64,000 nucleotides of DNA from a virus. The notes under the pieces are model-generated. The model ran no database searches. It saw only the letters and a program-made list of their open reading frames with translations, and was not told where the DNA came from. The DNA is taken from IMG/VR virus record IMGVR_UViG_3300002835_000050, positions 50,551 to 114,550 of that record, one strand, 5' to 3'. Of this stretch, positions 1 through 64,000 are shown one piece after another (the first letter of the stretch is position 1; every line of letters begins with the position of its first letter). The position numbers and the translations under genes are program-made.

Positions 1-2928
1 GGTGCTGAACTTGGTAATGAATCTCTTAATAGATTAAAAGATATTGAAGAAGAGATTATAAAATACAATGCTGAGTTTGATAGAGCTACAGGTTTATCTA
101 AAGATGAAGCTAAAAAATTAAGATATTATGAAGATGAGATAATTGCTTTAGGAAAAGCTTCAGAAATGACTGATGCTCAAAAAGCTGAATATCAATCATT
201 TATAAGTAATAAAACTGCATTTGGTTTATCTGAACAACAAATTGTTTATTTAAGAAGTAGATTTAAAAAATTAGCTGAATTAACATATACAGAACCTACT
301 GATTACTATATTACTACATTTAATGCAATGTTAGGTGACACTGATATAGAACTTATAACTAAAGAAACTGCAGATAGTTGGGTAAATTCAGAAAACCTTA
401 GAGTTGCAAAAGAAGCAAATCCAAAGTTTGCAGAATGGTTTGATAGAAATCATGTTGAGAAAGAAGTATTTAATGAAGGTAAAGCTGTTTATGAAACAGC
501 TAACATTAGAACTAAAGCATGGACAGTATCTAAACCAACTAATCCAAGTCATTATAAAAAAACAACATTAACTGATCCTAGTACAGGTTTAGAAATAGCA
601 GTTGATGGTATTCCTATTGGGAAATATTCATATTCAACAATTAAAAATGAATATAAGACAGGATATGATCCAAAAACTGGTAAAGTTAAATTAGAAGTAG
701 GTAAGCATATTGATAACCGTGGTAACTTTTTACCAAAGGAACAACCATTAGGAGGCCCATTCAGTAAATATATGAATGAGAAGTACTATGAGATGAAGAA
801 AGCTAACTCTGCTGAATTTAAATTATTAGAAGCTATTAAAAAACAAAGATTAATTAACCAAGAAAAGTCTCCATATGCATCAAGATTATATCTTGATTAT
901 GCAAGATTTAGAATTAATACTAACCTTGAATATGGTCAATCTGGTAAATTAGCAAGTGATGCAAAAGATAAAGTTGGTGCAGTAAGTGATGCTTTAAAAG
1001 CTTCTGTTACTAGAGCAGCTGATGATGTTGAAATTGGACAAGCTAATTTTGATCCTAAGTTTTTATATGTACCAACAGATTTACAAGGTAAGGCTTTACC
1101 AAAAGTTCCAGTAGCTGGTTTATATAAAATGAATCTTAATTCTGTTTCTAAAGATGTAATTACTTCAGAGTTAAATTATATGAACTCTTTAGATCTTCAA
1201 AAAGTATTGCTTGATACACAATCAACAGCTAATGCAGTAGTTGATGTATTAGGAGATCCTGATAATGCATTAGATAGATTAGATAGAGTAAGTAGTAAAT
1301 TATCTAGAGCTCAAGACAAAGCTGCAGTATTCTTAAAAAGAGATACTAATAATAAGTTACAATTTGCTAAAGATTTTATTGCCCGTACATGGTATGGTGA
1401 AAATGTTAGTGAGTACCAACAAGAAAACCCTATTATTTCTAAGTTAGTTAGAAAATCTATGGGTGCTGCTAGTTTTGCTTTCTATAATTTAAATCCAACA
1501 TCTACTATTAAGAATAAGGGTGGGATGACCTTTCAAAAATTAATTTTTACTGCTGGAGGCAAACACATTAGTTTTGCGTCAATGGCAAGAGGACAAATTA
1601 AAGCTACTAAAGCTGTATTTGAATATGCTACATCTGGTAATTATACAACAGGTATTAAAAGTTTAGATATGCAGTTAATGGATGCATTTGATATGTCTCC
1701 AGGTAAAACTAAAAAGGATGCTAAAAAATCTCATACTAATACAGCAATTAAACAATTACTTGATGGAGCATGGATGTATTCAGATAGAAAATTAACTGAG
1801 GTACAAGGAGCTCTAGAAATAGGATTCAGTTTAATGGATTGGCAAATGGTAGACCAAGTTCAACCAGACGGTACTGTTAAACAAATAAGATATGTTGATG
1901 CATTTGAAACAGGTGATGATGGTATTGCTAAATTAAAAGATGGTATCAATCCTGAGTGGGGAATGAACTATATTGATCATGTTGTAGAAACTGGTGAGAC
2001 TCTAGAGTCTATTGCTAAAAAATACAATATGACTGTAGAAGAGTTAAAATTAAAAAATAAAATTACTAAAGCAGATACTGTTGAAGAAGGTAAATCTTTA
2101 ATCATTTCTAGAAACACTAAGTTTAATATGATGAAACTTAGAATGGCTAGTGCTAACAAAAAACTTAATGGTAGTATGTCAGCAATAGATTCTCCAACAG
2201 CAGAAAAAAATCTATGGTATGATGTTGTATCATTCTCTAGAAAGTTTGCTACAGGTATGTTCTTATCAAGATTTCAAATGGATACATCTAAAGGAAACTT
2301 TGGAGGTAAAGTATGGGATTGGGATTTAGATGAAGCTACTAGAGGTTCTTATATTACTTTCTTACAAAATGGTTATCAGTTAACAAAAAGTGTTGGTAAG
2401 TATTGGTCAGTAATGACTAAAGATGAAAAAGCTGCTTTTTATAAAATCATGATGGAAGGAATGCTATTGACTTTATCTACTATAGCAATTACAATGTTAT
2501 TTGGTTTTGAAGGAGATGATGAAGACAGGTTTAAAAAGTTAAAAGAAAGAGAAGAGAAATATGGTAATGTAGGTTGGTTAGCTAATCATATGCTTTATCA
2601 AATCATCATGGTACAAAAAGAAAATAGTACAATGATACCTCTTCCTGGATTAGGAGCTGCAGACTGGTTAGATTTTAGTAGTACTAGTAGTATTGTTATG
2701 GGTCCAACATTAGAGTTGTATCAAAAAATATTTATGGATTTAGCTTATATAGTAACAGGTAATGATAAAGCTATTTATAAACAAGAAGTAGGACCTTACT
2801 CATGGCAAGAAGAAGGTAATTACAAATTGTGGAATCATTTAGCAAGTATATTTGGAGTATCTGGTAAAAACTACAGTCCAATATGGGCAATTAAGAAAAA
2901 TGAAGTTTTCACAAATCTTAGAAGTTAA
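1..2928 (+). CDS. Large virion cargo/ejection protein, crAss-like (5' truncated), with an internal LysM domain
   Basis: Frame 1 is open from base 1 to TAA at 2926-2928. LysM-like HVVETGETLESIAKKYNMTVEELKLKN at about 1978-2106; hydrophobic segments near the C-terminus; last large gene before the convergence with the replication block. Confidence 0.7.
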   Translation, partial: GAELGNESLNRLKDIEEEIIKYNAEFDRATGLSKDEAKKLRYYEDEIIALGKASEMTDAQKAEYQSFISNKTAFGLSEQQIVYLRSRFKKLAELTYTEPTDYYITTFNAMLGDTDIELITKETADSWVNSENLRVAKEANPKFAEWFDRNHVEKEVFNEGKAVYETANIRTKAWTVSKPTNPSHYKKTTLTDPSTGLEIAVDGIPIGKYSYSTIKNEYKTGYDPKTGKVKLEVGKHIDNRGNFLPKEQPLGGPFSKYMNEKYYEMKKANSAEFKLLEAIKKQRLINQEKSPYASRLYLDYARFRINTNLEYGQSGKLASDAKDKVGAVSDALKASVTRAADDVEIGQANFDPKFLYVPTDLQGKALPKVPVAGLYKMNLNSVSKDVITSELNYMNSLDLQKVLLDTQSTANAVVDVLGDPDNALDRLDRVSSKLSRAQDKAAVFLKRDTNNKLQFAKDFIARTWYGENVSEYQQENPIISKLVRKSMGAASFAFYNLNPTSTIKNKGGMTFQKLIFTAGGKHISFASMARGQIKATKAVFEYATSGNYTTGIKSLDMQLMDAFDMSPGKTKKDAKKSHTNTAIKQLLDGAWMYSDRKLTEVQGALEIGFSLMDWQMVDQVQPDGTVKQIRYVDAFETGDDGIAKLKDGINPEWGMNYIDHVVETGETLESIAKKYNMTVEELKLKNKITKADTVEEGKSLIISRNTKFNMMKLRMASANKKLNGSMSAIDSPTAEKNLWYDVVSFSRKFATGMFLSRFQMDTSKGNFGGKVWDWDLDEATRGSYITFLQNGYQLTKSVGKYWSVMTKDEKAAFYKIMMEGMLLTLSTIAITMLFGFEGDDEDRFKKLKEREEKYGNVGWLANHMLYQIIMVQKENSTMIPLPGLGAADWLDFSSTSSIVMGPTLELYQKIFMDLAYIVTGNDKAIYKQEVGPYSWQEEGNYKLWNHLASIFGVSGKNYSPIWAIKKNEVFTNLRS

Positions 2929-2945
2929 ACAATAAATAGTAAACA

Positions 2946-3083
2946 ATGGCAAAGGCAACAACAACAATCAAAATTTACACTAAGCCTAAAGTATCTAGGC
3001 CGGGTGTACATGCTAAAACTAAATCTTCTAAAATGAAGAGCTCTAAGAATTATCAAAAGAAATATAATTCACAAGGGAGGTAA
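2946..3083 (+). CDS. Small basic protein (45 aa)
   Basis: Translated by hand: MAKATTTIKIYTKPKVSRPGVHAKTKSSKMKSSKNYQKKYNSQGR. Below the ORF-track cutoff. Confidence 0.75.
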   Translation: MAKATTTIKIYTKPKVSRPGVHAKTKSSKMKSSKNYQKKYNSQGR

Positions 3084-3084
3084 G

Positions 3085-3115
3085 AAAAAAAAAGGGGAAC
3101 CATTACAGTTCCCCT
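3085..3115 (-). terminator. Intrinsic terminator at the convergence point
   Basis: AGGGGAAC/GTTCCCCT stem followed by a T-run on the minus strand. Confidence 0.8.
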
Positions 3116-3450
3116 AATTCTATGTCAAGTAATTGACAAAATAATTTTTTTGTTTCAGCTTCTACAGCTTCTTTTGGCCACTTTTCAATACTGTCATTGT
3201 AGTGACTAGTATCAAAACCAATCACCCACCAATCTTTTGGTGCATTAACACCATCTCCAAAATCAAAATATGTAATTCCTCCGTGTACATCTATATCATA
3301 TAACATATTATGATAATCCATTTTACATGCAGGATGTGTTGGTGGTACAGCTACATAACCATTACCCCAACCTCTACTAACAAATACATTTCCTCTTACT
3401 AAATTTGGATAAATATTTTTGTTTTCTTTTTCAATTATATACCAAATCAT
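3103..3450 (-). CDS. Conserved phage hypothetical protein
   Basis: GWGNGYV...HGGITY...IGFDTSH motif pattern is common in phage proteins. Confidence 0.7.
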   Translation of the reverse strand: MIWYIIEKENKNIYPNLVRGNVFVSRGWGNGYVAVPPTHPACKMDYHNMLYDIDVHGGITYFDFGDGVNAPKDWWVIGFDTSHYNDSIEKWPKEAVEAETKKLFCQLLDIELGEL

Positions 3451-3453
3451 AGT

Positions 3454-3627
3454 TTATTCATCTTCTTCACAACATTCACAATCTTCTATCTCTTCAATAC
3501 CAAAATAGTCATCATGCCAAGTTCTAGCATCATCTTTTGTAGGTCTTTCATAACACCCACAATACATTGATTCAGCACCAGCCATGTATGCTTCTATTAA
3601 TAGTTTTTTAAGAGTTGCTTTGTTCAT
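3454..3627 (-). CDS. Hypothetical Cys/acidic small protein
   Basis: ORF; likely start MNKATLKK. Confidence 0.55.
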   Translation of the reverse strand: MNKATLKKLLIEAYMAGAESMYCGCYERPTKDDARTWHDDYFGIEEIEDCECCEEDE

Positions 3628-4039
3628 GTTTTTCTTGTGTTTCAACTAAATTTTGTATTCTTTTTCTACCCTTTTCTGCAATTGGAATAGGATTACCTTC
3701 TTCATCTATATGTACAAAAGTAATTTGTGTTTTTAATACTAAAACCTGCTTCCCTGTATATACATTGTGAGCACGGGCCTCCATATATAAAGTTACAGAT
3801 GCATTACCTAATCTAGTTGGATAACCATAGATTTTAAGTAATTGACTCTCTCTTGCAGGTTTTTCAAAATTACACTTATCAATAGACACAGTAACCATTC
3901 TTGGGGTATCACATAATTGCATAGAGTATCCTGCAGCTGCAGCATCTATCCATGCTAAAAGTTTACCTCCAAATAAATTTCCATGAAAACCTAAATCAGA
4001 TTTCTTAATTGGGTGTGTATTCAGCAGTTCCATCTTCAA
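3608..4039 (-). CDS. Acyl-CoA thioesterase (hotdog fold, YciA-like)
   Basis: DLGFHGNLFGGKLLAWIDAAA...VTVSID...F..P...TFVHIDEEGNP. Confidence 0.85.
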   Translation of the reverse strand: MKMELLNTHPIKKSDLGFHGNLFGGKLLAWIDAAAAGYSMQLCDTPRMVTVSIDKCNFEKPARESQLLKIYGYPTRLGNASVTLYMEARAHNVYTGKQVLVLKTQITFVHIDEEGNPIPIAEKGRKRIQNLVETQEKHEQSNS

Positions 4040-4373
4040 TTTCTACTAGTTTATATTTAGATAAATCTATTCCTTGTCTTGTTAATGTTGTAATATTTGC
4101 TAAAGCTGTACCGTCACCTTTTGCTAATTGTTCTCCTATGATAACAATAGCTTGCATAAAAGTTGGTGCTGTTTCAGGATCATTATCCCACATCTGTCTT
4201 TTTCTCTTATCATTAACTTGAGTCAGTGCATTAATAGCTTCTCTAATTTTAACTTTGACTTTACCTTGTTGATAAACAGTACCTTCTAATTCAAGAGCAC
4301 AATTTTGTACAACCTGCATTGCAGACAGTAAAGTAACATAAGTTATTAAATCTTGTGAGATTTCTTCAGACAT
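4005..4373 (-). CDS. Hypothetical protein
   Basis: ORF in tight operon arrangement. Confidence 0.6.
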   Translation of the reverse strand: MSEEISQDLITYVTLLSAMQVVQNCALELEGTVYQQGKVKVKIREAINALTQVNDKRKRQMWDNDPETAPTFMQAIVIIGEQLAKGDGTALANITTLTRQGIDLSKYKLVEIEDGTAEYTPN

Positions 4374-4375
4374 AA

Positions 4376-4762
4376 TTAATCAACTTTAATAAATTTAGTT
4401 AAGTCTGGTTTAAAGTAATTGGGACCTTTTAGAATTTTAAGATCATCTCTTAATACAGGTTTACCATCTTCTCCTAACTTACTCATATTACTTGCTTGGA
4501 TTTCATCAAATACATCTTCTATAATATGTTGCATACCATGTCTTAGGATTGTACCACATAAGATATACAACTGATCTCCCAAAGCATCTGCAATTTCTAT
4601 TAAAGAATTAGATTCACATCCTTCTAAGTATTCATAGTTTTCTTCAGCCATTAACTTATATCTAAGATCATACTCATCTTTTGTTAAAGGTCTTGGATAT
4701 GTACCATTATCTTGTCCAAATGCATTATGGAACTTTTCTACTGCTTCAATTTGTTTTTTCAT
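4376..4762 (-). CDS. MazG-like NTP pyrophosphohydrolase (all-alpha dUTPase type)
   Basis: EENYEY...IADALGDQLY...SNMSK...KILKGPNYFKP. Confidence 0.85.
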   Translation of the reverse strand: MKKQIEAVEKFHNAFGQDNGTYPRPLTKDEYDLRYKLMAEENYEYLEGCESNSLIEIADALGDQLYILCGTILRHGMQHIIEDVFDEIQASNMSKLGEDGKPVLRDDLKILKGPNYFKPDLTKFIKVD

Positions 4763-5064
4763 GGGCGTGTTTGTTTTAATAACTGCATTAATTGTTTGTG
4801 TAGTAACTCATTTCTTTTTGTTAAGTCTACTATCTTATTAAGATTATCTTTATTTATTAACTTTAATTTTTCAGTTTCTTTACTTAATAAACTGTTTTTA
4901 TAGTTCATTTTCATAATCACTGCATCTTTTTCAGATTGTTTTAACTTAACAGCTTCTTCTAACTCAACAATATATGCATTCTGTTTACCTAATTCAATTC
5001 TTAATGTTTGAATTAATAATTCATCTGGAACTTTTTCTAATCCTGACCATTCTTTATCTTTCAT
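4759..5064 (-). CDS. Coiled-coil hypothetical protein
   Basis: ORF preceded by TAACTTTG promoter element at 5069-5076. Confidence 0.6.
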   Translation of the reverse strand: MKDKEWSGLEKVPDELLIQTLRIELGKQNAYIVELEEAVKLKQSEKDAVIMKMNYKNSLLSKETEKLKLINKDNLNKIVDLTKRNELLHKQLMQLLKQTRP

Positions 5065-5074
5065 ATAACAAAGT

Positions 5075-5109
5075 TAAAAAAAAAGAGGTAACATATGCTA
5101 CCCCTTTTA
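5075..5109 (-). terminator. Intrinsic terminator
   Basis: Minus strand AAAAGGGGTAGC-ATAT-GTTACCTCTTTT followed by a T-run. Confidence 0.75.
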
Positions 5110-5119
5110 TTAGTAAATA

Positions 5120-6328
5120 TTAAAATTCAAATGCTACATCATCATCTTCATCTTCAACAGAAGTAAAGTCTAAATCAAAATTAGCTTCTTCCATTTCTAT
5201 AACCGGTTCTATAACAGGTTGAATAAGATCTAGATTAGCTTCTTCATATTCTTCTGGTGTTGGTTCTAAGCTTGGTTGAGGATCTACTTCTTCAAAGAAG
5301 TTTTCTACTTCAGTTAGTAATATTTCTTCTTCCAAATCTTTCACAGTCTCAGCATCATGTCCAGCACAAGGAGGAACTACTGGTGCTTCAAAAGTATTAC
5401 CTGCAGCATCAGTATATTGCATTACTTCATCTATCGTAATATTACGATCAATGACCTCTTGTTCATCATTTGCAGCATATCTGATATCTTCATCTATGAT
5501 ATCAGCTTCCATATCAGCAATCTGATCTAACAAACTAACTTGATTAGGATCTGAATAGACAACCGGTACAACTACCTCTTCTACTACAGGAACAACAACA
5601 ACTGCTGGAGCCTGTGCAAAGTTATTAATACTAGAAATAAAGTAGTGTAATATTCTTTGATCTTCCATCCAAGTCTTAGGATGAGAAATCTGTAAAGCTA
5701 AAGTTACATAGTTATAGAATGCCCATAAGGAACCACTCTCTTCAAATACATGAGTAGGCTTATCCATTTGTTGTCTAATTACACTAGCTTGTTCTGTAGT
5801 AAGAATTTGATACTCAGCAAATAAAATACCAAGCATTTGAGCTTGTTTTCTTTTAGTCATTGGTACTTGTTTCATTGCTTCTTTATCACTAACTAATTGA
5901 TCATAATACATTTGAGCATTAGCAATTTGATCAGTAATAGTATTCAATGTTTCTTCATCTGCAGTTCCGGTGTGTTTTCTAGACCAGTTACCCATATCTC
6001 CACAAACCATTACGGTTCCTGTTTTATTGATAAAAGCACCAACACCACATTTAAATCTTACTTGTTTGTTATAACTGTTTGTCCAAGCAAACATCATTGA
6101 TAACTCAGGATCATTATTATAGGTTAATCTATAAATTGCTTGAGCAATATTTCCATCGGCAGTAGCTCTGTACTCCTCATCAGCAATACTAAATCCTGCA
6201 TTAGTAAGAGCAGTAGCTGACATATCCATAACTGATTCATGACTAATAACAGTATAGCTGTCCCCATGTACGGGAAGAGCTATATCTATTAAACTTGCTT
6301 TTGTGCAATCTTGAATTTTCTTTGGCAT
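5120..6328 (-). CDS. DUF932/DUF945-like protein with long acidic tail
   Basis: NSYNK...F.CGVG...VC...RKHTG...SLWAFYNYVT pattern; about 150-aa acidic C-terminus. Confidence 0.6.
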   Translation of the reverse strand: MPKKIQDCTKASLIDIALPVHGDSYTVISHESVMDMSATALTNAGFSIADEEYRATADGNIAQAIYRLTYNNDPELSMMFAWTNSYNKQVRFKCGVGAFINKTGTVMVCGDMGNWSRKHTGTADEETLNTITDQIANAQMYYDQLVSDKEAMKQVPMTKRKQAQMLGILFAEYQILTTEQASVIRQQMDKPTHVFEESGSLWAFYNYVTLALQISHPKTWMEDQRILHYFISSINNFAQAPAVVVVPVVEEVVVPVVYSDPNQVSLLDQIADMEADIIDEDIRYAANDEQEVIDRNITIDEVMQYTDAAGNTFEAPVVPPCAGHDAETVKDLEEEILLTEVENFFEEVDPQPSLEPTPEEYEEANLDLIQPVIEPVIEMEEANFDLDFTSVEDEDDDVAFEF

Positions 6329-6329
6329 T

Positions 6330-8237
6330 TTAAAATAATTTTAATTGGTTATTAATAGGTTCTAAAGACCTAATTTCTTTATAAATATTTTCTAAATAAT
6401 ATTTTTGATTGATTCTATATTCAGAAAATACTTTCTCTTCATAGTCAATCATAATAGTTTGCATCCATTTCCCGGCCTCTACCTGGATTTCTCTGCCATC
6501 ACTATTATTAGTTTTAATTATTTTAGATCCATTGTCTGATACAAAATATCTTATTGTATGTTGTAAAGGAGTATTAGTATAAGTTCCATCAACAACAGTA
6601 TGCTGATGAAATGTCCAATCACCTTTAATTTTTACACCACCACAATAATCAAATATGTTTTGGTTCTCAGCTAAATAATCTTCAGGTTTAACACCTTCTA
6701 CAAAGTATGCATGTATAGCTTTAGGTATAATTAAGAAACTCTTGTTTTTATGAAGAGCTAAATCTTTATACTCAAATCTACCTTTACACTTAGATTTTCC
6801 ATCTTCAGTAACAGCAATATAGTTATTAACGTCACCTAAGATTATTTTACTATAAGTGTCATGCTCAAGCTGCAGTAATGTTTGTTTTTCCCAGCGCGCA
6901 CATATCTCCATATACTTATCTACATATTCTCTTGGGATTAAAGTCTCAAGACCATCTGTATTTTGCATAATCGGCATAGCACCCGGAATCTCTTCACAAA
7001 TCATTTCATATAACATGCTTAGACATAACTGACCATTAATAGTAATTCTCATAGTAAACTCAGGATCATATAGAAAACTATGTTCATCATTACTTAAACC
7101 ATAAGTTGAATTTAAGATAATCTTATACACATAATTTCTTGGATCAGATTTAGGAATCTTTTTTCTTTCTTCAAAGAACCACTCATATAAATCACAAAAA
7201 TCTTTTTGTGGTAAGTGTCCTGGTGCCCATTTATTTCTAATAGCTAGATTAGGATAGAAACTGGTAACATCAGAAGTCATAATAACCATGTCTTTATCAG
7301 ATTCATAAACCTTAGAAGATCTAGCACCATGTATACCACCTAAGCCATAATCTGTTTTCACTCCTTTGTACTGAATAGAATACTTAAATCCTCCTTTAGT
7401 CTCACCTGGATAGATGTCTACTTCATTAAACTTCTTTAAAAGATTTTGAAATGTAGCTGTCTTAAATTCAATATAAGGTAGTATAATATCTTTTACTACA
7501 ATCTTAGGCCTATGAGTTCTCATTTGCTTAAGATGGTATTTTTTAATTCCTGTCTGATTACTTAAGAAATGTAAAAATAATTCTTTAGAAATTCTAGGCT
7601 CAGAGGCAGAGAATAAATCAATGTTGTATTCTTCAGTTAAAGTTCTTCTCAAAGCAATCTGATCTTTACTAAACTTCATTATCTGTTTAGTAGACTTAAC
7701 ATCATTAATACAATATGTAATTATCATTGGAATTTGTGAACTCTCAATTTTAGTAGTATGGTGTATGGGCATATCAATGATATTCTTCCAATCCATAGTA
7801 TACTGAATCCACTTTAATGAACTTCTCTTAGCTGGATTATCCCAGTGATTAAGTTTAAATACATCTACCTGTCTAATTTGGATATCACGGGGTCTAAACT
7901 CTAAAAATTCTCCATTGTTTTGTCTATAAATTACTTCTTGTGCTTTTCCATAAATAAATTTAGCTACATCTTCAGCTGTCATATTTAACAGTTCATATGC
8001 ATTATTTAAGATATATTGTGTTATTTGACTATCAAAGCCTAGACCATTGAAACTTACATGCCATTCATCTTGTACAATATTAGTATCAAGAAAGTTTAGG
8101 AATTCTTTTAGATCATTTCTACTTTCATGTATAACAAATACTTCTTGATGTTCAGACTTAATATCCTCAAAGCAGGCTATAAAACAGTTGGATAAGGTCT
8201 CGAAATCCATCACCCAATGTGTGCGGTCTCTATTCAT
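6330..8237 (-). CDS. DNA polymerase, family B type with 3'-5' exonuclease
   Basis: ExoI DFET, ExoII FNGLGFD, ExoIII YCINDV; polymerase motifs DVTSFYP, KIILNSTYG, NTDG. Confidence 0.9.
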   Translation of the reverse strand: MNRDRTHWVMDFETLSNCFIACFEDIKSEHQEVFVIHESRNDLKEFLNFLDTNIVQDEWHVSFNGLGFDSQITQYILNNAYELLNMTAEDVAKFIYGKAQEVIYRQNNGEFLEFRPRDIQIRQVDVFKLNHWDNPAKRSSLKWIQYTMDWKNIIDMPIHHTTKIESSQIPMIITYCINDVKSTKQIMKFSKDQIALRRTLTEEYNIDLFSASEPRISKELFLHFLSNQTGIKKYHLKQMRTHRPKIVVKDIILPYIEFKTATFQNLLKKFNEVDIYPGETKGGFKYSIQYKGVKTDYGLGGIHGARSSKVYESDKDMVIMTSDVTSFYPNLAIRNKWAPGHLPQKDFCDLYEWFFEERKKIPKSDPRNYVYKIILNSTYGLSNDEHSFLYDPEFTMRITINGQLCLSMLYEMICEEIPGAMPIMQNTDGLETLIPREYVDKYMEICARWEKQTLLQLEHDTYSKIILGDVNNYIAVTEDGKSKCKGRFEYKDLALHKNKSFLIIPKAIHAYFVEGVKPEDYLAENQNIFDYCGGVKIKGDWTFHQHTVVDGTYTNTPLQHTIRYFVSDNGSKIIKTNNSDGREIQVEAGKWMQTIMIDYEEKVFSEYRINQKYYLENIYKEIRSLEPINNQLKLF

Positions 8238-8694
8238 TTTTTAAATATTTAATTGCATTTTCTAAACTATGGATGTTGTCTTTAAAATTACCCAAAGCAA
8301 GATTGCAGTTATTACATAACAGTCCTCTTACTTTTCCTGTAGTATGACAATGATCAACTGATAATAACTTATCAAGGTCTGTGTCAAGAGTTAAACAAAT
8401 AGCACACCTATGACCTTGTTCTTCTAACATTTGTAAATAAATATCATGAGTAATATCAATACCATAGGTTTTATTCCATGAGTATACTTTTCTTCTCAAG
8501 ATATGTTTATGTTTATTTTTTACATAAGCCTTATTAGCAATTGCCTTACATTTATCAGGATTTTTTGCATAATAATCAAGCATATGCTTATTAGAACAGG
8601 TTTTACAATGTGAATGTAAACCATCTTTTCTACTTCTATCAGTCCTAAAACACTCATTAGGCTGAGCAATTTTGCATTTTGTACATGTTTTCAT
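8230..8694 (-). CDS. Endonuclease VII-family HNH (free-standing homing-type) endonuclease
   Basis: Likely start MKTCTKC; CAIC...VDHCHTTGKVRGLLCNNCNLALGNFKDN. Confidence 0.85.
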   Translation of the reverse strand: MKTCTKCKIAQPNECFRTDRSRKDGLHSHCKTCSNKHMLDYYAKNPDKCKAIANKAYVKNKHKHILRRKVYSWNKTYGIDITHDIYLQMLEEQGHRCAICLTLDTDLDKLLSVDHCHTTGKVRGLLCNNCNLALGNFKDNIHSLENAIKYLKNE

Positions 8695-8752
8695 GACTAT
8701 AAAAATACTAATAATTTTTATAATCACAAATAATCCATTACCCAGTGAGTTC

Positions 8753-8983
8753 TCATGGTACTTTTTTAAATAGTTCTTCAAGTATAGGATCAAGTAATTT
8801 CTTAGTATCAATCCAGATTTTTGTTTCAGAAGGCATTTTAGCCTCACAGTTATTACAGTGCTCAACTCTTTCTGAATGTGTAGGACTACAACAAGAACAA
8901 GTAATAGGAAATCTAAAATAAGTTATTAATACTGGACCTTCCTTTTTACAATAGCGACACATTCCCCATGGTGCATTTCCCAT
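8753..8983 (-). CDS. Small Cys-rich (zinc-binding) protein
   Basis: CRYC, CSCC, HCNNC. Confidence 0.6.
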   Translation of the reverse strand: MGNAPWGMCRYCKKEGPVLITYFRFPITCSCCSPTHSERVEHCNNCEAKMPSETKIWIDTKKLLDPILEELFKKVP

Positions 8984-9025
8984 AATATTGATGTTCAGTT
9001 AAGCTGTTCCCCCATTTAGTTAAAT

Positions 9026-9053
9026 AAAAAAAGGAGCAGTTAAACCACTCCTT
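9026..9053 (-). terminator. Intrinsic terminator
   Basis: AAGGAGTGGTTTAACTGCTCCTTTTTTT on the minus strand. Confidence 0.7.
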
Positions 9054-9074
9054 CTTTATATAGTTGTAGTTTAA

Positions 9075-9446
9075 TTACTTTGTTTTTTCTGCAGGAACTT
9101 CTGTTCCTAAAAATTGATTATAGTCAAAAGTCTTTGCATTAATAGCAAATAACTCTACTAAATCTTTAATAGCATCTGCATGCTCAATATAGAATTCTTG
9201 AAATACATCAACTTTATGTCTTTCTTCTTTACGGCCTTTTGCACCCATTGCTGGTTGACCATACTCATCTAACTTAGGAAGCATCTGTAAAGAAGTTCTT
9301 CTAATTTTAGAAATAATTACAAATACTTTTGTACCTGGATCAAAGATACATTCCACATATGGACATGTTGCATCAATAGGAACCATTCTAAAAGTTTGAC
9401 TTTCTTGCCATGTAGCTTGTACAAGCATCATTGTTTTTTCACTCAT
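9075..9446 (-). CDS. Conserved hypothetical protein
   Basis: ORF followed by a terminator. Confidence 0.7.
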   Translation of the reverse strand: MSEKTMMLVQATWQESQTFRMVPIDATCPYVECIFDPGTKVFVIISKIRRTSLQMLPKLDEYGQPAMGAKGRKEERHKVDVFQEFYIEHADAIKDLVELFAINAKTFDYNQFLGTEVPAEKTK

Positions 9447-9478
9447 TTTGTTAGTTTTTTTTATAAATATAGTGCAAA

Positions 9479-10045
9479 TTAATCTAGAATTTTTATATTT
9501 TCCAAATTTGTTACTTTAATAAGTAGATTTTCTTTTACTGCATCAGGCTTTTCACATAGTTCACTAACTTCTATTAGCAAACTAACCTCTACATTTAATA
9601 AAAGAGCATAATCTCCATAGTATTTTTCAGGAAATAAATAACTATTTACATAAACATGATTTGCACTATTATCATTAAAATAATTTAGAATTTTGCGCTT
9701 AATTTTTTCATTCATTTTACTATATCTGCCATTAATAAAATGGTCCCAATCAGTTTTTAAATCAGAAAAATCAAATATAAATACACTTGTTGTACTATCA
9801 ACTTCAATATAATCACAAAGTCTAGTATTTTTCATAAGTACATTGTTTTCAAATTGAATATACTCAGGAGAATTACTAGTATGATATACACAAACAAGTT
9901 TAGCATCCTCAGAGGAATACTTATTATCCCAGCTAACATAAGTTTCACTTGGAACTGCATAAGAACCTCTTTTAATATCTAAGAGCGGATACATAAATAT
10001 CTTAGACTTTTGGAAATATTTCCGGTAAAGCGCATTTAACCCCAT
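9479..10045 (-). CDS. Hypothetical protein
   Basis: ORF in operon. Confidence 0.7.
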   Translation of the reverse strand: MGLNALYRKYFQKSKIFMYPLLDIKRGSYAVPSETYVSWDNKYSSEDAKLVCVYHTSNSPEYIQFENNVLMKNTRLCDYIEVDSTTSVFIFDFSDLKTDWDHFINGRYSKMNEKIKRKILNYFNDNSANHVYVNSYLFPEKYYGDYALLLNVEVSLLIEVSELCEKPDAVKENLLIKVTNLENIKILD

Positions 10046-10049
10046 AATT

Positions 10050-11057
10050 TTACAATTTTACATTACCCAATGCTAGGTCATATGGAAGATCATATCTTTT
10101 GTTATTATAATGCCATGTAACTTTTTCTATTACATGATCAAAATCAATCTTCCACTTCACTAGTGTTTCTTGAGACACTTGATAAGGATAAACTTGATTG
10201 TACTTATCAATTACTATAAAAGTAACTTCAAAGTTGTAGTCCTTAAATGCTGAGAAGTAATGCTTTGCCAGCTGTATATAAATAATGGCTTGAATCCAGT
10301 ATCTATAATACTCCACAGAATCAGGAAAATCTTGTATAGACTTACCCAGAGTCTTTAAATCATTTATAAAGATAGTTTTTGTATTGTGATCTATAACAAC
10401 ATTGTCAAGCATTCCATGATAGCCAAATGTTTGTTCACTTGGTTCGGCCTTAATAAATAACTCATTAAAAACTTCAATGGTTTTGTCATCTTCATCTTTG
10501 TCTAATTGTAACAGTGTTCTAATGTCCTGATTAGCTCTAAGCACTTCTACAGAAATTCTGCATGCTGCTAATGTTGGCTCATCAACTACTGTTTTATCTA
10601 AACTAGCTTTGAGGAATTCAAAATAATCAATGTTTTCTTGAGTTAAGATCTTGTCAATTCTTTGTTGATCAGTTTTAAGAGCTTGGTATAAGTTAACTGT
10701 AAGAAGTTGTGTAAGTATTTCTTGAGAGTAATCAGACAAATTTAATGAATTATTTCCTAATGTCAAGTGATATCTGAAAATATTATCAATAATTTTTTTT
10801 TGGCTATCCGTAGGGATCTTGCCAGGCATTGTTAAAAATTGTTTATCATAGTTCTCTTCCTCAAGTAACAAACAGTGCAGAACACGCCCTGCTACCAGGT
10901 GCGCGTCTGTACTGTCCTCTCTTTGGTTGAGCACATAATGATTGTAAAACATTACAGGGGAAAATAATAACTTATTAATCCCACTGTAACTAAAATAAAA
11001 CTTTTTCTTGTAGAAAACTTCAAGTTCATCAGAACCAGTCAATATCTGGAGTGCCAT
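10050..11057 (-). CDS. PD-(D/E)XK exonuclease (RecE/ExoVIII-like)
   Basis: FSYSGIN...GRVLHCLLLE...GMLDNVVID...DLKT...YWIQAIIY. Confidence 0.8.
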   Translation of the reverse strand: MALQILTGSDELEVFYKKKFYFSYSGINKLLFSPVMFYNHYVLNQREDSTDAHLVAGRVLHCLLLEEENYDKQFLTMPGKIPTDSQKKIIDNIFRYHLTLGNNSLNLSDYSQEILTQLLTVNLYQALKTDQQRIDKILTQENIDYFEFLKASLDKTVVDEPTLAACRISVEVLRANQDIRTLLQLDKDEDDKTIEVFNELFIKAEPSEQTFGYHGMLDNVVIDHNTKTIFINDLKTLGKSIQDFPDSVEYYRYWIQAIIYIQLAKHYFSAFKDYNFEVTFIVIDKYNQVYPYQVSQETLVKWKIDFDHVIEKVTWHYNNKRYDLPYDLALGNVKL

Positions 11058-12387
11058 TTGTGTCTATTTGATTGTTATTTAATTCAGATTCGGAAATTTC
11101 AGAAACAGCTTCTGGTTCTAATACATCTGTGTCATCTTCTTCTTCCTCTTCTAAAGTTAATGAAACTTCTATGTCTTCATTATCTACTCCATAAAGTAAA
11201 TGTGACACTTCTTCCTCACTGGCAACTTCAAAATTGTCTTCAGTTGCAAACTCAGATTCTGGAATTTCTTCTGTTATGTCTTCAATAACTTCTTCAACAG
11301 TTAGAATTTCAGATACTGGGTTTACAAAATCTTCTTGTATTCCATAAGTATAGTTACTATTAAGTTCAGCTAAAAGATCTGGAACAACAGAAATAGTTTT
11401 TACTGTAAAGAATGTGCTATCTCCTCTATTCTGGATATCTTTAGATGCATAAGTCAATAAGATATCAAGATTATCAGAAGTAAGTTGGCCTTTATCTATT
11501 AAAGAGTTTACTACTTTATCAATGTCAGTATCAAGATAGTTTTTATCTTTACCTAAATAACTAATTAAAGACTTAAAGTTGACATGAGTCTTAGTCTTTG
11601 AGCTACTAATATTATAAGCATACTTATAAAACAATAACTCTAGATAAATAAGACTTTCTGTATATTTAGAATTAGCCATGATTTCCATAGCAAGAACATG
11701 ATTATCAGTATCAGAACTATCTAACATTTCAGAAAGATGATCAAACATTACTTTGTCAATCTCAGTAGCATCTTCACCATTCAATACATTAATTACAGAA
11801 GATTCATCTAGTATAGTTTTATCTTGTAAAAATTTGTAAAGCTCTTGATACTCTTCTTTGACAATCATTAAGTTTTCACTATAACCAAAAGTCTCATCTT
11901 TAATAATTGAGTGCTCACTGTTTATCATTTCTTTTAGATTATAATCAACAGCAATGAGGTCTTCAGTATAAAATTCAAGAGATGTTTCAACCTTTTCTAT
12001 ATCATACTCATCCATTTTTGGTTTAACCAATTCAAAAAATGCTAAAAACTCTTTAATAGGACATTTATACAACCAATTTGTACTAGTCATTTCATTAAGA
12101 CTTTTCTTTGAACCAAAAAATACAGTTGCTTGATTGAAGTCTCTTACATTTTTAACATTGTGTTCAACACATACATTTTTAAACTTTACTCTAGGTACAT
12201 TTACATTTGGTAAAAAGAAAATTTTATCTCCTTTAGTTGGTGTATAAGGTATTTTATTCAAAGATAACTCATCTGAAATATCTTGTCCAAAACCTCCTAC
12301 ATGTAATTTAATACTAAATGATACGGTACCAATTTCATTTACATAGTCATATCTTGAGATTCCAGACTTTATTTGTAATATATTCAT
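11029..12387 (-). CDS. Hypothetical protein downstream of MoxR; acidic tail; carries the shared MLxSxDxDN motif
   Basis: 452-aa ORF; motif at 11677-11760. Confidence 0.75.
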   Translation of the reverse strand: MNILQIKSGISRYDYVNEIGTVSFSIKLHVGGFGQDISDELSLNKIPYTPTKGDKIFFLPNVNVPRVKFKNVCVEHNVKNVRDFNQATVFFGSKKSLNEMTSTNWLYKCPIKEFLAFFELVKPKMDEYDIEKVETSLEFYTEDLIAVDYNLKEMINSEHSIIKDETFGYSENLMIVKEEYQELYKFLQDKTILDESSVINVLNGEDATEIDKVMFDHLSEMLDSSDTDNHVLAMEIMANSKYTESLIYLELLFYKYAYNISSSKTKTHVNFKSLISYLGKDKNYLDTDIDKVVNSLIDKGQLTSDNLDILLTYASKDIQNRGDSTFFTVKTISVVPDLLAELNSNYTYGIQEDFVNPVSEILTVEEVIEDITEEIPESEFATEDNFEVASEEEVSHLLYGVDNEDIEVSLTLEEEEEDDTDVLEPEAVSEISESELNNNQIDTNGTPDIDWF

Positions 12388-12398
12388 AATTAAAAATT

Positions 12399-12422
12399 AA
12401 AAAGGGGAGTTTTACCTCCCCT
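12399..12422 (-). terminator. Intrinsic terminator
   Basis: AGGGGAG/CTCCCCT stem plus T5 on the minus strand. Confidence 0.75.
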
Positions 12423-12432
12423 GTTAAACAAT

Positions 12433-13602
12433 TTATTGTACAGCCATTTTGACTACATTAGTATTCATCATCATTTTAGAGAACTTGTTTTTGTTTCCAT
12501 TAACAATCTCTTTGACCATATAATATCTTAAGTCATTTGTAAATGCATCACAGTCAGTAGTTAACTTAACTAATCTATTAATCATTGCATCCGGTACTGG
12601 TTTAGTATCAGCATAAGTCAATGAATAATTAATCAATCTGGTAGCAATAACACTAGAGATATCTGCTCTAAAGTCATCATCTTTACCTACTGCACCTGTT
12701 AAAGCTCCCATAACATAAGCTTCATCTTTTGTAAAGGTATCTTCCGGAGATATAATTCTATCTAATTTGTTATTAATAAACATAGTAAACATACTAGAGA
12801 AATCAACACCAACTGAACCTTCACCAATCATTTGGATTAACGGAAGATCATCTTCAAACTTAGGAATAGAACTAATACCATTAAAGAAAGTAGTCACAGA
12901 TCTTGGATTAACTCTTTGAGTTACAAGTTCTGGATTCATCAACATAAAGTTAATACATCTACCATCAATCTTAGCTTGTTCTGCCCATTTAGCCCATACA
13001 TTTACATCATACTTCAACTCAACAGAAATAAATCTTGTTTTCTGAGCTACATCTAGACTAGTAACATTATAGTCACCATTGTCTGGATTAGTAGTCAAGA
13101 TAACATGCCAGTTCTTTGGTAACTTCCAAGAAACATATTCTTGTCTATCTAATATTTCCATAGTTGCTTGCATAAAGCGGTGATCAGCTCTAGTATAATC
13201 ATCTAATACTAAGAAACCACCTTCACCTTTACCTTGAATCCATTCCGGAGCAGCATGAGACATGCGTTTATCTACAATCTTAAAGCCTGCTTTTTGAGCT
13301 GCTTGAATCTGTGCTTCATTAATCCATTTAGTTTGCCCTTCAGCATTCTGGATTTGAAATTCTTTTACAGGAAAACCTACTAAATCACCTAATTCTTCTA
13401 ACTGAGATAAATTAAGTTTTACTACTTGCATGTTTAACTCTTTACCCAACTGCATAATAGCTGAAGTCTTACCAAGACCAGCATCACCTTCAATATTAAT
13501 AGCCACAGGAACTTTTCCTTCAGTCTGGATATGTTGGTTATTCTTAACCATGTGTTTAATAAAACTTTTTAATTCTTCTACATTTAATTGAACTTGACTC
13601 AT
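12433..13602 (-). CDS. MoxR-like AAA+ ATPase
   Basis: Walker A GDAGLGKT, Walker B LVLDD, sensor-1 TTNP, Arg finger KTRF, sensor-2 NPRS; adjacent to a VWA gene. Confidence 0.85.
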   Translation of the reverse strand: MSQVQLNVEELKSFIKHMVKNNQHIQTEGKVPVAINIEGDAGLGKTSAIMQLGKELNMQVVKLNLSQLEELGDLVGFPVKEFQIQNAEGQTKWINEAQIQAAQKAGFKIVDKRMSHAAPEWIQGKGEGGFLVLDDYTRADHRFMQATMEILDRQEYVSWKLPKNWHVILTTNPDNGDYNVTSLDVAQKTRFISVELKYDVNVWAKWAEQAKIDGRCINFMLMNPELVTQRVNPRSVTTFFNGISSIPKFEDDLPLIQMIGEGSVGVDFSSMFTMFINNKLDRIISPEDTFTKDEAYVMGALTGAVGKDDDFRADISSVIATRLINYSLTYADTKPVPDAMINRLVKLTTDCDAFTNDLRYYMVKEIVNGNKNKFSKMMMNTNVVKMAVQ

Positions 13603-13613
13603 AATTCTTTTTT

Positions 13614-14927
13614 TTATAATTCTAACTTAATAACTTTACCCGGAAGATCATTATTCATTTCTGATCTTTCTGATATAACCCATAGGACATTACCTTTAGG
13701 TCTAACTGAAGCATCACATTCACCATCTGTAAAATATACTAGACTGGTAAACTCTCTCTGATGTTCATTATAATATTCTAAGACAGGATCAAATTGTGTT
13801 CCTCCTCTACCATGAACTTCAAGTTCATTCTTTCCTTTATAAGATTCAATACTACGGATACTAGTATCACACTGTATTATAGTAATATCTACTCCTGCTT
13901 TATAAATATGATGTATCTCAGACATAAACTCAGTCAATTCATCATTACTTACAGAACCTGAAGTATCAATAGCTAATAGCATGTGTTGTTTCATCTTTAT
14001 CTTAAGACCTGGATTGTCAGAGAATCTTCTATTCTCTTTTCTTCTAATCTTTTTAGTATAAACTTTTGAACTAACACCGGTAAATCTTCTGATATATCCG
14101 CGCCAATCAAATTTAGCTGCAGTAATTTCATCTAATTTAATAACACCATCAATCTCACCAGGTATAGTACCTCTTTTCTTTATAGTTTGATCTTTAGCAT
14201 CAGATAAAACTTTTTGCAATTGCTTTTCAATTAACTTTTGCTCAGCTTCAGTAAGATTCTCAAAGTCTTCCCATGTACTATGATCAGGCATTCCATCATT
14301 ATCTCCTTGATCCATTTGATCACATAGAGCATCAAAATTAGAATCACCTGAAGTACCAGTTTGATCTTTCTTATCCTTAGCTTCTCTTAGCTTATCATAA
14401 TAATAATTAGCACCTGCTTTAATATCTAGATTTAGATCAGCATAATCTTCTAACATTACACCTCTTGGCGGAAGTTTATCAGCAATTGCTTTTAGTTCCT
14501 CTAGTGTAGCATTATTTTCTTTAGCATATTCTAATTCAAGCTGTACAGCTGTTTTAAGAGCATTAAAACCATCAGCTGATAACTCGGCTCCTGGAAGCCA
14601 TGTTCTATCAATATACTGATTGATTTCCATATCCATAGCAATGTTTGCTAGTCTCTTATCTGAATACTTAAAGTATGTAGTAAGATGACCAAATGCAATA
14701 TGCAATAATTCATGTTTAAGTAGACCTAGTCTATGTTCTTCACTAAGACTCATCCAAAATGTTTCATTTATACATAACTGATAATTGATACCATTTTTAC
14801 TTACACCAGCTGTTGGGACTCTTTTGTCATCCCATAGCTTGTTTAACATAATGAGAAAGAACCCGTAATAGGGCTCTTTCAACATTAAATCTTTACATAT
14901 TTTACTAAGACTTTGTTGTTTAGTCAT
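13614..14927 (-). CDS. Metallopeptidase + VWA domain protein (DUF2201-like)
   Basis: HELLH zincin motif; MIDAS DTSGS, GGT, FTDG. Confidence 0.85.
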   Translation of the reverse strand: MTKQQSLSKICKDLMLKEPYYGFFLIMLNKLWDDKRVPTAGVSKNGINYQLCINETFWMSLSEEHRLGLLKHELLHIAFGHLTTYFKYSDKRLANIAMDMEINQYIDRTWLPGAELSADGFNALKTAVQLELEYAKENNATLEELKAIADKLPPRGVMLEDYADLNLDIKAGANYYYDKLREAKDKKDQTGTSGDSNFDALCDQMDQGDNDGMPDHSTWEDFENLTEAEQKLIEKQLQKVLSDAKDQTIKKRGTIPGEIDGVIKLDEITAAKFDWRGYIRRFTGVSSKVYTKKIRRKENRRFSDNPGLKIKMKQHMLLAIDTSGSVSNDELTEFMSEIHHIYKAGVDITIIQCDTSIRSIESYKGKNELEVHGRGGTQFDPVLEYYNEHQREFTSLVYFTDGECDASVRPKGNVLWVISERSEMNNDLPGKVIKLEL

Positions 14928-15330
14928 TTCCTTTTAGTTTAATGGAAACTTCAAATTTCTCAGCTGGATAACCCATCTGACCTAAGAAGCCAATCATATT
15001 TTCAGTAAACAATTCCATGAAAAGTTCAATAGATTGATTACTAGCTTTACCTTCTGTCATTGCTGATAGACAAGAACCAGTGCTTAACTCAGCACCTTCT
15101 TCTTTAGTAAATTTAGTTACAGCATTTCTAATTGCTATTTCACAAGTAGGACATGCTGTTTCCCATTCTTTTATAGATAACTTACCATATTTATATAATA
15201 CAATAAGTTCACCTAAATATTTTTCTGTGTCAACTCCTTTAAGAGCTTCAAATGCCACCACAGCATTTTCATTATCTGTAGAACGTAACATGTTCAACAG
15301 GTTCTTTGTTTCTTCTTTGCTAAAAATCAT
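14920..15330 (-). CDS. Hypothetical protein with N-terminal MLxSxDxEN motif
   Basis: ORF overlaps the start of the VWA gene. Confidence 0.7.
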   Translation of the reverse strand: MIFSKEETKNLLNMLRSTDNENAVVAFEALKGVDTEKYLGELIVLYKYGKLSIKEWETACPTCEIAIRNAVTKFTKEEGAELSTGSCLSAMTEGKASNQSIELFMELFTENMIGFLGQMGYPAEKFEVSIKLKGND

Positions 15331-15331
15331 A

Positions 15332-15454
15332 TCATTTAATATTTAAAAAGGTAATCAAATCTTGAACTTTTTCCATTATCTCATCTTTAAGTTCATCTGT
15401 AAGTGTTTGTAATTCTAAATTGTACAACCACTCATTAAATTCATCTTCTGTCAT
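15332..15454 (-). CDS. Small acidic protein (40 aa)
   Basis: MTEDEFNEWLYNLELQTLTDELKDEIMEKVQDLITFLNIK; TGATG coupling with the upstream gene. Confidence 0.6.
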   Translation of the reverse strand: MTEDEFNEWLYNLELQTLTDELKDEIMEKVQDLITFLNIK

Positions 15455-15795
15455 CAGTCTTCAATTTTAAGTGTTTTAATCATCCATTCTGTGGGTGTAT
15501 TAATATTATCCACCCATTCTTTTGCACTTGGAATATATCCATTGCAATCTTCTTTTACATGTTGTTCTCCAACATATCTTATGTAGACTCTTTTGCCTAC
15601 AGAATTTACAAAATAAGTACCAAAAGTTTTTTCACATTCAAATATACCCTCACTATGATGACGGAACATTCTATGTTTACTGTGACCAATCCAGGCCTTT
15701 GTAGCATCAAACCATTCATGAATATGCATATATTCTGATGGTTCACCACCCCATTTACGGGCACTGCTTCTACTATGATCATATGGGTGTGACAT
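15454..15795 (-). CDS. DUF6915-like His-rich protein
   Basis: HPYDHSRSSARKWGG...IHEWFD...HRMFRHHSEG...EQHVKED. Confidence 0.7.
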   Translation of the reverse strand: MSHPYDHSRSSARKWGGEPSEYMHIHEWFDATKAWIGHSKHRMFRHHSEGIFECEKTFGTYFVNSVGKRVYIRYVGEQHVKEDCNGYIPSAKEWVDNINTPTEWMIKTLKIED

Positions 15796-15796
15796 A

Positions 15797-16054
15797 TTAC
15801 AAATTTTTAAATTCTTTTTCTAGATCTAATATCTCCAAAGTAATACTGTCATATTCTTTTTTAATTAGATCATCTATACCTTCTTTATCATATAAAGACA
15901 CTTCATTTTTTCTAGAAAAAGATCCCGTTGAATAATTTACTACTGCTGATATAGAACAAGATTTTAGAGCATTTTCAAGTCCTCTCTGTCTAAATTTAAG
16001 AGTATTAATCTTTTCTTGTAATTCTTTAGCTTCTTTAAATTTTAATTCATCCAT
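15797..16054 (-). CDS. Hypothetical protein
   Basis: ORF in operon. Confidence 0.6.
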   Translation of the reverse strand: MDELKFKEAKELQEKINTLKFRQRGLENALKSCSISAVVNYSTGSFSRKNEVSLYDKEGIDDLIKKEYDSITLEILDLEKEFKNL

Positions 16055-16478
16055 TATAGTCTAAAGTTTGATTAATTAAATTACCAGCATGAGTATAGTG
16101 CTCTGTATTAGTAATATAAACTGAGTTATCAATTGTATATTTACCAGAAGGAACAAGAATAGACAACACACCATAACCTCCATCATTGTTCCACCAATCC
16201 TCAATATCACCAAGAATTTTATCATTGGCAAAATCTTCAATATCTGAATAAATTCCACTATCAAGATCACTTAAATTTGGAGCTGCGTCATGTCCATATG
16301 TAGGTAATTCTGAAATATAATCAAATGCTATTTCTTCATCTTTATCTAAAGTTTGAGTAGTATACATAATACTGTCAATACATCCTGAATCACCACCACC
16401 AGAATATTCTACTCTAATACCGGTCACACCACGGTCAGCCAACTGTAATAGAAGGCCTGTCATATCAATTTCTGTCAT
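16047..16478 (-). CDS. DUF6878-like acidic protein
   Basis: VEYSGGGDSGCID...DWWNNDGGYG. Confidence 0.65.
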   Translation of the reverse strand: MTEIDMTGLLLQLADRGVTGIRVEYSGGGDSGCIDSIMYTTQTLDKDEEIAFDYISELPTYGHDAAPNLSDLDSGIYSDIEDFANDKILGDIEDWWNNDGGYGVLSILVPSGKYTIDNSVYITNTEHYTHAGNLINQTLDYNG

Positions 16479-16690
16479 AATTTTGCTTTTTGTATAAAAT
16501 ATTTTGCTACTTCAGGAATGTGTTTCTTGTAATAAGGTTGATTATCCTTACACCAAGTTTTTACTTCCTCTTTACTCTTAAATGGCTTTTGCCAAGAGTT
16601 ATTATTCATAATCATATTAAATGTTGGTTCTAGCTCATCAATAAATGCTTGAACTGTCCAACCTTCCCTGATATGTCTGTCATTACTCAT
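16475..16690 (-). CDS. Hypothetical protein
   Basis: Likely start MSNDRHIREGW. Confidence 0.6.
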   Translation of the reverse strand: MSNDRHIREGWTVQAFIDELEPTFNMIMNNNSWQKPFKSKEEVKTWCKDNQPYYKKHIPEVAKYFIQKAKL

Positions 16691-16691
16691 A

Positions 16692-17117
16692 TTATTTTGT
16701 TTTAAAAAAGCGTCCCAAGATATTCCCATTAAGGAATCCTTCTTTTTCAAGCACTTCATATTTAAACTGGTGCTTTACTTCTTGATAAGTCAATTCCATT
16801 GCTGAGTAGCAAATCATTAGAATTTCCCTTTTAATTACAACACCTGCTTTGTGAGCATCTTTAAGAGTTTTATTACTACTATAGTATTTCATAAAGTCAG
16901 GTCTAAGTTCCCGGGTGTATTTCTTTAACCTCTTGTCAGTAGACATAGCCAAAGCTTTCTTACCCATAGGTTTTTTTATATTAGCAAAGAAGTTCTTCTT
17001 GCCAATGTATGCAACAGACTTACCATCAATGATAGCAGTCATAATGTAAATGAATCCAATACCTCCTTCTGGAATACAGGAATCATCAAACTCTTTACCT
17101 TTATATATCCAACTCAT
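16692..17117 (-). CDS. GIY-YIG family nuclease
   Basis: GFIY...YIGKK...YYSS...REIL...E...N. Confidence 0.75.
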   Translation of the reverse strand: MSWIYKGKEFDDSCIPEGGIGFIYIMTAIIDGKSVAYIGKKNFFANIKKPMGKKALAMSTDKRLKKYTRELRPDFMKYYSSNKTLKDAHKAGVVIKREILMICYSAMELTYQEVKHQFKYEVLEKEGFLNGNILGRFFKTK

Positions 17118-17389
17118 ACATATTTTATAGTTAAATGATAAACATCTATTCTTAATCTTAACTCCATGTTCTCTAACTCAAATATTGCAAGCTTTTTATT
17201 TAACTCTTCAACTTGTTCTTCAAGAAGTTCATTTTGTTCTCCAAGAGTTTCAATTTGATCTTTTAAATCACCAATTTCAGTATTTACATCTTCTAATTCT
17301 CTTTCAATTTTTTCTCTTAGATTATCAAATTCATATCTTGCAGAAGAGATATGATCTTCTAAATCATTCATTGATTTTTCTAAACTCAT
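17114..17389 (-). CDS. Coiled-coil hypothetical protein
   Basis: Heptad-rich acidic ORF. Confidence 0.6.
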   Translation of the reverse strand: MSLEKSMNDLEDHISSARYEFDNLREKIERELEDVNTEIGDLKDQIETLGEQNELLEEQVEELNKKLAIFELENMELRLRIDVYHLTIKYV

Positions 17390-18369
17390 AATGCTTGTTT
17401 TAATAGTGGAAATAATTTATCTCTTACAGCTTCAACACCATAGTCTTTTACAGAATCTGATAGATCTTTAGACATGTCAAGTACTACAAAGTTAAAACCA
17501 TACTTGTCTTTATATCTCTGAGCAGCTTTTATGCCAGGCTCATCATTATCAAACAGTACAATGATTTTATCATAGTGTGGTATTAGTTTACTCATTACAG
17601 ATTCTCCAATCATAGTATTTTCACTATCCGGAGCAATACATTCTACATTACTAATACCAAGCTTTCTAAAACACATAAGATCTTTAAGTGATGATGTAAT
17701 TACTAAGTACTTACAATTATACTGTAATTGATCTATTCCCTGAACATAATTTTGAACTTTAATAAACTTCTTATTTATATTCTTAGGCATGTAGATTTTA
17801 TACAGTTCACCATCATCTCTAAAATAACCATATAAGAAAGGTTTATTAAATGCAAATGAAGTCATAGAGCTATCTTCTTCTTTTTTCTCCATAGTAAAAT
17901 ATGCCAAAGGTGCCACATTATATGTTGTCAAAAGTGTAGAGCTAATCTTAAAGCTTGTCCAAAAAATAGAATCTAAGTTAGTCCAGTGTCTCATTTCATA
18001 ATCAACTACTTTGAACTTATCATGGAATTTAAACTCTGTTTTAGGTTGTACATTATGATTTAGAACATAGTCTTGATAATCATTTATTATTTTACTAACA
18101 GCATTTCCTCTTTCAGGTAAGTTAAACAATAACTTTACTAATTGTATGTTATCTCCCTGATAACCAGATGAAAAATCCTTAAACTTATAAATCATATTGT
18201 TACTATCCATGTAAATAAACATAGATGGTATCTTATCTTTAGAATTAAATGCAGAAAGTATTTTAATATCTTGACCTAAAAGTTTTTCCTTTAAGTTTAA
18301 ATAATATTCAAAAGGCCATTCTATAGGCACCTGAGAAAGTTTAGATATTATATTCTTAGTTGAAATCAT
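17386..18369 (-). CDS. DNA primase (TOPRIM)
   Basis: YKFKDFSSG, ITSSLKDLMC, APDSEN, LFDNDEPG; likely start MISTKN. Confidence 0.8.
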   Translation of the reverse strand: MISTKNIISKLSQVPIEWPFEYYLNLKEKLLGQDIKILSAFNSKDKIPSMFIYMDSNNMIYKFKDFSSGYQGDNIQLVKLLFNLPERGNAVSKIINDYQDYVLNHNVQPKTEFKFHDKFKVVDYEMRHWTNLDSIFWTSFKISSTLLTTYNVAPLAYFTMEKKEEDSSMTSFAFNKPFLYGYFRDDGELYKIYMPKNINKKFIKVQNYVQGIDQLQYNCKYLVITSSLKDLMCFRKLGISNVECIAPDSENTMIGESVMSKLIPHYDKIIVLFDNDEPGIKAAQRYKDKYGFNFVVLDMSKDLSDSVKDYGVEAVRDKLFPLLKQAL

Positions 18370-18384
18370 AATCAGATAATTAAA

Positions 18385-18422
18385 AATTAATGGGGACACC
18401 TTATCTGACATCCCCATTAATT
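18385..18422 (-). terminator. Hairpin/terminator after the SSB-like gene
   Basis: AATTAATGGGGA/TCCCCATTAATT 12-bp inverted repeat. Confidence 0.7.
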
Positions 18423-18430
18423 AATTAAAA

Positions 18431-19117
18431 TTAATCTAGAGAGAAATCAGAAGATGTTTTAGATGGGATAGATAAATTATCATCATCATCACCAAATTTA
18501 TTTACTTCTTTTACTTCAGCTTTTTTCAAGTGAAGAGCCTCATTGTAAGTCATTAGTTTATCACCTTCAGTTTCAGTGTAAACATAAGTACCTCTATCAG
18601 CTTTTGGTAAATACATATCATAATTAGTATAACCTGTTTTACCAACATACTCTTTACCTGCAATACAGAAATCAAGATAGATATCTTTGTAGACACCACT
18701 TTTATTAAATGCACTTACAAAGTCTTCAATAGTATCATGTTTACCATCTTGAGATGTGAACCAATCACTTACTCCTAATGCTTTAGATAAGTTTTGTAAG
18801 AAGATTAAAACTGATCTATCTCTTTGGATCTTGATACCAGTTTTAGTCTCACCGTCTGCAAATGCATACTGACTTGCTTTGATTCTACCAATTTGACCAG
18901 CATAATGACCTTTACTTGCATCATCTTTGTCAATCATGAAACCTTCAAATCCTTCTAAAGGTTCTGTTTCTACATTTAATATCATGTGTTTTGCACCATC
19001 AATAAATGTAAAGTCTTCCAAGACAATACTGTTAATTTTTAAAGTGTGATTACCTGGTGCAATTGTTTTTGCCATTCCTGATCCACCTGTTCCTAAGTCT
19101 GTTGTACTTAAAGCCAT
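18431..19117 (-). CDS. Putative single-stranded DNA-binding protein
   Basis: Lies between AAA_24 ATPase and primase; PGNHTLKI N-terminus; acidic/aromatic C-tail. Confidence 0.55.
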   Translation of the reverse strand: MALSTTDLGTGGSGMAKTIAPGNHTLKINSIVLEDFTFIDGAKHMILNVETEPLEGFEGFMIDKDDASKGHYAGQIGRIKASQYAFADGETKTGIKIQRDRSVLIFLQNLSKALGVSDWFTSQDGKHDTIEDFVSAFNKSGVYKDIYLDFCIAGKEYVGKTGYTNYDMYLPKADRGTYVYTETEGDKLMTYNEALHLKKAEVKEVNKFGDDDDNLSIPSKTSSDFSLD

Positions 19118-19140
19118 TTTGTTTTATTTTTTATTTGTTA

Positions 19141-19863
19141 TTATACATAAATTTTGTCCCAGTGAAACTCTAGTTCACCTTTTTCATTCAATTCAGAAAC
19201 TACAATTTCTTCATTAGTTAAATGCTTTGGTCTTGCACCACAAGTCACTTCTTCACTAGTCTTAAATGATAGAATAGTTTTGTTACCTTTTCTATACATA
19301 TAACCTATTGCATCTGCATTAGCACAGATTAAAGATTTAATTTTACCTGTCAAATCAATGTTTGCAGCTAATACCATCTCTCCCTTATCATCTATTTGCT
19401 TGTCTTTAATGTGACCTGCTAAAATAATATGGGGTGCTAAGGTATCAATAAAATCTAAAACTTGAAAGAAAGCTTGTCTTAAATATAAATATCCTGCACC
19501 ATTAGGTAATGATAAGACATTGTCTCCATCATAATTTTTACCCATGCTGGTTTGTTTATATAACTTTACGGCAAGAGGACCAACCATATCTTCTAAGGCT
19601 GTTACAGTATCAATAGTAACATACTTATATGGTTTACCTGCTTCTTTGATAGCTTTACCAGCTTCAAGTAATTCTTGTAATGAGCTTACTTGAATTTTTA
19701 AAGCATCTACATAATTAGAACCTTCTTCTAAATCAATAATAAGATTATTATCTAAACCTGCAAATGCGGTAGTTTTACCAGTTTTTGGCTTAGAATAAAT
19801 AATTAATCTTTTAGGATTAGTTGATTCTGATTTTACTTTTGTTGTTGGAAGTACTATACTCAT
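19141..19863 (-). CDS. AAA_24/Sak4-like ATPase
   Basis: YSKPKTGKTT, DLEEG, IDTVT, GAGY, DAIGY. Confidence 0.8.
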   Translation of the reverse strand: MSIVLPTTKVKSESTNPKRLIIYSKPKTGKTTAFAGLDNNLIIDLEEGSNYVDALKIQVSSLQELLEAGKAIKEAGKPYKYVTIDTVTALEDMVGPLAVKLYKQTSMGKNYDGDNVLSLPNGAGYLYLRQAFFQVLDFIDTLAPHIILAGHIKDKQIDDKGEMVLAANIDLTGKIKSLICANADAIGYMYRKGNKTILSFKTSEEVTCGARPKHLTNEEIVVSELNEKGELEFHWDKIYV

Positions 19864-20519
19864 TGTTTAGATATTAATGAATTTAACCAAAGTTTATTAC
19901 TTACTGGTTTTTTCCACATAATTGCAGCAAAATCAGTAATAGTCATATCTGACATAGGAGAATCCTCACCAGTAAGAATATCAGCTATTGAAATAGATGC
20001 AGTCTCTTCTTTTTTAGGAAATTCTTCTTCAAAATCAGGGAATAAACTACTCTGTAATTTTGGTAATTCTTCTTCTTTTGTTTTTGTTTCAGCATCTGCT
20101 TTTCTCTTTTCATAAAGAGCATGTGTAATCTCAGTTCCATCTTTTAGAACTGCACACATTTCAGATACAGGGACTGTATACAATACATAAGGTTCACCCT
20201 TATAATTTGTACCAGTTTTAGTTTCATATTCCTCTACATAGAAAGGATTGTACTTGTACTTAAATAATTGTCTATCCTCTGAAAATGGTATTACATTTGT
20301 AACAACATTATTTGCATCAGTAACATTATCATAGAACTCAACATAGATATCTTCTCCTTTACCCACTTCAGATTCAAAAAACTGAACATGTCTACCAAAC
20401 TTACCTTTTTGGAAAAAGGCTGTTTTGATAATAAAAAATGGGTCCGGGTTACCAATAGCTCTAAAGGTATCCATGTGTTGGACAAAAAATTCTTTTTCTT
20501 TTTCTTTTCTTACATTCAT
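19860..20519 (-). CDS. Hypothetical replication-module protein
   Basis: ORF between helicase and AAA_24; contains QSSLF. Confidence 0.7.
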   Translation of the reverse strand: MNVRKEKEKEFFVQHMDTFRAIGNPDPFFIIKTAFFQKGKFGRHVQFFESEVGKGEDIYVEFYDNVTDANNVVTNVIPFSEDRQLFKYKYNPFYVEEYETKTGTNYKGEPYVLYTVPVSEMCAVLKDGTEITHALYEKRKADAETKTKEEELPKLQSSLFPDFEEEFPKKEETASISIADILTGEDSPMSDMTITDFAAIMWKKPVSNKLWLNSLISKQ

Positions 20520-20528
20520 AATTGTTTT

Positions 20529-21530
20529 TTAAATTGACATTTTCTTTGTTGCTTGGGCAGGAGTGTCTATTTCAATAATTCTCATGGTAGTCCTATCTAG
20601 TTTAAAGAAACTAATTCTAGTTGTACCATTTCTTGACTTCAAAAAGTGAAACACCAACATGTCCTCATCATTGATAAGAAATCTTTCTGGACCATATTGT
20701 CTAATTTTTCTAATTGAAGGTTTGTTAATTCCCATAACTACATCAGCATGTTGCAATAAAGCATCTGAACCATAGATATCTGAATCAAGAATATAATTTC
20801 CATATTCACCATCCCGTTGTCTATCTGGTGCATCTATGTTTCTATTTAATTGGCTAAGAACTACAAAAGCAACTGGATATTTCTTTTTCATCATAGTGAG
20901 AGCTTCACCTAAGCTATTTAACATCTCAAATTTATCCTTTTGTCCTTTACCTACTCTAAATAGTGCAGAATGATCAATGCCAACAAGTAAGTTAGTATAA
21001 GTACCATCTTCTCTTTGGTTTTGCTCCATTTCATAATGAATTGTAGCACACATCTCATCTACTGTACATGCATCATAAACAACATTAATAAAATCACTAT
21101 TAGTGGTTTTATTATAATAGTCTACACATTTGTAGAATATTTTTTCATCTACGGGATGTCCCCCCTTACTCATAAGAGTATTGTAATCAGCACCTGTATT
21201 CAGACTTAATTTTCTTACCCCACTGGTTTCATCAACCATCTCCATCTGGAATTTAAGAACTCTAAATTCTTGGTCAGCATTGTGTTCAATAATATCACTA
21301 ATCAACTGTTCCATGAATAAAGTTTTCCCAGTACCGGGTCTAGCACCTACTATGGTGATAGTTCTCCATTCTAATCCATCACAAAAAGCATCATTAAATT
21401 TGGGCCATGCACTTTTAAGAGATTGTAACTCCCCTTTTCTTCTTGCTTTGATTTTTAAGATAGCTTTTCTTAAAGCATCTCTTTCACTAACAGGCTTTAG
21501 CGGCCTGGCTCCATTAAATAAATCTGCCAT
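20529..21530 (-). CDS. dnaB: Replicative DNA helicase, DnaB-like (motor domain only)
   Basis: GARPGTGKT, FQMEM, IDH, LSQLNR, QHAD, KSRNG. Confidence 0.9.
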   Translation of the reverse strand: MADLFNGARPLKPVSERDALRKAILKIKARRKGELQSLKSAWPKFNDAFCDGLEWRTITIVGARPGTGKTLFMEQLISDIIEHNADQEFRVLKFQMEMVDETSGVRKLSLNTGADYNTLMSKGGHPVDEKIFYKCVDYYNKTTNSDFINVVYDACTVDEMCATIHYEMEQNQREDGTYTNLLVGIDHSALFRVGKGQKDKFEMLNSLGEALTMMKKKYPVAFVVLSQLNRNIDAPDRQRDGEYGNYILDSDIYGSDALLQHADVVMGINKPSIRKIRQYGPERFLINDEDMLVFHFLKSRNGTTRISFFKLDRTTMRIIEIDTPAQATKKMSI

Positions 21531-21533
21531 AAT

Positions 21534-21716
21534 TTAATTGTTTAAAGTCTGGACTTTAGCTTTGTTGTACATATAATGTAGTATACTTATAATAACTTCT
21601 ATTGCTATATATTGACCTATTGTAACAGTTACAATAAATAAATCAACAATGAAGAAAGCTATAATACTACCTATAATTGCCCAAAAAGTTAAAATCACAT
21701 TTTTGCTGATTCTCAT
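21534..21716 (-). CDS. Small membrane protein
   Basis: Two hydrophobic segments. Confidence 0.6.
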   Translation of the reverse strand: MRISKNVILTFWAIIGSIIAFFIVDLFIVTVTIGQYIAIEVIISILHYMYNKAKVQTLNN

Positions 21717-22309
21717 TATACAATTCTCTCTTTAAAATAATTAGTATCCTCATCCAAAGAATTATTAACTTGATCACAGTATGTTGCTAAATCAGATTCA
21801 AAAGATTTATCTATGTTTTGCTTCCTGATAAAATATTGTGCAGTCCTCATAAACTCATAGTTCCTTACACTGTATTCATCAACATACTTTTCTGTGGCTG
21901 ACAAAATTGTTGGCCAATCATAATCAAAATTCTCAAAGAACCATCTAAAACTAACTTCAAGATTCTTGGCATTTACTCTAGCATATTTTCCAGAGGAGAG
22001 TTTCCTATTAGGGAATATTTCTACATACTCCTGGATTTTATCTGTAAAGTCCTGACCTAGTAATAATTGAGAAGTTTTTTTCTTGGTTTTTTTGAAGAAA
22101 CTATTAATTTCATCTATAAAGATAATACTTTTTGTTGTTAATTTCAAATCTTTGTCAAGCCATTTATCATTTTTTAACTTTGTAACCTCAAGACTTTTAC
22201 TAACAAAATTATTTGGTACAGTCTTTTCTTTTATACAATGTAATACATAATATGTATTGGGAGTTAAACCCTCTTGTATTAATCTGTTAAATATTTCTGT
22301 CATTACCAA
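21716..22309 (-). CDS. Hypothetical protein (possible initiator or helicase partner)
   Basis: ORF upstream of dnaB. Confidence 0.6.
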   Translation of the reverse strand: MVMTEIFNRLIQEGLTPNTYYVLHCIKEKTVPNNFVSKSLEVTKLKNDKWLDKDLKLTTKSIIFIDEINSFFKKTKKKTSQLLLGQDFTDKIQEYVEIFPNRKLSSGKYARVNAKNLEVSFRWFFENFDYDWPTILSATEKYVDEYSVRNYEFMRTAQYFIRKQNIDKSFESDLATYCDQVNNSLDEDTNYFKERIV

Positions 22310-23016
22310 ATAATTTTAGTGTTGTGTGTTTTTTCAACAAGATTGTTAACTTCATTGAATACATTTTGTGAATCCCAAGTTTTAGAACCTGCATATGCAG
22401 CACTAGCTGGATGACTCACATAAAATTTGTAGTTGTTTTCATTTACAGCATCAGACCAAGTCTTAGCTTCTTTACCCATATAAACATAAACTAAGCCGTT
22501 TACATTCCAAGTTAAATAATCAAACAAGTAAGCTAAGAAAGGCTGCCATATAGTATAATGTTGTCCTATTTTACTTACTGTAGTTGATAGAGCTGTATTA
22601 AGCATAAGTATACCTTGATTTGACCATCTAGTCAGATCAGGATTTAAAGATCCCGGATGTCCTTTGTAAACATGCCTGTTAATTTCTTCAAGCATATACT
22701 TAAGACTAGTCTCTGCTACATTAGTATTACCACAACTAAATGCAATACCATCAGCTACTTCAAATTGAGGATAGGGATCTTGTCCAAGAATAACTACTTT
22801 AAGTTCATCTATAGGACACTCTTCAAATGCTCTAAACATTTGACTTAACTTAGGTGTAAACCTTTTACCTTCTGATGATAATTTTGCTAATTCTTTAATA
22901 ATATTATCAAAGTCACTACTATATATAAAGCCTCTAAGTTTTATTGCCCAGCCAGATTTTTCTAGCCTTTGATAAAGTTTATTTTTAATATCTTCAAGAT
23001 CAAGTTGTTGTTTCAT
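22303..23016 (-). CDS. ung: Uracil-DNA glycosylase (family 1)
   Basis: VVILGQDPYP, GIAFS, QGILMLN, SHPAS; likely start MKQQLD. Confidence 0.9.
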   Translation of the reverse strand: MKQQLDLEDIKNKLYQRLEKSGWAIKLRGFIYSSDFDNIIKELAKLSSEGKRFTPKLSQMFRAFEECPIDELKVVILGQDPYPQFEVADGIAFSCGNTNVAETSLKYMLEEINRHVYKGHPGSLNPDLTRWSNQGILMLNTALSTTVSKIGQHYTIWQPFLAYLFDYLTWNVNGLVYVYMGKEAKTWSDAVNENNYKFYVSHPASAAYAGSKTWDSQNVFNEVNNLVEKTHNTKIIW

Positions 23017-23025
23017 ATTTTTTAT

Positions 23026-23044
23026 TAATTTTGTTACAAAGTTA
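23026..23044. promoter_or_regulatory. Face-to-face Bacteroidetes-type -7 elements serving divergent genes
   Basis: TAATTTTG (+, 23026-23033) and TAACTTTG (-, 23037-23044) match TAnnTTTG. Confidence 0.6.
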
Positions 23045-23049
23045 TAATT

Positions 23050-23355
23050 ATGGCGGTAAAAGTAAAAGAAATGAAAGATGATGCTATTCTTAGCATTCAG
23101 GTAAATAAAGGATATTACCAAATGGTAAAAGCATTATCATTCTATTTATTTATTCAGTTTAAAGGTGATAACAAAGAAGCTTATCTAAAAGAAGCAATTG
23201 AAAAAGGTTATGCAGATTTAGATGATTTACAAAAATCATTTTATACTGTTGCTTTATTGCTTGGTGAGATAGAAAAAACTGCAATTGCTGAAGGTTTAGT
23301 AGTAGAAAAAGAAATTCTTCAACCGGGAGATGAAGGTTATGTAGAACCTAAGTAA
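23050..23355 (+). CDS. Hypothetical protein
   Basis: Plus-strand ORF with its own promoter element. Confidence 0.65.
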   Translation: MAVKVKEMKDDAILSIQVNKGYYQMVKALSFYLFIQFKGDNKEAYLKEAIEKGYADLDDLQKSFYTVALLLGEIEKTAIAEGLVVEKEILQPGDEGYVEPK

Positions 23356-23725
23356 GGTTCATATTATAATTATCTCTTCCTATTGCAATACAAGCTTCAA
23401 TTGCTAAAGCTAACTCATCTTTGCTACAATCAGCAAATGATTTACATATTTGCGCATGTTCTGCCTCATAGCATAACCCAGATGATTCTTTAATTAATTG
23501 TTTCATTTCATTAAAGTTATATCCAGATTCTTTAGCTAATTCTCTTATACATGCATGCACTTTTGCTAGTTGAGCAACTGATGCATTCTCTGATGTTAAG
23601 CCAATAAACATCTCAACTTCTTGGCCTTCAGATAATTTATCTAAAAATAATTGATAATTTAACTTGGATTTATCATTAGGATAACTTAACTTTCCATCCT
23701 GTTTGATTAGTTTTACAGTAAACAT
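23348..23725 (-). CDS. NinB/Orf-like protein
   Basis: QLAKVHACIRELAKESG...KSFADCSKDEL...IE. Confidence 0.5.
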   Translation of the reverse strand: MFTVKLIKQDGKLSYPNDKSKLNYQLFLDKLSEGQEVEMFIGLTSENASVAQLAKVHACIRELAKESGYNFNEMKQLIKESSGLCYEAEHAQICKSFADCSKDELALAIEACIAIGRDNYNMNLT

Positions 23726-23766
23726 GTTGATTATTTTTTGTATATTAATAATAGATTGATTAAAAT

Positions 23767-24783
23767 ATGGCAGATAAAAGTAATAGAGATAAAGATACTG
23801 ATATAATACTAGAGTATCTTTCTAATTTTCCAAATGCACCATCTCTAACCTTAGCTAGAAAAATATATGCGGAACACCCAACCTTTTATTCTTTTGAAAG
23901 GGTGTACAATAAAGTTAGGTATTACAGAGGTCAAATGGGACCAAAGCACAGAAAAAGATTAAAAGATAAAACACATCAACAAGAACTTAAAGTAGAATTT
24001 ACTATGAAAGAAAAATTCTTACCTGAGTCTTATGCTAGTAAGCGTGATACTTTTGTATTTCCTACGGGAACCAAATCAGTAGGCATCATCGGAGATGTTC
24101 ATATTCCTTACCAAGATAATGATGCTATAGAAGTAGCATTTGCTAAAATGGAAGAAGAAAAGATTGAATCTTTATTCATCAATGGTGACTTATTAGACTT
24201 CTATCAGCTTTCATTTCATGAGAAAGATCCAAGAATGGTTCATTTCAAACAAGAAATAGAAGCAGGAAGACAGTTCTTAGACTATTGTAGATCTAGATTC
24301 CCAAGTATCCCAATTTATCTAATTCCGGGTAACCATGAAAATAGATTTGAAAGATACCTTAGAGTTAAAGCATCAGAACTAATAGACATGGATGAATTTA
24401 GACTTGATGTCTTATTACATGTTGCAGAATATGGTGTACAATATATTCCATTTAGATCTAAAGTTGTCTTTGGTGACTTCTTAATAGAACATGGAGATAA
24501 AATTCCAGGTGCAGGTGGTGTAGTACCAGCCCGTACAGCTCTAATGAAATTAAAAACTAACTGTCTTATCAATCACTTTCACAAAACTAGTTCTAGTATT
24601 CAAAGAGTCTATGGACCAGGAGATTCAACAATTATCCGTGGTTATAGCCTTGGATGTTTATGTGAGCTTACTCCTGAGTATTTAGAGATTAATGAATGGA
24701 ACCATGGTTTTGCTATATTAAAGAAAGTAGGTGGTCAAGTTCAAGTTAATAATTATAAGATAGAAGGTAATCAAATAGTCTAA
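23767..24783 (+). CDS. Calcineurin-like metallophosphoesterase
   Basis: GDVH, NGDLLD, GNHE, HG, NHFH motifs. Confidence 0.85.
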   Translation: MADKSNRDKDTDIILEYLSNFPNAPSLTLARKIYAEHPTFYSFERVYNKVRYYRGQMGPKHRKRLKDKTHQQELKVEFTMKEKFLPESYASKRDTFVFPTGTKSVGIIGDVHIPYQDNDAIEVAFAKMEEEKIESLFINGDLLDFYQLSFHEKDPRMVHFKQEIEAGRQFLDYCRSRFPSIPIYLIPGNHENRFERYLRVKASELIDMDEFRLDVLLHVAEYGVQYIPFRSKVVFGDFLIEHGDKIPGAGGVVPARTALMKLKTNCLINHFHKTSSSIQRVYGPGDSTIIRGYSLGCLCELTPEYLEINEWNHGFAILKKVGGQVQVNNYKIEGNQIV

Positions 24784-25073
24784 TGTTTTTAGCAATAGAA
24801 TTTACAGATAAAGATGGTTCTTATATTGAGCATCTTAATGTTACTCATATAACTAGAATATCATTTGTTAATGCAATGAATTCTGATGCAGGAACTAAGA
24901 TCCATTTAAGAACAGGTGAAGTTTTAACAACACCTGCTCCTATGGATTTAATTTCTCAAAAGATTGATGAGTGCTGGAAATCAGCAGCTACATTAGTTAT
25001 CTTTAATATTCTTGCTGAAAAGGCTAAACTGCGTTCTGATGCGGACAATGAAGGATCTCTAGAAACTGAATAA
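24783..25073 (+). CDS. Hypothetical protein
   Basis: Coupled (TAATG) to the phosphoesterase gene. Confidence 0.65.
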   Translation: MFLAIEFTDKDGSYIEHLNVTHITRISFVNAMNSDAGTKIHLRTGEVLTTPAPMDLISQKIDECWKSAATLVIFNILAEKAKLRSDADNEGSLETE

Positions 25074-25287
25074 CTTGTTCTTTATCAGATATTTTGAAGT
25101 TAAGTGGCCAGTCTAGGTTATAAATAAACCACTGGTCATCTTTTACTTCATCACTATCTACGGAACTTAATGTTAAATTATCAAATACTTCAAGATTATA
25201 ATAATGATAATCATATCCATTTTGACTTTCTGAGTCATTGATATCTACTTTGATAAAGCCTAAATCAATTAAATCTTGTTCTGTCAT
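25024..25287 (-). CDS. Hypothetical protein
   Basis: MTEQDLIDLGF-type small phage protein. Confidence 0.65.
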   Translation of the reverse strand: MTEQDLIDLGFIKVDINDSESQNGYDYHYYNLEVFDNLTLSSVDSDEVKDDQWFIYNLDWPLNFKISDKEQVIQFLEILHCPHQNAV

Positions 25288-25289
25288 AA

Positions 25290-25874
25290 CTATTTATTAA
25301 AAGTTGCTATAAATAATTCTTTAGATAACACAGTATGTGGGTAGTCCTTTACAATTTCACTAAGTCTTACACTTGCTGGACCTATACCCCATTCTCCATG
25401 TTCTTCTATTCTTTTCTTTCTCATATTAACTATAGAAAGATACACAAGGTTTAAATTATCAATATCTTTAGACTGCATCATGTTAGACATATTACGCGCT
25501 TCATCTTCAGTTATATAATCTAATACTTTCAGTAATTGGATCTCTGCTAATAAAATAAAAGGCCGGTAATCACCAGCCTTTGTACCATGATTATAGAGAT
25601 GCCATAAATAATGTAAATTTTGATCTACATCTTTAGTCATATAAAAATGTTCTTTAACAATTACATTAACTAAATGTTTAATCTCAGGAATTTTAATGTA
25701 AATATCTTTATATTCCATATATAATTCAAAATCTTCACTTTCTAAATATCTATAATAACCTTTTTTACAAAGCATAGCTGCCTGGTTTTCTGTATAACCA
25801 GGATACCATTTTGTTAAAAAAGTTTCTATAGGTCTATTTGATAAATGTCTTTTTACTCCATAATTAACTCCCAT
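25290..25874 (-). CDS. Hypothetical protein with MMxSxDxDN motif
   Basis: Motif at 25431-25514. Confidence 0.65.
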   Translation of the reverse strand: MGVNYGVKRHLSNRPIETFLTKWYPGYTENQAAMLCKKGYYRYLESEDFELYMEYKDIYIKIPEIKHLVNVIVKEHFYMTKDVDQNLHYLWHLYNHGTKAGDYRPFILLAEIQLLKVLDYITEDEARNMSNMMQSKDIDNLNLVYLSIVNMRKKRIEEHGEWGIGPASVRLSEIVKDYPHTVLSKELFIATFNK

Positions 25875-25920
25875 AAGTTGTTTTAAAATTCTAACTCTTC
25901 CTAACCAACTCTTTATCTTA

Positions 25921-26100
25921 TTACTTAAGGAAGTTTATGTATGCTTGAGCTTTTCTTTTAGAATCATATACTATTACATTACCTGTGTCATCTTTGACAT
26001 CACTCCAGAAAAATAAGAAAGCCTTCTTTCTTACTGTGTACTTGATTAATCCATCATTTTGGATTTCTTCTACTTTGTAGTTTTCTTTTTTTGCATTCAT
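25921..26100 (-). CDS. Hypothetical protein (59 aa)
   Basis: Translated by hand: MNAKKENYKVEE...AQAYINFLK. Confidence 0.6.
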   Translation of the reverse strand: MNAKKENYKVEEIQNDGLIKYTVRKKAFLFFWSDVKDDTGNVIVYDSKRKAQAYINFLK

Positions 26101-26101
26101 T

Positions 26102-26320
26102 TTACTCTAGGTTTAAATTATACTCTTCTAATATATCTCTAAGTTTTTCTCTGACTGTCTCATAAGCTGCAGGATCTTCATTATCTGGACAATATTTAAT
26201 TTTGCCTCTTAGATATTGATCTAAATCCCAAGCCAATGTCTTCCATCTACCAGCATCTAAAGCTGTTCTAGCTTCTTCTGCTTCTTCATTAGAATCAAAT
26301 GTCAGTGTTATCTTTCCCAT
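26102..26320 (-). CDS. Conserved small phage protein
   Basis: WDLDQYLRGKIKY. Confidence 0.7.
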   Translation of the reverse strand: MGKITLTFDSNEEAEEARTALDAGRWKTLAWDLDQYLRGKIKYCPDNEDPAAYETVREKLRDILEEYNLNLE

Positions 26321-26519
26321 TAGTTATATCTTTTAGTTGATTCCATATGGCTTCAGCATTATCACCCCAGTACATTTCACAAGTAAACTTACCATCTTCT
26401 ATTTTACCAGGAGCTTCTGTAAAATAACTTTGTGCTATAAGACTTTTAGGAGCTGTAAACCTATAACATTTTTCTTTAACCGGACAATCTTGTCCTGAAC
26501 ACATGGATATATCAGCCAT
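26295..26519 (-). CDS. Small Cys-containing phage protein
   Basis: MADISMC...CPVKEKCYRF...QSYF...CEMYW. Confidence 0.7.
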   Translation of the reverse strand: MADISMCSGQDCPVKEKCYRFTAPKSLIAQSYFTEAPGKIEDGKFTCEMYWGDNAEAIWNQLKDITNGKDNTDI

Positions 26520-26525
26520 AATAAA

Positions 26526-26981
26526 TTATTTTAAAAATTGATAAGCCCTAGTACTTTCATCTAAACTAAAGAAGTAAGTATCTCCACTCATATCTATCAT
26601 CATATAATCAGATGCTAAGAAACTTGTTAAGAATGCAGCATCATCTTTAATATTATTTTTTACAATAGCCATTTTAAGACCTTCTGTAACTCTACCATAA
26701 GTAGTGTATTCAGTTATTCTATCTCCTTTTTTAAAAGTAATAACAAAAGTAGCATCCCCACTGTTCCCAAATTGGTAACCTTCTAACAGACTCAAAAATA
26801 AAACTATTTTATTATCTGACTTAGCTAATGATATAGCACCATCATTATCTGGATACTTAAATATAACAGTTCTAAAATCACCATCTTGTTTAAGATAGAT
26901 ATTATCTCCTATTACTGTTGTTTCTTGTGCAAAAGTTGTTAAACTTAATAACAATGTTAATGCAAATATAATCTTTTTCAT
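26526..26981 (-). CDS. Secreted protein (Sec/SPI signal, Gln at +1)
   Basis: MKKIIFALTLLLSLTTFA-Q; Bacteroidetes Q-rule. Confidence 0.7.
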   Translation of the reverse strand: MKKIIFALTLLLSLTTFAQETTVIGDNIYLKQDGDFRTVIFKYPDNDGAISLAKSDNKIVLFLSLLEGYQFGNSGDATFVITFKKGDRITEYTTYGRVTEGLKMAIVKNNIKDDAAFLTSFLASDYMMIDMSGDTYFFSLDESTRAYQFLK

Positions 26982-27184
26982 AATTCTTTAGTTTTTTCTT
27001 GTTTATATTCTTTATAATTAATCCAGAAACCAATTGCTACTATGATATTCATACCAAAGGAAGCAATTATTTCCATAACATCTTCATACACAGTGGTCAT
27101 TAAATGAATATGACCAATAGTCCAGAATGGTATAGCCAAGTTTTGACTAATCCATACTATAGTAAATTTAAGAAAATGTTTCAT
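26978..27184 (-). CDS. Small membrane protein
   Basis: Two hydrophobic helices. Confidence 0.65.
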   Translation of the reverse strand: MKHFLKFTIVWISQNLAIPFWTIGHIHLMTTVYEDVMEIIASFGMNIIVAIGFWINYKEYKQEKTKEL

Positions 27185-27359
27185 TATAGTATTGTTCCGC
27201 TTTTAATCTTTGTAATGGATTATCTTCAGCAATCCAAGCATCAATAATCTGTTGCTTTTCCATTTCTTTGGCTTGTTGAATTATTTCTATTTGATTTAGA
27301 GTTGGATATTTTAACTCAAATAATTGTTCTGCTAACCATTCTACTGCTGTTTGTTTCAT
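27168..27359 (-). CDS. MKQTAVEWL-family small phage protein
   Basis: MKQTAVEWL...AKEMEKQQIIDA...EQYYNETF. Confidence 0.75.
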   Translation of the reverse strand: MKQTAVEWLAEQLFELKYPTLNQIEIIQQAKEMEKQQIIDAWIAEDNPLQRLKAEQYYNETFS

Positions 27360-27589
27360 TGTTCTTGTTGTTTAGTTATACTTTTCTGTTGTTCAATTGT
27401 TATACTTTTATGTTTCATTGTTCTTGTTGTTGATTATATTTTTTCATAAATTCAGTATCTTCACTAGGTAATGACATTCCTAATTCTACGTATTGGTCAA
27501 CAATATAGGATTCTTCATTACACCAAGTACATCCATGGTGACTCATTCTACTTCCACAATTTTCACATTCTTTCATTGTTCTTTTTGTT
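27352..27589 (-). repeat. Gene-junction direct repeats AACAAMAAGAACAATGAAA (3 copies)
   Basis: Identical 21-mers at 27352-27372 and 27411-27431; copy with 1 mismatch in 19 nt at 27571-27589; each contains an ATGA stop/start overlap. Confidence 0.85.
27415..27576 (-). CDS. Small zinc-finger protein (53 aa)
   Basis: MKECENCG...GCTWCN...QQQEQ; bounded by junction repeats. Confidence 0.65.
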   Translation of the reverse strand: MKECENCGSRMSHHGCTWCNEESYIVDQYVELGMSLPSEDTEFMKKYNQQQEQ

Positions 27590-27794
27590 TAAAGTAAGTA
27601 CTCCATTTCTTTTCATGAGATTCTTTGACAACTACAGCATCCAGTATATCCATATTCCCATCTTTTTCAGTAAGCTTTAATAATGTTGAGTGTATTAAGT
27701 CTACTGTAACATAATCTACAGCCAAACCAGCCATGTTTAATGCAACTAACATCAAATGCTGTTTTTCTTCATAATCAGATATTTCAACTTTCAT
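27573..27794 (-). CDS. Hypothetical protein
   Basis: ORF ending FKQKEQ. Confidence 0.6.
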   Translation of the reverse strand: MKVEISDYEEKQHLMLVALNMAGLAVDYVTVDLIHSTLLKLTEKDGNMDILDAVVVKESHEKKWSTYFKQKEQ

Positions 27795-27795
27795 A

Positions 27796-28002
27796 CTACT
27801 CCTTTTTTAATTCTTCTTCAAGTAAAAATTTATAATGTAAAGGCAAATACATGCTAAATGTATCAAACATATCCATAACTTCTTTTTTACTATACATTCT
27901 TTCAGCTTGATATTTAACACCTTCTATAAAAGCATCAACTTGTTCAAGATCATATATTGAATCACCATATCTCCTTTTAGCTTCTTTAATATGTTCTTCC
28001 AT
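27796..28002 (-). CDS. Hypothetical protein (QAERMYS family)
   Basis: Likely start MEEHIKE. Confidence 0.6.
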   Translation of the reverse strand: MEEHIKEAKRRYGDSIYDLEQVDAFIEGVKYQAERMYSKKEVMDMFDTFSMYLPLHYKFLLEEELKKE

Positions 28003-28003
28003 C

Positions 28004-28642
28004 TTATTTCTTTTTAAATTGTTCAAGCCATTGTTTAAAATTTTTCCAAGTAAAATAATATTCTTGATGAAGCATACTTCCTCTCATATAACCCTTTTTA
28101 CCTGCTTCAAAAGATAATTTCATATCTTCCTCACTATACACCCTTTCTTCATACCGTATAGTACCATAAATAGTTGTTTTTTGTTTAGGCTCTTCTTTTG
28201 GAATGATGATTTTGTAATTATCAAACCAATGATTTTGGTATATATTTCCTGATTCATAAGGTAGTTTATAAGGTTCATTTAAAACATCAACCTTCTCACA
28301 ACTCGGATTCTTAACAAACCATTCTAAGAAATCATCATCAATAGCCTGTACACTATCTTTGATTAAATCTTGGTCTGTTGTTAGGATGATTCTTTTGCAG
28401 AAATGTGGATTTGGCTTAAAGGTATGTTTGGTTATAATATGAACATCTCCTACTGGGTCTCTATGATAAAAAGCCCCACTATTAAATATAGAACTATCGT
28501 AAGGTAATTTTTCATCAGAAGTGATGTAGATATTTTGGGCATGTAATTCATTAGCCTCTTTATCTAATACTAATTCACCATTAATAGTGTTTATCCACAA
28601 TCTACTTGGCTTATCTGTTGGTATTACATGTATGTTTTTCAT
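28004..28642 (-). CDS. MKNIHVIPTDKPSRL-family phage protein
   Basis: IILTTDQDLIKD.VQAIDD.FLEWFVKNPSCE. Confidence 0.7.
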   Translation of the reverse strand: MKNIHVIPTDKPSRLWINTINGELVLDKEANELHAQNIYITSDEKLPYDSSIFNSGAFYHRDPVGDVHIITKHTFKPNPHFCKRIILTTDQDLIKDSVQAIDDDFLEWFVKNPSCEKVDVLNEPYKLPYESGNIYQNHWFDNYKIIIPKEEPKQKTTIYGTIRYEERVYSEEDMKLSFEAGKKGYMRGSMLHQEYYFTWKNFKQWLEQFKKK

Positions 28643-28953
28643 ATCAAATCTTTTAAAAGGTTATGTTTTCTAGTTCTATGTCTTTTCATAGTTTCATTCC
28701 ATTCTTTACCTCCTTTATAATAAACTTTAGAACCTCCACGGGCAGCTCTATTCTCTAAATCCCTTTCTTTTTTCTTAGGGTCTTGTATAAAAGTTATAAG
28801 TCTTCTGGAAACTTTAAACATAGCAGCTATTTTTCTTTGACTAAGTCCTTGTTGAGTCCAATATAAAACCATTTCTCTTTGACAAGGTAATAGTTTAACT
28901 CTTTTATCTAAAAAAGGAGAATCAAGCTTTAACTTTTCAGTTTTATAAGGCAT
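28639..28953 (-). CDS. HTH DNA-binding protein
   Basis: GLSQRKIAAMFKVSRRLITFI. Confidence 0.65.
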   Translation of the reverse strand: MPYKTEKLKLDSPFLDKRVKLLPCQREMVLYWTQQGLSQRKIAAMFKVSRRLITFIQDPKKKERDLENRAARGGSKVYYKGGKEWNETMKRHRTRKHNLLKDLI

Positions 28954-29486
28954 TATATCTTTTTAAGTATTAAACATCCTTCTGAGTCTAGTTTAGGCTT
29001 ATCTCCAGGTATACAAACACCTTTTTTGTCTATACCATCACAGTTAGGATCAAGACATTCCATCTCAATCTCAACTTCAATTTCTGTTGGTTGTTGGAGG
29101 GATTGGATAATTTGATTTCCTTCTTGAAAATCTAAGTCTTGATGATAAGGATAACCTCTTATAAAAGAATCTGCTAATTTATGTAAAGATTTTAGAAGAT
29201 CTTTCTCACTAAACTTTTTATCTTCTAACAACTCTAAAGCTTTTTTGAACCCTTCAATATATGAAGAACTGAACCCGTAGAAGTTACCTACTTTTGAAGT
29301 AAATTCTTTACTTAATTCAGCATTTGCATAATTAACAGCCAACTCTTCCAAGTCATACCCACGTTCAATTGCTTGACAGTTTTTAATAGATAGCTTTTGA
29401 AACCAATCAAGTGATGATGCAATTTTAGAATCATCTTCACCGTATAAATCCCACCTATTTAATCTTTTTACTAATTTGCCTTTCAT
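28953..29486 (-). CDS. Hypothetical phage protein
   Basis: Ends PKLDSEGCLILKKI. Confidence 0.65.
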   Translation of the reverse strand: MKGKLVKRLNRWDLYGEDDSKIASSLDWFQKLSIKNCQAIERGYDLEELAVNYANAELSKEFTSKVGNFYGFSSSYIEGFKKALELLEDKKFSEKDLLKSLHKLADSFIRGYPYHQDLDFQEGNQIIQSLQQPTEIEVEIEMECLDPNCDGIDKKGVCIPGDKPKLDSEGCLILKKI

Positions 29487-29497
29487 ATTATTCTAAG

Positions 29498-29704
29498 TTA
29501 TTTATTAAAATGGATTAAGAAGCTTATTTTCCTTTTAATTGTAGGATACTCACTTAATAACCATAAAACTAAGTCATCTTGTTCTGAATCATCAATATGG
29601 AACTCTCCATAAGTATTTAACTTGTGTCCTTGTAACACTTCATTTTGTTGTAAATGCTCAGGAATCTCTGATAATTTAATTACTGCTTTTGTTATATATT
29701 TCAT
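29498..29704 (-). CDS. Hypothetical protein
   Basis: ORF in array. Confidence 0.55.
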   Translation of the reverse strand: MKYITKAVIKLSEIPEHLQQNEVLQGHKLNTYGEFHIDDSEQDDLVLWLLSEYPTIKRKISFLIHFNK

Positions 29705-29705
29705 A

Positions 29706-29840
29706 CTACTTCTTTTTTTTAACTAAAGGATTAGCTTTTTCTAAACAATCATTACATACCCAAACTCCAATCTCTTGCATTTCAGATTTAACTTTATCTA
29801 AATGACAATAGTAACAATTCTTTTTTACTTCTTTTTCCAT
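29706..29840 (-). CDS. Small zinc-finger protein (44 aa)
   Basis: MEKEVKKNCYYC...VCNDCLEK... Confidence 0.6.
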   Translation of the reverse strand: MEKEVKKNCYYCHLDKVKSEMQEIGVWVCNDCLEKANPLVKKKK

Positions 29841-29841
29841 C

Positions 29842-30258
29842 TTAGTTTGTTTTTGTTTCAACAAGTTCAATTAGTTTGTCAAGACATTCAAGTTCTGCTT
29901 CTTCATAAGTATCAAAGTCAACTATATGTTCCCAATAATTTACGGACTCAGGGTGTTTTAAAAAACCTATTTTATTATTACCGTATGAATATCTGTGAAC
30001 TACTTTACCTTTAAATCTATCATATCTAGATTGTATGAAAGAAGGGATCTCATACTCCTCTCTAAACCATCTAAATGCTTGTTGGAATGTTGGTCTTGAT
30101 GTCCAATTTAAAAATGAAGTATTATAGTCCCAACCCTCTATTGTTAAAACATCAGAAAGCATAGGCTTATTTTCGCCATAATAAGTTAAGCATCTTTCTT
30201 TAAATCCAAGTGCTTTGAGCTTTGAAGCCTGCTCATAAGGTATAAATTCTTTTTCCAT
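29842..30258 (-). CDS. MEKEFIPYE-family phage protein
   Basis: P.FQQAFRWFRE...TYEEAELECL.KLIE. Confidence 0.7.
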   Translation of the reverse strand: MEKEFIPYEQASKLKALGFKERCLTYYGENKPMLSDVLTIEGWDYNTSFLNWTSRPTFQQAFRWFREEYEIPSFIQSRYDRFKGKVVHRYSYGNNKIGFLKHPESVNYWEHIVDFDTYEEAELECLDKLIELVETKTN

Positions 30259-30646
30259 TTTATTTTGATTTATTTATTCTTTTACCTACATTATATCCTG
30301 CCCAAAACCAAAGTATAAAGCCTATATGTGATAATATTAATACCATCTTATTCTGATTTAAGATTTATATACTCTGTACAGCGCATAGATTCCAAAAAGA
30401 GTAAGACATATTATTGCTACTAATTTGGTCATTTGAATTATATCTTCCATTTTATTCTGATTTATAGATTAATTTTTCTAATATAAACAACTCTACCTCT
30501 ACCTACATTTAACTTTTGTAAAACATCCTCTTCACTGTGTGCCCATAATGTAGTTGTTGTGTACTCTACTTCTATAGGCATTGTGTATGATAACCCTCCA
30601 AGTGATGTCCAATATTTTATTTCATACTTCATCTTATTCTGATTTA
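30256..30646 (-). repeat. Four 17-nt direct repeats TAAATCARAATAARATG separating three mini-genes
   Basis: Copies at 30256-30272, 30344-30360, 30448-30464, 30630-30646; mini-ORFs 30260-30346 (28 aa), 30358-30450 (30 aa), 30462-30632 (56 aa). Confidence 0.9.
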
Positions 30647-30849
30647 GTTTTGTTGTATAAATGTTCTAGATACTCTTTCTTTTCTGGATTATCTACATTA
30701 CTCCAATCAACTAATTGTTCTTCTGTAGTTGCTTTAGCCGTTTGAATATATCCAGGTAAACTGTTATTCTCTTCTACTGCAGTAGCTACAATCATAGCAA
30801 TTATAATAACACCAAAGTACCATTTGTATAATTCAATCTCCTTCTTCAT
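30634..30849 (-). CDS. Small membrane-anchored protein
   Basis: N-terminal TM helix; ends KSE within a junction repeat. Confidence 0.6.
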   Translation of the reverse strand: MKKEIELYKWYFGVIIIAMIVATAVEENNSLPGYIQTAKATTEEQLVDWSNVDNPEKKEYLEHLYNKTKSE

Positions 30850-30851
30850 TA

Positions 30852-31133
30852 TTAGTTCCTGTAAAGTTTGGCAATTCTTTTTTGTTCTTGCTCTCTCTTC
30901 TCAAAATCCTCTCTAAGACAATTTTTGAAGTTTCTTTCAGTGAGCTCAATCTTTTTGATCTCTTCTGGATCCTCAATATCAAGTAAGATATTTTTTCTTT
31001 TTTCTTTTTCATACAATTCCCAGTTATAAATTTCCATTTGTTTCATTTCAGACATTTCTCCAATAGTTAAACCTTCTGGTATGCCATCATTAGCTTCCAT
31101 GACCTGCATGTAGACTTCTTTCATTCTTCCCAT
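30852..31133 (-). CDS. Hypothetical protein
   Basis: MGRMKE start. Confidence 0.6.
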   Translation of the reverse strand: MGRMKEVYMQVMEANDGIPEGLTIGEMSEMKQMEIYNWELYEKEKRKNILLDIEDPEEIKKIELTERNFKNCLREDFEKREQEQKRIAKLYRN

Positions 31134-31561
31134 TCTAAACCTTTTTTAATTAATTCTCTAATTGCAGTATGCATATACATATCATTTTTATCAGCATACA
31201 TCTTTACTTGGCCATATAACATTTGATCCAAACTTAACATGACTTTGCTTCTTTGCTTAAGCTTAGATTTTATATTAGGTTCAGGAAAAGTAAATGGAAA
31301 TAACTTTTGTACTTCTGTAGTATTCTTAATGAATGTACCATCTTGCAATAACAACAAGAAATAAGGAATCTTTTTAGATATGTTTATTGTACTTCTATCA
31401 ATTTTAAATATAAAACCTAACTCATCTTCAGTTAAATTAAACTTATAAAACATTAAGGCTAGTAAATAGTTTCTATTATCTAAGTAGTTTCTTTTTCTTG
31501 TTTTCTTGATTATAAACACATTGGTTAAATAATCCCGGACATCTGTTTCTGTATAACTCAT
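31121..31561 (-). CDS. DNA-binding protein (DnaA-C-like HTH plus RHH-like tail)
   Basis: TRKRNYLDNR...ELGFIFKIDRSTI; C-terminal AIRELIKKGL. Confidence 0.5.
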   Translation of the reverse strand: MSYTETDVRDYLTNVFIIKKTRKRNYLDNRNYLLALMFYKFNLTEDELGFIFKIDRSTINISKKIPYFLLLLQDGTFIKNTTEVQKLFPFTFPEPNIKSKLKQRSKVMLSLDQMLYGQVKMYADKNDMYMHTAIRELIKKGLEWEE

Positions 31562-31725
31562 AAGAAAAACGGAAATAATAGCCCTTTAAATTCAGATACT
31601 AAGGCCCCAATAGTAATTGTATTTAAGAAGCTATGATCATGAGACCATAACCACATAAAATACAATGTCATTATTTGAGACAGCACAACATATAGCCATA
31701 CTGCTCCTATAAACATTTTTTCCAT
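31558..31725 (-). CDS. Small membrane protein (55 aa)
   Basis: Translated by hand: MEKMFIGAVWLYVVL...LLFPFFL. Confidence 0.55.
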   Translation of the reverse strand: MEKMFIGAVWLYVVLSQIMTLYFMWLWSHDHSFLNTITIGALVSEFKGLLFPFFL

Positions 31726-31741
31726 AAAATTTGATTTTTAA

Positions 31742-32014
31742 TTAGACAGCTAGTTCTTCTTCAATTAACTCTTCTTCCTCTACTGCATTTTCTAATGATT
31801 GATCTATTAAGATACCAAATCTATCAGCATCATAATACTCATAAGGAAAAGAATTTTTAGATAAAGATACTTCTTTAAGAAGATATCCAAACTTACCTGC
31901 TTGGATACCCATTTTTACTGTTTCAGTAACAGTATAGATAGTGCCTTCCTTAATCCACTCATTTTGAGGAATCTTAACTGGCTTTTTAGTATCATTAATG
32001 CATATGACTTTCAT
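31742..32014 (-). CDS. Hypothetical protein
   Basis: MKVICIND...EGTIYTV...RF. Confidence 0.65.
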   Translation of the reverse strand: MKVICINDTKKPVKIPQNEWIKEGTIYTVTETVKMGIQAGKFGYLLKEVSLSKNSFPYEYYDADRFGILIDQSLENAVEEEELIEEELAV

Positions 32015-32249
32015 GTTCTTCTACAGTAACTTTAAGTCCCAAAGATACTAAATCTTCACTTATAGTTTGCATATCATACCATGAACCATTTTTTATATGA
32101 CATTTACCGTTACTATGTGTAATTAATGCACACTGCTCAGCTTGAATAGGATCATGATTACATAATTTAATCAAGCAAGCCATAACATAAGGAAAATCAT
32201 TTATGTCATCATTGTGCATTATAAGTTTGTGTGTATCAGATATATCCAT
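31995..32249 (-). CDS. clpS: ClpS-like Clp protease adaptor
   Basis: LIMHNDDINDFPYV..CL...H...QAEQCALITHSNGKC...GL. Confidence 0.8.
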   Translation of the reverse strand: MDISDTHKLIMHNDDINDFPYVMACLIKLCNHDPIQAEQCALITHSNGKCHIKNGSWYDMQTISEDLVSLGLKVTVEEHESHMH

Positions 32250-32266
32250 ATAACTAATATAATAAA

Positions 32267-33358
32267 TTATAATGTAATGTTAAAGTTTTTCCAGAGTATT
32301 TTACTTTGGTCAAATCCTTCTAGAGCATCTTTTACCCATTTTTCATCTACAGTGTCTTTATAACATAAAATGTGGATAATAGCTTTATCATCAGGATTTA
32401 ATCTGAGAAGCCGCCCGATGCGCTGACTGGCCTTACGCTCATTACCATAAGCATGCATGATAATACCTTGTTTTAAATCTGGTATGTTTATACCTTCATT
32501 TAACTGCAGAACAGTTGAAAGTTTATTAATCTTACCATTTTTAAATAAATCTAAGTTTACCTCAGATTGGGTATTATTACTATGATAACTATAATTACAT
32601 AGTTTATCAGCTTGATCTTGAGTATTAGCAAACAGAATACATTTACTTTGGATGTCTTCAAATAATTTTTTAGCATAGTGCTCTTTACTTGGATACTCCA
32701 TCATAGCTTTCATTCTCATAACTCTCATAATATGTACTGGACCAGAACCTGTTTCTAGTCTATTACACCAGTAACTATAGTTCTGAACTTCAGATGTCAT
32801 AAATGATCTGTTCTTCATATTAACTGGAAAGTTCTTCTGATTACTTAAGTAAAGCTCATGTACAATGATTTGATAATCATTTAAGATACCGTTCTCAATA
32901 GCTTCATCTGCTTTAAAAGTATATGCTACAGGACAGAATTCATGTACTAACTTACCTTTTTCTGAATCTTTATATCTAGGTGGAGTACCCGTTAAACCTA
33001 GTACTTTACCTTTATATAATTGCAAAAATCCCCGGTGACTATCAAGTAATGAATGACATTCATCTAGACATACAATATCAAAGTCTTTTGGATCTTTCTT
33101 ATTCAGACTTAAGTAAGTAGTAAATACTATTCTACCTAATAAATGATGCATATTAAACTTTTCAGCATCATCTTTCCATGACTGAAATATTGCTTTTTTA
33201 GGAGCAACTACCAGTATTCTCATTAGTGGTGTACTGTTTCTCTCAATATAGTTTAGGCCAACAAGGGTCTTACCGACCCCTGTGCCTAAACAGATTGAAC
33301 TTCTTTGTTTACTATCAGTAGCAGCTAATGCTTCTAGTTGTATGTCTTGTCTGTCCAT
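32267..33358 (-). CDS. Superfamily 2 helicase
   Basis: GTGVGKT, DECH, LTGT, LNEGINIP, QRIGRLLR. Confidence 0.9.
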   Translation of the reverse strand: MDRQDIQLEALAATDSKQRSSICLGTGVGKTLVGLNYIERNSTPLMRILVVAPKKAIFQSWKDDAEKFNMHHLLGRIVFTTYLSLNKKDPKDFDIVCLDECHSLLDSHRGFLQLYKGKVLGLTGTPPRYKDSEKGKLVHEFCPVAYTFKADEAIENGILNDYQIIVHELYLSNQKNFPVNMKNRSFMTSEVQNYSYWCNRLETGSGPVHIMRVMRMKAMMEYPSKEHYAKKLFEDIQSKCILFANTQDQADKLCNYSYHSNNTQSEVNLDLFKNGKINKLSTVLQLNEGINIPDLKQGIIMHAYGNERKASQRIGRLLRLNPDDKAIIHILCYKDTVDEKWVKDALEGFDQSKILWKNFNITL

Positions 33359-33359
33359 G

Positions 33360-34097
33360 TTAAATTAAATTGAATACATTCTTTTGAATAAATTTATTAG
33401 CATAAGAAGGATCTGACATAACTTTAATTGTTTTAATGTGCTCCTCAATATTTGCTAATGTTTTCTTATGATCATATGTAGGATAAGCTTGAATAAATAC
33501 AGTTAAGAATTGTTTCTTAACCCATCTATCAGCAACTCCAATCTTAATAAATAGATCACTAAATGCTTTACACATTTCTTGAGCTTTAGGATTAGTTACT
33601 CTAAACTCTCCATTTTTAATCTTAGCACTAGCAGCAGAAACACTATTATATGAATTATTATTATTACAAATTGCTGCAATCATTAAAGATTCTAAATTAT
33701 ATAACCCCATATACTCACTAAGTTTAACATAATCAGGACTATAAAATGAAAATGCATGAATGTAATCTTTTAACTGCCAAGACTTAGATGAATTGTTATA
33801 ATAAGCCATTTTTCTAATAAGGTCTTCTTTGTCAATTACTTCAACATACTCATATCTTACCGGAATTTGTTCTCTTCTACAACAATCTAATAAATGATCA
33901 CCATCTATTACATATGTTAATTTTGATCCTGTAAAGAAATCTACTTTACAACAAATAACTTGTCTTGTGTTCCCTAATACGCGAACACTTTCTACTAATT
34001 CTTGTGTATGCTTAGACAATGTTGGTCTTTGCATTGGTAATCTGTTAAACATATTATAATTTGTTGTAACAGGAATTTTAATAAAATCATTTTTCAT
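33360..34097 (-). CDS. ParB/Srx-like domain protein
   Basis: YVIDGDHL (variant of DGQHR), N...W...DY. Confidence 0.55.
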   Translation of the reverse strand: MKNDFIKIPVTTNYNMFNRLPMQRPTLSKHTQELVESVRVLGNTRQVICCKVDFFTGSKLTYVIDGDHLLDCCRREQIPVRYEYVEVIDKEDLIRKMAYYNNSSKSWQLKDYIHAFSFYSPDYVKLSEYMGLYNLESLMIAAICNNNNSYNSVSAASAKIKNGEFRVTNPKAQEMCKAFSDLFIKIGVADRWVKKQFLTVFIQAYPTYDHKKTLANIEEHIKTIKVMSDPSYANKFIQKNVFNLI

Positions 34098-34124
34098 AAT
34101 CAGAATTTTTAATCAGTTAATAAA

Positions 34125-34538
34125 TTATTTTAACCAGCCCAATGTTCTGGCTTCTGCAGGATTATTGTGAATATGGTTATGACAGCTCCTGCAAACTGCT
34201 AACCATGTACTTTGAATCAAATAAAAGGCTTCTCTGTTTGAACCGGCATATTTATGATGCACATCACTGGCACCATTCATACAACCGGTTACAGAGACCT
34301 GACATACTGGATTTTCATTTAGAAATCTTTCTCTTAATTTAAGATACTCAACATCTTTCTTTTTTCTTTTAGAAGAAACCAGAGGGATTTTATAATCAGT
34401 TGGTTTCTGTGAACTGTCTGTATCAATGGCTTTTTGGCAACTCCAACAATACTTGCAATACTTGAATCCCTCATGGTTCTTCCAGATCATAGATGGTTTT
34501 TGACATCCATCACACATTTTAAGTTTACTTTTTATCAT
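34125..34538 (-). CDS. HNH nuclease with N-terminal zinc finger
   Basis: CDGC...CKYC; CQV...DVHH...VCRSCHNHIH. Confidence 0.7.
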   Translation of the reverse strand: MIKSKLKMCDGCQKPSMIWKNHEGFKYCKYCWSCQKAIDTDSSQKPTDYKIPLVSSKRKKKDVEYLKLRERFLNENPVCQVSVTGCMNGASDVHHKYAGSNREAFYLIQSTWLAVCRSCHNHIHNNPAEARTLGWLK

Positions 34539-35010
34539 TTCTCAATCTTGGTAACTGGTTTTGAGGTCCATCTAAACTTAAAAAGTTTTTAGGTAACACT
34601 CCTTCAGCAATAAAGATAGTAATAATTTGAGACTTTTCAATACCTAAATCTTTAAAGTTTAATTTATTGATTAAAGCATCATCTGTCTCAGTTTCAGCAA
34701 GTAAAGCTTGAGTAATAGGACTCTTTGGAAACAAAGTTTCAAATATAAAGTTAGTATAACTTATAGTTGTTTGTTGTTTAAGTTTATTGATAACTACTTG
34801 AGCTTTCTTATAAACATTAATAACTCTTTGTTTCTTTTTACTACACATGGTAGTTAATTCATCTTGTGTAAGAGCACTTAGTCCATACAATGCTCTCTTA
34901 TACAAATAGTTTTGATACTGATTGTATCTGTCTTGTTGATAGCTAGTCACAGTTTGTGACCGCATCTGATAATTTCTTATCTCTTCTTTTAACTTTTCCA
35001 TAATATACAA
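34525..35010 (-). CDS. Conserved hypothetical protein
   Basis: ORF. Confidence 0.65.
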   Translation of the reverse strand: MYIMEKLKEEIRNYQMRSQTVTSYQQDRYNQYQNYLYKRALYGLSALTQDELTTMCSKKKQRVINVYKKAQVVINKLKQQTTISYTNFIFETLFPKSPITQALLAETETDDALINKLNFKDLGIEKSQIITIFIAEGVLPKNFLSLDGPQNQLPRLRNDKK

Positions 35011-35023
35011 TAAAATAATAAAT

Positions 35024-35053
35024 AAAAAATGAGAGAGATTTACACCCCTCTCA
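35024..35053 (-). terminator. Intrinsic terminator
   Basis: TGAGAGGGG-TGTAAA-TCTCTCTCA followed by T6. Confidence 0.7.
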
Positions 35054-35067
35054 CTATGTGTTTAGTC

Positions 35068-35541
35068 TTATAATGTAAAATCATTACTTGGCTTCATAGC
35101 AGAAGCAGTAACTTGTTGCGTATTATAAGCATTTCTTAATTCTTCAATATTATCATGTTGAATGGTAACATCAGCAGCATTAGCAGCACTGTTATATACA
35201 GTTTTACGGTAAATTGGTTGATCTTCAAATGTACATACAATACCAGTTTTACCTGCAATTTTTAAATCTCTATCAGGATTCTTTGTATTAAATGGAGTCA
35301 AAGACTCTTTAATAACAATTTTACCATCAAGCATTTGACCTGCATAATAACCCATTTCTTTTAAGATACCAATTGGTGCTTGTATTAAAGAACCTAATGT
35401 TTGTCTTCTTAAGAAACCATTATCATCAATAACAGTACGTACTTGTTGTAATCTAACATAACCCCATTCAGGATTGTTTGCAGATGGATAAATAACTGCA
35501 CCAGTAGCAGCATCAGCCGCTATAAATACTTTAGAGTTCAT
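35068..35541 (-). CDS. Conserved hypothetical protein
   Basis: ORF followed by a terminator. Confidence 0.7.
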   Translation of the reverse strand: MNSKVFIAADAATGAVIYPSANNPEWGYVRLQQVRTVIDDNGFLRRQTLGSLIQAPIGILKEMGYYAGQMLDGKIVIKESLTPFNTKNPDRDLKIAGKTGIVCTFEDQPIYRKTVYNSAANAADVTIQHDNIEELRNAYNTQQVTASAMKPSNDFTL

Positions 35542-35635
35542 AACTAAATAAATTAAATAAATAAATAAGTGAATTGTGAGCAGATTACTCTACTTTAGTT
35601 GCTCAAGCTATAAGTAAGGGATATCCTATAAGGAT

Positions 35636-35905
35636 TTATATTTCAGTTTGATCTGAAAGATCTATAATATCATCAAATGGTTCATCATCTGATATAATAT
35701 TGTCAACATTTTCATCATCAGCTAAATAGTCAAAGTCATAATACTTATCTTTTTTAGTCTTAATGATTGCTGAGTCTGTAAAGGGATTAATAATATGGTC
35801 GCCAAACTCTTGAGACACCATATATTGTATGTCTTGGTCTGTAAGCTCAAGGAATTGATCTACAGATAAGTATATTACTTTTCCGTTTGGTAACTGATAT
35901 AGCAT
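35636..35905 (-). CDS. Acidic hypothetical protein
   Basis: MLYQLPNGKVI. Confidence 0.65.
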   Translation of the reverse strand: MLYQLPNGKVIYLSVDQFLELTDQDIQYMVSQEFGDHIINPFTDSAIIKTKKDKYYDFDYLADDENVDNIISDDEPFDDIIDLSDQTEI

Positions 35906-35997
35906 TGTTTAAAATCCATATTACACTATAAATATATACCTAATATTTTACTTGTGTTAATTAAGATTATAAATTCTTGTACTATATAGCTAATACA

Positions 35998-36024
35998 ATA
36001 AAAAGGGGACATAAGCCCCCTTGT
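35998..36024 (-). terminator. Intrinsic terminator
   Basis: AAGGGGGC-TTAT-GTCCCCTT followed by a T-run. Confidence 0.7.
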
Positions 36025-36063
36025 TATTTTTGTTAGGAAAAGCATATCCAGAGATATACTGCA

Positions 36064-36483
36064 TTAAATTTCCTTAATTACTTCTAGTTCATCAGCTTGC
36101 ACAAAAGAAGTATCTATCTTATCATTACCACTAGCATCTACACTAGTATATTGAATGTGGTAATTGTTATAATCATGATAACCTCTGAATTCTTTTACAG
36201 TTACAACAACATTTCCGTTCTCATCACCATATTTGGCTCTAATAGCATCTTTGTTGCAACTATAACCCAAATTATTGACACTGATTTTACAAAGAGTACC
36301 TGTTGGAATAATATCAGGTAGTTTATCACCAAGCATTAACTTAAAAAATCTATTTATTGCATTATTACTTTGACACAGCATAGGAACTAGTAATTTTACA
36401 AACTCTTCTGCGTTAGGATCTTTAATAATCTTGGTTAATGCTTTTGCTATATCAGTTTCATCATATGTTACACTTATTCTCAT
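36064..36483 (-). CDS. Hypothetical protein
   Basis: ORF. Confidence 0.65.
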   Translation of the reverse strand: MRISVTYDETDIAKALTKIIKDPNAEEFVKLLVPMLCQSNNAINRFFKLMLGDKLPDIIPTGTLCKISVNNLGYSCNKDAIRAKYGDENGNVVVTVKEFRGYHDYNNYHIQYTSVDASGNDKIDTSFVQADELEVIKEI

Positions 36484-36701
36484 GTGTTTAATCTTTTGTA
36501 GTCTCTAATTTTAGCTAACAAAGATTCATTAAATGTTGTGAACCATTGTTGACCACCAATTCTATTACCAATTATAGGTATTTCATCTGTTTCAGGATGT
36601 GTAGTTTTAGCACCTGTTTGTACTAATTCTCCTTCTTGATCAATGATATCAGCACTAAAGTCAAACCCTAGTGCTGAATCAATTACATTATCTTTCATCA
36701 T
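36480..36701 (-). CDS. Hypothetical protein
   Basis: ORF with ATGA coupling. Confidence 0.6.
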   Translation of the reverse strand: MMKDNVIDSALGFDFSADIIDQEGELVQTGAKTTHPETDEIPIIGNRIGGQQWFTTFNESLLAKIRDYKRLNT

Positions 36702-37003
36702 AATCCAATTAAATTAGCTAGTGCAGAAAGTTCTTTTGAATGATTAATCTTTCTTTCAAAAATAATTACACACACTATGACTTCATTAACATGTTTACAC
36801 TTTGCAACAATCTCTTCATAAGATTTAGATAGATTACTATGATTCTTAAAACTAGCTAATGTAAGCTCAATCAATTCATCTCTTCTTTCATCTGTAATAC
36901 CAAAATTAGTATACAAGTTGTCTGTGCTATCTTCAATAATAGCTACCTTCAATTCATTAGAAGGCTTTAATTCTTTTTTTCTCTTGAATAGTTTTCCTAA
37001 CAT
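36698..37003 (-). CDS. Hypothetical protein
   Basis: Likely start MLGKLFKR; the longer track call runs into the tRNA-like element. Confidence 0.6.
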   Translation of the reverse strand: MLGKLFKRKKELKPSNELKVAIIEDSTDNLYTNFGITDERRDELIELTLASFKNHSNLSKSYEEIVAKCKHVNEVIVCVIIFERKINHSKELSALANLIGL

Positions 37004-37059
37004 AATTCTAAGTTTTAAATAAATAAATAAACAAATGCTGTCTGTTCCAGCTGTCTTAG

Positions 37060-37160
37060 AAGTGCAGACAGGATTCGAACCTGTAACCAGTTTTAACAAC
37101 TAGTAAGTTACCTCTGTATTTCTACATTCAACTGCTGTATACCAATTCCGCCACTGCACT
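37060..37160 (-). ncRNA. tRNA-like RNA with expanded anticodon arm (identity unassignable)
   Basis: Acceptor AGTGCAG/CTGCACT, D-loop GGCGGAATTGGTATAC, T-arm ACAGG-TTCGAAT-CCTGT; CAGTT/AACTG encloses 37 nt instead of 7. Confidence 0.7.
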
Positions 37161-37166
37161 ATAATA

Positions 37167-37363
37167 TACCCTGTCACTCCAAGTATGTGAATGTTAGATT
37201 TTACTTCCTTTCTACCTATGGCTAAGGCATCTACACTGAAGACTATAGATAACATCTCTCTACAAACAACTCCATCTTGGTATAGATTCTAACAATGTGA
37301 CTAATATTCACCTTTAATACCTATTATACTGAGGATTGCTATTTGTTTGCTTCAAGCAGGGTA
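37167..37363 (-). ncRNA. Candidate structured ncRNA
   Basis: Closing helix TACCCTG/CAGGGTA; nested GTCAC/GTGAC and TGTTAGA/TCTAACA; no ORF in the track. Confidence 0.45.
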
Positions 37364-37368
37364 ATATT

Positions 37369-37566
37369 TTACTTACAATTAGCACAAATTACTGGTACAC
37401 CCGCAGGCTTACCATTCTTTGGCATTGTCATAAGTTTTGCTTCATCTTCTTGAAGATAAACTTTTTCTCCTGGTTCTAAGTGTGCTCCACATACTGCACA
37501 TGTTTTACCAAGATTTTTAAATCCATTTGCAATATCATTAGCAAGAGTTTTATGTACATGTGCCAT
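37369..37566 (-). CDS. Zinc-finger protein
   Basis: CAVC...CANC. Confidence 0.65.
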   Translation of the reverse strand: MAHVHKTLANDIANGFKNLGKTCAVCGAHLEPGEKVYLQEDEAKLMTMPKNGKPAGVPVICANCK

Positions 37567-37928
37567 TACTCTTCAGTTTCAGAATTAAACTTAGATTCAA
37601 TTACACGCTCAATCATACTAACATGATATATAGCATCAAGTGCAGTGATTTTACCTGTTGTAACTTCAACTTGAATTAAATCATTAACAGATGTATCAAC
37701 TAATTCTTTAACTAAATTAAATAAAGCTTCATTCTTTTTTTGTGCTACTTCAGCTTTTTGGAACAATTGTTCATTTCCATGATGCAACTTGAAATTCTTT
37801 GCACATAAGCTATCATAAGCTTCTCTAAGTTCTTCAAATGCTTGTTTATAGTAAGCAGCATTTTTTACTGTTTTTTTAGGTACTGTTGTAACCACTTTTT
37901 TAGGTCTACCTACTTTTCTCTTTTCCAT
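37566..37928 (-). CDS. Hypothetical protein with AT-hook-like N-terminus
   Basis: KRKVGRPKK. Confidence 0.6.
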   Translation of the reverse strand: MEKRKVGRPKKVVTTVPKKTVKNAAYYKQAFEELREAYDSLCAKNFKLHHGNEQLFQKAEVAQKKNEALFNLVKELVDTSVNDLIQVEVTTGKITALDAIYHVSMIERVIESKFNSETEE

Positions 37929-37946
37929 ATGTCTGGTTTTTATAAA

Positions 37947-38201
37947 TTACAAAATTTCTGATATTACTATGTAAACTACTAGTAATATTGCTACTGCTAC
38001 AAATATAACTGCAGCACATCTGATTGGTCTCATTGATCTTTCATAGTTAATTTCATTATCAATGTGCATAATCTCAACCATAAGATCATTCTTATACATT
38101 TCTGCAGTCATAGGATCTGCTCCTATATCATGAACCATACTTAAATCAATCTTTCTCAGCTTCTTTTTCTCTTCTAGAGCTATAATCTTTTTTCTAAACA
38201 T
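37947..38201 (-). CDS. C-terminally anchored membrane protein
   Basis: Hydrophobic C-terminus. Confidence 0.6.
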   Translation of the reverse strand: MFRKKIIALEEKKKLRKIDLSMVHDIGADPMTAEMYKNDLMVEIMHIDNEINYERSMRPIRCAAVIFVAVAILLVVYIVISEIL

Positions 38202-38211
38202 TTAACATAAT

Positions 38212-38436
38212 TTAACAATTAGTAATTTCTTGTTTAACTTCTTCCCAATATTCATATTCTAAAGTTAATTGATTTAAAACATCTAATATCTCATCAACTA
38301 CTATTAATGCACATTTTTTTCCAGCTTCATATCCTATTTCACAGGTAGTATATTTTGCACCTGCATATTCTTGATATTGATAGGTTTGTTTACGCATTTT
38401 ATAAAACAATTCTTTTGCTTTTTCTTTTGGTGTCAT
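38212..38436 (-). CDS. MTPKEKAKEL-family phage protein
   Basis: KKCALIVVDEIL...YWEEVKQEI. Confidence 0.7.
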   Translation of the reverse strand: MTPKEKAKELFYKMRKQTYQYQEYAGAKYTTCEIGYEAGKKCALIVVDEILDVLNQLTLEYEYWEEVKQEITNC

Positions 38437-38448
38437 AATTATAATAAT

Positions 38449-38607
38449 TTAAGCAAGAAAAGCTCCAATCGGGAGCCTTTCTATATATCCATTAGGATAC
38501 TGTACATCATAAGTATAATCAAAGAACACTTTAATAATCTTAACCACTTCAATTCTCTTAGTAATACTAAATGAAGGTGTGATAGCTATATACTGTCCTT
38601 CTTGCAT
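38449..38607 (-). CDS. Hypothetical protein (52 aa)
   Basis: Translated by hand: MQEGQYIAI...; its 3' end contains a hairpin at 38455-38482. Confidence 0.5.
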   Translation of the reverse strand: MQEGQYIAITPSFSITKRIEVVKIIKVFFDYTYDVQYPNGYIERLPIGAFLA

Positions 38608-38608
38608 A

Positions 38609-38791
38609 CTAGTTATATCTATGTGATTTTCTCATCTGTCTTTGATTGTATTTCTGTGCCTTAGCATAGTTACAACCGTGTGATGTAGTTCCACAAGATG
38701 ACATAAATAATGCCATAATAAACACAACAATCATTGTGTATAAATAGTACATACCTACTGATGCACCGCGTGTTTGATCTGAATTTCTCAT
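38609..38791 (-). CDS. Small lipoprotein
   Basis: Hydrophobic stretch plus lipobox MSS-C. Confidence 0.6.
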   Translation of the reverse strand: MRNSDQTRGASVGMYYLYTMIVVFIMALFMSSCGTTSHGCNYAKAQKYNQRQMRKSHRYN

Positions 38792-39050
38792 TTCTTTTGA
38801 TTTAAAATAGATTGCCCATAGACTAATGCCATAAGCAATCCCGTGATTAATAATGTGTCCATTACTTTCTAAATAAAGGATAACGGAGATTTATAACAAA
38901 TATCATAGATGATAGTAGTAAGCCTACTATTGAGAACACATAAGCCTCAAAAGTCTCAGCTACAATAAGTTCAAATGTACATACAGCACACATGATAGTA
39001 ATTAATAGATTAAATACATGATTCATAGTTCATAGTTTTAAGTAGTTTAT

Positions 39051-39305
39051 TTATTTGTACATATATCCCCAATAGTGAGCTTTATTGTAGTTAAATTTAG
39101 GAACATTATAATTTTGCCAAGTTAATTCTTCTTCAACTTCTTCTGTATATAGTAAATCAAATTCTTTTGCAATCCATATTAAATAATGTATGTATTCATG
39201 ACTTCTTTCATTAAGCATTTCTTCAATTGTAATGCCTTTAAATTTACCAAACTTGAATGAGCTTTGCATACCTAGTATTGGTTTCTTTTTTATTTCTTTA
39301 TTCAT
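39051..39305 (-). CDS. FGKxKG-motif protein (DUF3820/ExoX-C-like)
   Basis: FKFGKFKGITIEEM...YLIW. Confidence 0.6.
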   Translation of the reverse strand: MNKEIKKKPILGMQSSFKFGKFKGITIEEMLNERSHEYIHYLIWIAKEFDLLYTEEVEEELTWQNYNVPKFNYNKAHYWGYMYK

Positions 39306-39879
39306 AAGATATAGTTTTAAGAGATTAATAATTTATATTTAGGGCTAATGCCTTATTCCGGAAGATGGCTTTATGTTACTCTTATAGGATATAACACTAA
39401 TGATAAGACTAATAGTAATAGTAATACTAACAGTAGTGTATATAGACATAGTATTAGCTATATACTAATAAGTATATAAGCATATTAACTAAATCTGTTA
39501 CTGAGGCTAATGGCATAGATATGAGGATAGTTTTTCACTCAATCATCCTGTAACCCTTATGTACACTGCATTTCCGTAAACTTCACTACAGTCTTAGCAA
39601 GCATTAAACAGATGTTGTAAGCATCTATTTACATACTATGATTATACTTTAAACATACTCCTTATATACTGTTTATTTGTAAACATTTGCTACATACAAC
39701 AGCAAATGTACCCTAAACACCCATATTTTTAAACTAGCACATTTTGTAACTAACTGATTATCAGAACAAAAGTGCGGTTGCTCCACCGTGTGGAGACAAA
39801 ATATTTGCTATGGACAACAGTATGTGTATTCTTGAGAACAATAATAGTTTAAAGTTGTATGAGGATGCCGCAGGCTATC

Positions 39880-39909
39880 AAAAAAAACAACACACTCCGT
39901 AGAGTGTGT
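39880..39909 (-). terminator. Intrinsic terminator with C(UACG)G tetraloop
   Basis: ACACACTC-TACG-GAGTGTGT then TG and T8. Confidence 0.85.
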
Positions 39910-39916
39910 GTTAATC

Positions 39917-40204
39917 TTAAACAGTAATGTTGCTGAACAAGTGTGCAAAATCTGCTACTGTAGCAATCTTAGCATCTGTACCGTTCAACAATGTGATCCA
40001 AACAGTGTCTCCATCTGCTTGTAACTCAGCTTGGTAAGTAGCACCAACAGTCAAACCGTTCTGTACACTTTTCTCCCAAACTTTAGCAAACCAAACTGTA
40101 CCGTTAATGTCAACAGTGCAAGTACGGAACTTAGTACCGTTAGTGTTTTCCTTTACTGCATTACCTACAGTTTTTAATACGCAAGATGTTTTTTGAGTTT
40201 CCAT
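39917..40204 (-). CDS. Small beta-rich (OB-fold-like) early protein
   Basis: Start METQKTSC; alternating beta-strand pattern with aromatics (FRTCTV, WFAKVW). Confidence 0.6.
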   Translation of the reverse strand: METQKTSCVLKTVGNAVKENTNGTKFRTCTVDINGTVWFAKVWEKSVQNGLTVGATYQAELQADGDTVWITLLNGTDAKIATVADFAHLFSNITV

Positions 40205-40289
40205 AATAATTTGTTTTAATGGATTAATAAATATAAATATCCAAAACAGTATAAAGCTGTATAAGAGAGGCTGCCGAAGGCTACTATGG

Positions 40290-40316
40290 AAAAAAAAGAG
40301 GAACTTAATCCTCTTT
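40290..40316 (-). terminator. Intrinsic terminator overlapping a stop codon
   Basis: AAAGAGGA-TTAAGT-TCCTCTTT followed by a T-run. Confidence 0.75.
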
Positions 40317-40493
40317 GTCTTCATCATACTCAAATGTACCTGTTTCAATGTACTCTAATATCTCTGCTTTAAAAGCAAAGTCTACTACCTTACCATCCTC
40401 AAAGAATAGAGCATAAGTTTGTCTACCTTCTACTTTGTCTTGTGGTACAATAGTTCCTGATACTAAGTACCAAATAAAAATAATTGTTTTCAT
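40305..40493 (-). CDS. Early hypothetical protein
   Basis: ORF between hairpin element and terminator. Confidence 0.65.
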   Translation of the reverse strand: MKTIIFIWYLVSGTIVPQDKVEGRQTYALFFEDGKVVDFAFKAEILEYIETGTFEYDEDKED

Positions 40494-40557
40494 ATTATAT
40501 AGTTTAAAATTTAATAATAGTATAATGCTGTATTTGCCGTAGGCTATAATGGATAAT

Positions 40558-40579
40558 AAAAGAGGATGTTAATCCTCTA
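40558..40579 (-). terminator. Terminator-like hairpin overlapping a stop codon
   Basis: AGAGGAT-TAAC-ATCCTCT-TTT. Confidence 0.6.
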
Positions 40580-40754
40580 ATAGTATCATCTTGTTCTTGT
40601 GCTTAACCTGCCACTCTAGTGCAAGGCTATTGCGGTAATCCTTAATGTCTTTAGGATCTAATTCTTTTAAAGCAACAAGCACCTTATGGTCTACCTTTGT
40701 TTTGAGAAGTATCATAATACCTTCAATTTCTTCAATCATGTTCTGTACAATCAT
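40569..40754 (-). CDS. Early hypothetical protein
   Basis: First ORF left of the strand switch. Confidence 0.65.
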   Translation of the reverse strand: MIVQNMIEEIEGIMILLKTKVDHKVLVALKELDPKDIKDYRNSLALEWQVKHKNKMILLED

Positions 40755-40886
40755 ATCACTATAGTTTAATTAATACTAAGAATAGTATGAAGCTGTAGAG
40801 AATAAGATGCCGTAGGCAAGAATGTTTCTCCTGGTAAATAAAACACCAAACATATTCTGGTATGCAAATCCTCTCTGTAAAACAAT

Positions 40887-41033
40887 GGGGGGTACCCAGT
40901 CCCTGGGTTGGGGGTGGGGTGTGTTCTATAGGGACCCACCTCTAGCCCTCATATACTATAGTTCTATTTACCCTTCACAATCCCTAACATACTATAATCC
41001 CATATCCCGTAATTCCCCATCTAGCCATACCCC
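40887..41033. other. G-tract/C-tract cluster at the transcription divergence point
   Basis: G6, G3, G5, G4 runs at 40887-40919 (+), then multiple C3-C4 runs to 41033. Confidence 0.6.
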
Positions 41034-41071
41034 TGGGGCACATGAACTTAGATAATAGACCGGGGATAATC

Positions 41072-41122
41072 TGTAACAAATTTATGCTATATTTGTCACA
41101 AACTTATACTATATTTGTGACA
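41072..41122 (+). repeat. 22-nt tandem repeat (2.3 copies) containing two TATATTTG promoter elements
   Basis: TGTAACAAATTTATGCTATATT / TGTCACAAACTTATACTATATT / TGTGACA. Confidence 0.7.
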
Positions 41123-41134
41123 TAATTATTTAGT

Positions 41135-41629
41135 ATGATAGTAACACCAGAACTTAATGTTATATCTATAGAAGAAGAGCTAGCCTTGTTAGAGTCTCTG
41201 GCACAAGCTGAAAAAGATAGTAAGTTATCTAATGATAGAACTCTAGTAAGATATGGTAATTCTATTTATAGTAATGAGAAGTTAGATCCTATTCCTGAGT
41301 ATCTACTAGATCTATGTTATAGGTTGATAGATAAAAAAATACTAGATGCTTTACCAGAAGATATAACAGTTAACACTTATTATCCAGGAAACAAGATGGT
41401 TCCGCATATAGATAATGTAGATGCTGGACCTGTAATAACTGTGCTTAGTTTGTTATCAGATGCAAAACTTATTTTGACATATGGAACAAAAAGAGAAGTT
41501 ATAACTTTACCAGCAAGATCTATTATACAGCTTAAAGGTGTATACAGAACACATTGGAAACACAGCATAGAAAAACTAGAACACAAAAGAATATCAATAG
41601 TATTTAGACAATTAGGAAAAAAAATTTAA
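41135..41629 (+). CDS. AlkB-like 2OG-Fe(II) dioxygenase
   Basis: VNTYYPG...PHID...LSL...WKHSI...RISIVFR. Confidence 0.85.
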   Translation: MIVTPELNVISIEEELALLESLAQAEKDSKLSNDRTLVRYGNSIYSNEKLDPIPEYLLDLCYRLIDKKILDALPEDITVNTYYPGNKMVPHIDNVDAGPVITVLSLLSDAKLILTYGTKREVITLPARSIIQLKGVYRTHWKHSIEKLEHKRISIVFRQLGKKI

Positions 41630-41640
41630 AATTATTTAGT

Positions 41641-42273
41641 ATGGCACATATAGAACATAACTTCTTTCCTCTTAAAGTATTTGTAAGAAATGAATACATG
41701 TATCAACATACTAAAGGTCAAGGAGAATTAACACCGGGGGTAATTATATCAGTAAGATGTATGCCGGGGCAAGCAGCATTATTTCAGGTATTGTTAGAAA
41801 ATGGTGTACTTAGAGATAAGTTACCAAGTCATGCGTTACTACATGAAGAACAGATGCCGCAACCAGATCTACCATTTCACTACTTACAGATATGGAATTG
41901 CTTCTCTTATAACTTTACTCTACTACACTTGTCATATTTGTACGACACTAGGGTAGAAGTCTACATGAAAGATCACAAGTTCTACCCGGGTAGTTATTAT
42001 GCTACTATCAATTGGGGGTCTAATGATCACAACACAGATCTATCTTTAGCAGAAGATCCATTAGAACATAAGAGTCATCACATCATTTTACTTGACAATG
42101 GTCAAATAGCATTACAACCTAACAACAGAATTAAGTGGTCTGAACCTAGCTTTGTAACTAAACCATTTCCTGAAAAACCAGATTACTTAGTTAACAAAGA
42201 CTACTATAATTGTGAAGGATTTGAAAAATGGAGTACAGAAGATTCAGAAAGAATGTTCTATGACAATGAATAA
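41641..42273 (+). CDS. Conserved phage hypothetical protein
   Basis: LQIWNCFSY...EHKSHH...NGQIALQPNNRI.W. Confidence 0.75.
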   Translation: MAHIEHNFFPLKVFVRNEYMYQHTKGQGELTPGVIISVRCMPGQAALFQVLLENGVLRDKLPSHALLHEEQMPQPDLPFHYLQIWNCFSYNFTLLHLSYLYDTRVEVYMKDHKFYPGSYYATINWGSNDHNTDLSLAEDPLEHKSHHIILLDNGQIALQPNNRIKWSEPSFVTKPFPEKPDYLVNKDYYNCEGFEKWSTEDSERMFYDNE

Positions 42274-42359
42274 TTTAAGGGTATAACCATAAAATAAAAC
42301 TATATTAACCTGATAAATTAAATATTTTACTTATCTTTGTAAGGTTAAAACCTTAATAT

Positions 42360-42833
42360 ATGATATATTTAATTTCACATGAATATCAGTTTGTAAAAAT
42401 TGGTTACACAAAAAATATAAATAAAAGACTTAAACAATTACAAACTTCAAGTCCTGTTAAATTAGAAGTACTTCATCTTATAGATGGAAATGTAACTTTA
42501 GAAAAAGAATTACATCTTTTATTTAAAGATTTAAGAACTAGTGGTGAATGGTTTAAGTTTGACAATTCAATACTAGAATACTTTATAGATAAAGAATGTT
42601 TACTATGGCAATATGGTTTTACATCAGAAGAAAAAATTCCTATTACAGGATTAATAAAACATGAAAGACTTAATTGTAATATGTCACTCAATACACTTAG
42701 TGAAATGTATGGTTGTAGTACTCAATCTATGCATGAAATAGAAAGAAGAGAAATGCAAGGTTCATTAACTATTGGTATATTATATAAAATTGCTAGATTG
42801 TTTAATAAAAAATTTGAATATAGATTTGTTTAG
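42360..42833 (+). CDS. GIY-YIG (T5orf172/MUG113-like) domain plus XRE-type HTH
   Basis: IYLI...VKIGYT...RLKQLQT.SP...E..LH..F...GEWF; C-terminal HTH. Confidence 0.8.
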   Translation: MIYLISHEYQFVKIGYTKNINKRLKQLQTSSPVKLEVLHLIDGNVTLEKELHLLFKDLRTSGEWFKFDNSILEYFIDKECLLWQYGFTSEEKIPITGLIKHERLNCNMSLNTLSEMYGCSTQSMHEIERREMQGSLTIGILYKIARLFNKKFEYRFV

Positions 42834-42968
42834 GTATAACCTTAAATAAAATTTACAATATAGTACTATTATGTAAAGTATATTTGGTATAATATGTAAA
42901 GTATAGCATGCATTTGTAAGTTATATTTGGTGTTATGCATATTATAATATATATTTGTAGTATAAGAC

Positions 42969-43166
42969 GGGAGACAAGCTAATAGGATAAAACCGTTAGG
43001 ATGCCTATTACAAGTTCTCCCTAAAGAAAGTAAAAACAACTGGCTCACTAGACAACTTAACATTGTGAAGGAGGGAATGCAGGGTGGTTAAGCATCCGTG
43101 GCATCGGGTAGACTACTGTAGAGATAAGTCTATAACAAGAGAAGGTAGGTGGGAGCTCTTGTTTTT
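42969..43166 (+). ncRNA. Candidate structured small RNA
   Basis: TATATTTG at 42950-42957 upstream; four hairpins; ends in AACAAGAG/CTCTTGTT-TTT terminator. Confidence 0.5.
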
Positions 43167-43236
43167 ATACCCGTATTAATAAGTATACGGTAAAAATTAT
43201 TAATTTTGCAGTATATAGGGTATTAAATAGTAGATT

Positions 43237-43587
43237 ATGAAAAAAGTATTATTATTAGCATTAGTGATTTTCTTAACTGGATGCAAGAAAGATGAGTACA
43301 CATTACCATGTACTTGCAAGGCAATGTATCTATGGGAGAGAAGGTACAAGGACTCTATTGATGTTCAAAGTGACCCGGGTTGGTGGAATGGTGATGGATA
43401 TGACAACACAAGACCTAGGTATGTTTATACATATCATTGGGACACTGTATCAAGTCCTATCTATAATAACACGGCAGACTATCCATTCTACTGTAAAGAT
43501 ACATTCCCATTGGGATATTGGATAGATACTGTGAATGAATTTAATATTTATAGCTACAGTAGAAAGAGATTATTTTGTATAGATTAA
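43237..43587 (+). CDS. Lipoprotein with Bacteroidetes surface-export signal
   Basis: MKKVLLLALVIFLTG-C-KKDE; promoter element TAATTTTG at 43201. Confidence 0.75.
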   Translation: MKKVLLLALVIFLTGCKKDEYTLPCTCKAMYLWERRYKDSIDVQSDPGWWNGDGYDNTRPRYVYTYHWDTVSSPIYNNTADYPFYCKDTFPLGYWIDTVNEFNIYSYSRKRLFCID

Positions 43588-43588
43588 T

Positions 43589-43803
43589 ACCTACCACGCT
43601 TCTGGGTTGGGGTGTCACCCAGCCGAGCGTACCAGGGTAGGTCTTTTGCAAGACCTGTGTATTTCATTACATAGGCTCAGTACCATGCATGCATCCCGTA
43701 AGATCTGCTGCTTGGTCTCTCCGTTATTGGGAAAGCAGAAATGTATAACCACTAACACACCCAGGTAAGTCTCTCTGATCAAGAATTGCTGCCTGGGTTT
43801 TTT
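43589..43803 (+). ncRNA. Candidate structured ncRNA (GC-rich)
   Basis: Several nested and overlapping helices; terminal ACCCAGGTA/TGCCTGGGT plus T-run. Confidence 0.5.
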
Positions 43804-43865
43804 ATATCATAAATAATTTATATATTTGTATTGATGAAAATTTTTGCTACGGTTAGGTAAGAAAG

Positions 43866-43893
43866 ATCCTTAGAAAATATTCTAGGGATTTTT
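43866..43893 (+). terminator. Intrinsic terminator
   Basis: ATCCTTAGAA/TTCTAGGGAT plus T-run. Confidence 0.7.
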
Positions 43894-43921
43894 GTTTGTA
43901 AATAAAAAAAGTTTATATTTG
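43891..43921 (+). promoter_or_regulatory. Bacteroidetes primary-sigma promoter (-33/-7)
   Basis: TTTG-N19-TATATTTG directly upstream of the tRNA. Confidence 0.7.
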
Positions 43922-43931
43922 TATAAAATAA

Positions 43932-44006
43932 GGTACAGTGGCTGAGTGGTCTAAAGCAACAGTCTGCAAAACTGTAAAGCCATAGGTTCGAATCCTATCT
44001 GTACCT
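43932..44006 (+). tRNA. tRNA-Cys(GCA)
   Basis: GGTACAG/CTGTACC acceptor, ACAGT-CTGCAAA-ACTGT anticodon arm, ATAGG-TTCGAAT-CCTAT T-arm, U73; CCA not encoded. Confidence 0.92.
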
Positions 44007-44027
44007 CAAACTAAAAACCAAATAAGT

Positions 44028-44219
44028 ATGTCAGAAAAAACAACAATTCTAGCTATCCATATCCATAAGGATCAAGGAGTAGAAATTGAAGTAGCCTTAG
44101 AGAAAGGTGAAATGAATGCAATCACTTTGATTGGAATTCTAGAGCAAATTAAGTTTGATATGTTAAAAGATCAAATGTTTAAAAACATTGAGAAGAAAGA
44201 AGCTCAATATGATGCCTAA
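44028..44219 (+). CDS. Hypothetical protein
   Basis: ORF after the tRNA. Confidence 0.65.
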   Translation: MSEKTTILAIHIHKDQGVEIEVALEKGEMNAITLIGILEQIKFDMLKDQMFKNIEKKEAQYDA

Positions 44220-44223
44220 GTTT

Positions 44224-44472
44224 ATGCCAAAGTTCTATAGAAAAAAACCTGTAGTCATTCAAGCAAAACAATGGACAGGTGACAACTTAACTGAGATGTT
44301 AGGTTTTTGTGAAAGATGCTTTAGCAAAGGTGAGGTAAACAATTTAGTTGTTGTAACTCTAGAAGGGGATATGACAGCTACAGTAGGAGATTATATTATC
44401 AGAGGTGTTAAGGGTGAGTTTTATCCTTGCCGGGAAGATATATTTAAATTAACATATGAAACAGTTGTATAA
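44224..44472 (+). CDS. RKKPV/TLEG/GDY-family phage protein (possible cyclic-nucleotide sponge)
   Basis: YRKKPVVIQA.QW...TLEG...GDYIIRGVKGEFYPC..DIF..TYE. Confidence 0.6.
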   Translation: MPKFYRKKPVVIQAKQWTGDNLTEMLGFCERCFSKGEVNNLVVVTLEGDMTATVGDYIIRGVKGEFYPCREDIFKLTYETVV

Positions 44473-44759
44473 TGGAAGAGAACACAAATGTAAATGAAGC
44501 TGCAGAAGAAACAGTAGGCTTTAAAGAAACAAAGATTTTATCTTTTGGTGAGTTATTAGTAGGTATTGAATTCAACCCTTCTAATGATGACAAGGTAGCT
44601 AAAGTAAAAAGCCTGATGGCTGAAGTTGCTAATATCATGTTAGAATCATATGAAGAAAACGGAAAATCTCCGATTAAGAGTTTGTTATTTGACCATGCAG
44701 TAGGAGAACTAGTAAGTGCACAAATGGCAGCAGTAAAAGTAGTAACATTTAAAAATTAA
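44472..44759 (+). CDS. Acb2/Tad1-like helical-hairpin protein (putative)
   Basis: VGIEFNPS...VK...A...ELVSAQMAAVKVVT. Confidence 0.5.
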   Translation: MEENTNVNEAAEETVGFKETKILSFGELLVGIEFNPSNDDKVAKVKSLMAEVANIMLESYEENGKSPIKSLLFDHAVGELVSAQMAAVKVVTFKN

Positions 44760-44762
44760 ATT

Positions 44763-45056
44763 ATGTCAGAATTTAAAGTATTAAGAGGCCGTACAATCTT
44801 AGTTGATGTACCAGTAAGAAAAGAATCATCTATCCAGTTATCTGAAAAAGATGAAGAACACATTATGCAAGAAACAATTAAGTTGTGGAACAAGTTGAAT
44901 GTGTATGCAGTAGGAGACAAAGTTGAAGATGTAAAAGTTGGAGATAAAGTGTATGTCCGTACATCTGCATTAAACTTAGAAACAGTTGAAAGACTAGAAG
45001 TTGGTGGTACAATGAAGTTTGTACTTAGTGAAATGGATGTTGTAATAATTTGGTAA
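44763..45056 (+). CDS. GroES-like co-chaperonin
   Basis: ILVD...SSIQL...VYAVGDKVEDVKVGDKV...VLSEMDVV. Confidence 0.75.
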   Translation: MSEFKVLRGRTILVDVPVRKESSIQLSEKDEEHIMQETIKLWNKLNVYAVGDKVEDVKVGDKVYVRTSALNLETVERLEVGGTMKFVLSEMDVVIIW

Positions 45057-45364
45057 TCATGGATACTAATCATGAAGACTTTCCATATGTAATGACAAGT
45101 TCAGCAGAACATGATTTGGTATGTAACCAGTACAATGAAAGAAAAGGTATTGCAGAAAATCCTACAAGACCTAATCATTATGGTGGAGCTGGTAATGTAT
45201 ATGAAGTGTTTAACGTACTGGAAGCGTGGGGTTTAGATAAAGACTTCTATCTTGGTAATGTAATTAAGTATGTAGCTAGAGCTGGTAAAAAAAATAAATC
45301 TAAAGAAAAAGAAGATTTAGAAAAAGCTTTAGTATATTTACAAAAAAGAATTGACTCACTATGA
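45050..45364 (+). CDS. DUF3310 family protein
   Basis: PNHY...FYLGNVIKYVARAGKK...EDLEKA..YL. Confidence 0.85.
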   Translation: MVIMDTNHEDFPYVMTSSAEHDLVCNQYNERKGIAENPTRPNHYGGAGNVYEVFNVLEAWGLDKDFYLGNVIKYVARAGKKNKSKEKEDLEKALVYLQKRIDSL

Positions 45365-45564
45365 TAATTATTAAAGCAATAGGATGGTTTATAGCAGTGA
45401 TACTAGTAATTACTCTTTGGGCAGCTTCAATAAGTTTAACTAAGCCTGTCTATAATCCACAAAAACATATGTGGGAAGAAGATTCAGAAGCAAGATTTAT
45501 GAGCAATGTTGCTATAGCTTTAATCATCATTGTTGCTTTTACAGTTGGTTATCTATGTGCATAA
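45361..45564 (+). CDS. Small two-TM membrane protein
   Basis: Two hydrophobic helices. Confidence 0.6.
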   Translation: MIIIKAIGWFIAVILVITLWAASISLTKPVYNPQKHMWEEDSEARFMSNVAIALIIIVAFTVGYLCA

Positions 45565-45605
45565 AAGTATTCTAGTATTTGTTACCTCATTCAGCTAGAA
45601 AATTT

Positions 45606-45636
45606 AATCCTCAGTTTACAGGCTGAGGATTTTTTT
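45606..45636 (+). terminator. Intrinsic terminator
   Basis: AATCCTCAG/CTGAGGATT plus T-run. Confidence 0.85.
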
Positions 45637-45646
45637 ATTTCAAATA

Positions 45647-45660
45647 TTTTTTGTATATTA
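45647..45660 (+). promoter_or_regulatory. Putative phage late promoter TTTTTTGTATATTA
   Basis: Identical 14-mers at 23734-23747 and 48998-49011, each 19-26 nt upstream of an ATG. Confidence 0.55.
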
Positions 45661-45683
45661 TACTGTATACAAAAACATTAGCA

Positions 45684-46190
45684 ATGGATATTTTAAATTT
45701 TATTTCTTGGATAAAGGGTGGCAGAGTTGTTACTTCAGTTGATCCTACACAAACATTATTACCTGTTGGGTTAAAAGATAACCGTAGAGATGATGGTTAT
45801 TTAGCTGGAGCAATTACAGTTGAAGACTTTGCAGCACAACTTAGTCCGTATAAAGTATATACAGCTATATTAAGTCAATCAGGAACAAGTAATCCATCAG
45901 ATACTATATTAATGAATACTATTGATGTAAATTTATCTTGGGAATATTTATCAACTGGACAATATAGATTATCATTACCATCTTTTCCAAGTAATGGTCC
46001 TTTTATTGTTGGTAAAACATTTGTATTTATTGGAAGTGGTAAAAATAATAATGTTCCCTTGTACGCAAATAATAATACAGCTATGGGGGTTCTTCAAAAT
46101 AATGCTATAATTGTTAGAAATTTTGATACTTCATTTGTACAACAAGATAATTTTGAAAATGTATCAATAGAAATAAGAGTTTACTCATAA
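45684..46190 (+). CDS. Structural (fibre/decoration) protein with shared N-terminal anchor
   Basis: Start MDILNFISWIK; paralogous to the next gene over 49 aa. Confidence 0.65.
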   Translation: MDILNFISWIKGGRVVTSVDPTQTLLPVGLKDNRRDDGYLAGAITVEDFAAQLSPYKVYTAILSQSGTSNPSDTILMNTIDVNLSWEYLSTGQYRLSLPSFPSNGPFIVGKTFVFIGSGKNNNVPLYANNNTAMGVLQNNAIIVRNFDTSFVQQDNFENVSIEIRVYS

Positions 46191-46212
46191 CAAATAATAA
46201 ACAAATAAAATC

Positions 46213-47136
46213 ATGGATATTTTAAATTTTATTAGTTGGATCAAAGGAGGTAGACAAGTTACTACTGTTGATCCATCTAAAACTCTTTTACCAGTAGGTC
46301 TTAAAGACAATAGAAGAGATGATAGTTACTTAACTGGAGCAATCACTGTTCAAGATTTTGCAAATCAATTTGGTCCAGGACCAGCAGGACCTGCAGGACC
46401 AATAGGTTTAACAGGTGCTACAGGCGCAAATGGTTTACCTGGACCAGTAGGACCAGCTGGATTAACATGGCAAGGTGCATGGGTATCAGGTAATTCTTAT
46501 GTTGCAGATGATGCAGTAGGTTTTGGCGGAGCTTCTTACTTTTGTATTAATCCAACATCAGGTACAACTAATCCAAGTTTAGATACAGCAAATTGGGCAT
46601 TATTAGCTTCTCAAGGAGCAATAGGACCACAAGGAGTTCAAGGAGTACCCGGACCTAATATTTCAGGATTTAAAGCTATTGGTGCAATTCCAGAAGGATC
46701 TGTTGTAACAGGAGGTATTGCATTAACACCATATATTTCAGGAAGTATTTTAGTTCCTGCAAACACACTTGCTACAAACAGTGTTCTTCAAACATCATGG
46801 GGTGTATATCGTACAGGTTCAGATGTAGTTCAATCTCAAATTTGGGTTAATACTTCTAATTCATTAGTAGGTGCTACAAGAATTGCTACTGGTGCTAATC
46901 AATCAGCAGATGGAGGATGGTTTAGAAATGAAAGAGATTTTCAAAAAGTTGGTAATAAAATATATGGTTATAATTTTCTTCAGCAAAATGCAAATGATAT
47001 TACATTTACAAGTAACATTAGAAATGAAGTAACAATTAATCCTACTGTAGATTTATATATTATTTTTGCTGTATTATTAGGAACACCTGCTGAACAAGCA
47101 ACAATTAATAGAGTACGTATAACAGAACATTCATAA
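46213..47136 (+). CDS. Collagen-like fibre protein with carbohydrate-binding-like module
   Basis: Anchor, Gly-X-Y repeats, WQGAWVSGNSYVADDAV..GGASYFC, further Gly-X-Y. Confidence 0.75.
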   Translation: MDILNFISWIKGGRQVTTVDPSKTLLPVGLKDNRRDDSYLTGAITVQDFANQFGPGPAGPAGPIGLTGATGANGLPGPVGPAGLTWQGAWVSGNSYVADDAVGFGGASYFCINPTSGTTNPSLDTANWALLASQGAIGPQGVQGVPGPNISGFKAIGAIPEGSVVTGGIALTPYISGSILVPANTLATNSVLQTSWGVYRTGSDVVQSQIWVNTSNSLVGATRIATGANQSADGGWFRNERDFQKVGNKIYGYNFLQQNANDITFTSNIRNEVTINPTVDLYIIFAVLLGTPAEQATINRVRITEHS

Positions 47137-47150
47137 TTTAAATTAAAGAT

Positions 47151-48617
47151 ATGTTAAACAATTTAACTAACTATCCTGATCTAATTAGATTAAAAGCTAT
47201 TGTGGATGTACCACAAGACACTGATTTAATTACATTAGGTGTAAGAAATCCAAACTATGATGGTAATTATAGACCAGCATTAAACACATACCGTGATTTT
47301 GCAGATTCTATTTTAGCACAAGTTGTACCAGGTGTTGCAGATGTAAATGCTGCATACACACTATATGTAGATTTAGTATATGGTAATAATGCTACTGCAG
47401 AAGTTGGTTCATTAGTTAATACTTATAAAACTATTGCTGCTGCTACAGCTGCTGCTGTTGCATTAGGATCAAGTATTCCAATCATAATTCATTTGAGACC
47501 AGGTCAATATAATGAAGGTATTGTATTTAGAGATAGAATTTATTATTATGCAGAAAATGGTGTAGTATTTTATACATCTGGAGCAAGTGATTCTGTTTCT
47601 GATCAACAAGCAGTATCTGGATTATTTGGATATGCTCAGTTTACAGGATCGGCATCTATTACTTTAAACTATGGTTGTAATTTAACAATTGAATTTGATA
47701 AAACAGATAATGCAACAACTAATGGATTTTTTCAAATTGTAAACGGAAATGCATTATACTTTCCTAAAATTAATATTAGTTGTAATAGTTTAAAAACAAC
47801 AGCAGCTAATGCAAATGGTTGCCGTATTAGAGGACAAGTAGATATTAACTTAAATGTTAAAGAATTTATTAGATCCCCTTATAGTGTAATTGATGTAAGA
47901 GGTCAAGGATCTGTTACAGGATATACTGGAAAATCAAATATTACATGTCCTACAATAGTTATAGAAGAAGGTGGTCAATTTGGTAACAATGCTTCTTATA
48001 AGCAATGTTTAGTTACTTATGCAGTAGCAGCAACTTCTATAATTACTATTAATGGTAACTTATATAATGAAGTAACTACGGCTACTTTTTTAGGATCTAA
48101 TAGTGGATGTATTTCTGATTGGACAACATCTAATGGGTACACATTAAGACTTAATGGTAATATTTATGCAGGAACTCAAAGAGCAATATTAAACAATAGT
48201 GGTTCTAAACAATTTGTTGAAGGAAATATTAGTACTACTTCTATTGTTGCATCTGTTAGTGCAGGTAGTACACAGATTAAAAATTCTACAATTGTAAGAG
48301 GAGATAGTACAGATGCTAATGCAATTATTGGAGTAGGTGCTGCAAATTTATATTTAAATAGTTGTACTATTTATAATGGAGATGCTGCAGGTGGATTTAA
48401 TACAATTAGTTTAATTTCAGCTTCATCAAGAGTTTATGCTAATAATGTAGTTGGTCAACATGCTAATGCATCAGATTTCTTTATGTCAGGTGTTGCAGGT
48501 TCAAGTGCAGGTATGATTAATGTACAAGCTACAAGAGCAAATAACTCTATCACAAGTTTATATACAGCAACAGGATTTACTCAAGAGGCAAATATAATAG
48601 TGCCACAATACATATAA
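47151..48617 (+). CDS. Fibre/spike protein with putative beta-helix
   Basis: Anchor plus LYVD..YGNN......YKTI.AA; Asn/Gly/Ile-rich body. Confidence 0.65.
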   Translation: MLNNLTNYPDLIRLKAIVDVPQDTDLITLGVRNPNYDGNYRPALNTYRDFADSILAQVVPGVADVNAAYTLYVDLVYGNNATAEVGSLVNTYKTIAAATAAAVALGSSIPIIIHLRPGQYNEGIVFRDRIYYYAENGVVFYTSGASDSVSDQQAVSGLFGYAQFTGSASITLNYGCNLTIEFDKTDNATTNGFFQIVNGNALYFPKINISCNSLKTTAANANGCRIRGQVDINLNVKEFIRSPYSVIDVRGQGSVTGYTGKSNITCPTIVIEEGGQFGNNASYKQCLVTYAVAATSIITINGNLYNEVTTATFLGSNSGCISDWTTSNGYTLRLNGNIYAGTQRAILNNSGSKQFVEGNISTTSIVASVSAGSTQIKNSTIVRGDSTDANAIIGVGAANLYLNSCTIYNGDAAGGFNTISLISASSRVYANNVVGQHANASDFFMSGVAGSSAGMINVQATRANNSITSLYTATGFTQEANIIVPQYI

Positions 48618-48619
48618 TT

Positions 48620-48931
48620 ATGACTACATTTATTTCAGCAGGTCAATCAGATATCACAATTGAATTAGTATTAGTTACTAAAACAGTTGATAATGAGACA
48701 ATTAACTATACAGTTACTAAAGATACTTTATCTACAGAAGATCAAAAAACATATGCAGATTTTGTAAATGTTTTTGCAGCAAATACTACAACTATAATTA
48801 ATAATACAGATGATGTAGAAATGAGTAGAATGACATCAGAAATCATTAATGAAGATGTAGTAACTCTTGATTACACTACACTATCTGATAAGGATAAAGA
48901 AATTTATAATAACTTTTTATTACTAAGTTAA
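48620..48931 (+). CDS. Hypothetical protein (possible fibre chaperone)
   Basis: Internal duplication TLSTEDQKTYADF / TLSDKDKEIYNNF. Confidence 0.55.
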   Translation: MTTFISAGQSDITIELVLVTKTVDNETINYTVTKDTLSTEDQKTYADFVNVFAANTTTIINNTDDVEMSRMTSEIINEDVVTLDYTTLSDKDKEIYNNFLLLS

Positions 48932-48954
48932 TAAATTTAAACAATAACTAGAAG

Positions 48955-48983
48955 ACCTTAGATTTAAACATCTAAGGTTTTTT
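48955..48983 (+). terminator. Intrinsic terminator
   Basis: ACCTTAGAT/ATCTAAGGT plus T-run. Confidence 0.8.
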
Positions 48984-49037
48984 GGTTTATAAGATATTTT
49001 TTTGTATATTATATTATAAACTTATATATGTATAGCC

Positions 49038-49847
49038 ATGTTAAATAACTTAACAAATCTTTATAATCTTATAAAAACCAGACAGATATTAAAAGCTCCT
49101 GTTAACAATGCTTTGGTAACTCTTGGAGTACAAGATTCTCAATATGATGGTGGATATAAACCAATGGCTATTACTACAGAAGATTTTTTATCTGAGTGTG
49201 TACAATCTGTTACAGGTTTAAACACAGATAATACAGATCCTCAAAATCCTATTGTTAAAGTTTCAGTTGATAATAGTTCTATTACAGGATTAGGTACTCC
49301 GGCAAGCCCTCTTGTAGCAAATATACCAGACACATTAAATTATGGTTTATTTACACAAACTGTATCAAGTACTCCTATTACAAATACAATTGTTGAATCT
49401 AGTTTAATTGGTACAGGAGTAGGAAGTTTATCAGTTCCAGCAAATGCATTTCAAGTTGGAGATTCATTTCATGCAAAATTAATTGGCCATTTATCATGTA
49501 ATGGTTCAGCTACACTTAGACTTAGAGTAAAATCAGGAACTGTCCTTTTAGCTGATACTGGTGTAATTAATATGGAAGCAGCTACTAATAAACATTGGGA
49601 AATAAATATATATTTTACAGTAAGAACATTAGGAGCAGTTGGTGTAGCGTCAATAGCATCTGGAGGTATATTTTCTTATACTAAGAACTCTGGGACTAAT
49701 TTTGAAGGAACTAATTTTAGTATTATAAATAATACAACTTTTAATACAACAGTTAGTAATACATTAATTGTTACAGCTGAATGGGGTGCAGCAAATGCAG
49801 CTGACTCCATATATTCTGAAATATTTACATTATCAAAAACTTATTAA
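49038..49847 (+). CDS. Structural protein with shared N-terminal anchor
   Basis: MLNNLTN...LGV.D..YDG.Y.P.AIT..DF. Confidence 0.65.
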   Translation: MLNNLTNLYNLIKTRQILKAPVNNALVTLGVQDSQYDGGYKPMAITTEDFLSECVQSVTGLNTDNTDPQNPIVKVSVDNSSITGLGTPASPLVANIPDTLNYGLFTQTVSSTPITNTIVESSLIGTGVGSLSVPANAFQVGDSFHAKLIGHLSCNGSATLRLRVKSGTVLLADTGVINMEAATNKHWEINIYFTVRTLGAVGVASIASGGIFSYTKNSGTNFEGTNFSIINNTTFNTTVSNTLIVTAEWGAANAADSIYSEIFTLSKTY

Positions 49848-49857
49848 ATTATAAATT

Positions 49858-50214
49858 ATGTCAATAGGAAATTTAAAAGATTACGGAAACAAAGGAAATA
49901 ACTTTCCGTGGCAATATAAAATGTTATTAGGATTAGATAAAATCTTAGCAGCAATATCAGGTGGTCCAGGATCATTCTTAGCTCCACAAGTTAGAGTTCC
50001 GCATTATGAATTAAGTACTTCAACAGGTACTACTTTATCTGGAGCATTTAGTTTTTCAATAGCTAATGTAGGTGCTGCTGACGGTACAATTTCTGGTAGT
50101 ATTATTAAGCCAGGAGTAACTGTAAACTTTGATGCGGGAGCTTTAAACAATACTTTAAACAGCATTAACTATAATGCTACAGGAACAACATTTGTAATAA
50201 CTTATATATCTTAA
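49858..50214 (+). CDS. Putative structural protein
   Basis: Ser/Thr/Gly-rich ORF in the late block. Confidence 0.6.
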   Translation: MSIGNLKDYGNKGNNFPWQYKMLLGLDKILAAISGGPGSFLAPQVRVPHYELSTSTGTTLSGAFSFSIANVGAADGTISGSIIKPGVTVNFDAGALNNTLNSINYNATGTTFVITYIS

Positions 50215-50218
50215 GAAC

Positions 50219-51937
50219 ATGAGTACATTTATACAAATAGCTGGGTCTAGTGCACCTAATAATTCTTGTATTACGGATACATCATTAATTGGTGCAGCAG
50301 GATTACAAACAAATGAGATTCAAAATGGTGACTATCTTTTATTTTGTGGATCAGGAAAATTTGGATGGACTAATGGAGGATGGGATGCTGTAGTAAATAC
50401 AGCTTTACCTGGTTTTGTTACTAATGTAAGAAATAGAAATTTAAATTCAGGAATTACTTTATCTGCAGATTTATTTCCTGGAGACATTATTAAATTTTCT
50501 GGTACAAGTTATATTAGTTATAGCGACCAACCTGTTGTTTTAACAAAGTTATCGGTTGGTTTAGTATTTGCAACTTGTGATAATATTAGAAATAATGATA
50601 GAGATATCCCATTATCTACTATTATTACTACACAAAACTTTGACTATACATATCCTACTAATAATCAAACTGGGTATTTATGTTTTTTAATAGAACATAC
50701 TGTAACTCAAACTTTTTTAGCAGGGGAAACAGTTTTTTATGCTGTGTTTGGTTGTGATAATAAATCTGAAACTTTAGTGACACCAAGTGTTAGTTTTTCA
50801 TTAGGTACTGTAAGAAATTGCGGTGAAGTAGATTTAACTCCAAATATGGAATTACAATTATGTTGTGATCCATCAATTGTTGATATTGTATATGATACAA
50901 CATTAACAGTAGGAGATTTTTTTGTAGATAATGAAGGAAACTGTTGGGAAGCTCAAGCTAAAACAGGAGCACAAGTAACTAGTGTAAGAACAGTAACTAC
51001 AAAGTATACCTCTTGTGAAGAATGTATTAGCTTTAATGAATGCCCTGATAATATAATAGTTGAATCATGTTGTTTTATGGGAGCTGAAACATTTACAGCT
51101 TCTTTACCTGGTGTTTCAGTAGGAGATGTTTTTGTTGATACATATGGTTTCTGTTGGGCAGCTATTGATGAAACTTCTGGTCCTATTACAGGTATGGTTA
51201 TGATTGATACAAATTATGGTCCGGAAGCATGTGAAGATTGTTTAAATATAAATGCATGTCCTGAAATTATTAAATTAATACCATGTTGTGAATATATAGG
51301 AGGAACAGAAATATTAACTACGGCTGCATTATTTGGTTATACACCAGTAGAGGGAGAACTTGTTTCAGATACATTTGGTAATTGTTATACAGTACGGTTA
51401 GGTTATACTGGTAGTATTTCAGCACCGTTCATTGAATTTGGAACTAGTTATGGAGAACCCGATGAACCATGTATACCTTGTATAGAGGTTAATGCTTGCG
51501 GTCAACCATTATATTATAATGTTATTAATTGTTGTACAGGTGATACAGAAGTTATAGTAATTGATACTTTAATAGCACCAGAAACTGTAATAATAATAAC
51601 TACTACTACTTCTCCACTTTTTCCACAATGTTGGAAAGTTGTAAGTTTTAGTAATACAGGAACAGCAACAATAATATTAGATACATTTATCAAAGATGCA
51701 AAGGACTGTAATGATTGTGTTAAGGAACATGGTTGCATTACTTATTATGAAGTAGCAGACTGTTGTGATATTGTTCCAAATGGAGTAATGTTATTACCTG
51801 ATAATCTTGATTTAACACTTGTATACCGTGATGATACTGGAACATGTTGGTCAATTGTAGGACCTACAGTAGGACCCGCTACAGTTGTATGGAATGGTAA
51901 TAATAGAGAATCATGTAGTGAGTGTGGTTGTGGTTAA
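50219..51937 (+). CDS. Cys-rich repeat protein (five about 70-aa CC...C[WY]...CxxC...C units)
   Basis: Repeats visible from about 50846 to the C-terminus. Confidence 0.75.
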   Translation: MSTFIQIAGSSAPNNSCITDTSLIGAAGLQTNEIQNGDYLLFCGSGKFGWTNGGWDAVVNTALPGFVTNVRNRNLNSGITLSADLFPGDIIKFSGTSYISYSDQPVVLTKLSVGLVFATCDNIRNNDRDIPLSTIITTQNFDYTYPTNNQTGYLCFLIEHTVTQTFLAGETVFYAVFGCDNKSETLVTPSVSFSLGTVRNCGEVDLTPNMELQLCCDPSIVDIVYDTTLTVGDFFVDNEGNCWEAQAKTGAQVTSVRTVTTKYTSCEECISFNECPDNIIVESCCFMGAETFTASLPGVSVGDVFVDTYGFCWAAIDETSGPITGMVMIDTNYGPEACEDCLNINACPEIIKLIPCCEYIGGTEILTTAALFGYTPVEGELVSDTFGNCYTVRLGYTGSISAPFIEFGTSYGEPDEPCIPCIEVNACGQPLYYNVINCCTGDTEVIVIDTLIAPETVIIITTTTSPLFPQCWKVVSFSNTGTATIILDTFIKDAKDCNDCVKEHGCITYYEVADCCDIVPNGVMLLPDNLDLTLVYRDDTGTCWSIVGPTVGPATVVWNGNNRESCSECGCG

Positions 51938-52427
51938 AAAAGAAAACATATCTATAATATTAACTCTTTGTTTAGGGGTAATGTGTTTTGTCTTATTAAT
52001 AAGAGATCCAAAACAAGTATACCCTATATCTACTCAAAAAACAATTGAGAAAAGAATAGAAGGTAAGGAGACTATTATTAAAGAGAAAGGTAAGGTTATT
52101 GATAATAGTAAACTTATTATTAATGAACTTAACCATGGGTTGCATGACTTACAGTCTCAACTAGATGCTGTTAAAAATTCCAGAGATACTTTTAGTATAG
52201 TACAGATCCAGGATACAATGATTCATACTCTATACCGTAGAGATAAAGAAAAAGACTTGATTATATCAAGTCAAGACACTATAATCACTGCACAACGCTA
52301 TATAATCAATTCTAAGGACACTATCATATCATCCTTAACACTAGACATAAAAAAAATAAAAAGACAACGGAACTGGTCTTATATCCTTAATGGGATATTA
52401 GCCGGTGCATTAATATTAAAGCCATGA
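51930..52427 (+). CDS. Membrane-anchored coiled-coil protein (spanin-like)
   Basis: N-terminal TM, coiled coil, C-terminal hydrophobic tail; likely GTG start. Confidence 0.5.
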   Translation: MVKKENISIILTLCLGVMCFVLLIRDPKQVYPISTQKTIEKRIEGKETIIKEKGKVIDNSKLIINELNHGLHDLQSQLDAVKNSRDTFSIVQIQDTMIHTLYRRDKEKDLIISSQDTIITAQRYIINSKDTIISSLTLDIKKIKRQRNWSYILNGILAGALILKP

Positions 52428-52690
52428 CATACGGAGAATTAATTCAAGCAGGTCTGATTACTGCATTAGCTGTAATAGGCTATTTTTTAAGAATGGTCCA
52501 TACGGACGTTAGAAAAACAGTAGAAGATATGGGTAAATTAAAAGGTAAAGTAGAACTTGTAGAACAAGAAGCAAGATTAAAATACCAAGCAATACAAGAA
52601 CAAACTCAATTAGAACTTAAAATGCTTGCAAGAAATGTAAGTGATTTATCTACTGCAGTTAAAGAGTTAATGTTAAAATTACATAATTAA
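52424..52690 (+). CDS. Holin-like membrane protein
   Basis: One TM plus coiled coil. Confidence 0.5.
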   Translation: MTYGELIQAGLITALAVIGYFLRMVHTDVRKTVEDMGKLKGKVELVEQEARLKYQAIQEQTQLELKMLARNVSDLSTAVKELMLKLHN

Positions 52691-52691
52691 T

Positions 52692-52898
52692 ATGGATACA
52701 ACATCAGTAGCAAACGGTGCACAGGACTTTGGTGTATTTGCACAGTTAGGAAATTATGGTCCTGCGGGATTAGCAGTTTTAGCTTTAGGATATGTTGCAT
52801 GGATCTTTATTAAAAGACATCTTGCTGAGAAAGATAGACTTAAAGAAGAGTTAATTAAAACAGCTAAAAAGAAAACAAGAACAACTAAAAGTAAATAG
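52692..52898 (+). CDS. Holin-like membrane protein
   Basis: FGVFAQLGNYG..GLAVLALGYVAWIF; paralog of the next gene. Confidence 0.5.
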   Translation: MDTTSVANGAQDFGVFAQLGNYGPAGLAVLALGYVAWIFIKRHLAEKDRLKEELIKTAKKKTRTTKSK

Positions 52899-52900
52899 TC

Positions 52901-53146
52901 ATGTCATTTGGAATATTTGAAAGTTTAACTCAATATGGTATCTTAGGTTTTGCAGTCTTAGGATTAGGTTATTTGTGCTGGATTTTTCTTAATAGACTTA
53001 TGAAGAGTGAGGATGATTATAGATCAAGAGTTGAAGAGTTAGAAGGTGAGTACAGAGAAGACTTAGAAAAAAAGTTAGAAGAAAGTACAGAACATTCTAA
53101 GAGTTTAAAGGAAACAGTTTTGACATTGTTTGGTAAGAAGAAATGA
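52901..53146 (+). CDS. Holin-like membrane protein
   Basis: FGIFESLTQYG..GFAVLGLGYLCWIF. Confidence 0.5.
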   Translation: MSFGIFESLTQYGILGFAVLGLGYLCWIFLNRLMKSEDDYRSRVEELEGEYREDLEKKLEESTEHSKSLKETVLTLFGKKK

Positions 53147-53532
53147 AAAAGAATAAAAGAATCATATTAGGTTCTGCTATTGGATTCATAGCACTTATTT
53201 GTTTTCAAGTATTTTCAACTGGTCATGGTCATGTTGTAGTAGTTGAAAAGAATGAAGTACTTACTACTGCAAATCAGACACTTACAAAACAAAACGGAAG
53301 TTTAAAAAAAAGTGTTAATTCATTAAAGGCTAAGAATGAAGCACTTGTGGAAGATAAAGCTAATTTAGAGTCTATGGTTTCAGAAGTTATTGGAAGTTTA
53401 GATAGCACTAATGCAGTTGTAAAAGATATTAAAAAAGAATTGTCAGATGAAAAAGCTATTAATATTAAGCAGTCTACTGGTGAGCAGTTTGATTTTCAGC
53501 CAATCAAACTACCCGCTTCAGACGGTAATTAA
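53143..53532 (+). CDS. Membrane-anchored coiled-coil protein (i-spanin-like)
   Basis: Basic N-terminus, TM, coiled coil. Confidence 0.5.
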   Translation: MKKNKRIILGSAIGFIALICFQVFSTGHGHVVVVEKNEVLTTANQTLTKQNGSLKKSVNSLKAKNEALVEDKANLESMVSEVIGSLDSTNAVVKDIKKELSDEKAINIKQSTGEQFDFQPIKLPASDGN

Positions 53533-54004
53533 AGGTGACTCAGTTGTTATTCTTACAAAAGCACAAGCAAAGAATATCAATGACATATTTGAAAGCCAGA
53601 AAGCTAAGATAGCTGCCTTTAAAATTGAGGTAGCTAGTAAAGATAGTTTACTTGCTATTAAAGATACATTACTAATTCAGAAGACAGAACTTATAGAAAC
53701 ATTTACCTATAACTTAGAATTAGCAAAAAGATTAGATTTATTAGAGCATTGGTTACTAAATGCTGCAATAAACAACACATGGTTATATTATTCATGGAAA
53801 GATACTTTAGTATATTCTGTAGATTTAAGTCAACATTATGTTAGAAAGGATGATCATACAGGAGACATATTTTTTTATAGATATGATGAACCTGTAAATA
53901 CAGAAGAAGACCAGGAAGAACCACATAAGTATTGGTATACAGATATTATTAAACCTAAGAGACCTAAAGTAACATTAGCTCCCTTATTAAATTATAAACA
54001 ATGA
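53447..54004 (+). CDS. Secreted protein overlapping the previous gene (spanin partner?)
   Basis: Signal peptide ending FS-Q; 86-nt overlap. Confidence 0.5.
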   Translation: MKKLLILSSLLVSSLIFSQSNYPLQTVIKGDSVVILTKAQAKNINDIFESQKAKIAAFKIEVASKDSLLAIKDTLLIQKTELIETFTYNLELAKRLDLLEHWLLNAAINNTWLYYSWKDTLVYSVDLSQHYVRKDDHTGDIFFYRYDEPVNTEEDQEEPHKYWYTDIIKPKRPKVTLAPLLNYKQ

Positions 54005-54276
54005 AAAAGTTTTTTAGAGAATTAATTAGTGACAATAACAATATTAATGAACAAGCATTTGTAGGAGTTATCTCTTTCTTTGCTATGGTCTTTGTATTAT
54101 TGGTAGATGTAGTAACAGGAATGTTAAGTAAAGAATTGATTATCAAGGAGTTTATCTTTGATGGATTTATGATTCTTACACTTGGTGCATTTGGTATTAC
54201 AACAGCAGGTAGAATTATGTCATTAAAGAAAAAAGCTGAAAACAAAGAAGAAACTTCAGAAGAAGTAGTAGATTAA
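54001..54276 (+). CDS. Two-TM holin-like protein
   Basis: Two TMs and a charged tail, directly upstream of the endolysin. Confidence 0.6.
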   Translation: MKKFFRELISDNNNINEQAFVGVISFFAMVFVLLVDVVTGMLSKELIIKEFIFDGFMILTLGAFGITTAGRIMSLKKKAENKEETSEEVVD

Positions 54277-54293
54277 CAATAAAAATAAACAAG

Positions 54294-54773
54294 ATGCAAT
54301 TAAGTAAGAATTTAGCACTAGCAGAAGTAACAAGAAGTGAAACTGCAAAAAGAAAAGGAATTAGCAACATGCCAACTCCAGAACACATTGAGAACTTTAA
54401 AAAGTTAGCTGAGAATGTGTTTCAACCAATTAGAGAACACTTTGGAGTTCCTATTCATTTGAGCTCTGGGTACAGAAGCAAAGCCTTGAATACTGCGGTA
54501 GGGGGGAGTTTGTCCAGCCAACATTGTACAGGTGAAGCAATTGATATTGACATGGATGGAACATCAATTACTAATAAGCAAGTTTTTGATTTCATTAAGC
54601 AACATGTAAATTTTGATCAAATGATTGCTGAGTTCCCTGTAAATGGAAACCCAGCTTGGGTACACGTATCTTACGAATCAACTGGCAAACAAAGAAAACA
54701 AATATTGGTTGCTAAGAAAGTTGGATCAGCAACTAAATATATACCATATAAAACAGATGCAGATTTAAAATAA
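54294..54773 (+). CDS. Endolysin, peptidase M15A family
   Basis: SSGYRS..LN..VGG...SQH..GEAID...WVHVS. Confidence 0.9.
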   Translation: MQLSKNLALAEVTRSETAKRKGISNMPTPEHIENFKKLAENVFQPIREHFGVPIHLSSGYRSKALNTAVGGSLSSQHCTGEAIDIDMDGTSITNKQVFDFIKQHVNFDQMIAEFPVNGNPAWVHVSYESTGKQRKQILVAKKVGSATKYIPYKTDADLK

Positions 54774-55417
54774 TGGCTTACTTGTATAGACATATCAGAT
54801 TAGATAAGAATGAACCTTTTTACATTGGTATTGGAAAAAGTGAATCAGATTATAATAGAGCATACTTTAAATCTAGCAGAAATACATATTGGAAAAATAT
54901 TGTAAATAAAACTGAATATAGAGTAGAAATATTATTAGATGATTTATCTTGGGAAGAAGCTTGTGAAAAAGAAAAAGAATTTATTAAACTGTATGTTAAG
55001 AATACACAAGGAGGACTATTATGTAATATTGCAGATGGTGGAAATGGGGGATATCTTGGTAAAGAGATAAATCTTAAAAGAAAAAAATCATTAATGGGTC
55101 ACCCGGTTAGTGAAAAAACTAAAGAAAAAATTAGATTTAAAGCTATTGGTAGAAAACCTTCTAATGAGACTAAAGAAAAAATGTCTTTAACTCATAAAAA
55201 AAATAAAACTGGTCATTGGTTAGAAAGTAAAGGGCATAAAAATGGTAAAGCATTTAAAGTGTTTCAGTACTCACTTGATGGTATTTTTATTAAAGAATGG
55301 GCTTGTGCAAAATATGCAATAGATTACTATAACTTAAATAAAACTGCAATAACAGATTGTCTGAAAGAAAGACAAAAATCTGCAGGTGGTTTTATTTGGT
55401 CAAACATTTTAAAATAA
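54773..55417 (+). CDS. GIY-YIG homing endonuclease with NUMOD3/NUMOD1 motifs
   Basis: YLYRH...FYIGIG; SEKTKEKI/SNETKEKMS; VFQYSLDG.FIKEW...SAGGFIW. Confidence 0.85.
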   Translation: MAYLYRHIRLDKNEPFYIGIGKSESDYNRAYFKSSRNTYWKNIVNKTEYRVEILLDDLSWEEACEKEKEFIKLYVKNTQGGLLCNIADGGNGGYLGKEINLKRKKSLMGHPVSEKTKEKIRFKAIGRKPSNETKEKMSLTHKKNKTGHWLESKGHKNGKAFKVFQYSLDGIFIKEWACAKYAIDYYNLNKTAITDCLKERQKSAGGFIWSNILK

Positions 55418-55422
55418 AAAAT

Positions 55423-55581
55423 ATGAAATTCAGAAACAGTTGGAAATCAGTAAATAAACAGTGGGATAAAGTATCAATTAGATTGAGAATATCTTCATTG
55501 GATATTTTAACTATAGAAGTAGACATATCTAGAGAATTCTATATGTTTACTTTATTTAACTTAACAATAAAAAATAGATAA
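55423..55581 (+). CDS. Small hypothetical protein
   Basis: Likely start MKFRNSWK. Confidence 0.55.
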   Translation: MKFRNSWKSVNKQWDKVSIRLRISSLDILTIEVDISREFYMFTLFNLTIKNR

Positions 55582-55583
55582 TT

Positions 55584-55934
55584 ATGAAAAAAGCAATGGG
55601 ATTAAGAGGGGCTACTGACGCAATGGATTATTGTAAATCAATGAATAGCAAAGTAGGTAGCATGCTTGAAGGTAGAAAATTTGCTGAAGGAGGTGCAACA
55701 GAAAGTTGTGGACCTGGGGATGGTGGATGTAAATCATCTAAAGCTGCTAGAAAAAATAGAAGACGCGAAGCATGGCACAACTTTAAAGAAGGTGTTGATA
55801 AAGTTAAGGGTCCTATTATAGGTGCGGGTCTTGCAACAGCTGCACTTATAGCTAATAAAAAAGGTCTTTTTGGAAAAGAAGCTAAAGAAGCATTAGGTAT
55901 GAAAAAAGGTGGTTCAGTAAAGAAGAAAAAGTAG
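55584..55934 (+). CDS. Basic protein with xxxGG motifs (possible internal virion protein)
   Basis: KFAEGG, MKKGG; Lys-rich; one hydrophobic segment. Confidence 0.55.
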   Translation: MKKAMGLRGATDAMDYCKSMNSKVGSMLEGRKFAEGGATESCGPGDGGCKSSKAARKNRRREAWHNFKEGVDKVKGPIIGAGLATAALIANKKGLFGKEAKEALGMKKGGSVKKKK

Positions 55935-55957
55935 AATAAATTATCATATATTCTCAG

Positions 55958-55987
55958 ATCCAGGTATTTAGGTATCTGGATTTTTTT
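55958..55987 (+). terminator. Intrinsic terminator
   Basis: ATCCAGGTA/TATCTGGAT plus T-run; TATATTTG follows at 56019-56026. Confidence 0.8.
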
Positions 55988-56048
55988 ATTTAAATGTTTT
56001 ATGTTTAAACTTTTTTAGTATATTTGCTTAAACTTAAAAAGTATAAAA

Positions 56049-56351
56049 ATGGAAAACAATAACCAACAAGAAGAGTTAGAGCAGTTAACTCCAGAGCAAT
56101 TAGCACAAAGAAAGGAAGAAATGAAAGCTTATTTTGATGAGGCTATTCCTTACTTAGAATCACAAGTTAAGTATGAAAAACTTCTTATGGACATAGCTGA
56201 ATCTAAGTTCAAAAAGTTTCAATGGGATACTCAGTTATCTATGGCTATGTATCAAATGCAACACCCAGAAGAACTTGAAACTGAGGAAAGATATGAAACA
56301 GAAGCTGCAGCACAAGAAGATCCTAAAAAAAGAAAACTTAGAAAAGAGTAA
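56049..56351 (+). CDS. Conserved hypothetical protein
   Basis: First ORF of the packaging operon. Confidence 0.65.
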   Translation: MENNNQQEELEQLTPEQLAQRKEEMKAYFDEAIPYLESQVKYEKLLMDIAESKFKKFQWDTQLSMAMYQMQHPEELETEERYETEAAAQEDPKKRKLRKE

Positions 56352-56353
56352 TC

Positions 56354-56731
56354 ATGGCTTTAGTAAATCAAGTTCAGAAAAAGGTTAAGATGCCTAAATG
56401 GGATGTAGTAAAATTCCAAATACTTACACATTGCTTTGTAAATAGAATTGCAATGAGTGAGTCAGACTTGAATTGCTTAACATTATTAAGTTTCAATCAA
56501 CCTATTGAGCTTACACATTTTTGTTATGATGCTTCTTCAGAAGAAGAGTGGATATTTAAATCACCTCAGACTGTTAGAAATTGTATTAATAAAGCTGAAA
56601 AAAATAATTTGGTGGTTAAGGATAGTGAAAATAAAAAAGTCATTATGCTTAACCCCAATTTAAAAATTCAAACTGAAGGTACAATTCTATTAGATTATAA
56701 ATTTTTAGGTCATGAATCCCAAGAAGGCTAA
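56354..56731 (+). CDS. Putative winged-helix protein
   Basis: IFKSPQTVRNCINKAEKNNLV. Confidence 0.55.
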   Translation: MALVNQVQKKVKMPKWDVVKFQILTHCFVNRIAMSESDLNCLTLLSFNQPIELTHFCYDASSEEEWIFKSPQTVRNCINKAEKNNLVVKDSENKKVIMLNPNLKIQTEGTILLDYKFLGHESQEG

Positions 56732-57116
56732 TAAACTTTATAAAGAAGTAGCAGAAGAACTTGATGTATCTGATACACTAGTAGAAGAAACAATAGGTTT
56801 TTATTATAACCATATAAGACAAATGTTAAGTGGTTTAACAGACCCTAGAATAAATGTAGAAGGTCTTGGACATTTTGTAGTGAAAGCTAAAATGGTTAAG
56901 TCAGCTATTCCAAGATATACTAAATCATTAGATAATCATGATACATCTACATTTGCAGCTTATTTTAATAAGAAAGGTATAGAAACAAAACTAGAACTAC
57001 TTATTGAATTAGAGAAAAAGATTATTAAACAGGAAGAAAGAAAAGAAACTTTTAAAAAACTTAAGTATGGCAATAACACTGAAAACAATTTGGAAGGAGA
57101 GACACAAGATAGTTGA
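56712..57116 (+). CDS. HU/IHF-like DNA-binding protein
   Basis: LYKEVAEEL.VS...VEE....Y...INVEGLGHFVVK. Confidence 0.7.
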   Translation: MNPKKANKLYKEVAEELDVSDTLVEETIGFYYNHIRQMLSGLTDPRINVEGLGHFVVKAKMVKSAIPRYTKSLDNHDTSTFAAYFNKKGIETKLELLIELEKKIIKQEERKETFKKLKYGNNTENNLEGETQDS

Positions 57117-57366
57117 AGGTATTAAGAACTCAATTATTAGAGATCAGTTTGTTGAAGAAGTAGCTGCAATGAGACATAGTATTTGTGATGAATGTCCAAG
57201 TAAAGGAAAGAAATGTGTAATGAAAGGCACAGCTCCATGCTGCAATGAATGTGGATGTTCTCTTGGATTTAAGACTAGATCTCTTGCTTCTGACTGTCCA
57301 TTAGGTAAATGGGAAGCTTTGCTTACAGAAGAAGAAGAAGATGCATTAGATAACCTTGAAAACTAA
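57067..57366 (+). CDS. Zinc-binding protein
   Basis: R..ICDECP...CNECGC....KTR.....CPLGKW. Confidence 0.7.
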   Translation: MAITLKTIWKERHKIVEGIKNSIIRDQFVEEVAAMRHSICDECPSKGKKCVMKGTAPCCNECGCSLGFKTRSLASDCPLGKWEALLTEEEEDALDNLEN

Positions 57367-57370
57367 GATT

Positions 57371-57715
57371 ATGGCAAGTTTATCAAATATACAAGGAATA
57401 GTAGTTAATGATCCTACTAAAGTCATTCATGGTCCATCCAATAATACTATTCAAACTGGTCAGGGTTTATGGAGCCAAATACAACAAGGTTCAAAAGGTC
57501 ATTATAATACTGCTATTGATTCTTTTGAAACTGAAATATGGAGATTACAGAAACAATTAGATGATCAAGCTTTAACTATCAAATTAATGAGACTTAAAAT
57601 TCTCGGTATTGAAGGCAAGTTTACACAGGAAGAAATGAGTAATATTAAAAAGATGCTTATGTCAGAAGATGAAGCATCTAGAACATTAGCTGATTCAATT
57701 ATAGAAAATGCTTAA
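57371..57715 (+). CDS. Hypothetical protein with C-terminal MLxSxD motif
   Basis: Motif at 57620-57703. Confidence 0.65.
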   Translation: MASLSNIQGIVVNDPTKVIHGPSNNTIQTGQGLWSQIQQGSKGHYNTAIDSFETEIWRLQKQLDDQALTIKLMRLKILGIEGKFTQEEMSNIKKMLMSEDEASRTLADSIIENA

Positions 57716-57980
57716 TACAGTAGAAGAAATATTTGGAAACATGCATGATATGCAGGAAAGAACTGTACACATGTATACTGGTGCTTATGGTATGGAAATG
57801 GTTTCTCATGCAATGGCTGTAAATAATGCTACTGGTTATTTAGAGTGGGCTATGGAAAGCAACAAAGTTGATAAACAAACTGGAGAAAGATTAATAGAAA
57901 TGTTAAACTCTCCAGATCATGATAATTTTAACCTGGCTTTATTAGCCATAGAACAAATGACAAATGAGCATAATATTTAG
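57708..57980 (+). CDS. Hypothetical protein with C-terminal MLxSxDxDN motif
   Basis: Motif at 57867-57950. Confidence 0.65.
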   Translation: MLNTVEEIFGNMHDMQERTVHMYTGAYGMEMVSHAMAVNNATGYLEWAMESNKVDKQTGERLIEMLNSPDHDNFNLALLAIEQMTNEHNI

Positions 57981-58800
57981 TGCAATAGATCATTCATACA
58001 AAAGTATTGATGATACAGATAACATTGACTGGGTTAGTGTTACTACTTTGATATCACATTTAAAGAAATCTTTTGATGCTAAATCAACAGCTGCAAAAGT
58101 TTCTAAAAATAAAAGATCAAAATGGTATGGTATTGAACCAGCTAAAATAGAATCTATTTGGAAAAATGAAGCTGATAGAGCTACTACATTAGGAACATTC
58201 TATCATAACCAAAGAGAGACTGATTTATGTTCTCTTGCTTCTATGGAAAGAGAAGGTGTTACTATTCCAATTATAGTACCTTCTGGTGAAACAAATGGAT
58301 TAAGATTTGCACCTATACAGAAACTTGAAGCTGGAATATATCCTGAACATATGGTATATTTAAAGTCTGCAGGTATTTGTGGTCAATCAGATTTAGTAGA
58401 AGTAGTTAATGGTAAAGTAAATATCATTGACTATAAGACTAATAAAGAAATTAAGACAGAATCATTTGTAAACTGGGAAGGAGCCTCTGATAAACTGCTT
58501 GAGCCTATAAATCATTTAGATGATTGTAACTTTAATCATTATGCACTACAGCTTAGTATTTATATGTATATTATATTAAAGCATAACCCAAAATTAAAAC
58601 CTGGTAGAATATTTATACACCATGTTATATTTGAACAAGCTGGGGAAGATGATTATGGATATCCTATTACTCAACTAGATAATGATGGTAACCCAATTGT
58701 AAAAGAAGTTATTCCTATTCCAATACCATATTTAGTAGATGAAGTAATTAGTATTATTCATTATTTGCAACAGAATAAACATAAAATTAAAAAGAAATGA
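57964..58800 (+). CDS. PD-(D/E)XK exonuclease
   Basis: SVTTLI...GTFYH...E...CGQSDL...IIDYKTN...YALQLSIY. Confidence 0.85.
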   Translation: MSIIFSAIDHSYKSIDDTDNIDWVSVTTLISHLKKSFDAKSTAAKVSKNKRSKWYGIEPAKIESIWKNEADRATTLGTFYHNQRETDLCSLASMEREGVTIPIIVPSGETNGLRFAPIQKLEAGIYPEHMVYLKSAGICGQSDLVEVVNGKVNIIDYKTNKEIKTESFVNWEGASDKLLEPINHLDDCNFNHYALQLSIYMYIILKHNPKLKPGRIFIHHVIFEQAGEDDYGYPITQLDNDGNPIVKEVIPIPIPYLVDEVISIIHYLQQNKHKIKKK

Positions 58801-59312
58801 TAGTAAGATTATTTGATGTACAAAATGGTGTAGTAGTTCCCACAGAACATTGCTATACATTAAAGGCACTTAAGGATGTTATGGATAATTATCCTGATGA
58901 TTATCTTAAGATCTATTTGTATTTATTTTATATGACTTGTCCTAATCCAGATATGAATCCTTTCTTTCATACTCCTGAAATAGATAAAGAACATATCATA
59001 TTAACAGAGATTCAAGCAGAATTTTCTACAGAAGATACAGATATATTTATTGCATTAGAATTTTGTAAAAGAATGTATGAGACTCCAACATCTAGAGCAT
59101 ACAAAGGTATGGCATCTATGTTAGATAGATTAGCTAGATATATGGAAACTACAAGTATTACAGCAGGAAGAGATGGTAACATTAATTCACTAGTTGCTGC
59201 AGCCAAAAACTTTGACCAGATTAGAGCATCATTTAAAGGAGTGTATAAAGATCTTCAAGATGAACAATCTAGCAAAGTTCGCGGAGGCCAGGGGCTTGCG
59301 TATGATTCTTAA
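58797..59312 (+). CDS. Conserved protein upstream of TerL (possible small terminase)
   Basis: Position; C-terminal KVRGG. Confidence 0.5.
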   Translation: MIVRLFDVQNGVVVPTEHCYTLKALKDVMDNYPDDYLKIYLYLFYMTCPNPDMNPFFHTPEIDKEHIILTEIQAEFSTEDTDIFIALEFCKRMYETPTSRAYKGMASMLDRLARYMETTSITAGRDGNINSLVAAAKNFDQIRASFKGVYKDLQDEQSSKVRGGQGLAYDS

Positions 59313-59333
59313 CTTATTAATAATCAAACACTT

Positions 59334-61535
59334 ATGAGTGAGATATATCAAGATATACCCTGTTGGGATAATGGAGTTTGGACTACAGTTAGTTTTGAGT
59401 CTAGAGAAGAATATGCTAATGCTATAAAAGAACTTTTTAAAGAACCAGGTCAGTATCAGTTTGATGAAACAAGTTTTATATTTAATGAACAATCTATAAA
59501 ATTTAATCAGAATAAAGTATACTGCACAGCTCCTTTTAAATCTAAAGACTTTATAAACTACTGGGATGATCAAAAACACAAATGTAGAAAAGGAGTCTTT
59601 TATATAAACAAAGATAAGAAGTGGTTTATTACTAGAGACTATTACATGTGGTTAAACTTCTTACCTATCTTTGATAAAGAAGAACAAAACTTTGGATTTG
59701 CTAAAGTAAGAGATGCTCAGTATCATATGGCTCTATATGAACTGTTAGCAGAACTTAATTATAAGCATGTAGCTATTCTAAAGAAACGTCAGATAGCTTC
59801 TTCTTATTTTCACATGTCTAAGTTACTTAATCAGCTTTGGTTTGAAGCAGGGGTAACTTTAAAGATGGGAGCCAGTCTTAAGGATTATATTAATGAGAAA
59901 GGTTCTTGGAAGTTTATGTCTGAATATGCAGCATTCTTAAATGAACATACTGCATGGTATAGACCAATGTCTCCGGATAAAGTATTAATGTGGCAACAAA
60001 AGATTGAAGTTAGAAAAGGAGATAGAAAAACAGAAGTAGGTTTAAAGGGTACTATGCAAGGTATGTCTTTTGAGAAAGATCCTACAAATGGTGTAGGGGG
60101 TCCAGTAAAATACTTCTTTCATGAGGAAGCTGGTATTGCTCCTAAGATGGATTTAACATATGAGTACATGCGTCCAGCTATGGCTTCTGGTTTAATTACT
60201 ACAGGAATGTTTATTGCTGCAGGATCTGTAGGGGATTTATCTCAGTGTGAGCCATTAAGAAAAATGATATTATCTCCTGGAGATAGTGATGTATATGCTG
60301 TTGAAACTAATCTTATAGATTCAAAAGGTACTCATGGTATGTCAGGTTTATTTATTCCTGAGCAATGGTCAATGCCTCCATATATAGATGATTATGGTAA
60401 TTCACTTGTAGAAGAAGCATTAAAAGCTTTAGATGAGCAATTTGCAATTTGGAAGAAAGAACTTGATCCAGAAACTTATCAGTTAAGAATATCTCAGAGA
60501 CCAAGAAACATTGAAGAAGCTTTTGCACACAGATCTGTATCTGTATTTCCTCCACATCTTGTTGCTGCACAAGCTAGAAGAATAGAAGAAAAAGAATATG
60601 CATATGAGTTCTTAGATATTAGCACAGATGAGAATGGTAAACCTACTGTTAAAGCATCTAATAAACAACCTATTAAAGAATTTCCTATTACAAAAAAGAC
60701 TGAAGATAAAACAGGTTGTTTAGTAGTATGGGAAAGACCTATAAAAGATCCTACTTTTGGTCAGTATTATGCTTCTATTGACCCTGTGTCAGAGGGTAAG
60801 ACAACTACTTCAGAATCATTATGTTCTATTTACATAATGAAAGCTCCAGTAGAAGTTACTAAAGTAACAGGGATTGAGACAGAAACATACATAGAACCAG
60901 ATAGAATTGTAGCTACATGGTGTGGTAGGTTTGATGATCTTAACAAAACACATCAAAGACTAGAATTAATTATAGAATGGTATAATGCTTGGACATTGAT
61001 AGAGAACAATATCTCACTATTTATCCAGTACATGATATCTAGAAAAAAACAAAAGTACTTAGTACCTAAGAGTCAGATCATGTTCTTAAAAGATCTTGGT
61101 TCTAATACTAACGTATTCCAGGAGTATGGATGGAAAAATACAGGCACATTATTTAAACAACATCTTCTTAACTATGCAATAGAGTATACTAAAGAAGAGT
61201 TAGATATTGAAACAAAAACCGATGGTACAATTGTACGGACAAAGTACGGTATAGAAAGAATACCAGATCCTATGTTATTAGTAGAGATGAGAGAATATGC
61301 TCCAGGTGTCAATGTGGATAGATTAGTTTCTTTCTGCGCACTTGTAGCTTTTATGAGAATACAACAAGCAAATAGAGGATATGCAAAAAGAGTTATCATG
61401 GATGATGCTGCTAAAAACTTGCAAAAGTCAGAAAATTTGTTTAAATTAAATAGAAGTCCGTTTAGACACATGGGGAGGGGTCAACTTGCAAATGGTCAGA
61501 CACATAAAAGATCCCCATTTAAAAACTTAAAGTAA
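59334..61535 (+). CDS. terL: Terminase large subunit
   Basis: LKKRQIASS (Walker A variant), FFHEEAG (Walker B), nuclease SIDP, IENN, NVDR; precedes the portal. Confidence 0.9.
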   Translation: MSEIYQDIPCWDNGVWTTVSFESREEYANAIKELFKEPGQYQFDETSFIFNEQSIKFNQNKVYCTAPFKSKDFINYWDDQKHKCRKGVFYINKDKKWFITRDYYMWLNFLPIFDKEEQNFGFAKVRDAQYHMALYELLAELNYKHVAILKKRQIASSYFHMSKLLNQLWFEAGVTLKMGASLKDYINEKGSWKFMSEYAAFLNEHTAWYRPMSPDKVLMWQQKIEVRKGDRKTEVGLKGTMQGMSFEKDPTNGVGGPVKYFFHEEAGIAPKMDLTYEYMRPAMASGLITTGMFIAAGSVGDLSQCEPLRKMILSPGDSDVYAVETNLIDSKGTHGMSGLFIPEQWSMPPYIDDYGNSLVEEALKALDEQFAIWKKELDPETYQLRISQRPRNIEEAFAHRSVSVFPPHLVAAQARRIEEKEYAYEFLDISTDENGKPTVKASNKQPIKEFPITKKTEDKTGCLVVWERPIKDPTFGQYYASIDPVSEGKTTTSESLCSIYIMKAPVEVTKVTGIETETYIEPDRIVATWCGRFDDLNKTHQRLELIIEWYNAWTLIENNISLFIQYMISRKKQKYLVPKSQIMFLKDLGSNTNVFQEYGWKNTGTLFKQHLLNYAIEYTKEELDIETKTDGTIVRTKYGIERIPDPMLLVEMREYAPGVNVDRLVSFCALVAFMRIQQANRGYAKRVIMDDAAKNLQKSENLFKLNRSPFRHMGRGQLANGQTHKRSPFKNLK

Positions 61536-61541
61536 AGGAAT

Positions 61542-64000
61542 ATGCAAATTATAAATGCAATGCAAGCCAAGAGTGGAGCTAAAACTGATAATAACAGAAT
61601 AGCTTCAATCACACAACCATTACAATTCATTCCTAAAAAGGAAAAGGATGAGCAATGGGCTGCTTGGAACCTAGACTGGATTGAATGGCAAGGGCTAAAA
61701 CAAATCCGTAGAAATGCTAGAAGATTAATGAAGAATTATAAACTAGCAAAAGGTGTTATTGATAAGTCTGACTATATAGTTGAGGATGATAATGAATACA
61801 GAGATATTGTTGAAGTACTTACTAAAGAAGATCAGTCTGCTCTAGAATTAAAGTTTTACCCTATTATCCCAAATGTTATTAATGTTCTAGTAGCTGAATT
61901 TGCTAAAAGATCAACTAAACTTACTTACCGTGCTACTGATGAGTTCTCATATAATGAGATGATGGAGCAAAAAAGAAAGATGGTTGAAGAGACTTTGCTT
62001 TCTGATGCACAAATTAAACTTACTGCAGCTTTATTAGAACAAGGATTAGATCCTGATTCAGAAGAAGCACAACAACAAATGTCACCAGACAATCTTAAAA
62101 CTTTACCAGAGATTGAGCAATTCTTTAAAAAGGATTATAGATCAATGGTAGAAGAATGGGCAAGTCATCAACATAAAGTAGATGTTGAAAGATTTAAAAT
62201 GGATGAACTAGAAGAAAGAGGTTTCCGTGATATGCTTATTACAGATAGAGAGTTCTGGCATTTCCGTATGATGGAAGATGATTATGAAGTAGAACTTTGG
62301 AATCCAGCAATTACATTCTATCACAAATCTCCAGACTCAAGATACATATCTCAATCTAACTGGGTTGGTAAAACAGATATGATGACAGCATCAGATGTTA
62401 TTGATAGATATGGTTACATCATGACTGAAGAGCAGCTTGCTGCATTAGAAGCTGTTTATCCAATTAGATCTGCAGGATATACTATCGGAGGTATGCAAAA
62501 TGATGGTTCATTCTATGATGGTACTAGATCACATGAATGGAATACTAATATGCCTTCATTAGCTTACAGACAATATACATCAGCTATGGCAGGTACTGTT
62601 GTAGGTCAAGGTGATATCATTAATGAGATTTTAATGGAAGGTGAAGATTACCATGATCAAGGTACAGCTTTCTTATTAAGAGTTTCTACAATATATTGGA
62701 AGTCTCAAAGAAAAGTTGGACATCTTACAAGTGTTGCTGAAAATGGTGAGGTTACTAATGAAATAGTTACTGAAGATTATAAAATTGAGAATAAACCAAT
62801 TTATGATACAAGACTATTTAAAAATAAAAGCAAAGATAATTTATTGTATGGTGATCACATTGATTGGATATGGATCAATGAAGTTTGGGGTGGTGTAAAA
62901 GTTGGACCAAATTTACCTTCATTCTGGGGTATGAATAATCCTGGAGGATTCTCTCCTATCTATATTGGTATTGATAAGAATCATATTGGTCCTTTAAGAT
63001 TTCAATTTAAAGGAGATTCAACTTTATATGGTTGTAAACTTCCTGTTGAAGGATCTGTATTCTCAGATAGAAATACTAAGTCAACTGCATTATTAGACTT
63101 AATGAAACCTTTCCAGATTGGATATAACATAGTAAATAACCAGATTGCTGATATATTAGTAGATGAGTTAGGTACAATTATCATGTTAGACCAGAACACA
63201 CTTCCTAGACACTCTTTAGGTGAAGATTGGGGTAAAGGTAATTTAGCTAAAGCATATGTAGCAATGAAGGATTTCCAAATGCTTCCTCTTGATACATCTA
63301 TTACAAATACAGAGAATGCATTAAACTTCCAACATTTCCAAAAACTTGATCTATCTCAGACAGAGAGATTAATGTCTAGGATTAATATTGCAAACTACTT
63401 TAAACAACAAGCATATGAAGTAATTGGTGTTAACCCACAAAGAATGGGACAACAATTATCACAACAAACTGCTACTGGAGTAGAACAAGCTGTTAGTTCA
63501 TCTTATGCTCAAACTGAAATATTCTTTATTCAGCATTGTGATTATTTAATGCCAAGAGTACATCAGATGAGAACTGACTTGGCTCAATTCTATCATTCAA
63601 CAAAACCTTCATCAAGACTTACATATATTACAGGAGCTGATGAAAAAGTTAATTTCCAGATAAATGGTACTGACTTGTTAATGAGAGACTTGAATATTTT
63701 CTGTACAACTACTGCAAACCATAGAGCTGTTCTTGAGCAACTTAAACAAATGGCTTTACAAAATAATACAACAGGAGCTTCTATTTATGATCTTGGTAAA
63801 ATTGTACAATCAGATTCTATTGCAGAACTTAATACAGTTCTTAAAGCATCTGAAGCTAAACAACAACAAGAAAAACAACAAGAACAACAGTCTCAACAAC
63901 AAATGCAACAAGAGCAATTAGCTTCTCAAGAAAAACAACAACAAGCACTGATTCAAGCTGAAGCTGAAAAACAAGCTAGACAACTTGAAAATAATGTAGT
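61542..64000 (+). CDS. Portal protein, crAss-like (3' truncated)
   Basis: ATG at 61542; N-terminal part translated by hand includes LKFYPIIPNVINVLVAEFAKR; follows terL; absent from the track, consistent with no stop inside the window. Confidence 0.85.
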   Translation, partial: MQIINAMQAKSGAKTDNNRIASITQPLQFIPKKEKDEQWAAWNLDWIEWQGLKQIRRNARRLMKNYKLAKGVIDKSDYIVEDDNEYRDIVEVLTKEDQSALELKFYPIIPNVINVLVAEFAKRSTKLTYRATDEFSYNEMMEQKRKMVEETLLSDAQIKLTAALLEQGLDPDSEEAQQQMSPDNLKTLPEIEQFFKKDYRSMVEEWASHQHKVDVERFKMDELEERGFRDMLITDREFWHFRMMEDDYEVELWNPAITFYHKSPDSRYISQSNWVGKTDMMTASDVIDRYGYIMTEEQLAALEAVYPIRSAGYTIGGMQNDGSFYDGTRSHEWNTNMPSLAYRQYTSAMAGTVVGQGDIINEILMEGEDYHDQGTAFLLRVSTIYWKSQRKVGHLTSVAENGEVTNEIVTEDYKIENKPIYDTRLFKNKSKDNLLYGDHIDWIWINEVWGGVKVGPNLPSFWGMNNPGGFSPIYIGIDKNHIGPLRFQFKGDSTLYGCKLPVEGSVFSDRNTKSTALLDLMKPFQIGYNIVNNQIADILVDELGTIIMLDQNTLPRHSLGEDWGKGNLAKAYVAMKDFQMLPLDTSITNTENALNFQHFQKLDLSQTERLMSRINIANYFKQQAYEVIGVNPQRMGQQLSQQTATGVEQAVSSSYAQTEIFFIQHCDYLMPRVHQMRTDLAQFYHSTKPSSRLTYITGADEKVNFQINGTDLLMRDLNIFCTTTANHRAVLEQLKQMALQNNTTGASIYDLGKIVQSDSIAELNTVLKASEAKQQQEKQQEQQSQQQMQQEQLASQEKQQQALIQAEAEKQARQLENNV

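Follow-up and report, generated by a model that had tools for sequence, protein, structure and literature searches.

MoxR-type ATPases encoded next to a VWA-peptidase are widespread in phages (N4-like, jumbo and crAss-like), and for none of these pairs is a client or a function known. The corresponding proteins of N4, of other Schitoviridae and of further phages are gp24, the ATPase, and gp25, the VWA protein (DUF2201), whose genes are located in the early/replication region in the order ATPase, then VWA. MoxR/VWA machines of the CbbQ/CbbO and Rea1 type grip a carboxylate of their client through the MIDAS site (PMC4660213), whereas the small, non-enzymatic helical modules called effector-associated domains (EADs), which in the cellular MoxR-vWA ternary conflict systems occupy an N- or C-terminal position in a number of different proteins per genome, some adjoining the MoxR-vWA pair and others located elsewhere, have been proposed to couple proteins via homotypic contacts (Kaur, Burroughs, Iyer, Aravind 2020, PMC7159879). 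As to structure, the terms of reference are the ARM and HEAT solenoids (importin-alpha, beta-catenin and adaptins; Pfam Arm PF00514 and HEAT_2 PF13646), whose unit of ~30–45 residues consists of a helix, a short turn and a second helix.

The DNA analysed here, referred to as the window, is a stretch of 64,000 nucleotides belonging to the 114.5-kb genome of an uncultured marine crAss-like phage, and contains a VWA–MoxR pair homologous to that of N4 with the two genes in the reverse order. The VWA-peptidase gene (13614..14927, minus strand) encodes an N4 gp25-like protein in which an HExxH metallopeptidase domain (DUF2201_N) is joined to a VWA-like domain (DUF2201) having a full MIDAS (DTSGS, GGTQF, FTDGE); it is followed by the gene of the MoxR-like AAA+ ATPase (AAA_5; 12433..13602, minus strand; Walker A GLGKT, Walker B LDD). 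The pair thus resembles the CbbQ/CbbO and Rea1 machines in having a MoxR ATPase beside a VWA protein with intact MIDAS but differs from them in the additional HExxH peptidase domain.

The initial annotation had noticed that a gapless motif of 28 residues is common to five proteins encoded in the window, two of which are products of the genes flanking the VWA–MoxR pair, and this flanking position is confirmed. Gene A (14920..15330, minus strand; 136 aa) carries the motif at residues 3–30 (nt 15241–15324), its stop overlapping the start of the VWA gene by 8 nt, while gene B (11029..12387, minus strand; 452 aa; motif at nt 11677–11760) follows the MoxR gene. The B product comprises a BRCT-like region (residues ~49–204, nt 11776–12243), an ARM-like domain (residues 208–325, nt 11413–11766) that is homologous to A and has the motif as its first hairpin, and a disordered acidic tail (nt 11032–11295) ending in DIDWF; the end of gene B overlaps the start of a PD-(D/E)XK exonuclease gene (10050..11057, minus strand). 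Gene C (25290..25874, minus strand; 194 aa; residues 121–148, nt 25431–25514) belongs to a block of small genes. The other two carriers are on the plus strand, where the end of gene D (57356..57715; 119 aa; motif at nt 57620–57703, at the extreme C-terminus) overlaps the start of gene E (57708..57980; 90 aa; residues 54–81, nt 57867–57950), and E in turn shares its end with the beginning of the second PD-(D/E)XK nuclease gene (57964..58800, plus strand), downstream of which are a gene for a 171-aa protein, the large terminase gene and the portal gene. Pfam and PHROG searches with A to E detected no enzymatic domain; in B there is only the BRCT-like region. The module is portable, as had been proposed: it stands at the N-terminus of A, inside B and C and at the C-terminus of D and E.

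The five quoted segments, three on the minus and two on the plus strand, are exact translations of the DNA, each lying inside a single long open reading frame, and the M, S and D residues are indeed invariant across the five carriers. That the resemblance could be due to chance or convergence, or reflect a DNA-level repeat instead of a protein feature, might be suspected from a pairwise identity of only 7–12 of 28 residues and from the outcome of a leave-one-out test in which an HMM built from the segments ranked A, B, C and E at the top (E 4e-6 to 8e-4) but missed D (E 0.8). However, translation in six frames contains the pattern M[LM].S.D five times, whereas shuffled sequence is expected to contain it 0.33 times and had three copies at most in 500 trials. 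Moreover, a profile built from A orthologues only recovered the other four carriers (E, D, C and B, with E-values of 2e-8 to 1e-6) as the next best among 453 open frames, with nothing else below E 1. A second A profile, made with orthologues gathered by full-length search and excluding the A protein of the window itself, ranked B, C, E and D from second to fifth both in the window and across all 114.5 kb of the genome (E 6e-5 to 0.016, the following match being at 0.15). No sixth copy of the motif was found in the whole 114.5-kb genome. Furthermore, identity at third codon positions is 10–15 of 28, approximately the chance level for a genome of 31% GC, so that no DNA-level element is involved, and the motif is kept in orthologues down to 46% identity. 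The resemblance far exceeds chance, and an explanation by coincidence or by repeated DNA, strongly disfavoured by the single-family profile searches, appears extremely improbable.

The carriers had been described as otherwise unrelated, a premise that holds for C, D and E, which share only the hairpin, and fails for A and B, which are paralogues with a common domain of ~115 residues and seven helices. Profile–profile comparison of A with B gives 98% over 112 columns and hhalign 95% (E 3.9e-8, 108 columns). The helices of the AF2 model of A (5–16, 20–30, 39–48, 53–59, 61–74, 84–93 and 98–118) match in pattern those of B after subtraction of 207 from its numbering (5–16, 20–31, 39–54, 57–60, 62–70, 82–91 and 97–114). 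Deprived of the hairpin, A and B align in the same register, though not significantly (E 0.013, probability 3%), so that homology of the whole domain rests on the full profile comparison and on the matching helix pattern. A, a stand-alone, all-helical, seven-helix ARM-like domain, would then be the central domain of B in free-standing form, the hairpin corresponding to the first two helices. The remaining comparisons extend over ~31–34 columns (A–C 96.7%, A–E 96.1%, A–D 95.1% and C–E 94.7%), and C, D, E and further small proteins of related phages would have in common the ~30-residue hairpin alone, mostly near the C-terminus. At the profile level the sequences indicate that the five families are homologous, and the hairpin probably has one origin in all of them.

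The HEAT/ARM-like helix-turn-helix shape attributed to the motif is reproduced in two independent AlphaFold models. In that of A (pLDDT 87) the predicted helices at residues 5–16 and 20–30 are separated by the turn S17-T18-D19; in that of B, whose pLDDT is above 90 across residues 210–330, helices 212–223 and 227–238 are separated by residues 224–226. In both, the turn amounts to three residues (S-x-D), five further helices follow and the hairpin is packed within a confident globular domain. In sequence terms the motif would thus mark a single small alpha-alpha hairpin, armadillo/HEAT in type, that consists of a Gly, a first helix opening with a T/D-x-E-E cap, the tight turn and a second helix. 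Of the invariant residues, S would cap the C-terminal end of helix 1 and D the N-terminal end of helix 2, with M pointing toward the hydrophobic core, while the near-invariant N would occupy position N3 of helix 2. An EF-hand, in which a twelve-residue Ca-binding loop (D-x-D/N-x-D-G...E) joins two helices, is rejected, since the turn has three residues in both models as opposed to a nine-residue loop, and position 1 is occupied by S instead of D; the sole lead in that direction was CDPK3 at E 0.24.

The predicted structures of A and B have the helix, short turn and helix of an ARM/HEAT unit, and with that unit the phage hairpin shares the Gly, the two helices and the tight S/D-rich turn between them; its pattern L-x-x-[LM]-L-x-S-x-D-x-E...A...L/I-x-N resembles the H2–H3 portion of the ARM consensus. 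Almost all structural neighbours found for B residues 205–295 are ARM/HEAT solenoids (UNC-45, AP-2/AP-3, COPI, SARM1 ARM, beta-catenin, Kap60 and a designed armadillo protein among them), with Z of 5–6.4 and rmsd of 2.3–2.8 Å, and the list obtained for A is similar, although the Z-scores of both are under the level at which helical matches are trustworthy and too low to prove kinship. In a language-model feature search HEAT_2 accounted for 16 of the 30 nearest named clusters. On the other hand, no match was found by Foldseek with the models (E<=0.001), by the Pfam models Arm, HEAT, HEAT_2 and HEAT_PBS with the five proteins (E<=0.1) or with 25 motif segments (E<=10), or by a PDB sequence search. 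Moreover, a tandem array, typical of the solenoids, is absent from the proteins of the window, each having one signature unit, while two units ~100 residues apart are present in P0151 and P0177.

A refuting outcome named in the initial annotation was an HMM of the motif matching generic HEAT segments. Instead, a search of 1.84e9 proteins with the profile gave 298 matches at E<=1e-3, and of the top 150 nearly all are members of the five families or small phage proteins (40–120 aa). Judging from these searches, the motif is confined to a clade of uncultured marine crAss-like phages and is not a generic HEAT element; the module constitutes a protein family of ~300 representatives absent from both Pfam and PHROGs. 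A relative with a complete genome of 122.8 kb, in which A has no more than 46% identity, retains all five carriers. The N-terminus of the A orthologues, the end bearing the motif, is their most conserved part, and in orthologue alignments of A, B and D no other stretch, or hardly any, is better conserved than the motif, its apparent conservation being inflated in families B to E, whose alignments were collected using the motif profile. In a more distant contig the hairpin is all that is recognisable in the positional orthologue of E, yet the order E, nuclease, 171-aa gene and TerL is retained.

Taken together, these data make it reasonably likely that the motif is a clade-specific hairpin of the ARM/HEAT type, of common origin in the five families and serving in protein–protein interaction, the last attribute being the one that we infer. 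As a candidate protein-binding element, apparently peculiar to this lineage, it may allow A and B to work with the co-transcribed and probably co-translated products of their neighbours, namely the VWA-peptidase, MoxR and the PD-(D/E)XK nuclease, all of which, with A and B, would be placed in a replication/recombination block, whereas E may work with the second nuclease, whose gene it adjoins. Nevertheless, the needs of the fold suffice to explain every residue that is invariant across families (C-cap for S, N-cap for D, N3 for N, core for M), so that the data do not demand a common binding function. An ancestral hairpin could have been duplicated and its residues kept for the sake of the tight turn, in proteins whose partners and functions are unrelated, a purely structural role with which the packing of the hairpin in the confident domains of A and B agrees, as does the fact that the surface positions conserved inside single families differ (K5, E7, T8 and N10 in A; H230, E235, I236 and N239 in B; EDEASRTLA in D). 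This rather unlikely alternative accounts less well for the acidic residue two positions after D and the E-E opening helix 1, which are also largely common across families, and for the C-terminal hairpin being the best or only conserved part of D, of E and of many proteins of 75–120 aa, which would be unusual for a scaffold.

More specific partners can also be envisaged. The hairpin may be a tag through which the five carriers, as adaptors or clients, dock with the VWA-peptidase/MoxR machine or are recognised by it as substrates, the invariant Asp at the exposed tip of the hairpin being, in a concrete version of this idea, the carboxylate that completes the VWA MIDAS metal site. The order A–VWA–MoxR–B–nuclease is fixed in all 32 related loci with enough sequence, A adjoining the VWA gene in 62 of 65 loci; the VWA protein retains its MIDAS residues (DTSGS, T and D) together with the peptidase motif; what is invariant in the motif is the acidic S-x-D-x-[DE] turn, which offers an Asp. 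Precedents exist in the CbbQO adaptor, which binds one specific surface carboxylate of Rubisco (PMC4660213), and in the EADs, small helical coupling domains published as occurring both next to and away from MoxR-vWA systems (PMC7159879), to which the five carriers, with two flanking the VWA–MoxR pair, may be likened. On the other hand, the phage system is viral and the EAD systems are cellular, the phage carriers are devoid of recognised effector enzymes, of EAD Pfam matches and of a VMAP or iSTAND third component, and the hairpin is never fused to a core component: the VWA and MoxR frames have no motif match, and no fusion of A with VWA, MoxR or another domain was found, which is weak evidence. 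By position, C, D and E are unconnected with the pair, and the Asp is equally required as helix N-cap. As to the co-occurrence of motif and MoxR/VWA across phages, the motif (E<=1) and A- or B-like genes are lacking in seven of seven other phages with homologous ATPase–VWA pairs (N4, XC38, BpSp, S-TIM5, Vibrio 1.026.O, PA26 and RHEph22), whereas the same motif search succeeded in five of five clade relatives; within the clade all is syntenic, and co-occurrence therefore carries no information. A docking tag of this sort we regard as unlikely, and decidedly unlikely its most elaborate form, a virus-encoded, EAD-like coupling tag inserting its S-x-D-x-[DE] tip into the VWA MIDAS so that MoxR/VWA remodels or cleaves the tagged A to E. 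Alternatively, the hairpin or the ARM-like domain could recruit or regulate the PD-(D/E)XK recombination nucleases, considering that B and E each overlap such a gene, that B and its nuclease are adjacent in 32 of 32 loci, that the E-like hairpin gene keeps its nuclease, 171-aa and TerL neighbours even in the distant contig, and that B has a BRCT-like region as well as an acidic, SSB-like tail with an aromatic final residue. But close paralogy of the two nucleases is not borne out by BLASTP (E 0.47), A, C and D adjoin no nuclease and adjacency alone is weak evidence, making this very unlikely.

Should the hairpin, contrary to the preferred interpretation as an interaction piece, be structural only, it would be an ordinary lineage-specific helical module; were the coupling-tag reading true, proteins of replication/recombination and of the packaging side would be tied to one ATP-driven machine. 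The hairpin family is found in an abundant group of marine crAss-like phages, in which the annotation of several "hypothetical" genes per genome would improve, and for the phage MoxR/VWA-peptidase pairs the clade supplies a short list of candidate partners, comprising the paralogues A and B, locked to the pair, and three further hairpin proteins.

The initial annotation had described a gapless 28-residue motif with invariant M, S and D in five otherwise unrelated proteins and had seen in it a portable docking or oligomerisation tag, perhaps one marking adaptors or substrates for the MoxR/VWA machine. The motif itself is confirmed: the five segments translate exactly into the text reported, two from the plus and three from the minus strand, each within a long ORF. 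The carriers are A (14920-15330(-), 136 aa, motif at residues 3-30), B (11029-12387(-), 452 aa, residues 210-237), C (25290-25874(-), 194 aa, residues 121-148), D (57356-57715(+), 119 aa, C-terminal motif) and E (57708-57980(+), 90 aa, residues 54-81). Any two segments share only 7-12 of their 28 residues; the core regular expression is found five times versus 0.33 expected. Leave-one-out HMMs built from the five segments recovered A, B, C and E and missed D, and single-family orthologue profiles ranked the other four carriers next-best among 453 six-frame ORFs, well separated from the rest; the exception is the D-only profile, which recovers A alone (E 0.014). With the A-family profile, gathered by full-length search and leaving out the window's own sequence, B, C, E and D take ranks 2-5 both in the window and in the whole genome, in which no sixth copy of the motif was found. 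A DNA-level repeat is ruled out since synonymous sites display no conservation, and the signal therefore resides at the protein level. The match among the five segments is not due to chance.

The window is the final 64 kb of a single viral contig of 114,550 bp (31% G+C), whose large terminase and portal are of crAss type. The closest GenBank matches are Crassvirales and Flavobacterium/Bacteroides phages, at ~25% identity, and proteins homologous to the carriers were obtained from marine metagenomes (JGI, ENA, Tara) and from contigs measuring 85-125 kb, which identifies the source as an uncultured marine crAss-like phage. No cultured relative emerged when A and B were compared by tblastn with 50,697 phage records, and the motif profile found no match in the crAss-like or Flavobacterium phages phi14:2, FPSV-S29 and cr130_1.

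Within the group the motif is retained in the orthologues of every carrier across 80 related IMG/VR loci, and the same five carriers are present in a complete relative of 122.8 kb, with just 46% identity in the A protein. In A, B and D no stretch, or hardly any, is better conserved than the motif, a ranking to be read with the caveat that the alignments of B to E were collected using the motif profile. A 25-sequence profile run against 1.84 billion representative proteins yielded 298 matches at E<=1e-3; with the motif masked, the best 150 of these sort into the five distinct families and a few other small clusters, the remainder being single proteins of 40-120 aa in which the hairpin mostly sits close to the C-terminus. 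The sole outsider among these 150, the 1973-aa repeat protein P0131, is a spurious match involving profile positions 18-30 only, across many repeats. This composition rules out a generic HEAT or helix-capping segment and shows the motif to be a clade-restricted module occurring in at least eight sequence contexts. None of the entries of Pfam, PHROG or the PDB sequences describes the motif, and for two of three small hairpin proteins of more distant phages no viral contig was traced. Two matched proteins carry the hairpin twice, namely the metagenomic P0151 (200 aa) and P0177 (150 aa), whose copies lie ~100 residues apart and which are otherwise dissimilar to families A-E.

In the AlphaFold models of both A (pLDDT 87) and B (pLDDT above 90 at residues 210-330) a first helix is followed by a three-residue turn and a second helix. 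As read from the secondary-structure strings of these models, the invariant S would directly follow helix 1 and the D directly precede helix 2, of which N would be the third residue, M being placed on the hydrophobic face; in many carriers a Gly and a T/D-x-E-E cap precede helix 1. An EF-hand, for which CDPK3 (E 0.24) was the only lead, is ruled out by the turn of three residues in place of a nine-residue loop and by S rather than D at position 1; a STAM1 match to helix 1 (E 0.024 over 17 residues) was set aside. Fold searches with B 205-295 and A 1-90 return ARM/HEAT solenoids almost without exception, at Z 4.2-6.4, below the reliability bar; a Foldseek search gave no significant match, and in a language-model feature search HEAT_2 accounted for 16 of the 30 nearest named clusters. 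These weak leads agree in suggesting an ARM/HEAT-type unit, and none of them proves superfamily membership.

The description of the carriers as otherwise unrelated does not hold for A and B, whose family profiles align over 108-112 columns with 95-98% probability, A 1-114 corresponding to B 208-320. In the two models, which are independent of each other, all seven helices coincide once shifted by 207 residues; with the hairpin removed the remainder keeps the same register, at a level not significant by itself. From the profile alignment and the matching helices it is concluded that A reproduces the central domain of B as a free-standing protein. Families C, D and E have no more than ~31-34 columns in common with A, at 95-97% probability.

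Outside this domain, the N-terminal region of B gives weak BRCT fold matches (Z 5.1-5.9) and its family conserves the segment GDKxYFLPGVNxPRxKLKDL...VRD..AT.IF, whose portion up to KLKDL resembles the BRCT consensus. The protein terminates in a long acidic tail, disordered and conserved family-wide, with (D/E)F(D/E)WF at its end; it is reminiscent of the tails through which SSB and T7 gp2.5 bind partner proteins. B may serve as a hub of replication and recombination. The A family frequently displays C-x-x-C at residues 60-63, with C87 and W56 nearly invariant; A may bear a redox or metal site. A few homologues of A carry the JGI label of a TusA-like sulfurtransferase, which lacks Pfam support and probably stems from a C-P-x-C stretch, and the likeness of the C-terminal half of A to Swi5-Sfr1 is not significant (E 0.18).

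On the minus strand the genes follow in the order DUF6878, an 85-aa gene, DUF6915, A, the HExxH+VWA protein (13614-14927(-)), MoxR (12433-13602(-)), B and a PD-(D/E)XK exonuclease (10050-11057(-)); A overlaps the start of VWA and B that of the nuclease. The whole block lies in a replication/recombination region with a DnaB-like helicase, a Toprim primase, an AAA_24 protein and UDG, where a SegE-like GIY-YIG homing endonuclease gene (16692-17117(-)) is also located; another gene so labelled by PHROG (54773-55417(+)) adjoins the endolysin gene. Block order is identical in all 32 loci with enough sequence, and in a second locus set A adjoins VWA in 62 of 65. The DUF6915 and DUF6878 genes (15454-16478(-)) always lie upstream of A in the related loci (32/32), so that the conserved block exceeds the four genes discussed. 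The VWA protein retains a full MIDAS and the HExxH motif, and the Walker B of MoxR is LDD, not DE. In the related contig L071 (10393-12003) the VWA-peptidase gene matches as two segments, residues 1-99 and residues 100-437, with ~310 nt between them, which could be an insertion, intron or small mobile element. At the other locus the end of D runs into the start of E, and the end of E into that of a second PD-(D/E)XK nuclease gene (57964-58800(+)), after which come a 171-aa gene, TerL and the portal. E (block 57708-58800(+); L187:2001-3075) always directly precedes the nuclease, the 171-aa gene and TerL, and in the more distant contig L187 the gene at its position keeps the hairpin only, the downstream order being unchanged. 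Close paralogy of the two nucleases is unsupported by their comparison.

That the hairpin is a common docking tag for MoxR/VWA, a proposal for which gene order is the argument, appears unlikely. Two precedents speak for it: MoxR/VWA adaptors grip one client carboxylate via the MIDAS site (PMC4660213) and repeated small helical coupling domains, the EADs, have been described around MoxR-vWA systems (PMC7159879). However, EADs are defined by fusion of one copy to a core component and of others to effector enzymes, and the hairpin, when examined, displayed neither feature. VWA and MoxR themselves are devoid of the motif, and a search for A fused to another domain gave nothing, a weak argument. 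Furthermore, the residues invariant across families are all explicable by the capping and the core of a tight hairpin, and the surface residues that each family conserves vary from one family to the next, which speaks against a single, identical binding surface.

The homologous VWA is of the N4 gp25 type, found in 347 GenBank phage records; seven genomes with ATPase-VWA pairs contain no motif at E<=1, whereas the same search found it in 5/5 clade relatives, and the motif is therefore no general companion of phage MoxR/VWA pairs. The gene order itself differs, VWA-peptidase preceding MoxR in this phage (12433-14927(-)) and ATPase preceding VWA in N4, XC38, BpSp, S-TIM5, PA26, RHEph22 and others (7/7). 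Co-occurrence within the clade is uninformative because synteny is fixed. A search aimed at VWA relatives of intermediate distance gave 80 loci, all at least 67% identical, and so covered the clade only. A purely structural role of the hairpin is a minor possibility, and a link to the nucleases that follow B and E a smaller one. In the best reading, the hairpin is a lineage-specific ARM/HEAT-like module of common origin, which A and B share in a form expanded to a full domain and which probably mediates contacts with the proteins encoded by the genes to which it is coupled.

Follow-up and report, generated by a model that had tools for sequence, protein, structure and literature searches.

A 17-nt repeat with stop and start codons lies between very small genes of an uncultured phage and at the points where these genes are gained, lost or replaced

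Several very small genes of one viral genome begin at the same 17-nt sequence, which raises the question of what this sequence is for: the translation of the genes, their exchange between genomes, or both. The locus lies in a window of 64,000 nt (the whole stretch of DNA that was analysed), positions 50,551 to 114,550 of the IMG/VR record IMGVR_UViG_3300002835_000050, which is 114,550 bp long and has a completeness estimate of 96%. The initial annotation had described four copies of the repeat, each supplying a start codon, and had proposed an integron- or CRISPR-like architecture in which micro-genes are shuffled at these junctions. All four positions were re-found as exact minus-strand matches to TAAATCARAATAARATG (17 nt), placed within 391 nt of the window. 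A search of the window allowing up to two mismatches gave 5 matches against 0.71 expected, a count that 0 of 100 shuffles reached, and in the entire record, at up to one mismatch, TAAATCARAATAARATG occurs only at these four places (R1–R4). Two degenerate copies, R5 and R6, stand further along the minus strand. The genes and repeat copies of the array are listed below.

30634-30849, minus strand: gene of a 71-aa membrane-type protein, whose conserved C-terminal coding end continues into R1
30630-30646, minus strand: R1, whose second TAA ends the 71-aa gene (tail KSE) and whose ATG begins the 56-aa gene
30462-30632, minus strand: 56-aa cassette gene, with homologues elsewhere and without a counterpart in the relatives L087 and L085
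30448-30464, minus strand: R2, whose first TAA ends the 56-aa gene and whose ATG begins the 30-aa gene; third-frame TAA at -21
30358-30450, minus strand: 30-aa cassette gene for a hydrophobic peptide, with an 89% identical homologue in L087 and missing from L085
30344-30360, minus strand: R3, whose first TAA ends the 30-aa gene and whose ATG begins the 28-aa ORF; third-frame TAA at -21
30260-30346, minus strand: 28-aa hydrophobic ORF, a putative gene
30256-30272, minus strand: R4, whose second TAA ends the 28-aa ORF (tail KSK) and whose ATG begins the 138-aa gene; third-frame TAA at -18
29842-30258, minus strand: 138-aa cassette gene, of a widespread phage family with 251 viral loci
29838-29854, minus strand: R5, degenerate, of the CAAAAACAAACTAAGATG type, closing the 138-aa gene and supplying the ATG to the 44-aa gene
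29706-29840, minus strand: 44-aa zinc-ribbon-like gene (CxxC...CxxC)
29484-29500, minus strand: R6, degenerate, TAACTTAGAATAATATG, ahead of the 177-aa gene

Read along the minus strand, the order is 93 aa, 71 aa, R1, 56 aa, R2, 30 aa, R3, 28 aa and R4, followed by 138 aa, R5, 44 aa, 68 aa, R6 and 177 aa. The claim that each short ORF runs from the ATG of one repeat to a stop inside the next was verified in frame for R1–R4. At the joints the 71-aa ORF ends in ...KSE, the 56-aa ORF in ...INL, the 30-aa ORF in ...YKS and the 28-aa ORF in ...NKSK, and the spacers between stop and ATG at successive joints measure 1, 11, 11, 1 and 1 nt. Three of the four copies (R2–R4) have TAA in all three frames, so that every upstream frame is closed ahead of the ATG. 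The units between copies are ORFs of very different lengths (71-165 nt) that show no mutual relatedness, and Tandem Repeats Finder detects no array.

The 71-aa protein has homologues in L085, in L087 and in the distant L020. Homologues of the 56-aa protein were found in other assemblies (P0001-P0005) at 76-98% identity, with conservative changes, and a search of viral contigs with this protein returned zero matches; we regard the 56-aa ORF as a genuine gene. For the 28-aa ORF a homologue was looked for and not found; at 28 and 30 aa, the two shortest peptides lie below the reach of a protein database search. The products of the 30-aa gene and the 28-aa ORF are both hydrophobic (maximum 17-residue hydropathy of 2.05 and 1.87, respectively), in agreement with the two TM-type micro-peptides described initially. 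The family of the 138-aa gene recurs in L072 and L092, with the joint again upstream of it. In L085 and L086, as in the distant L020, the 44-aa gene comes immediately after the 71-aa gene. None of the array proteins (56, 30, 28 and 138 aa) was assigned to a named family.

The letters of the repeat can be compared with the context in which this genome starts its genes. Across 146 ORFs, A makes up 60-71% at positions -13 to -11, 67% at -3 and 51% at -6, and an SD-like core precedes 5 of the 146. The motif has A at -13, -12, -11, -8, -6, -5, -3 and -2 and in this way covers all of the enriched places. Flavobacterium johnsoniae ignores the SD, and A at -3, -6, -12 and -13 are positive determinants of initiation in this species (Baez et al. 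2019, PMC6847099). With A at all four of these positions, no SD and little structure, the motif has the features of the A-rich, SD-less 'Kozak-like' initiation regions of Bacteroidota (PMC6847099); the host signal is a preference of a loose kind, whereas the joint, exact over 17-24 nt, additionally carries stops for the upstream gene. A Bacteroidota host is likewise indicated by a helicase homologue, found in 76 cultured-phage records of which 60 are named Flavobacterium, Bacteroides or Cellulophaga phages, and by a 22-mer form of the motif that is present in Flavobacterium and Flavobacteriales MAG contigs. The phage thus appears to be an uncultured, Flavobacteria-type phage.

Folding of 61-nt windows at the four copies gave -2 to -5 kcal/mol (z +0.3 to +1.0), and an inverted repeat centred on R1–R4 was looked for and is absent. 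A known RNA family was rejected as the identity of the repeat, its region having no match in Rfam. We found no Bacteroidetes-type promoter on the minus strand between 26 and 36 kb, where the consensus used may not be the phage's own, and no terminator-like site on this strand below 35028-35055. With neither promoter nor terminator in the run, the small genes most likely lie on a single long mRNA. Termination-reinitiation is a form of translational coupling at overlapping or closely spaced stop and start codons, and the joints resemble such junctions in that each upstream stop lies a few nucleotides (1 or 11 nt) from the next ATG, on what would be one shared mRNA. Unlike ordinary coupled junctions, they are identical from gene to gene and from genome to genome. 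We infer that the repeat serves as a joint at which translation stops and restarts, and that the motif drives initiation or restart.

If the repeat is also a place of exchange, relatives should differ at it, and we examined close relatives (L085, L086 and L087) found through a 146-aa gene two genes upstream (protein identity 97-99%). L087, whose flanks are ~92% identical, is without window positions 30465-30621, that is, without the 56-aa gene, and its single joint can be aligned to R1 and R2 alike, with an overlap of 27 nt. L085 and L086, with flanks 98% identical, are without 29858-30629, which comprises the 56-, 30-, 28- and 138-aa genes. Their joint is a hybrid: its left part has the letters specific to R1 and its right part those specific to R5, with an overlap of 20 nt. 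R5 is the right-hand partner in this indel, which measures 772 nt in the comparison with L085. Beyond the 30-aa gene, the window continues with the 28-aa ORF and the 138-aa gene and L087 with unrelated 127-aa and 29-aa genes; at the place homologous to R6, L087 has an exact copy of the motif. L053 and L182, which belong to an unrelated lineage, differ in the genes that lie between two exact copies of the motif, and homology stops at both copies.

The direction of change can be judged from the distant L020, in which the 71-aa homologue (...TKSE) is followed by the 44-aa homologue, with a joint copy with two mismatches between them. Since this order is found in so distant a locus, the 71/44 adjacency is probably ancestral and the four extra genes of the window are probably insertions. 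A search of metagenome contigs for more close relatives yielded two distant fragments only. In this respect the initial annotation is supported: micro-genes are gained, lost and replaced at the repeat, with breakpoints inside it in L087, in L085/L086 and between L053 and L182, and among the syntenic relatives gene content is variable and the indel junctions are hybrids of repeat copies.

The same genome holds other repeats that span start codons, and they fall into two further families.

27354-27373, minus strand: second joint family, AAACAAMAAGAACAATGAAA, one of three copies
27413-27432, minus strand: second joint family, another of the three copies
27571-27590, minus strand: second joint family, another of the three copies
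27789-27808, minus strand: third joint family, AAAAARGARTAGTATGAAA, copy 1, with its partner at 29699-29718
29699-29718, minus strand: third joint family, copy 2, ahead of the 68-aa gene

Relative to L085, a 192-nt indel breaks in AAACAAMAAGAACAATGAAA (overlap 25 nt) and a 1890-nt indel is bounded by the AAAAARGARTAGTATGAAA pair (overlap 20 nt). All 4 of the 4 clean indels that separate this phage from its close relatives are accordingly bounded by direct repeats of 20-27 nt that span a start codon. Over all loci compared, 2 of 41 clean indels lie at the motif, both from this window, in a set that contains few near-identical pairs, and no more than three indel or replacement events touch the motif. 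Direct repeats of many kinds, 5-30 nt long, commonly flank indels in these phages. The share of 2 in 41 marks the motif as one among many short repeats available for recombination, not a unique site, and the like behaviour of the other start-codon repeats argues in the same way that it is not a special one. The simplest explanation is then recombination of the general short-homology kind, acting at a translation joint that the genes share.

As to enzymes, the tyrosine recombinase profile (PF00589) has zero matches across the 114.5-kb record, with all control genomes positive, and serine recombinase (PF00239), ERF and Cas1 (PF01867) have no match anywhere in the genome. The earlier remark that the window has no dedicated integrase thus holds and, with neither PF00589 nor PF00239 present, extends to the whole genome. 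One candidate enzyme for short-homology exchanges is encoded.

19141-19863, minus strand: Sak4-like (AAA_24) single-strand annealing protein

We consider it probable that the repeat is a portable, Bacteroidota-type stop/restart translation joint that doubles as a short-homology crossover point. This reading builds on established points, namely the anatomy of the copies, their fit to the start context of the genome, the hybrid joints left at the indels and the broad distribution of the motif described below. The repeat would combine an unstructured, A-rich, SD-less initiation region with TAA stops upstream and the ATG of the next gene, and the apparently promoter-less small genes, placed in one long transcription unit, would be translated successively by termination and restart. 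Since identical stretches of 17-24 nt separate numerous unrelated genes, both in this phage and across a large related uncultured pool, homologous or single-strand-annealing recombination between copies would delete, insert or replace whole genes. A joint sequence shared by unrelated genes would make them exchangeable without damage to either neighbour. The exchange could take place within a single genome or between co-infecting genomes, and the Sak4-like protein may plausibly aid or mediate it.

Uncultured viral contigs contain the exact 17-mer in at least 118 stretches, many of the listed contigs having 2-4 copies on the same strand, 90-400 nt apart, and its consensus continues upstream with AAACCTT to a total of 17-24 nt. 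In the 153 distinct contexts listed, the second TAA closes the upstream ORF 91 times, the first TAA 26 times and a third-frame stop 11 times, and the median length of the downstream ORF is 63 aa. The motif is thus read in three frames, which bears out the view that it is kept as DNA and not as peptide. Among the matches listed, 103 joints connect 96 different gene-family pairs. Ends of homology blocks fall within 15 nt of the motif 38 times against 4.5 expected at random. Compared with other gene starts, homology ends at 30 of 80 motif joints and at 270 of 1374 other starts (odds ratio 2.45, p = 3e-4), an enrichment that is indicative only because the loci are related and the data non-independent. 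No cultured phage carries the motif: there was no DNA match among 50,697 phage records, and the extended motif occurred there at chance level only. The motif string has no occurrence in the literature searched.

One point against the preferred reading is that a generic A-rich context leaves the exact letters of the joint at -10, -9, -7, -4 and -1 unneeded. In 719 kb of loci that had not been selected for the motif, we counted 7 exact, 1 one-mismatch and 5 two-mismatch copies, all on the coding strand, against 0, 0 and 0.8 in composition-matched controls. In the KSE-tailed family members, serine is encoded by TCA in 15 of 15 cases, compared with a genome usage of 27%, and the codons before the tail, TAC-TAC-AAC, are ~85% C-ending, compared with ~20% genome-wide. 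The stop within the motif varies in these members (TAA 10, TAG 4, TGA 1), as does the letter ahead of the ATG. The exact copies and the TCA bias point either to sequence-specific recognition or to continual copying by recombination. One tentative extension, possible though unlikely, is that the joint is an actively recognised 'standard connector' common to a large Flavobacteria-type phage pool, its letters being kept by a binding or cutting factor or by an exchange that selects for identity. If so, small accessory genes would be plug-in units that move between phages and are translated wherever they are inserted, and the system would amount to a counterpart of the integron that works at the level of translation and needs no integrase.

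The exactness of the letters is also what an operator would display. The motif would then be bound by a sequence-specific factor, either a phage translational repressor or endoribonuclease acting on the mRNA, for which T4 RegA and RegB are the model, or a DNA-binding or nicking protein; the small early genes would be switched together and the shuffling would be a by-product. Conservation letter for letter beyond the A-rich need, the ratio of exact to one-mismatch copies in the unbiased loci, the uniform TCA and the presence of the identical 17-24 nt in phages whose shared proteins are just ~40% identical all speak for this possibility. We nevertheless judge it distinctly unlikely, as no candidate factor was identified, the stop in the motif and the letter ahead of the ATG are variable, and the different joint repeats of the same genome act alike. 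A nucleic acid partner fared no better: an antisense or guide RNA in the phage genome is represented by scattered 12-mers at chance level only, and pairing with Flavobacterium 16S rRNA gave a duplex of -12.1 kcal/mol against a shuffled mean of -12.2, with a like result for its 3' tail. No 16S was found in the two motif-bearing MAGs.

The repeats could instead have no function, being leftover 3' gene ends with the next start that were copied along with the genes, in which case the differences between relatives would be slippage deletions between chance direct repeats. Inheritance does explain part of the spread, since 48 of the 115 upstream proteins identified among the matches listed come from one family, MKQTAVEWL...AKEMEKEQI...YYNETFKSE, whose conserved 3' end contains the motif. 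The end of the 71-aa family, ...TKSE, is likewise kept in a distant phage, and the abundance of indels at short direct repeats of many kinds would suit this account too. As an explanation of the whole it is very unlikely. Among the matches listed, the motif links 57 other upstream families and 98 downstream ones, in three frames; it is always on the coding strand with its ATG in use as a start, and it fits all enriched positions of the genome start context. The 71/44 adjacency in L020 favours insertions, not deletions alone, and the difference between L053 and L182 is a replacement, which slippage could not make. Recombination rather than slippage would have made the indels.

That dedicated site-specific machinery captures mini-genes at the repeat, in the manner of an integron or CRISPR system, is scarcely credible: the locus has the look of one, with short identical repeats alternating with unique units and, as in integron cassettes, what seem to be promoter-less small genes in a row with a recurring site between them and a content that varies among relatives, but this genome, estimated to be 96% complete, has no IntI or other tyrosine recombinase, no serine recombinase and no Cas1, its repeats are unstructured, without inverted repeats, hairpin or attC-like structure, overlap coding sequence and start codon and are 17 nt long against ~23-47 nt in CRISPR, the supposed spacers are coding genes of 71-165 nt and very different lengths, unlike the similar-sized non-coding spacers of CRISPR, and other joint sequences act alike.

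A closer parallel is offered by the PeSLs of the hyperplastic regions of T4-type phages, elements of ~100 bp made of a sigma-70-like early promoter and a terminator stem-loop (Arbiol et al. 2010, PMC2839356). They flank ORFans, and relatives differ by indels that leave a chimeric copy, with no dedicated recombinase involved (PMC2839356; Comeau et al. 2014, PMC4122927). The joints resemble PeSLs as short conserved regulatory sequences that flank small ORFan genes in a variable region; here too relatives differ by insertion, deletion or replacement, the 'empty' site is one chimeric copy and there is no dedicated recombinase. Unlike PeSLs, the joint has 17-24 nt, is unstructured and is without promoter-like or terminator-like sites at its copies. 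The PeSL is a transcription module, whereas the joint would be a translation module, one that in part overlaps the coding sequence of the upstream gene and is used in three frames. The hosts differ as well, being Bacteroidota and not Proteobacteria, and excised mini-circles are a trait of PeSLs, whereas the joint is known here from sequence alone. Our best reading is that the system works like the T4 PeSLs but at the level of translation, and is not an integron or CRISPR.

The joints also recall an older idea. The modular-evolution model of Susskind and Botstein is said to place conserved 'linker' sequences between the modules of lambdoid phages, and boundary sequences have reportedly been described for HK620-type phages. 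The linker or boundary-sequence idea of modular phage evolution is cited in PMC3974807. The likeness is that homologous recombination is directed to short conserved stretches where genes meet, and exchanges whole genes. Lambdoid linker boundaries are few and specific to one lineage, whereas the joint is exact in at least 118 viral-contig stretches, connects 96 gene pairs and coincides with the context of a start codon.

The locus bears on the ongoing debate whether phage mosaicism is mostly the product of illegitimate recombination and later selection, or of homologous exchange at boundary sequences that are conserved. It presents a boundary sequence that is short and exact and that plausibly has its own function (stop and translation restart, in hosts for which the SD plays no part), and which is found both in more than 100 uncultured phage contigs and at mapped breakpoints of near-identical genomes, and the question can be tested in tractable hosts such as Flavobacterium johnsoniae. 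The joint also suggests a natural 'connector' for polycistronic constructs in Bacteroidota. In annotation, the motif points to the genuine start codons of very small phage genes overlooked by gene callers.

When the family of upstream proteins with the KQTAVEWL signature was sampled by protein patterns that exclude the tail, only 16 of 70 members had the KSE end, and the different tails of the others likewise contain the start of the next gene. Alternative tails (e.g., ...GGNK, GGAGGTAACAAATGA) were considered as a mark of SD-using hosts and rejected, SD-like cores preceding only 8% of starts at those loci, as at the rest. The window has a family member of its own at 27168-27359, which ends in ...NETFS.

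The comparison loci L059, L075 and L037 were sampled independently of the joint, the 17-nt stop/ATG repeat that separates the small genes of the array, and in each of them several paralogous small genes inside a single phage carry one common C-terminal tail followed by a common joint. In L059 three genes end in KQQEQ; two genes of L075 end in TNEK, and two of L037 in FKNK. Since paralogues within one phage share both tail and joint while the tails differ from phage to phage, this pattern suggests that joints undergo homogenisation within individual genomes.

Features of the window discussed below, all coordinates being window positions:
27168-27359, minus strand: member of the small-protein family KQTAVEWL...AKEMEKEQI...YYNETF, also found in loci L217-L296
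29706-29840, minus strand: 44-aa gene downstream of the array, with a sub-threshold Pfam match to zf-Tnp_2
29842-30258, minus strand: member of the 138-aa family MEKEFIPYEQA...FRWFRE, also found in L015, L072, L073 and L060
30709-30826, minus strand: replaced body of the 71-aa membrane-type gene, from the comparison with L085
31121-31561, minus strand: 146-aa gene two genes upstream of the array, with a sub-threshold Pfam match to HTH_Tnp_4
41124-41137 and 41630-41643, plus strand: exact 14-nt duplication AATTATTTAGTATG

The 71-aa gene has its stop inside the first joint copy, and its comparison with L085, a close relative, revealed a within-gene swap: identity is 92–98% over the first ~8 codons, the last ~25 codons and the neighbouring genes, whereas the body shows 43% amino-acid identity and no DNA alignment. 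The 138-aa family is very common, being carried by 251 viral loci; its members frequently occur as tandem paralogues that recombine with one another, and the indel ends among these paralogues show overlaps of 55–60 nt.

In the KQTAVEWL family, nucleotides are conserved within the conserved peptide blocks. The family favours codons that these genomes, with a GC content of 31%, seldom use: TAC-TAC-AAC at about 85%, compared with about 20% genome-wide, as well as GCC and GAG in the AKEMEK block. Between the family members of L121 and L127, at least one indel has its breakpoint inside the AKAMEKEQ block.

The two genes flanking the array match, below threshold, the transposase-associated domains HTH_Tnp_4 (E = 0.0012, 18.8 bits; cut-off 27) and zf-Tnp_2 (E = 0.0038, 18.2 bits; cut-off 24). 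The Pfam search detected no catalytic domain in either gene, and the two matches probably arose by chance.

The 22-mer form of the joint was also present in one or two copies in the small genome contigs L208, L211 and L212, which had been assigned to MAGs of Paenibacillus, Paceibacterota and Fonsibacter; these contigs are most likely mis-binned phage fragments.

On the plus strand, two consecutive genes take their ATG from the repeat AATTATTTAGTATG, for which two matches were reached in only 3 of 100 shuffles.
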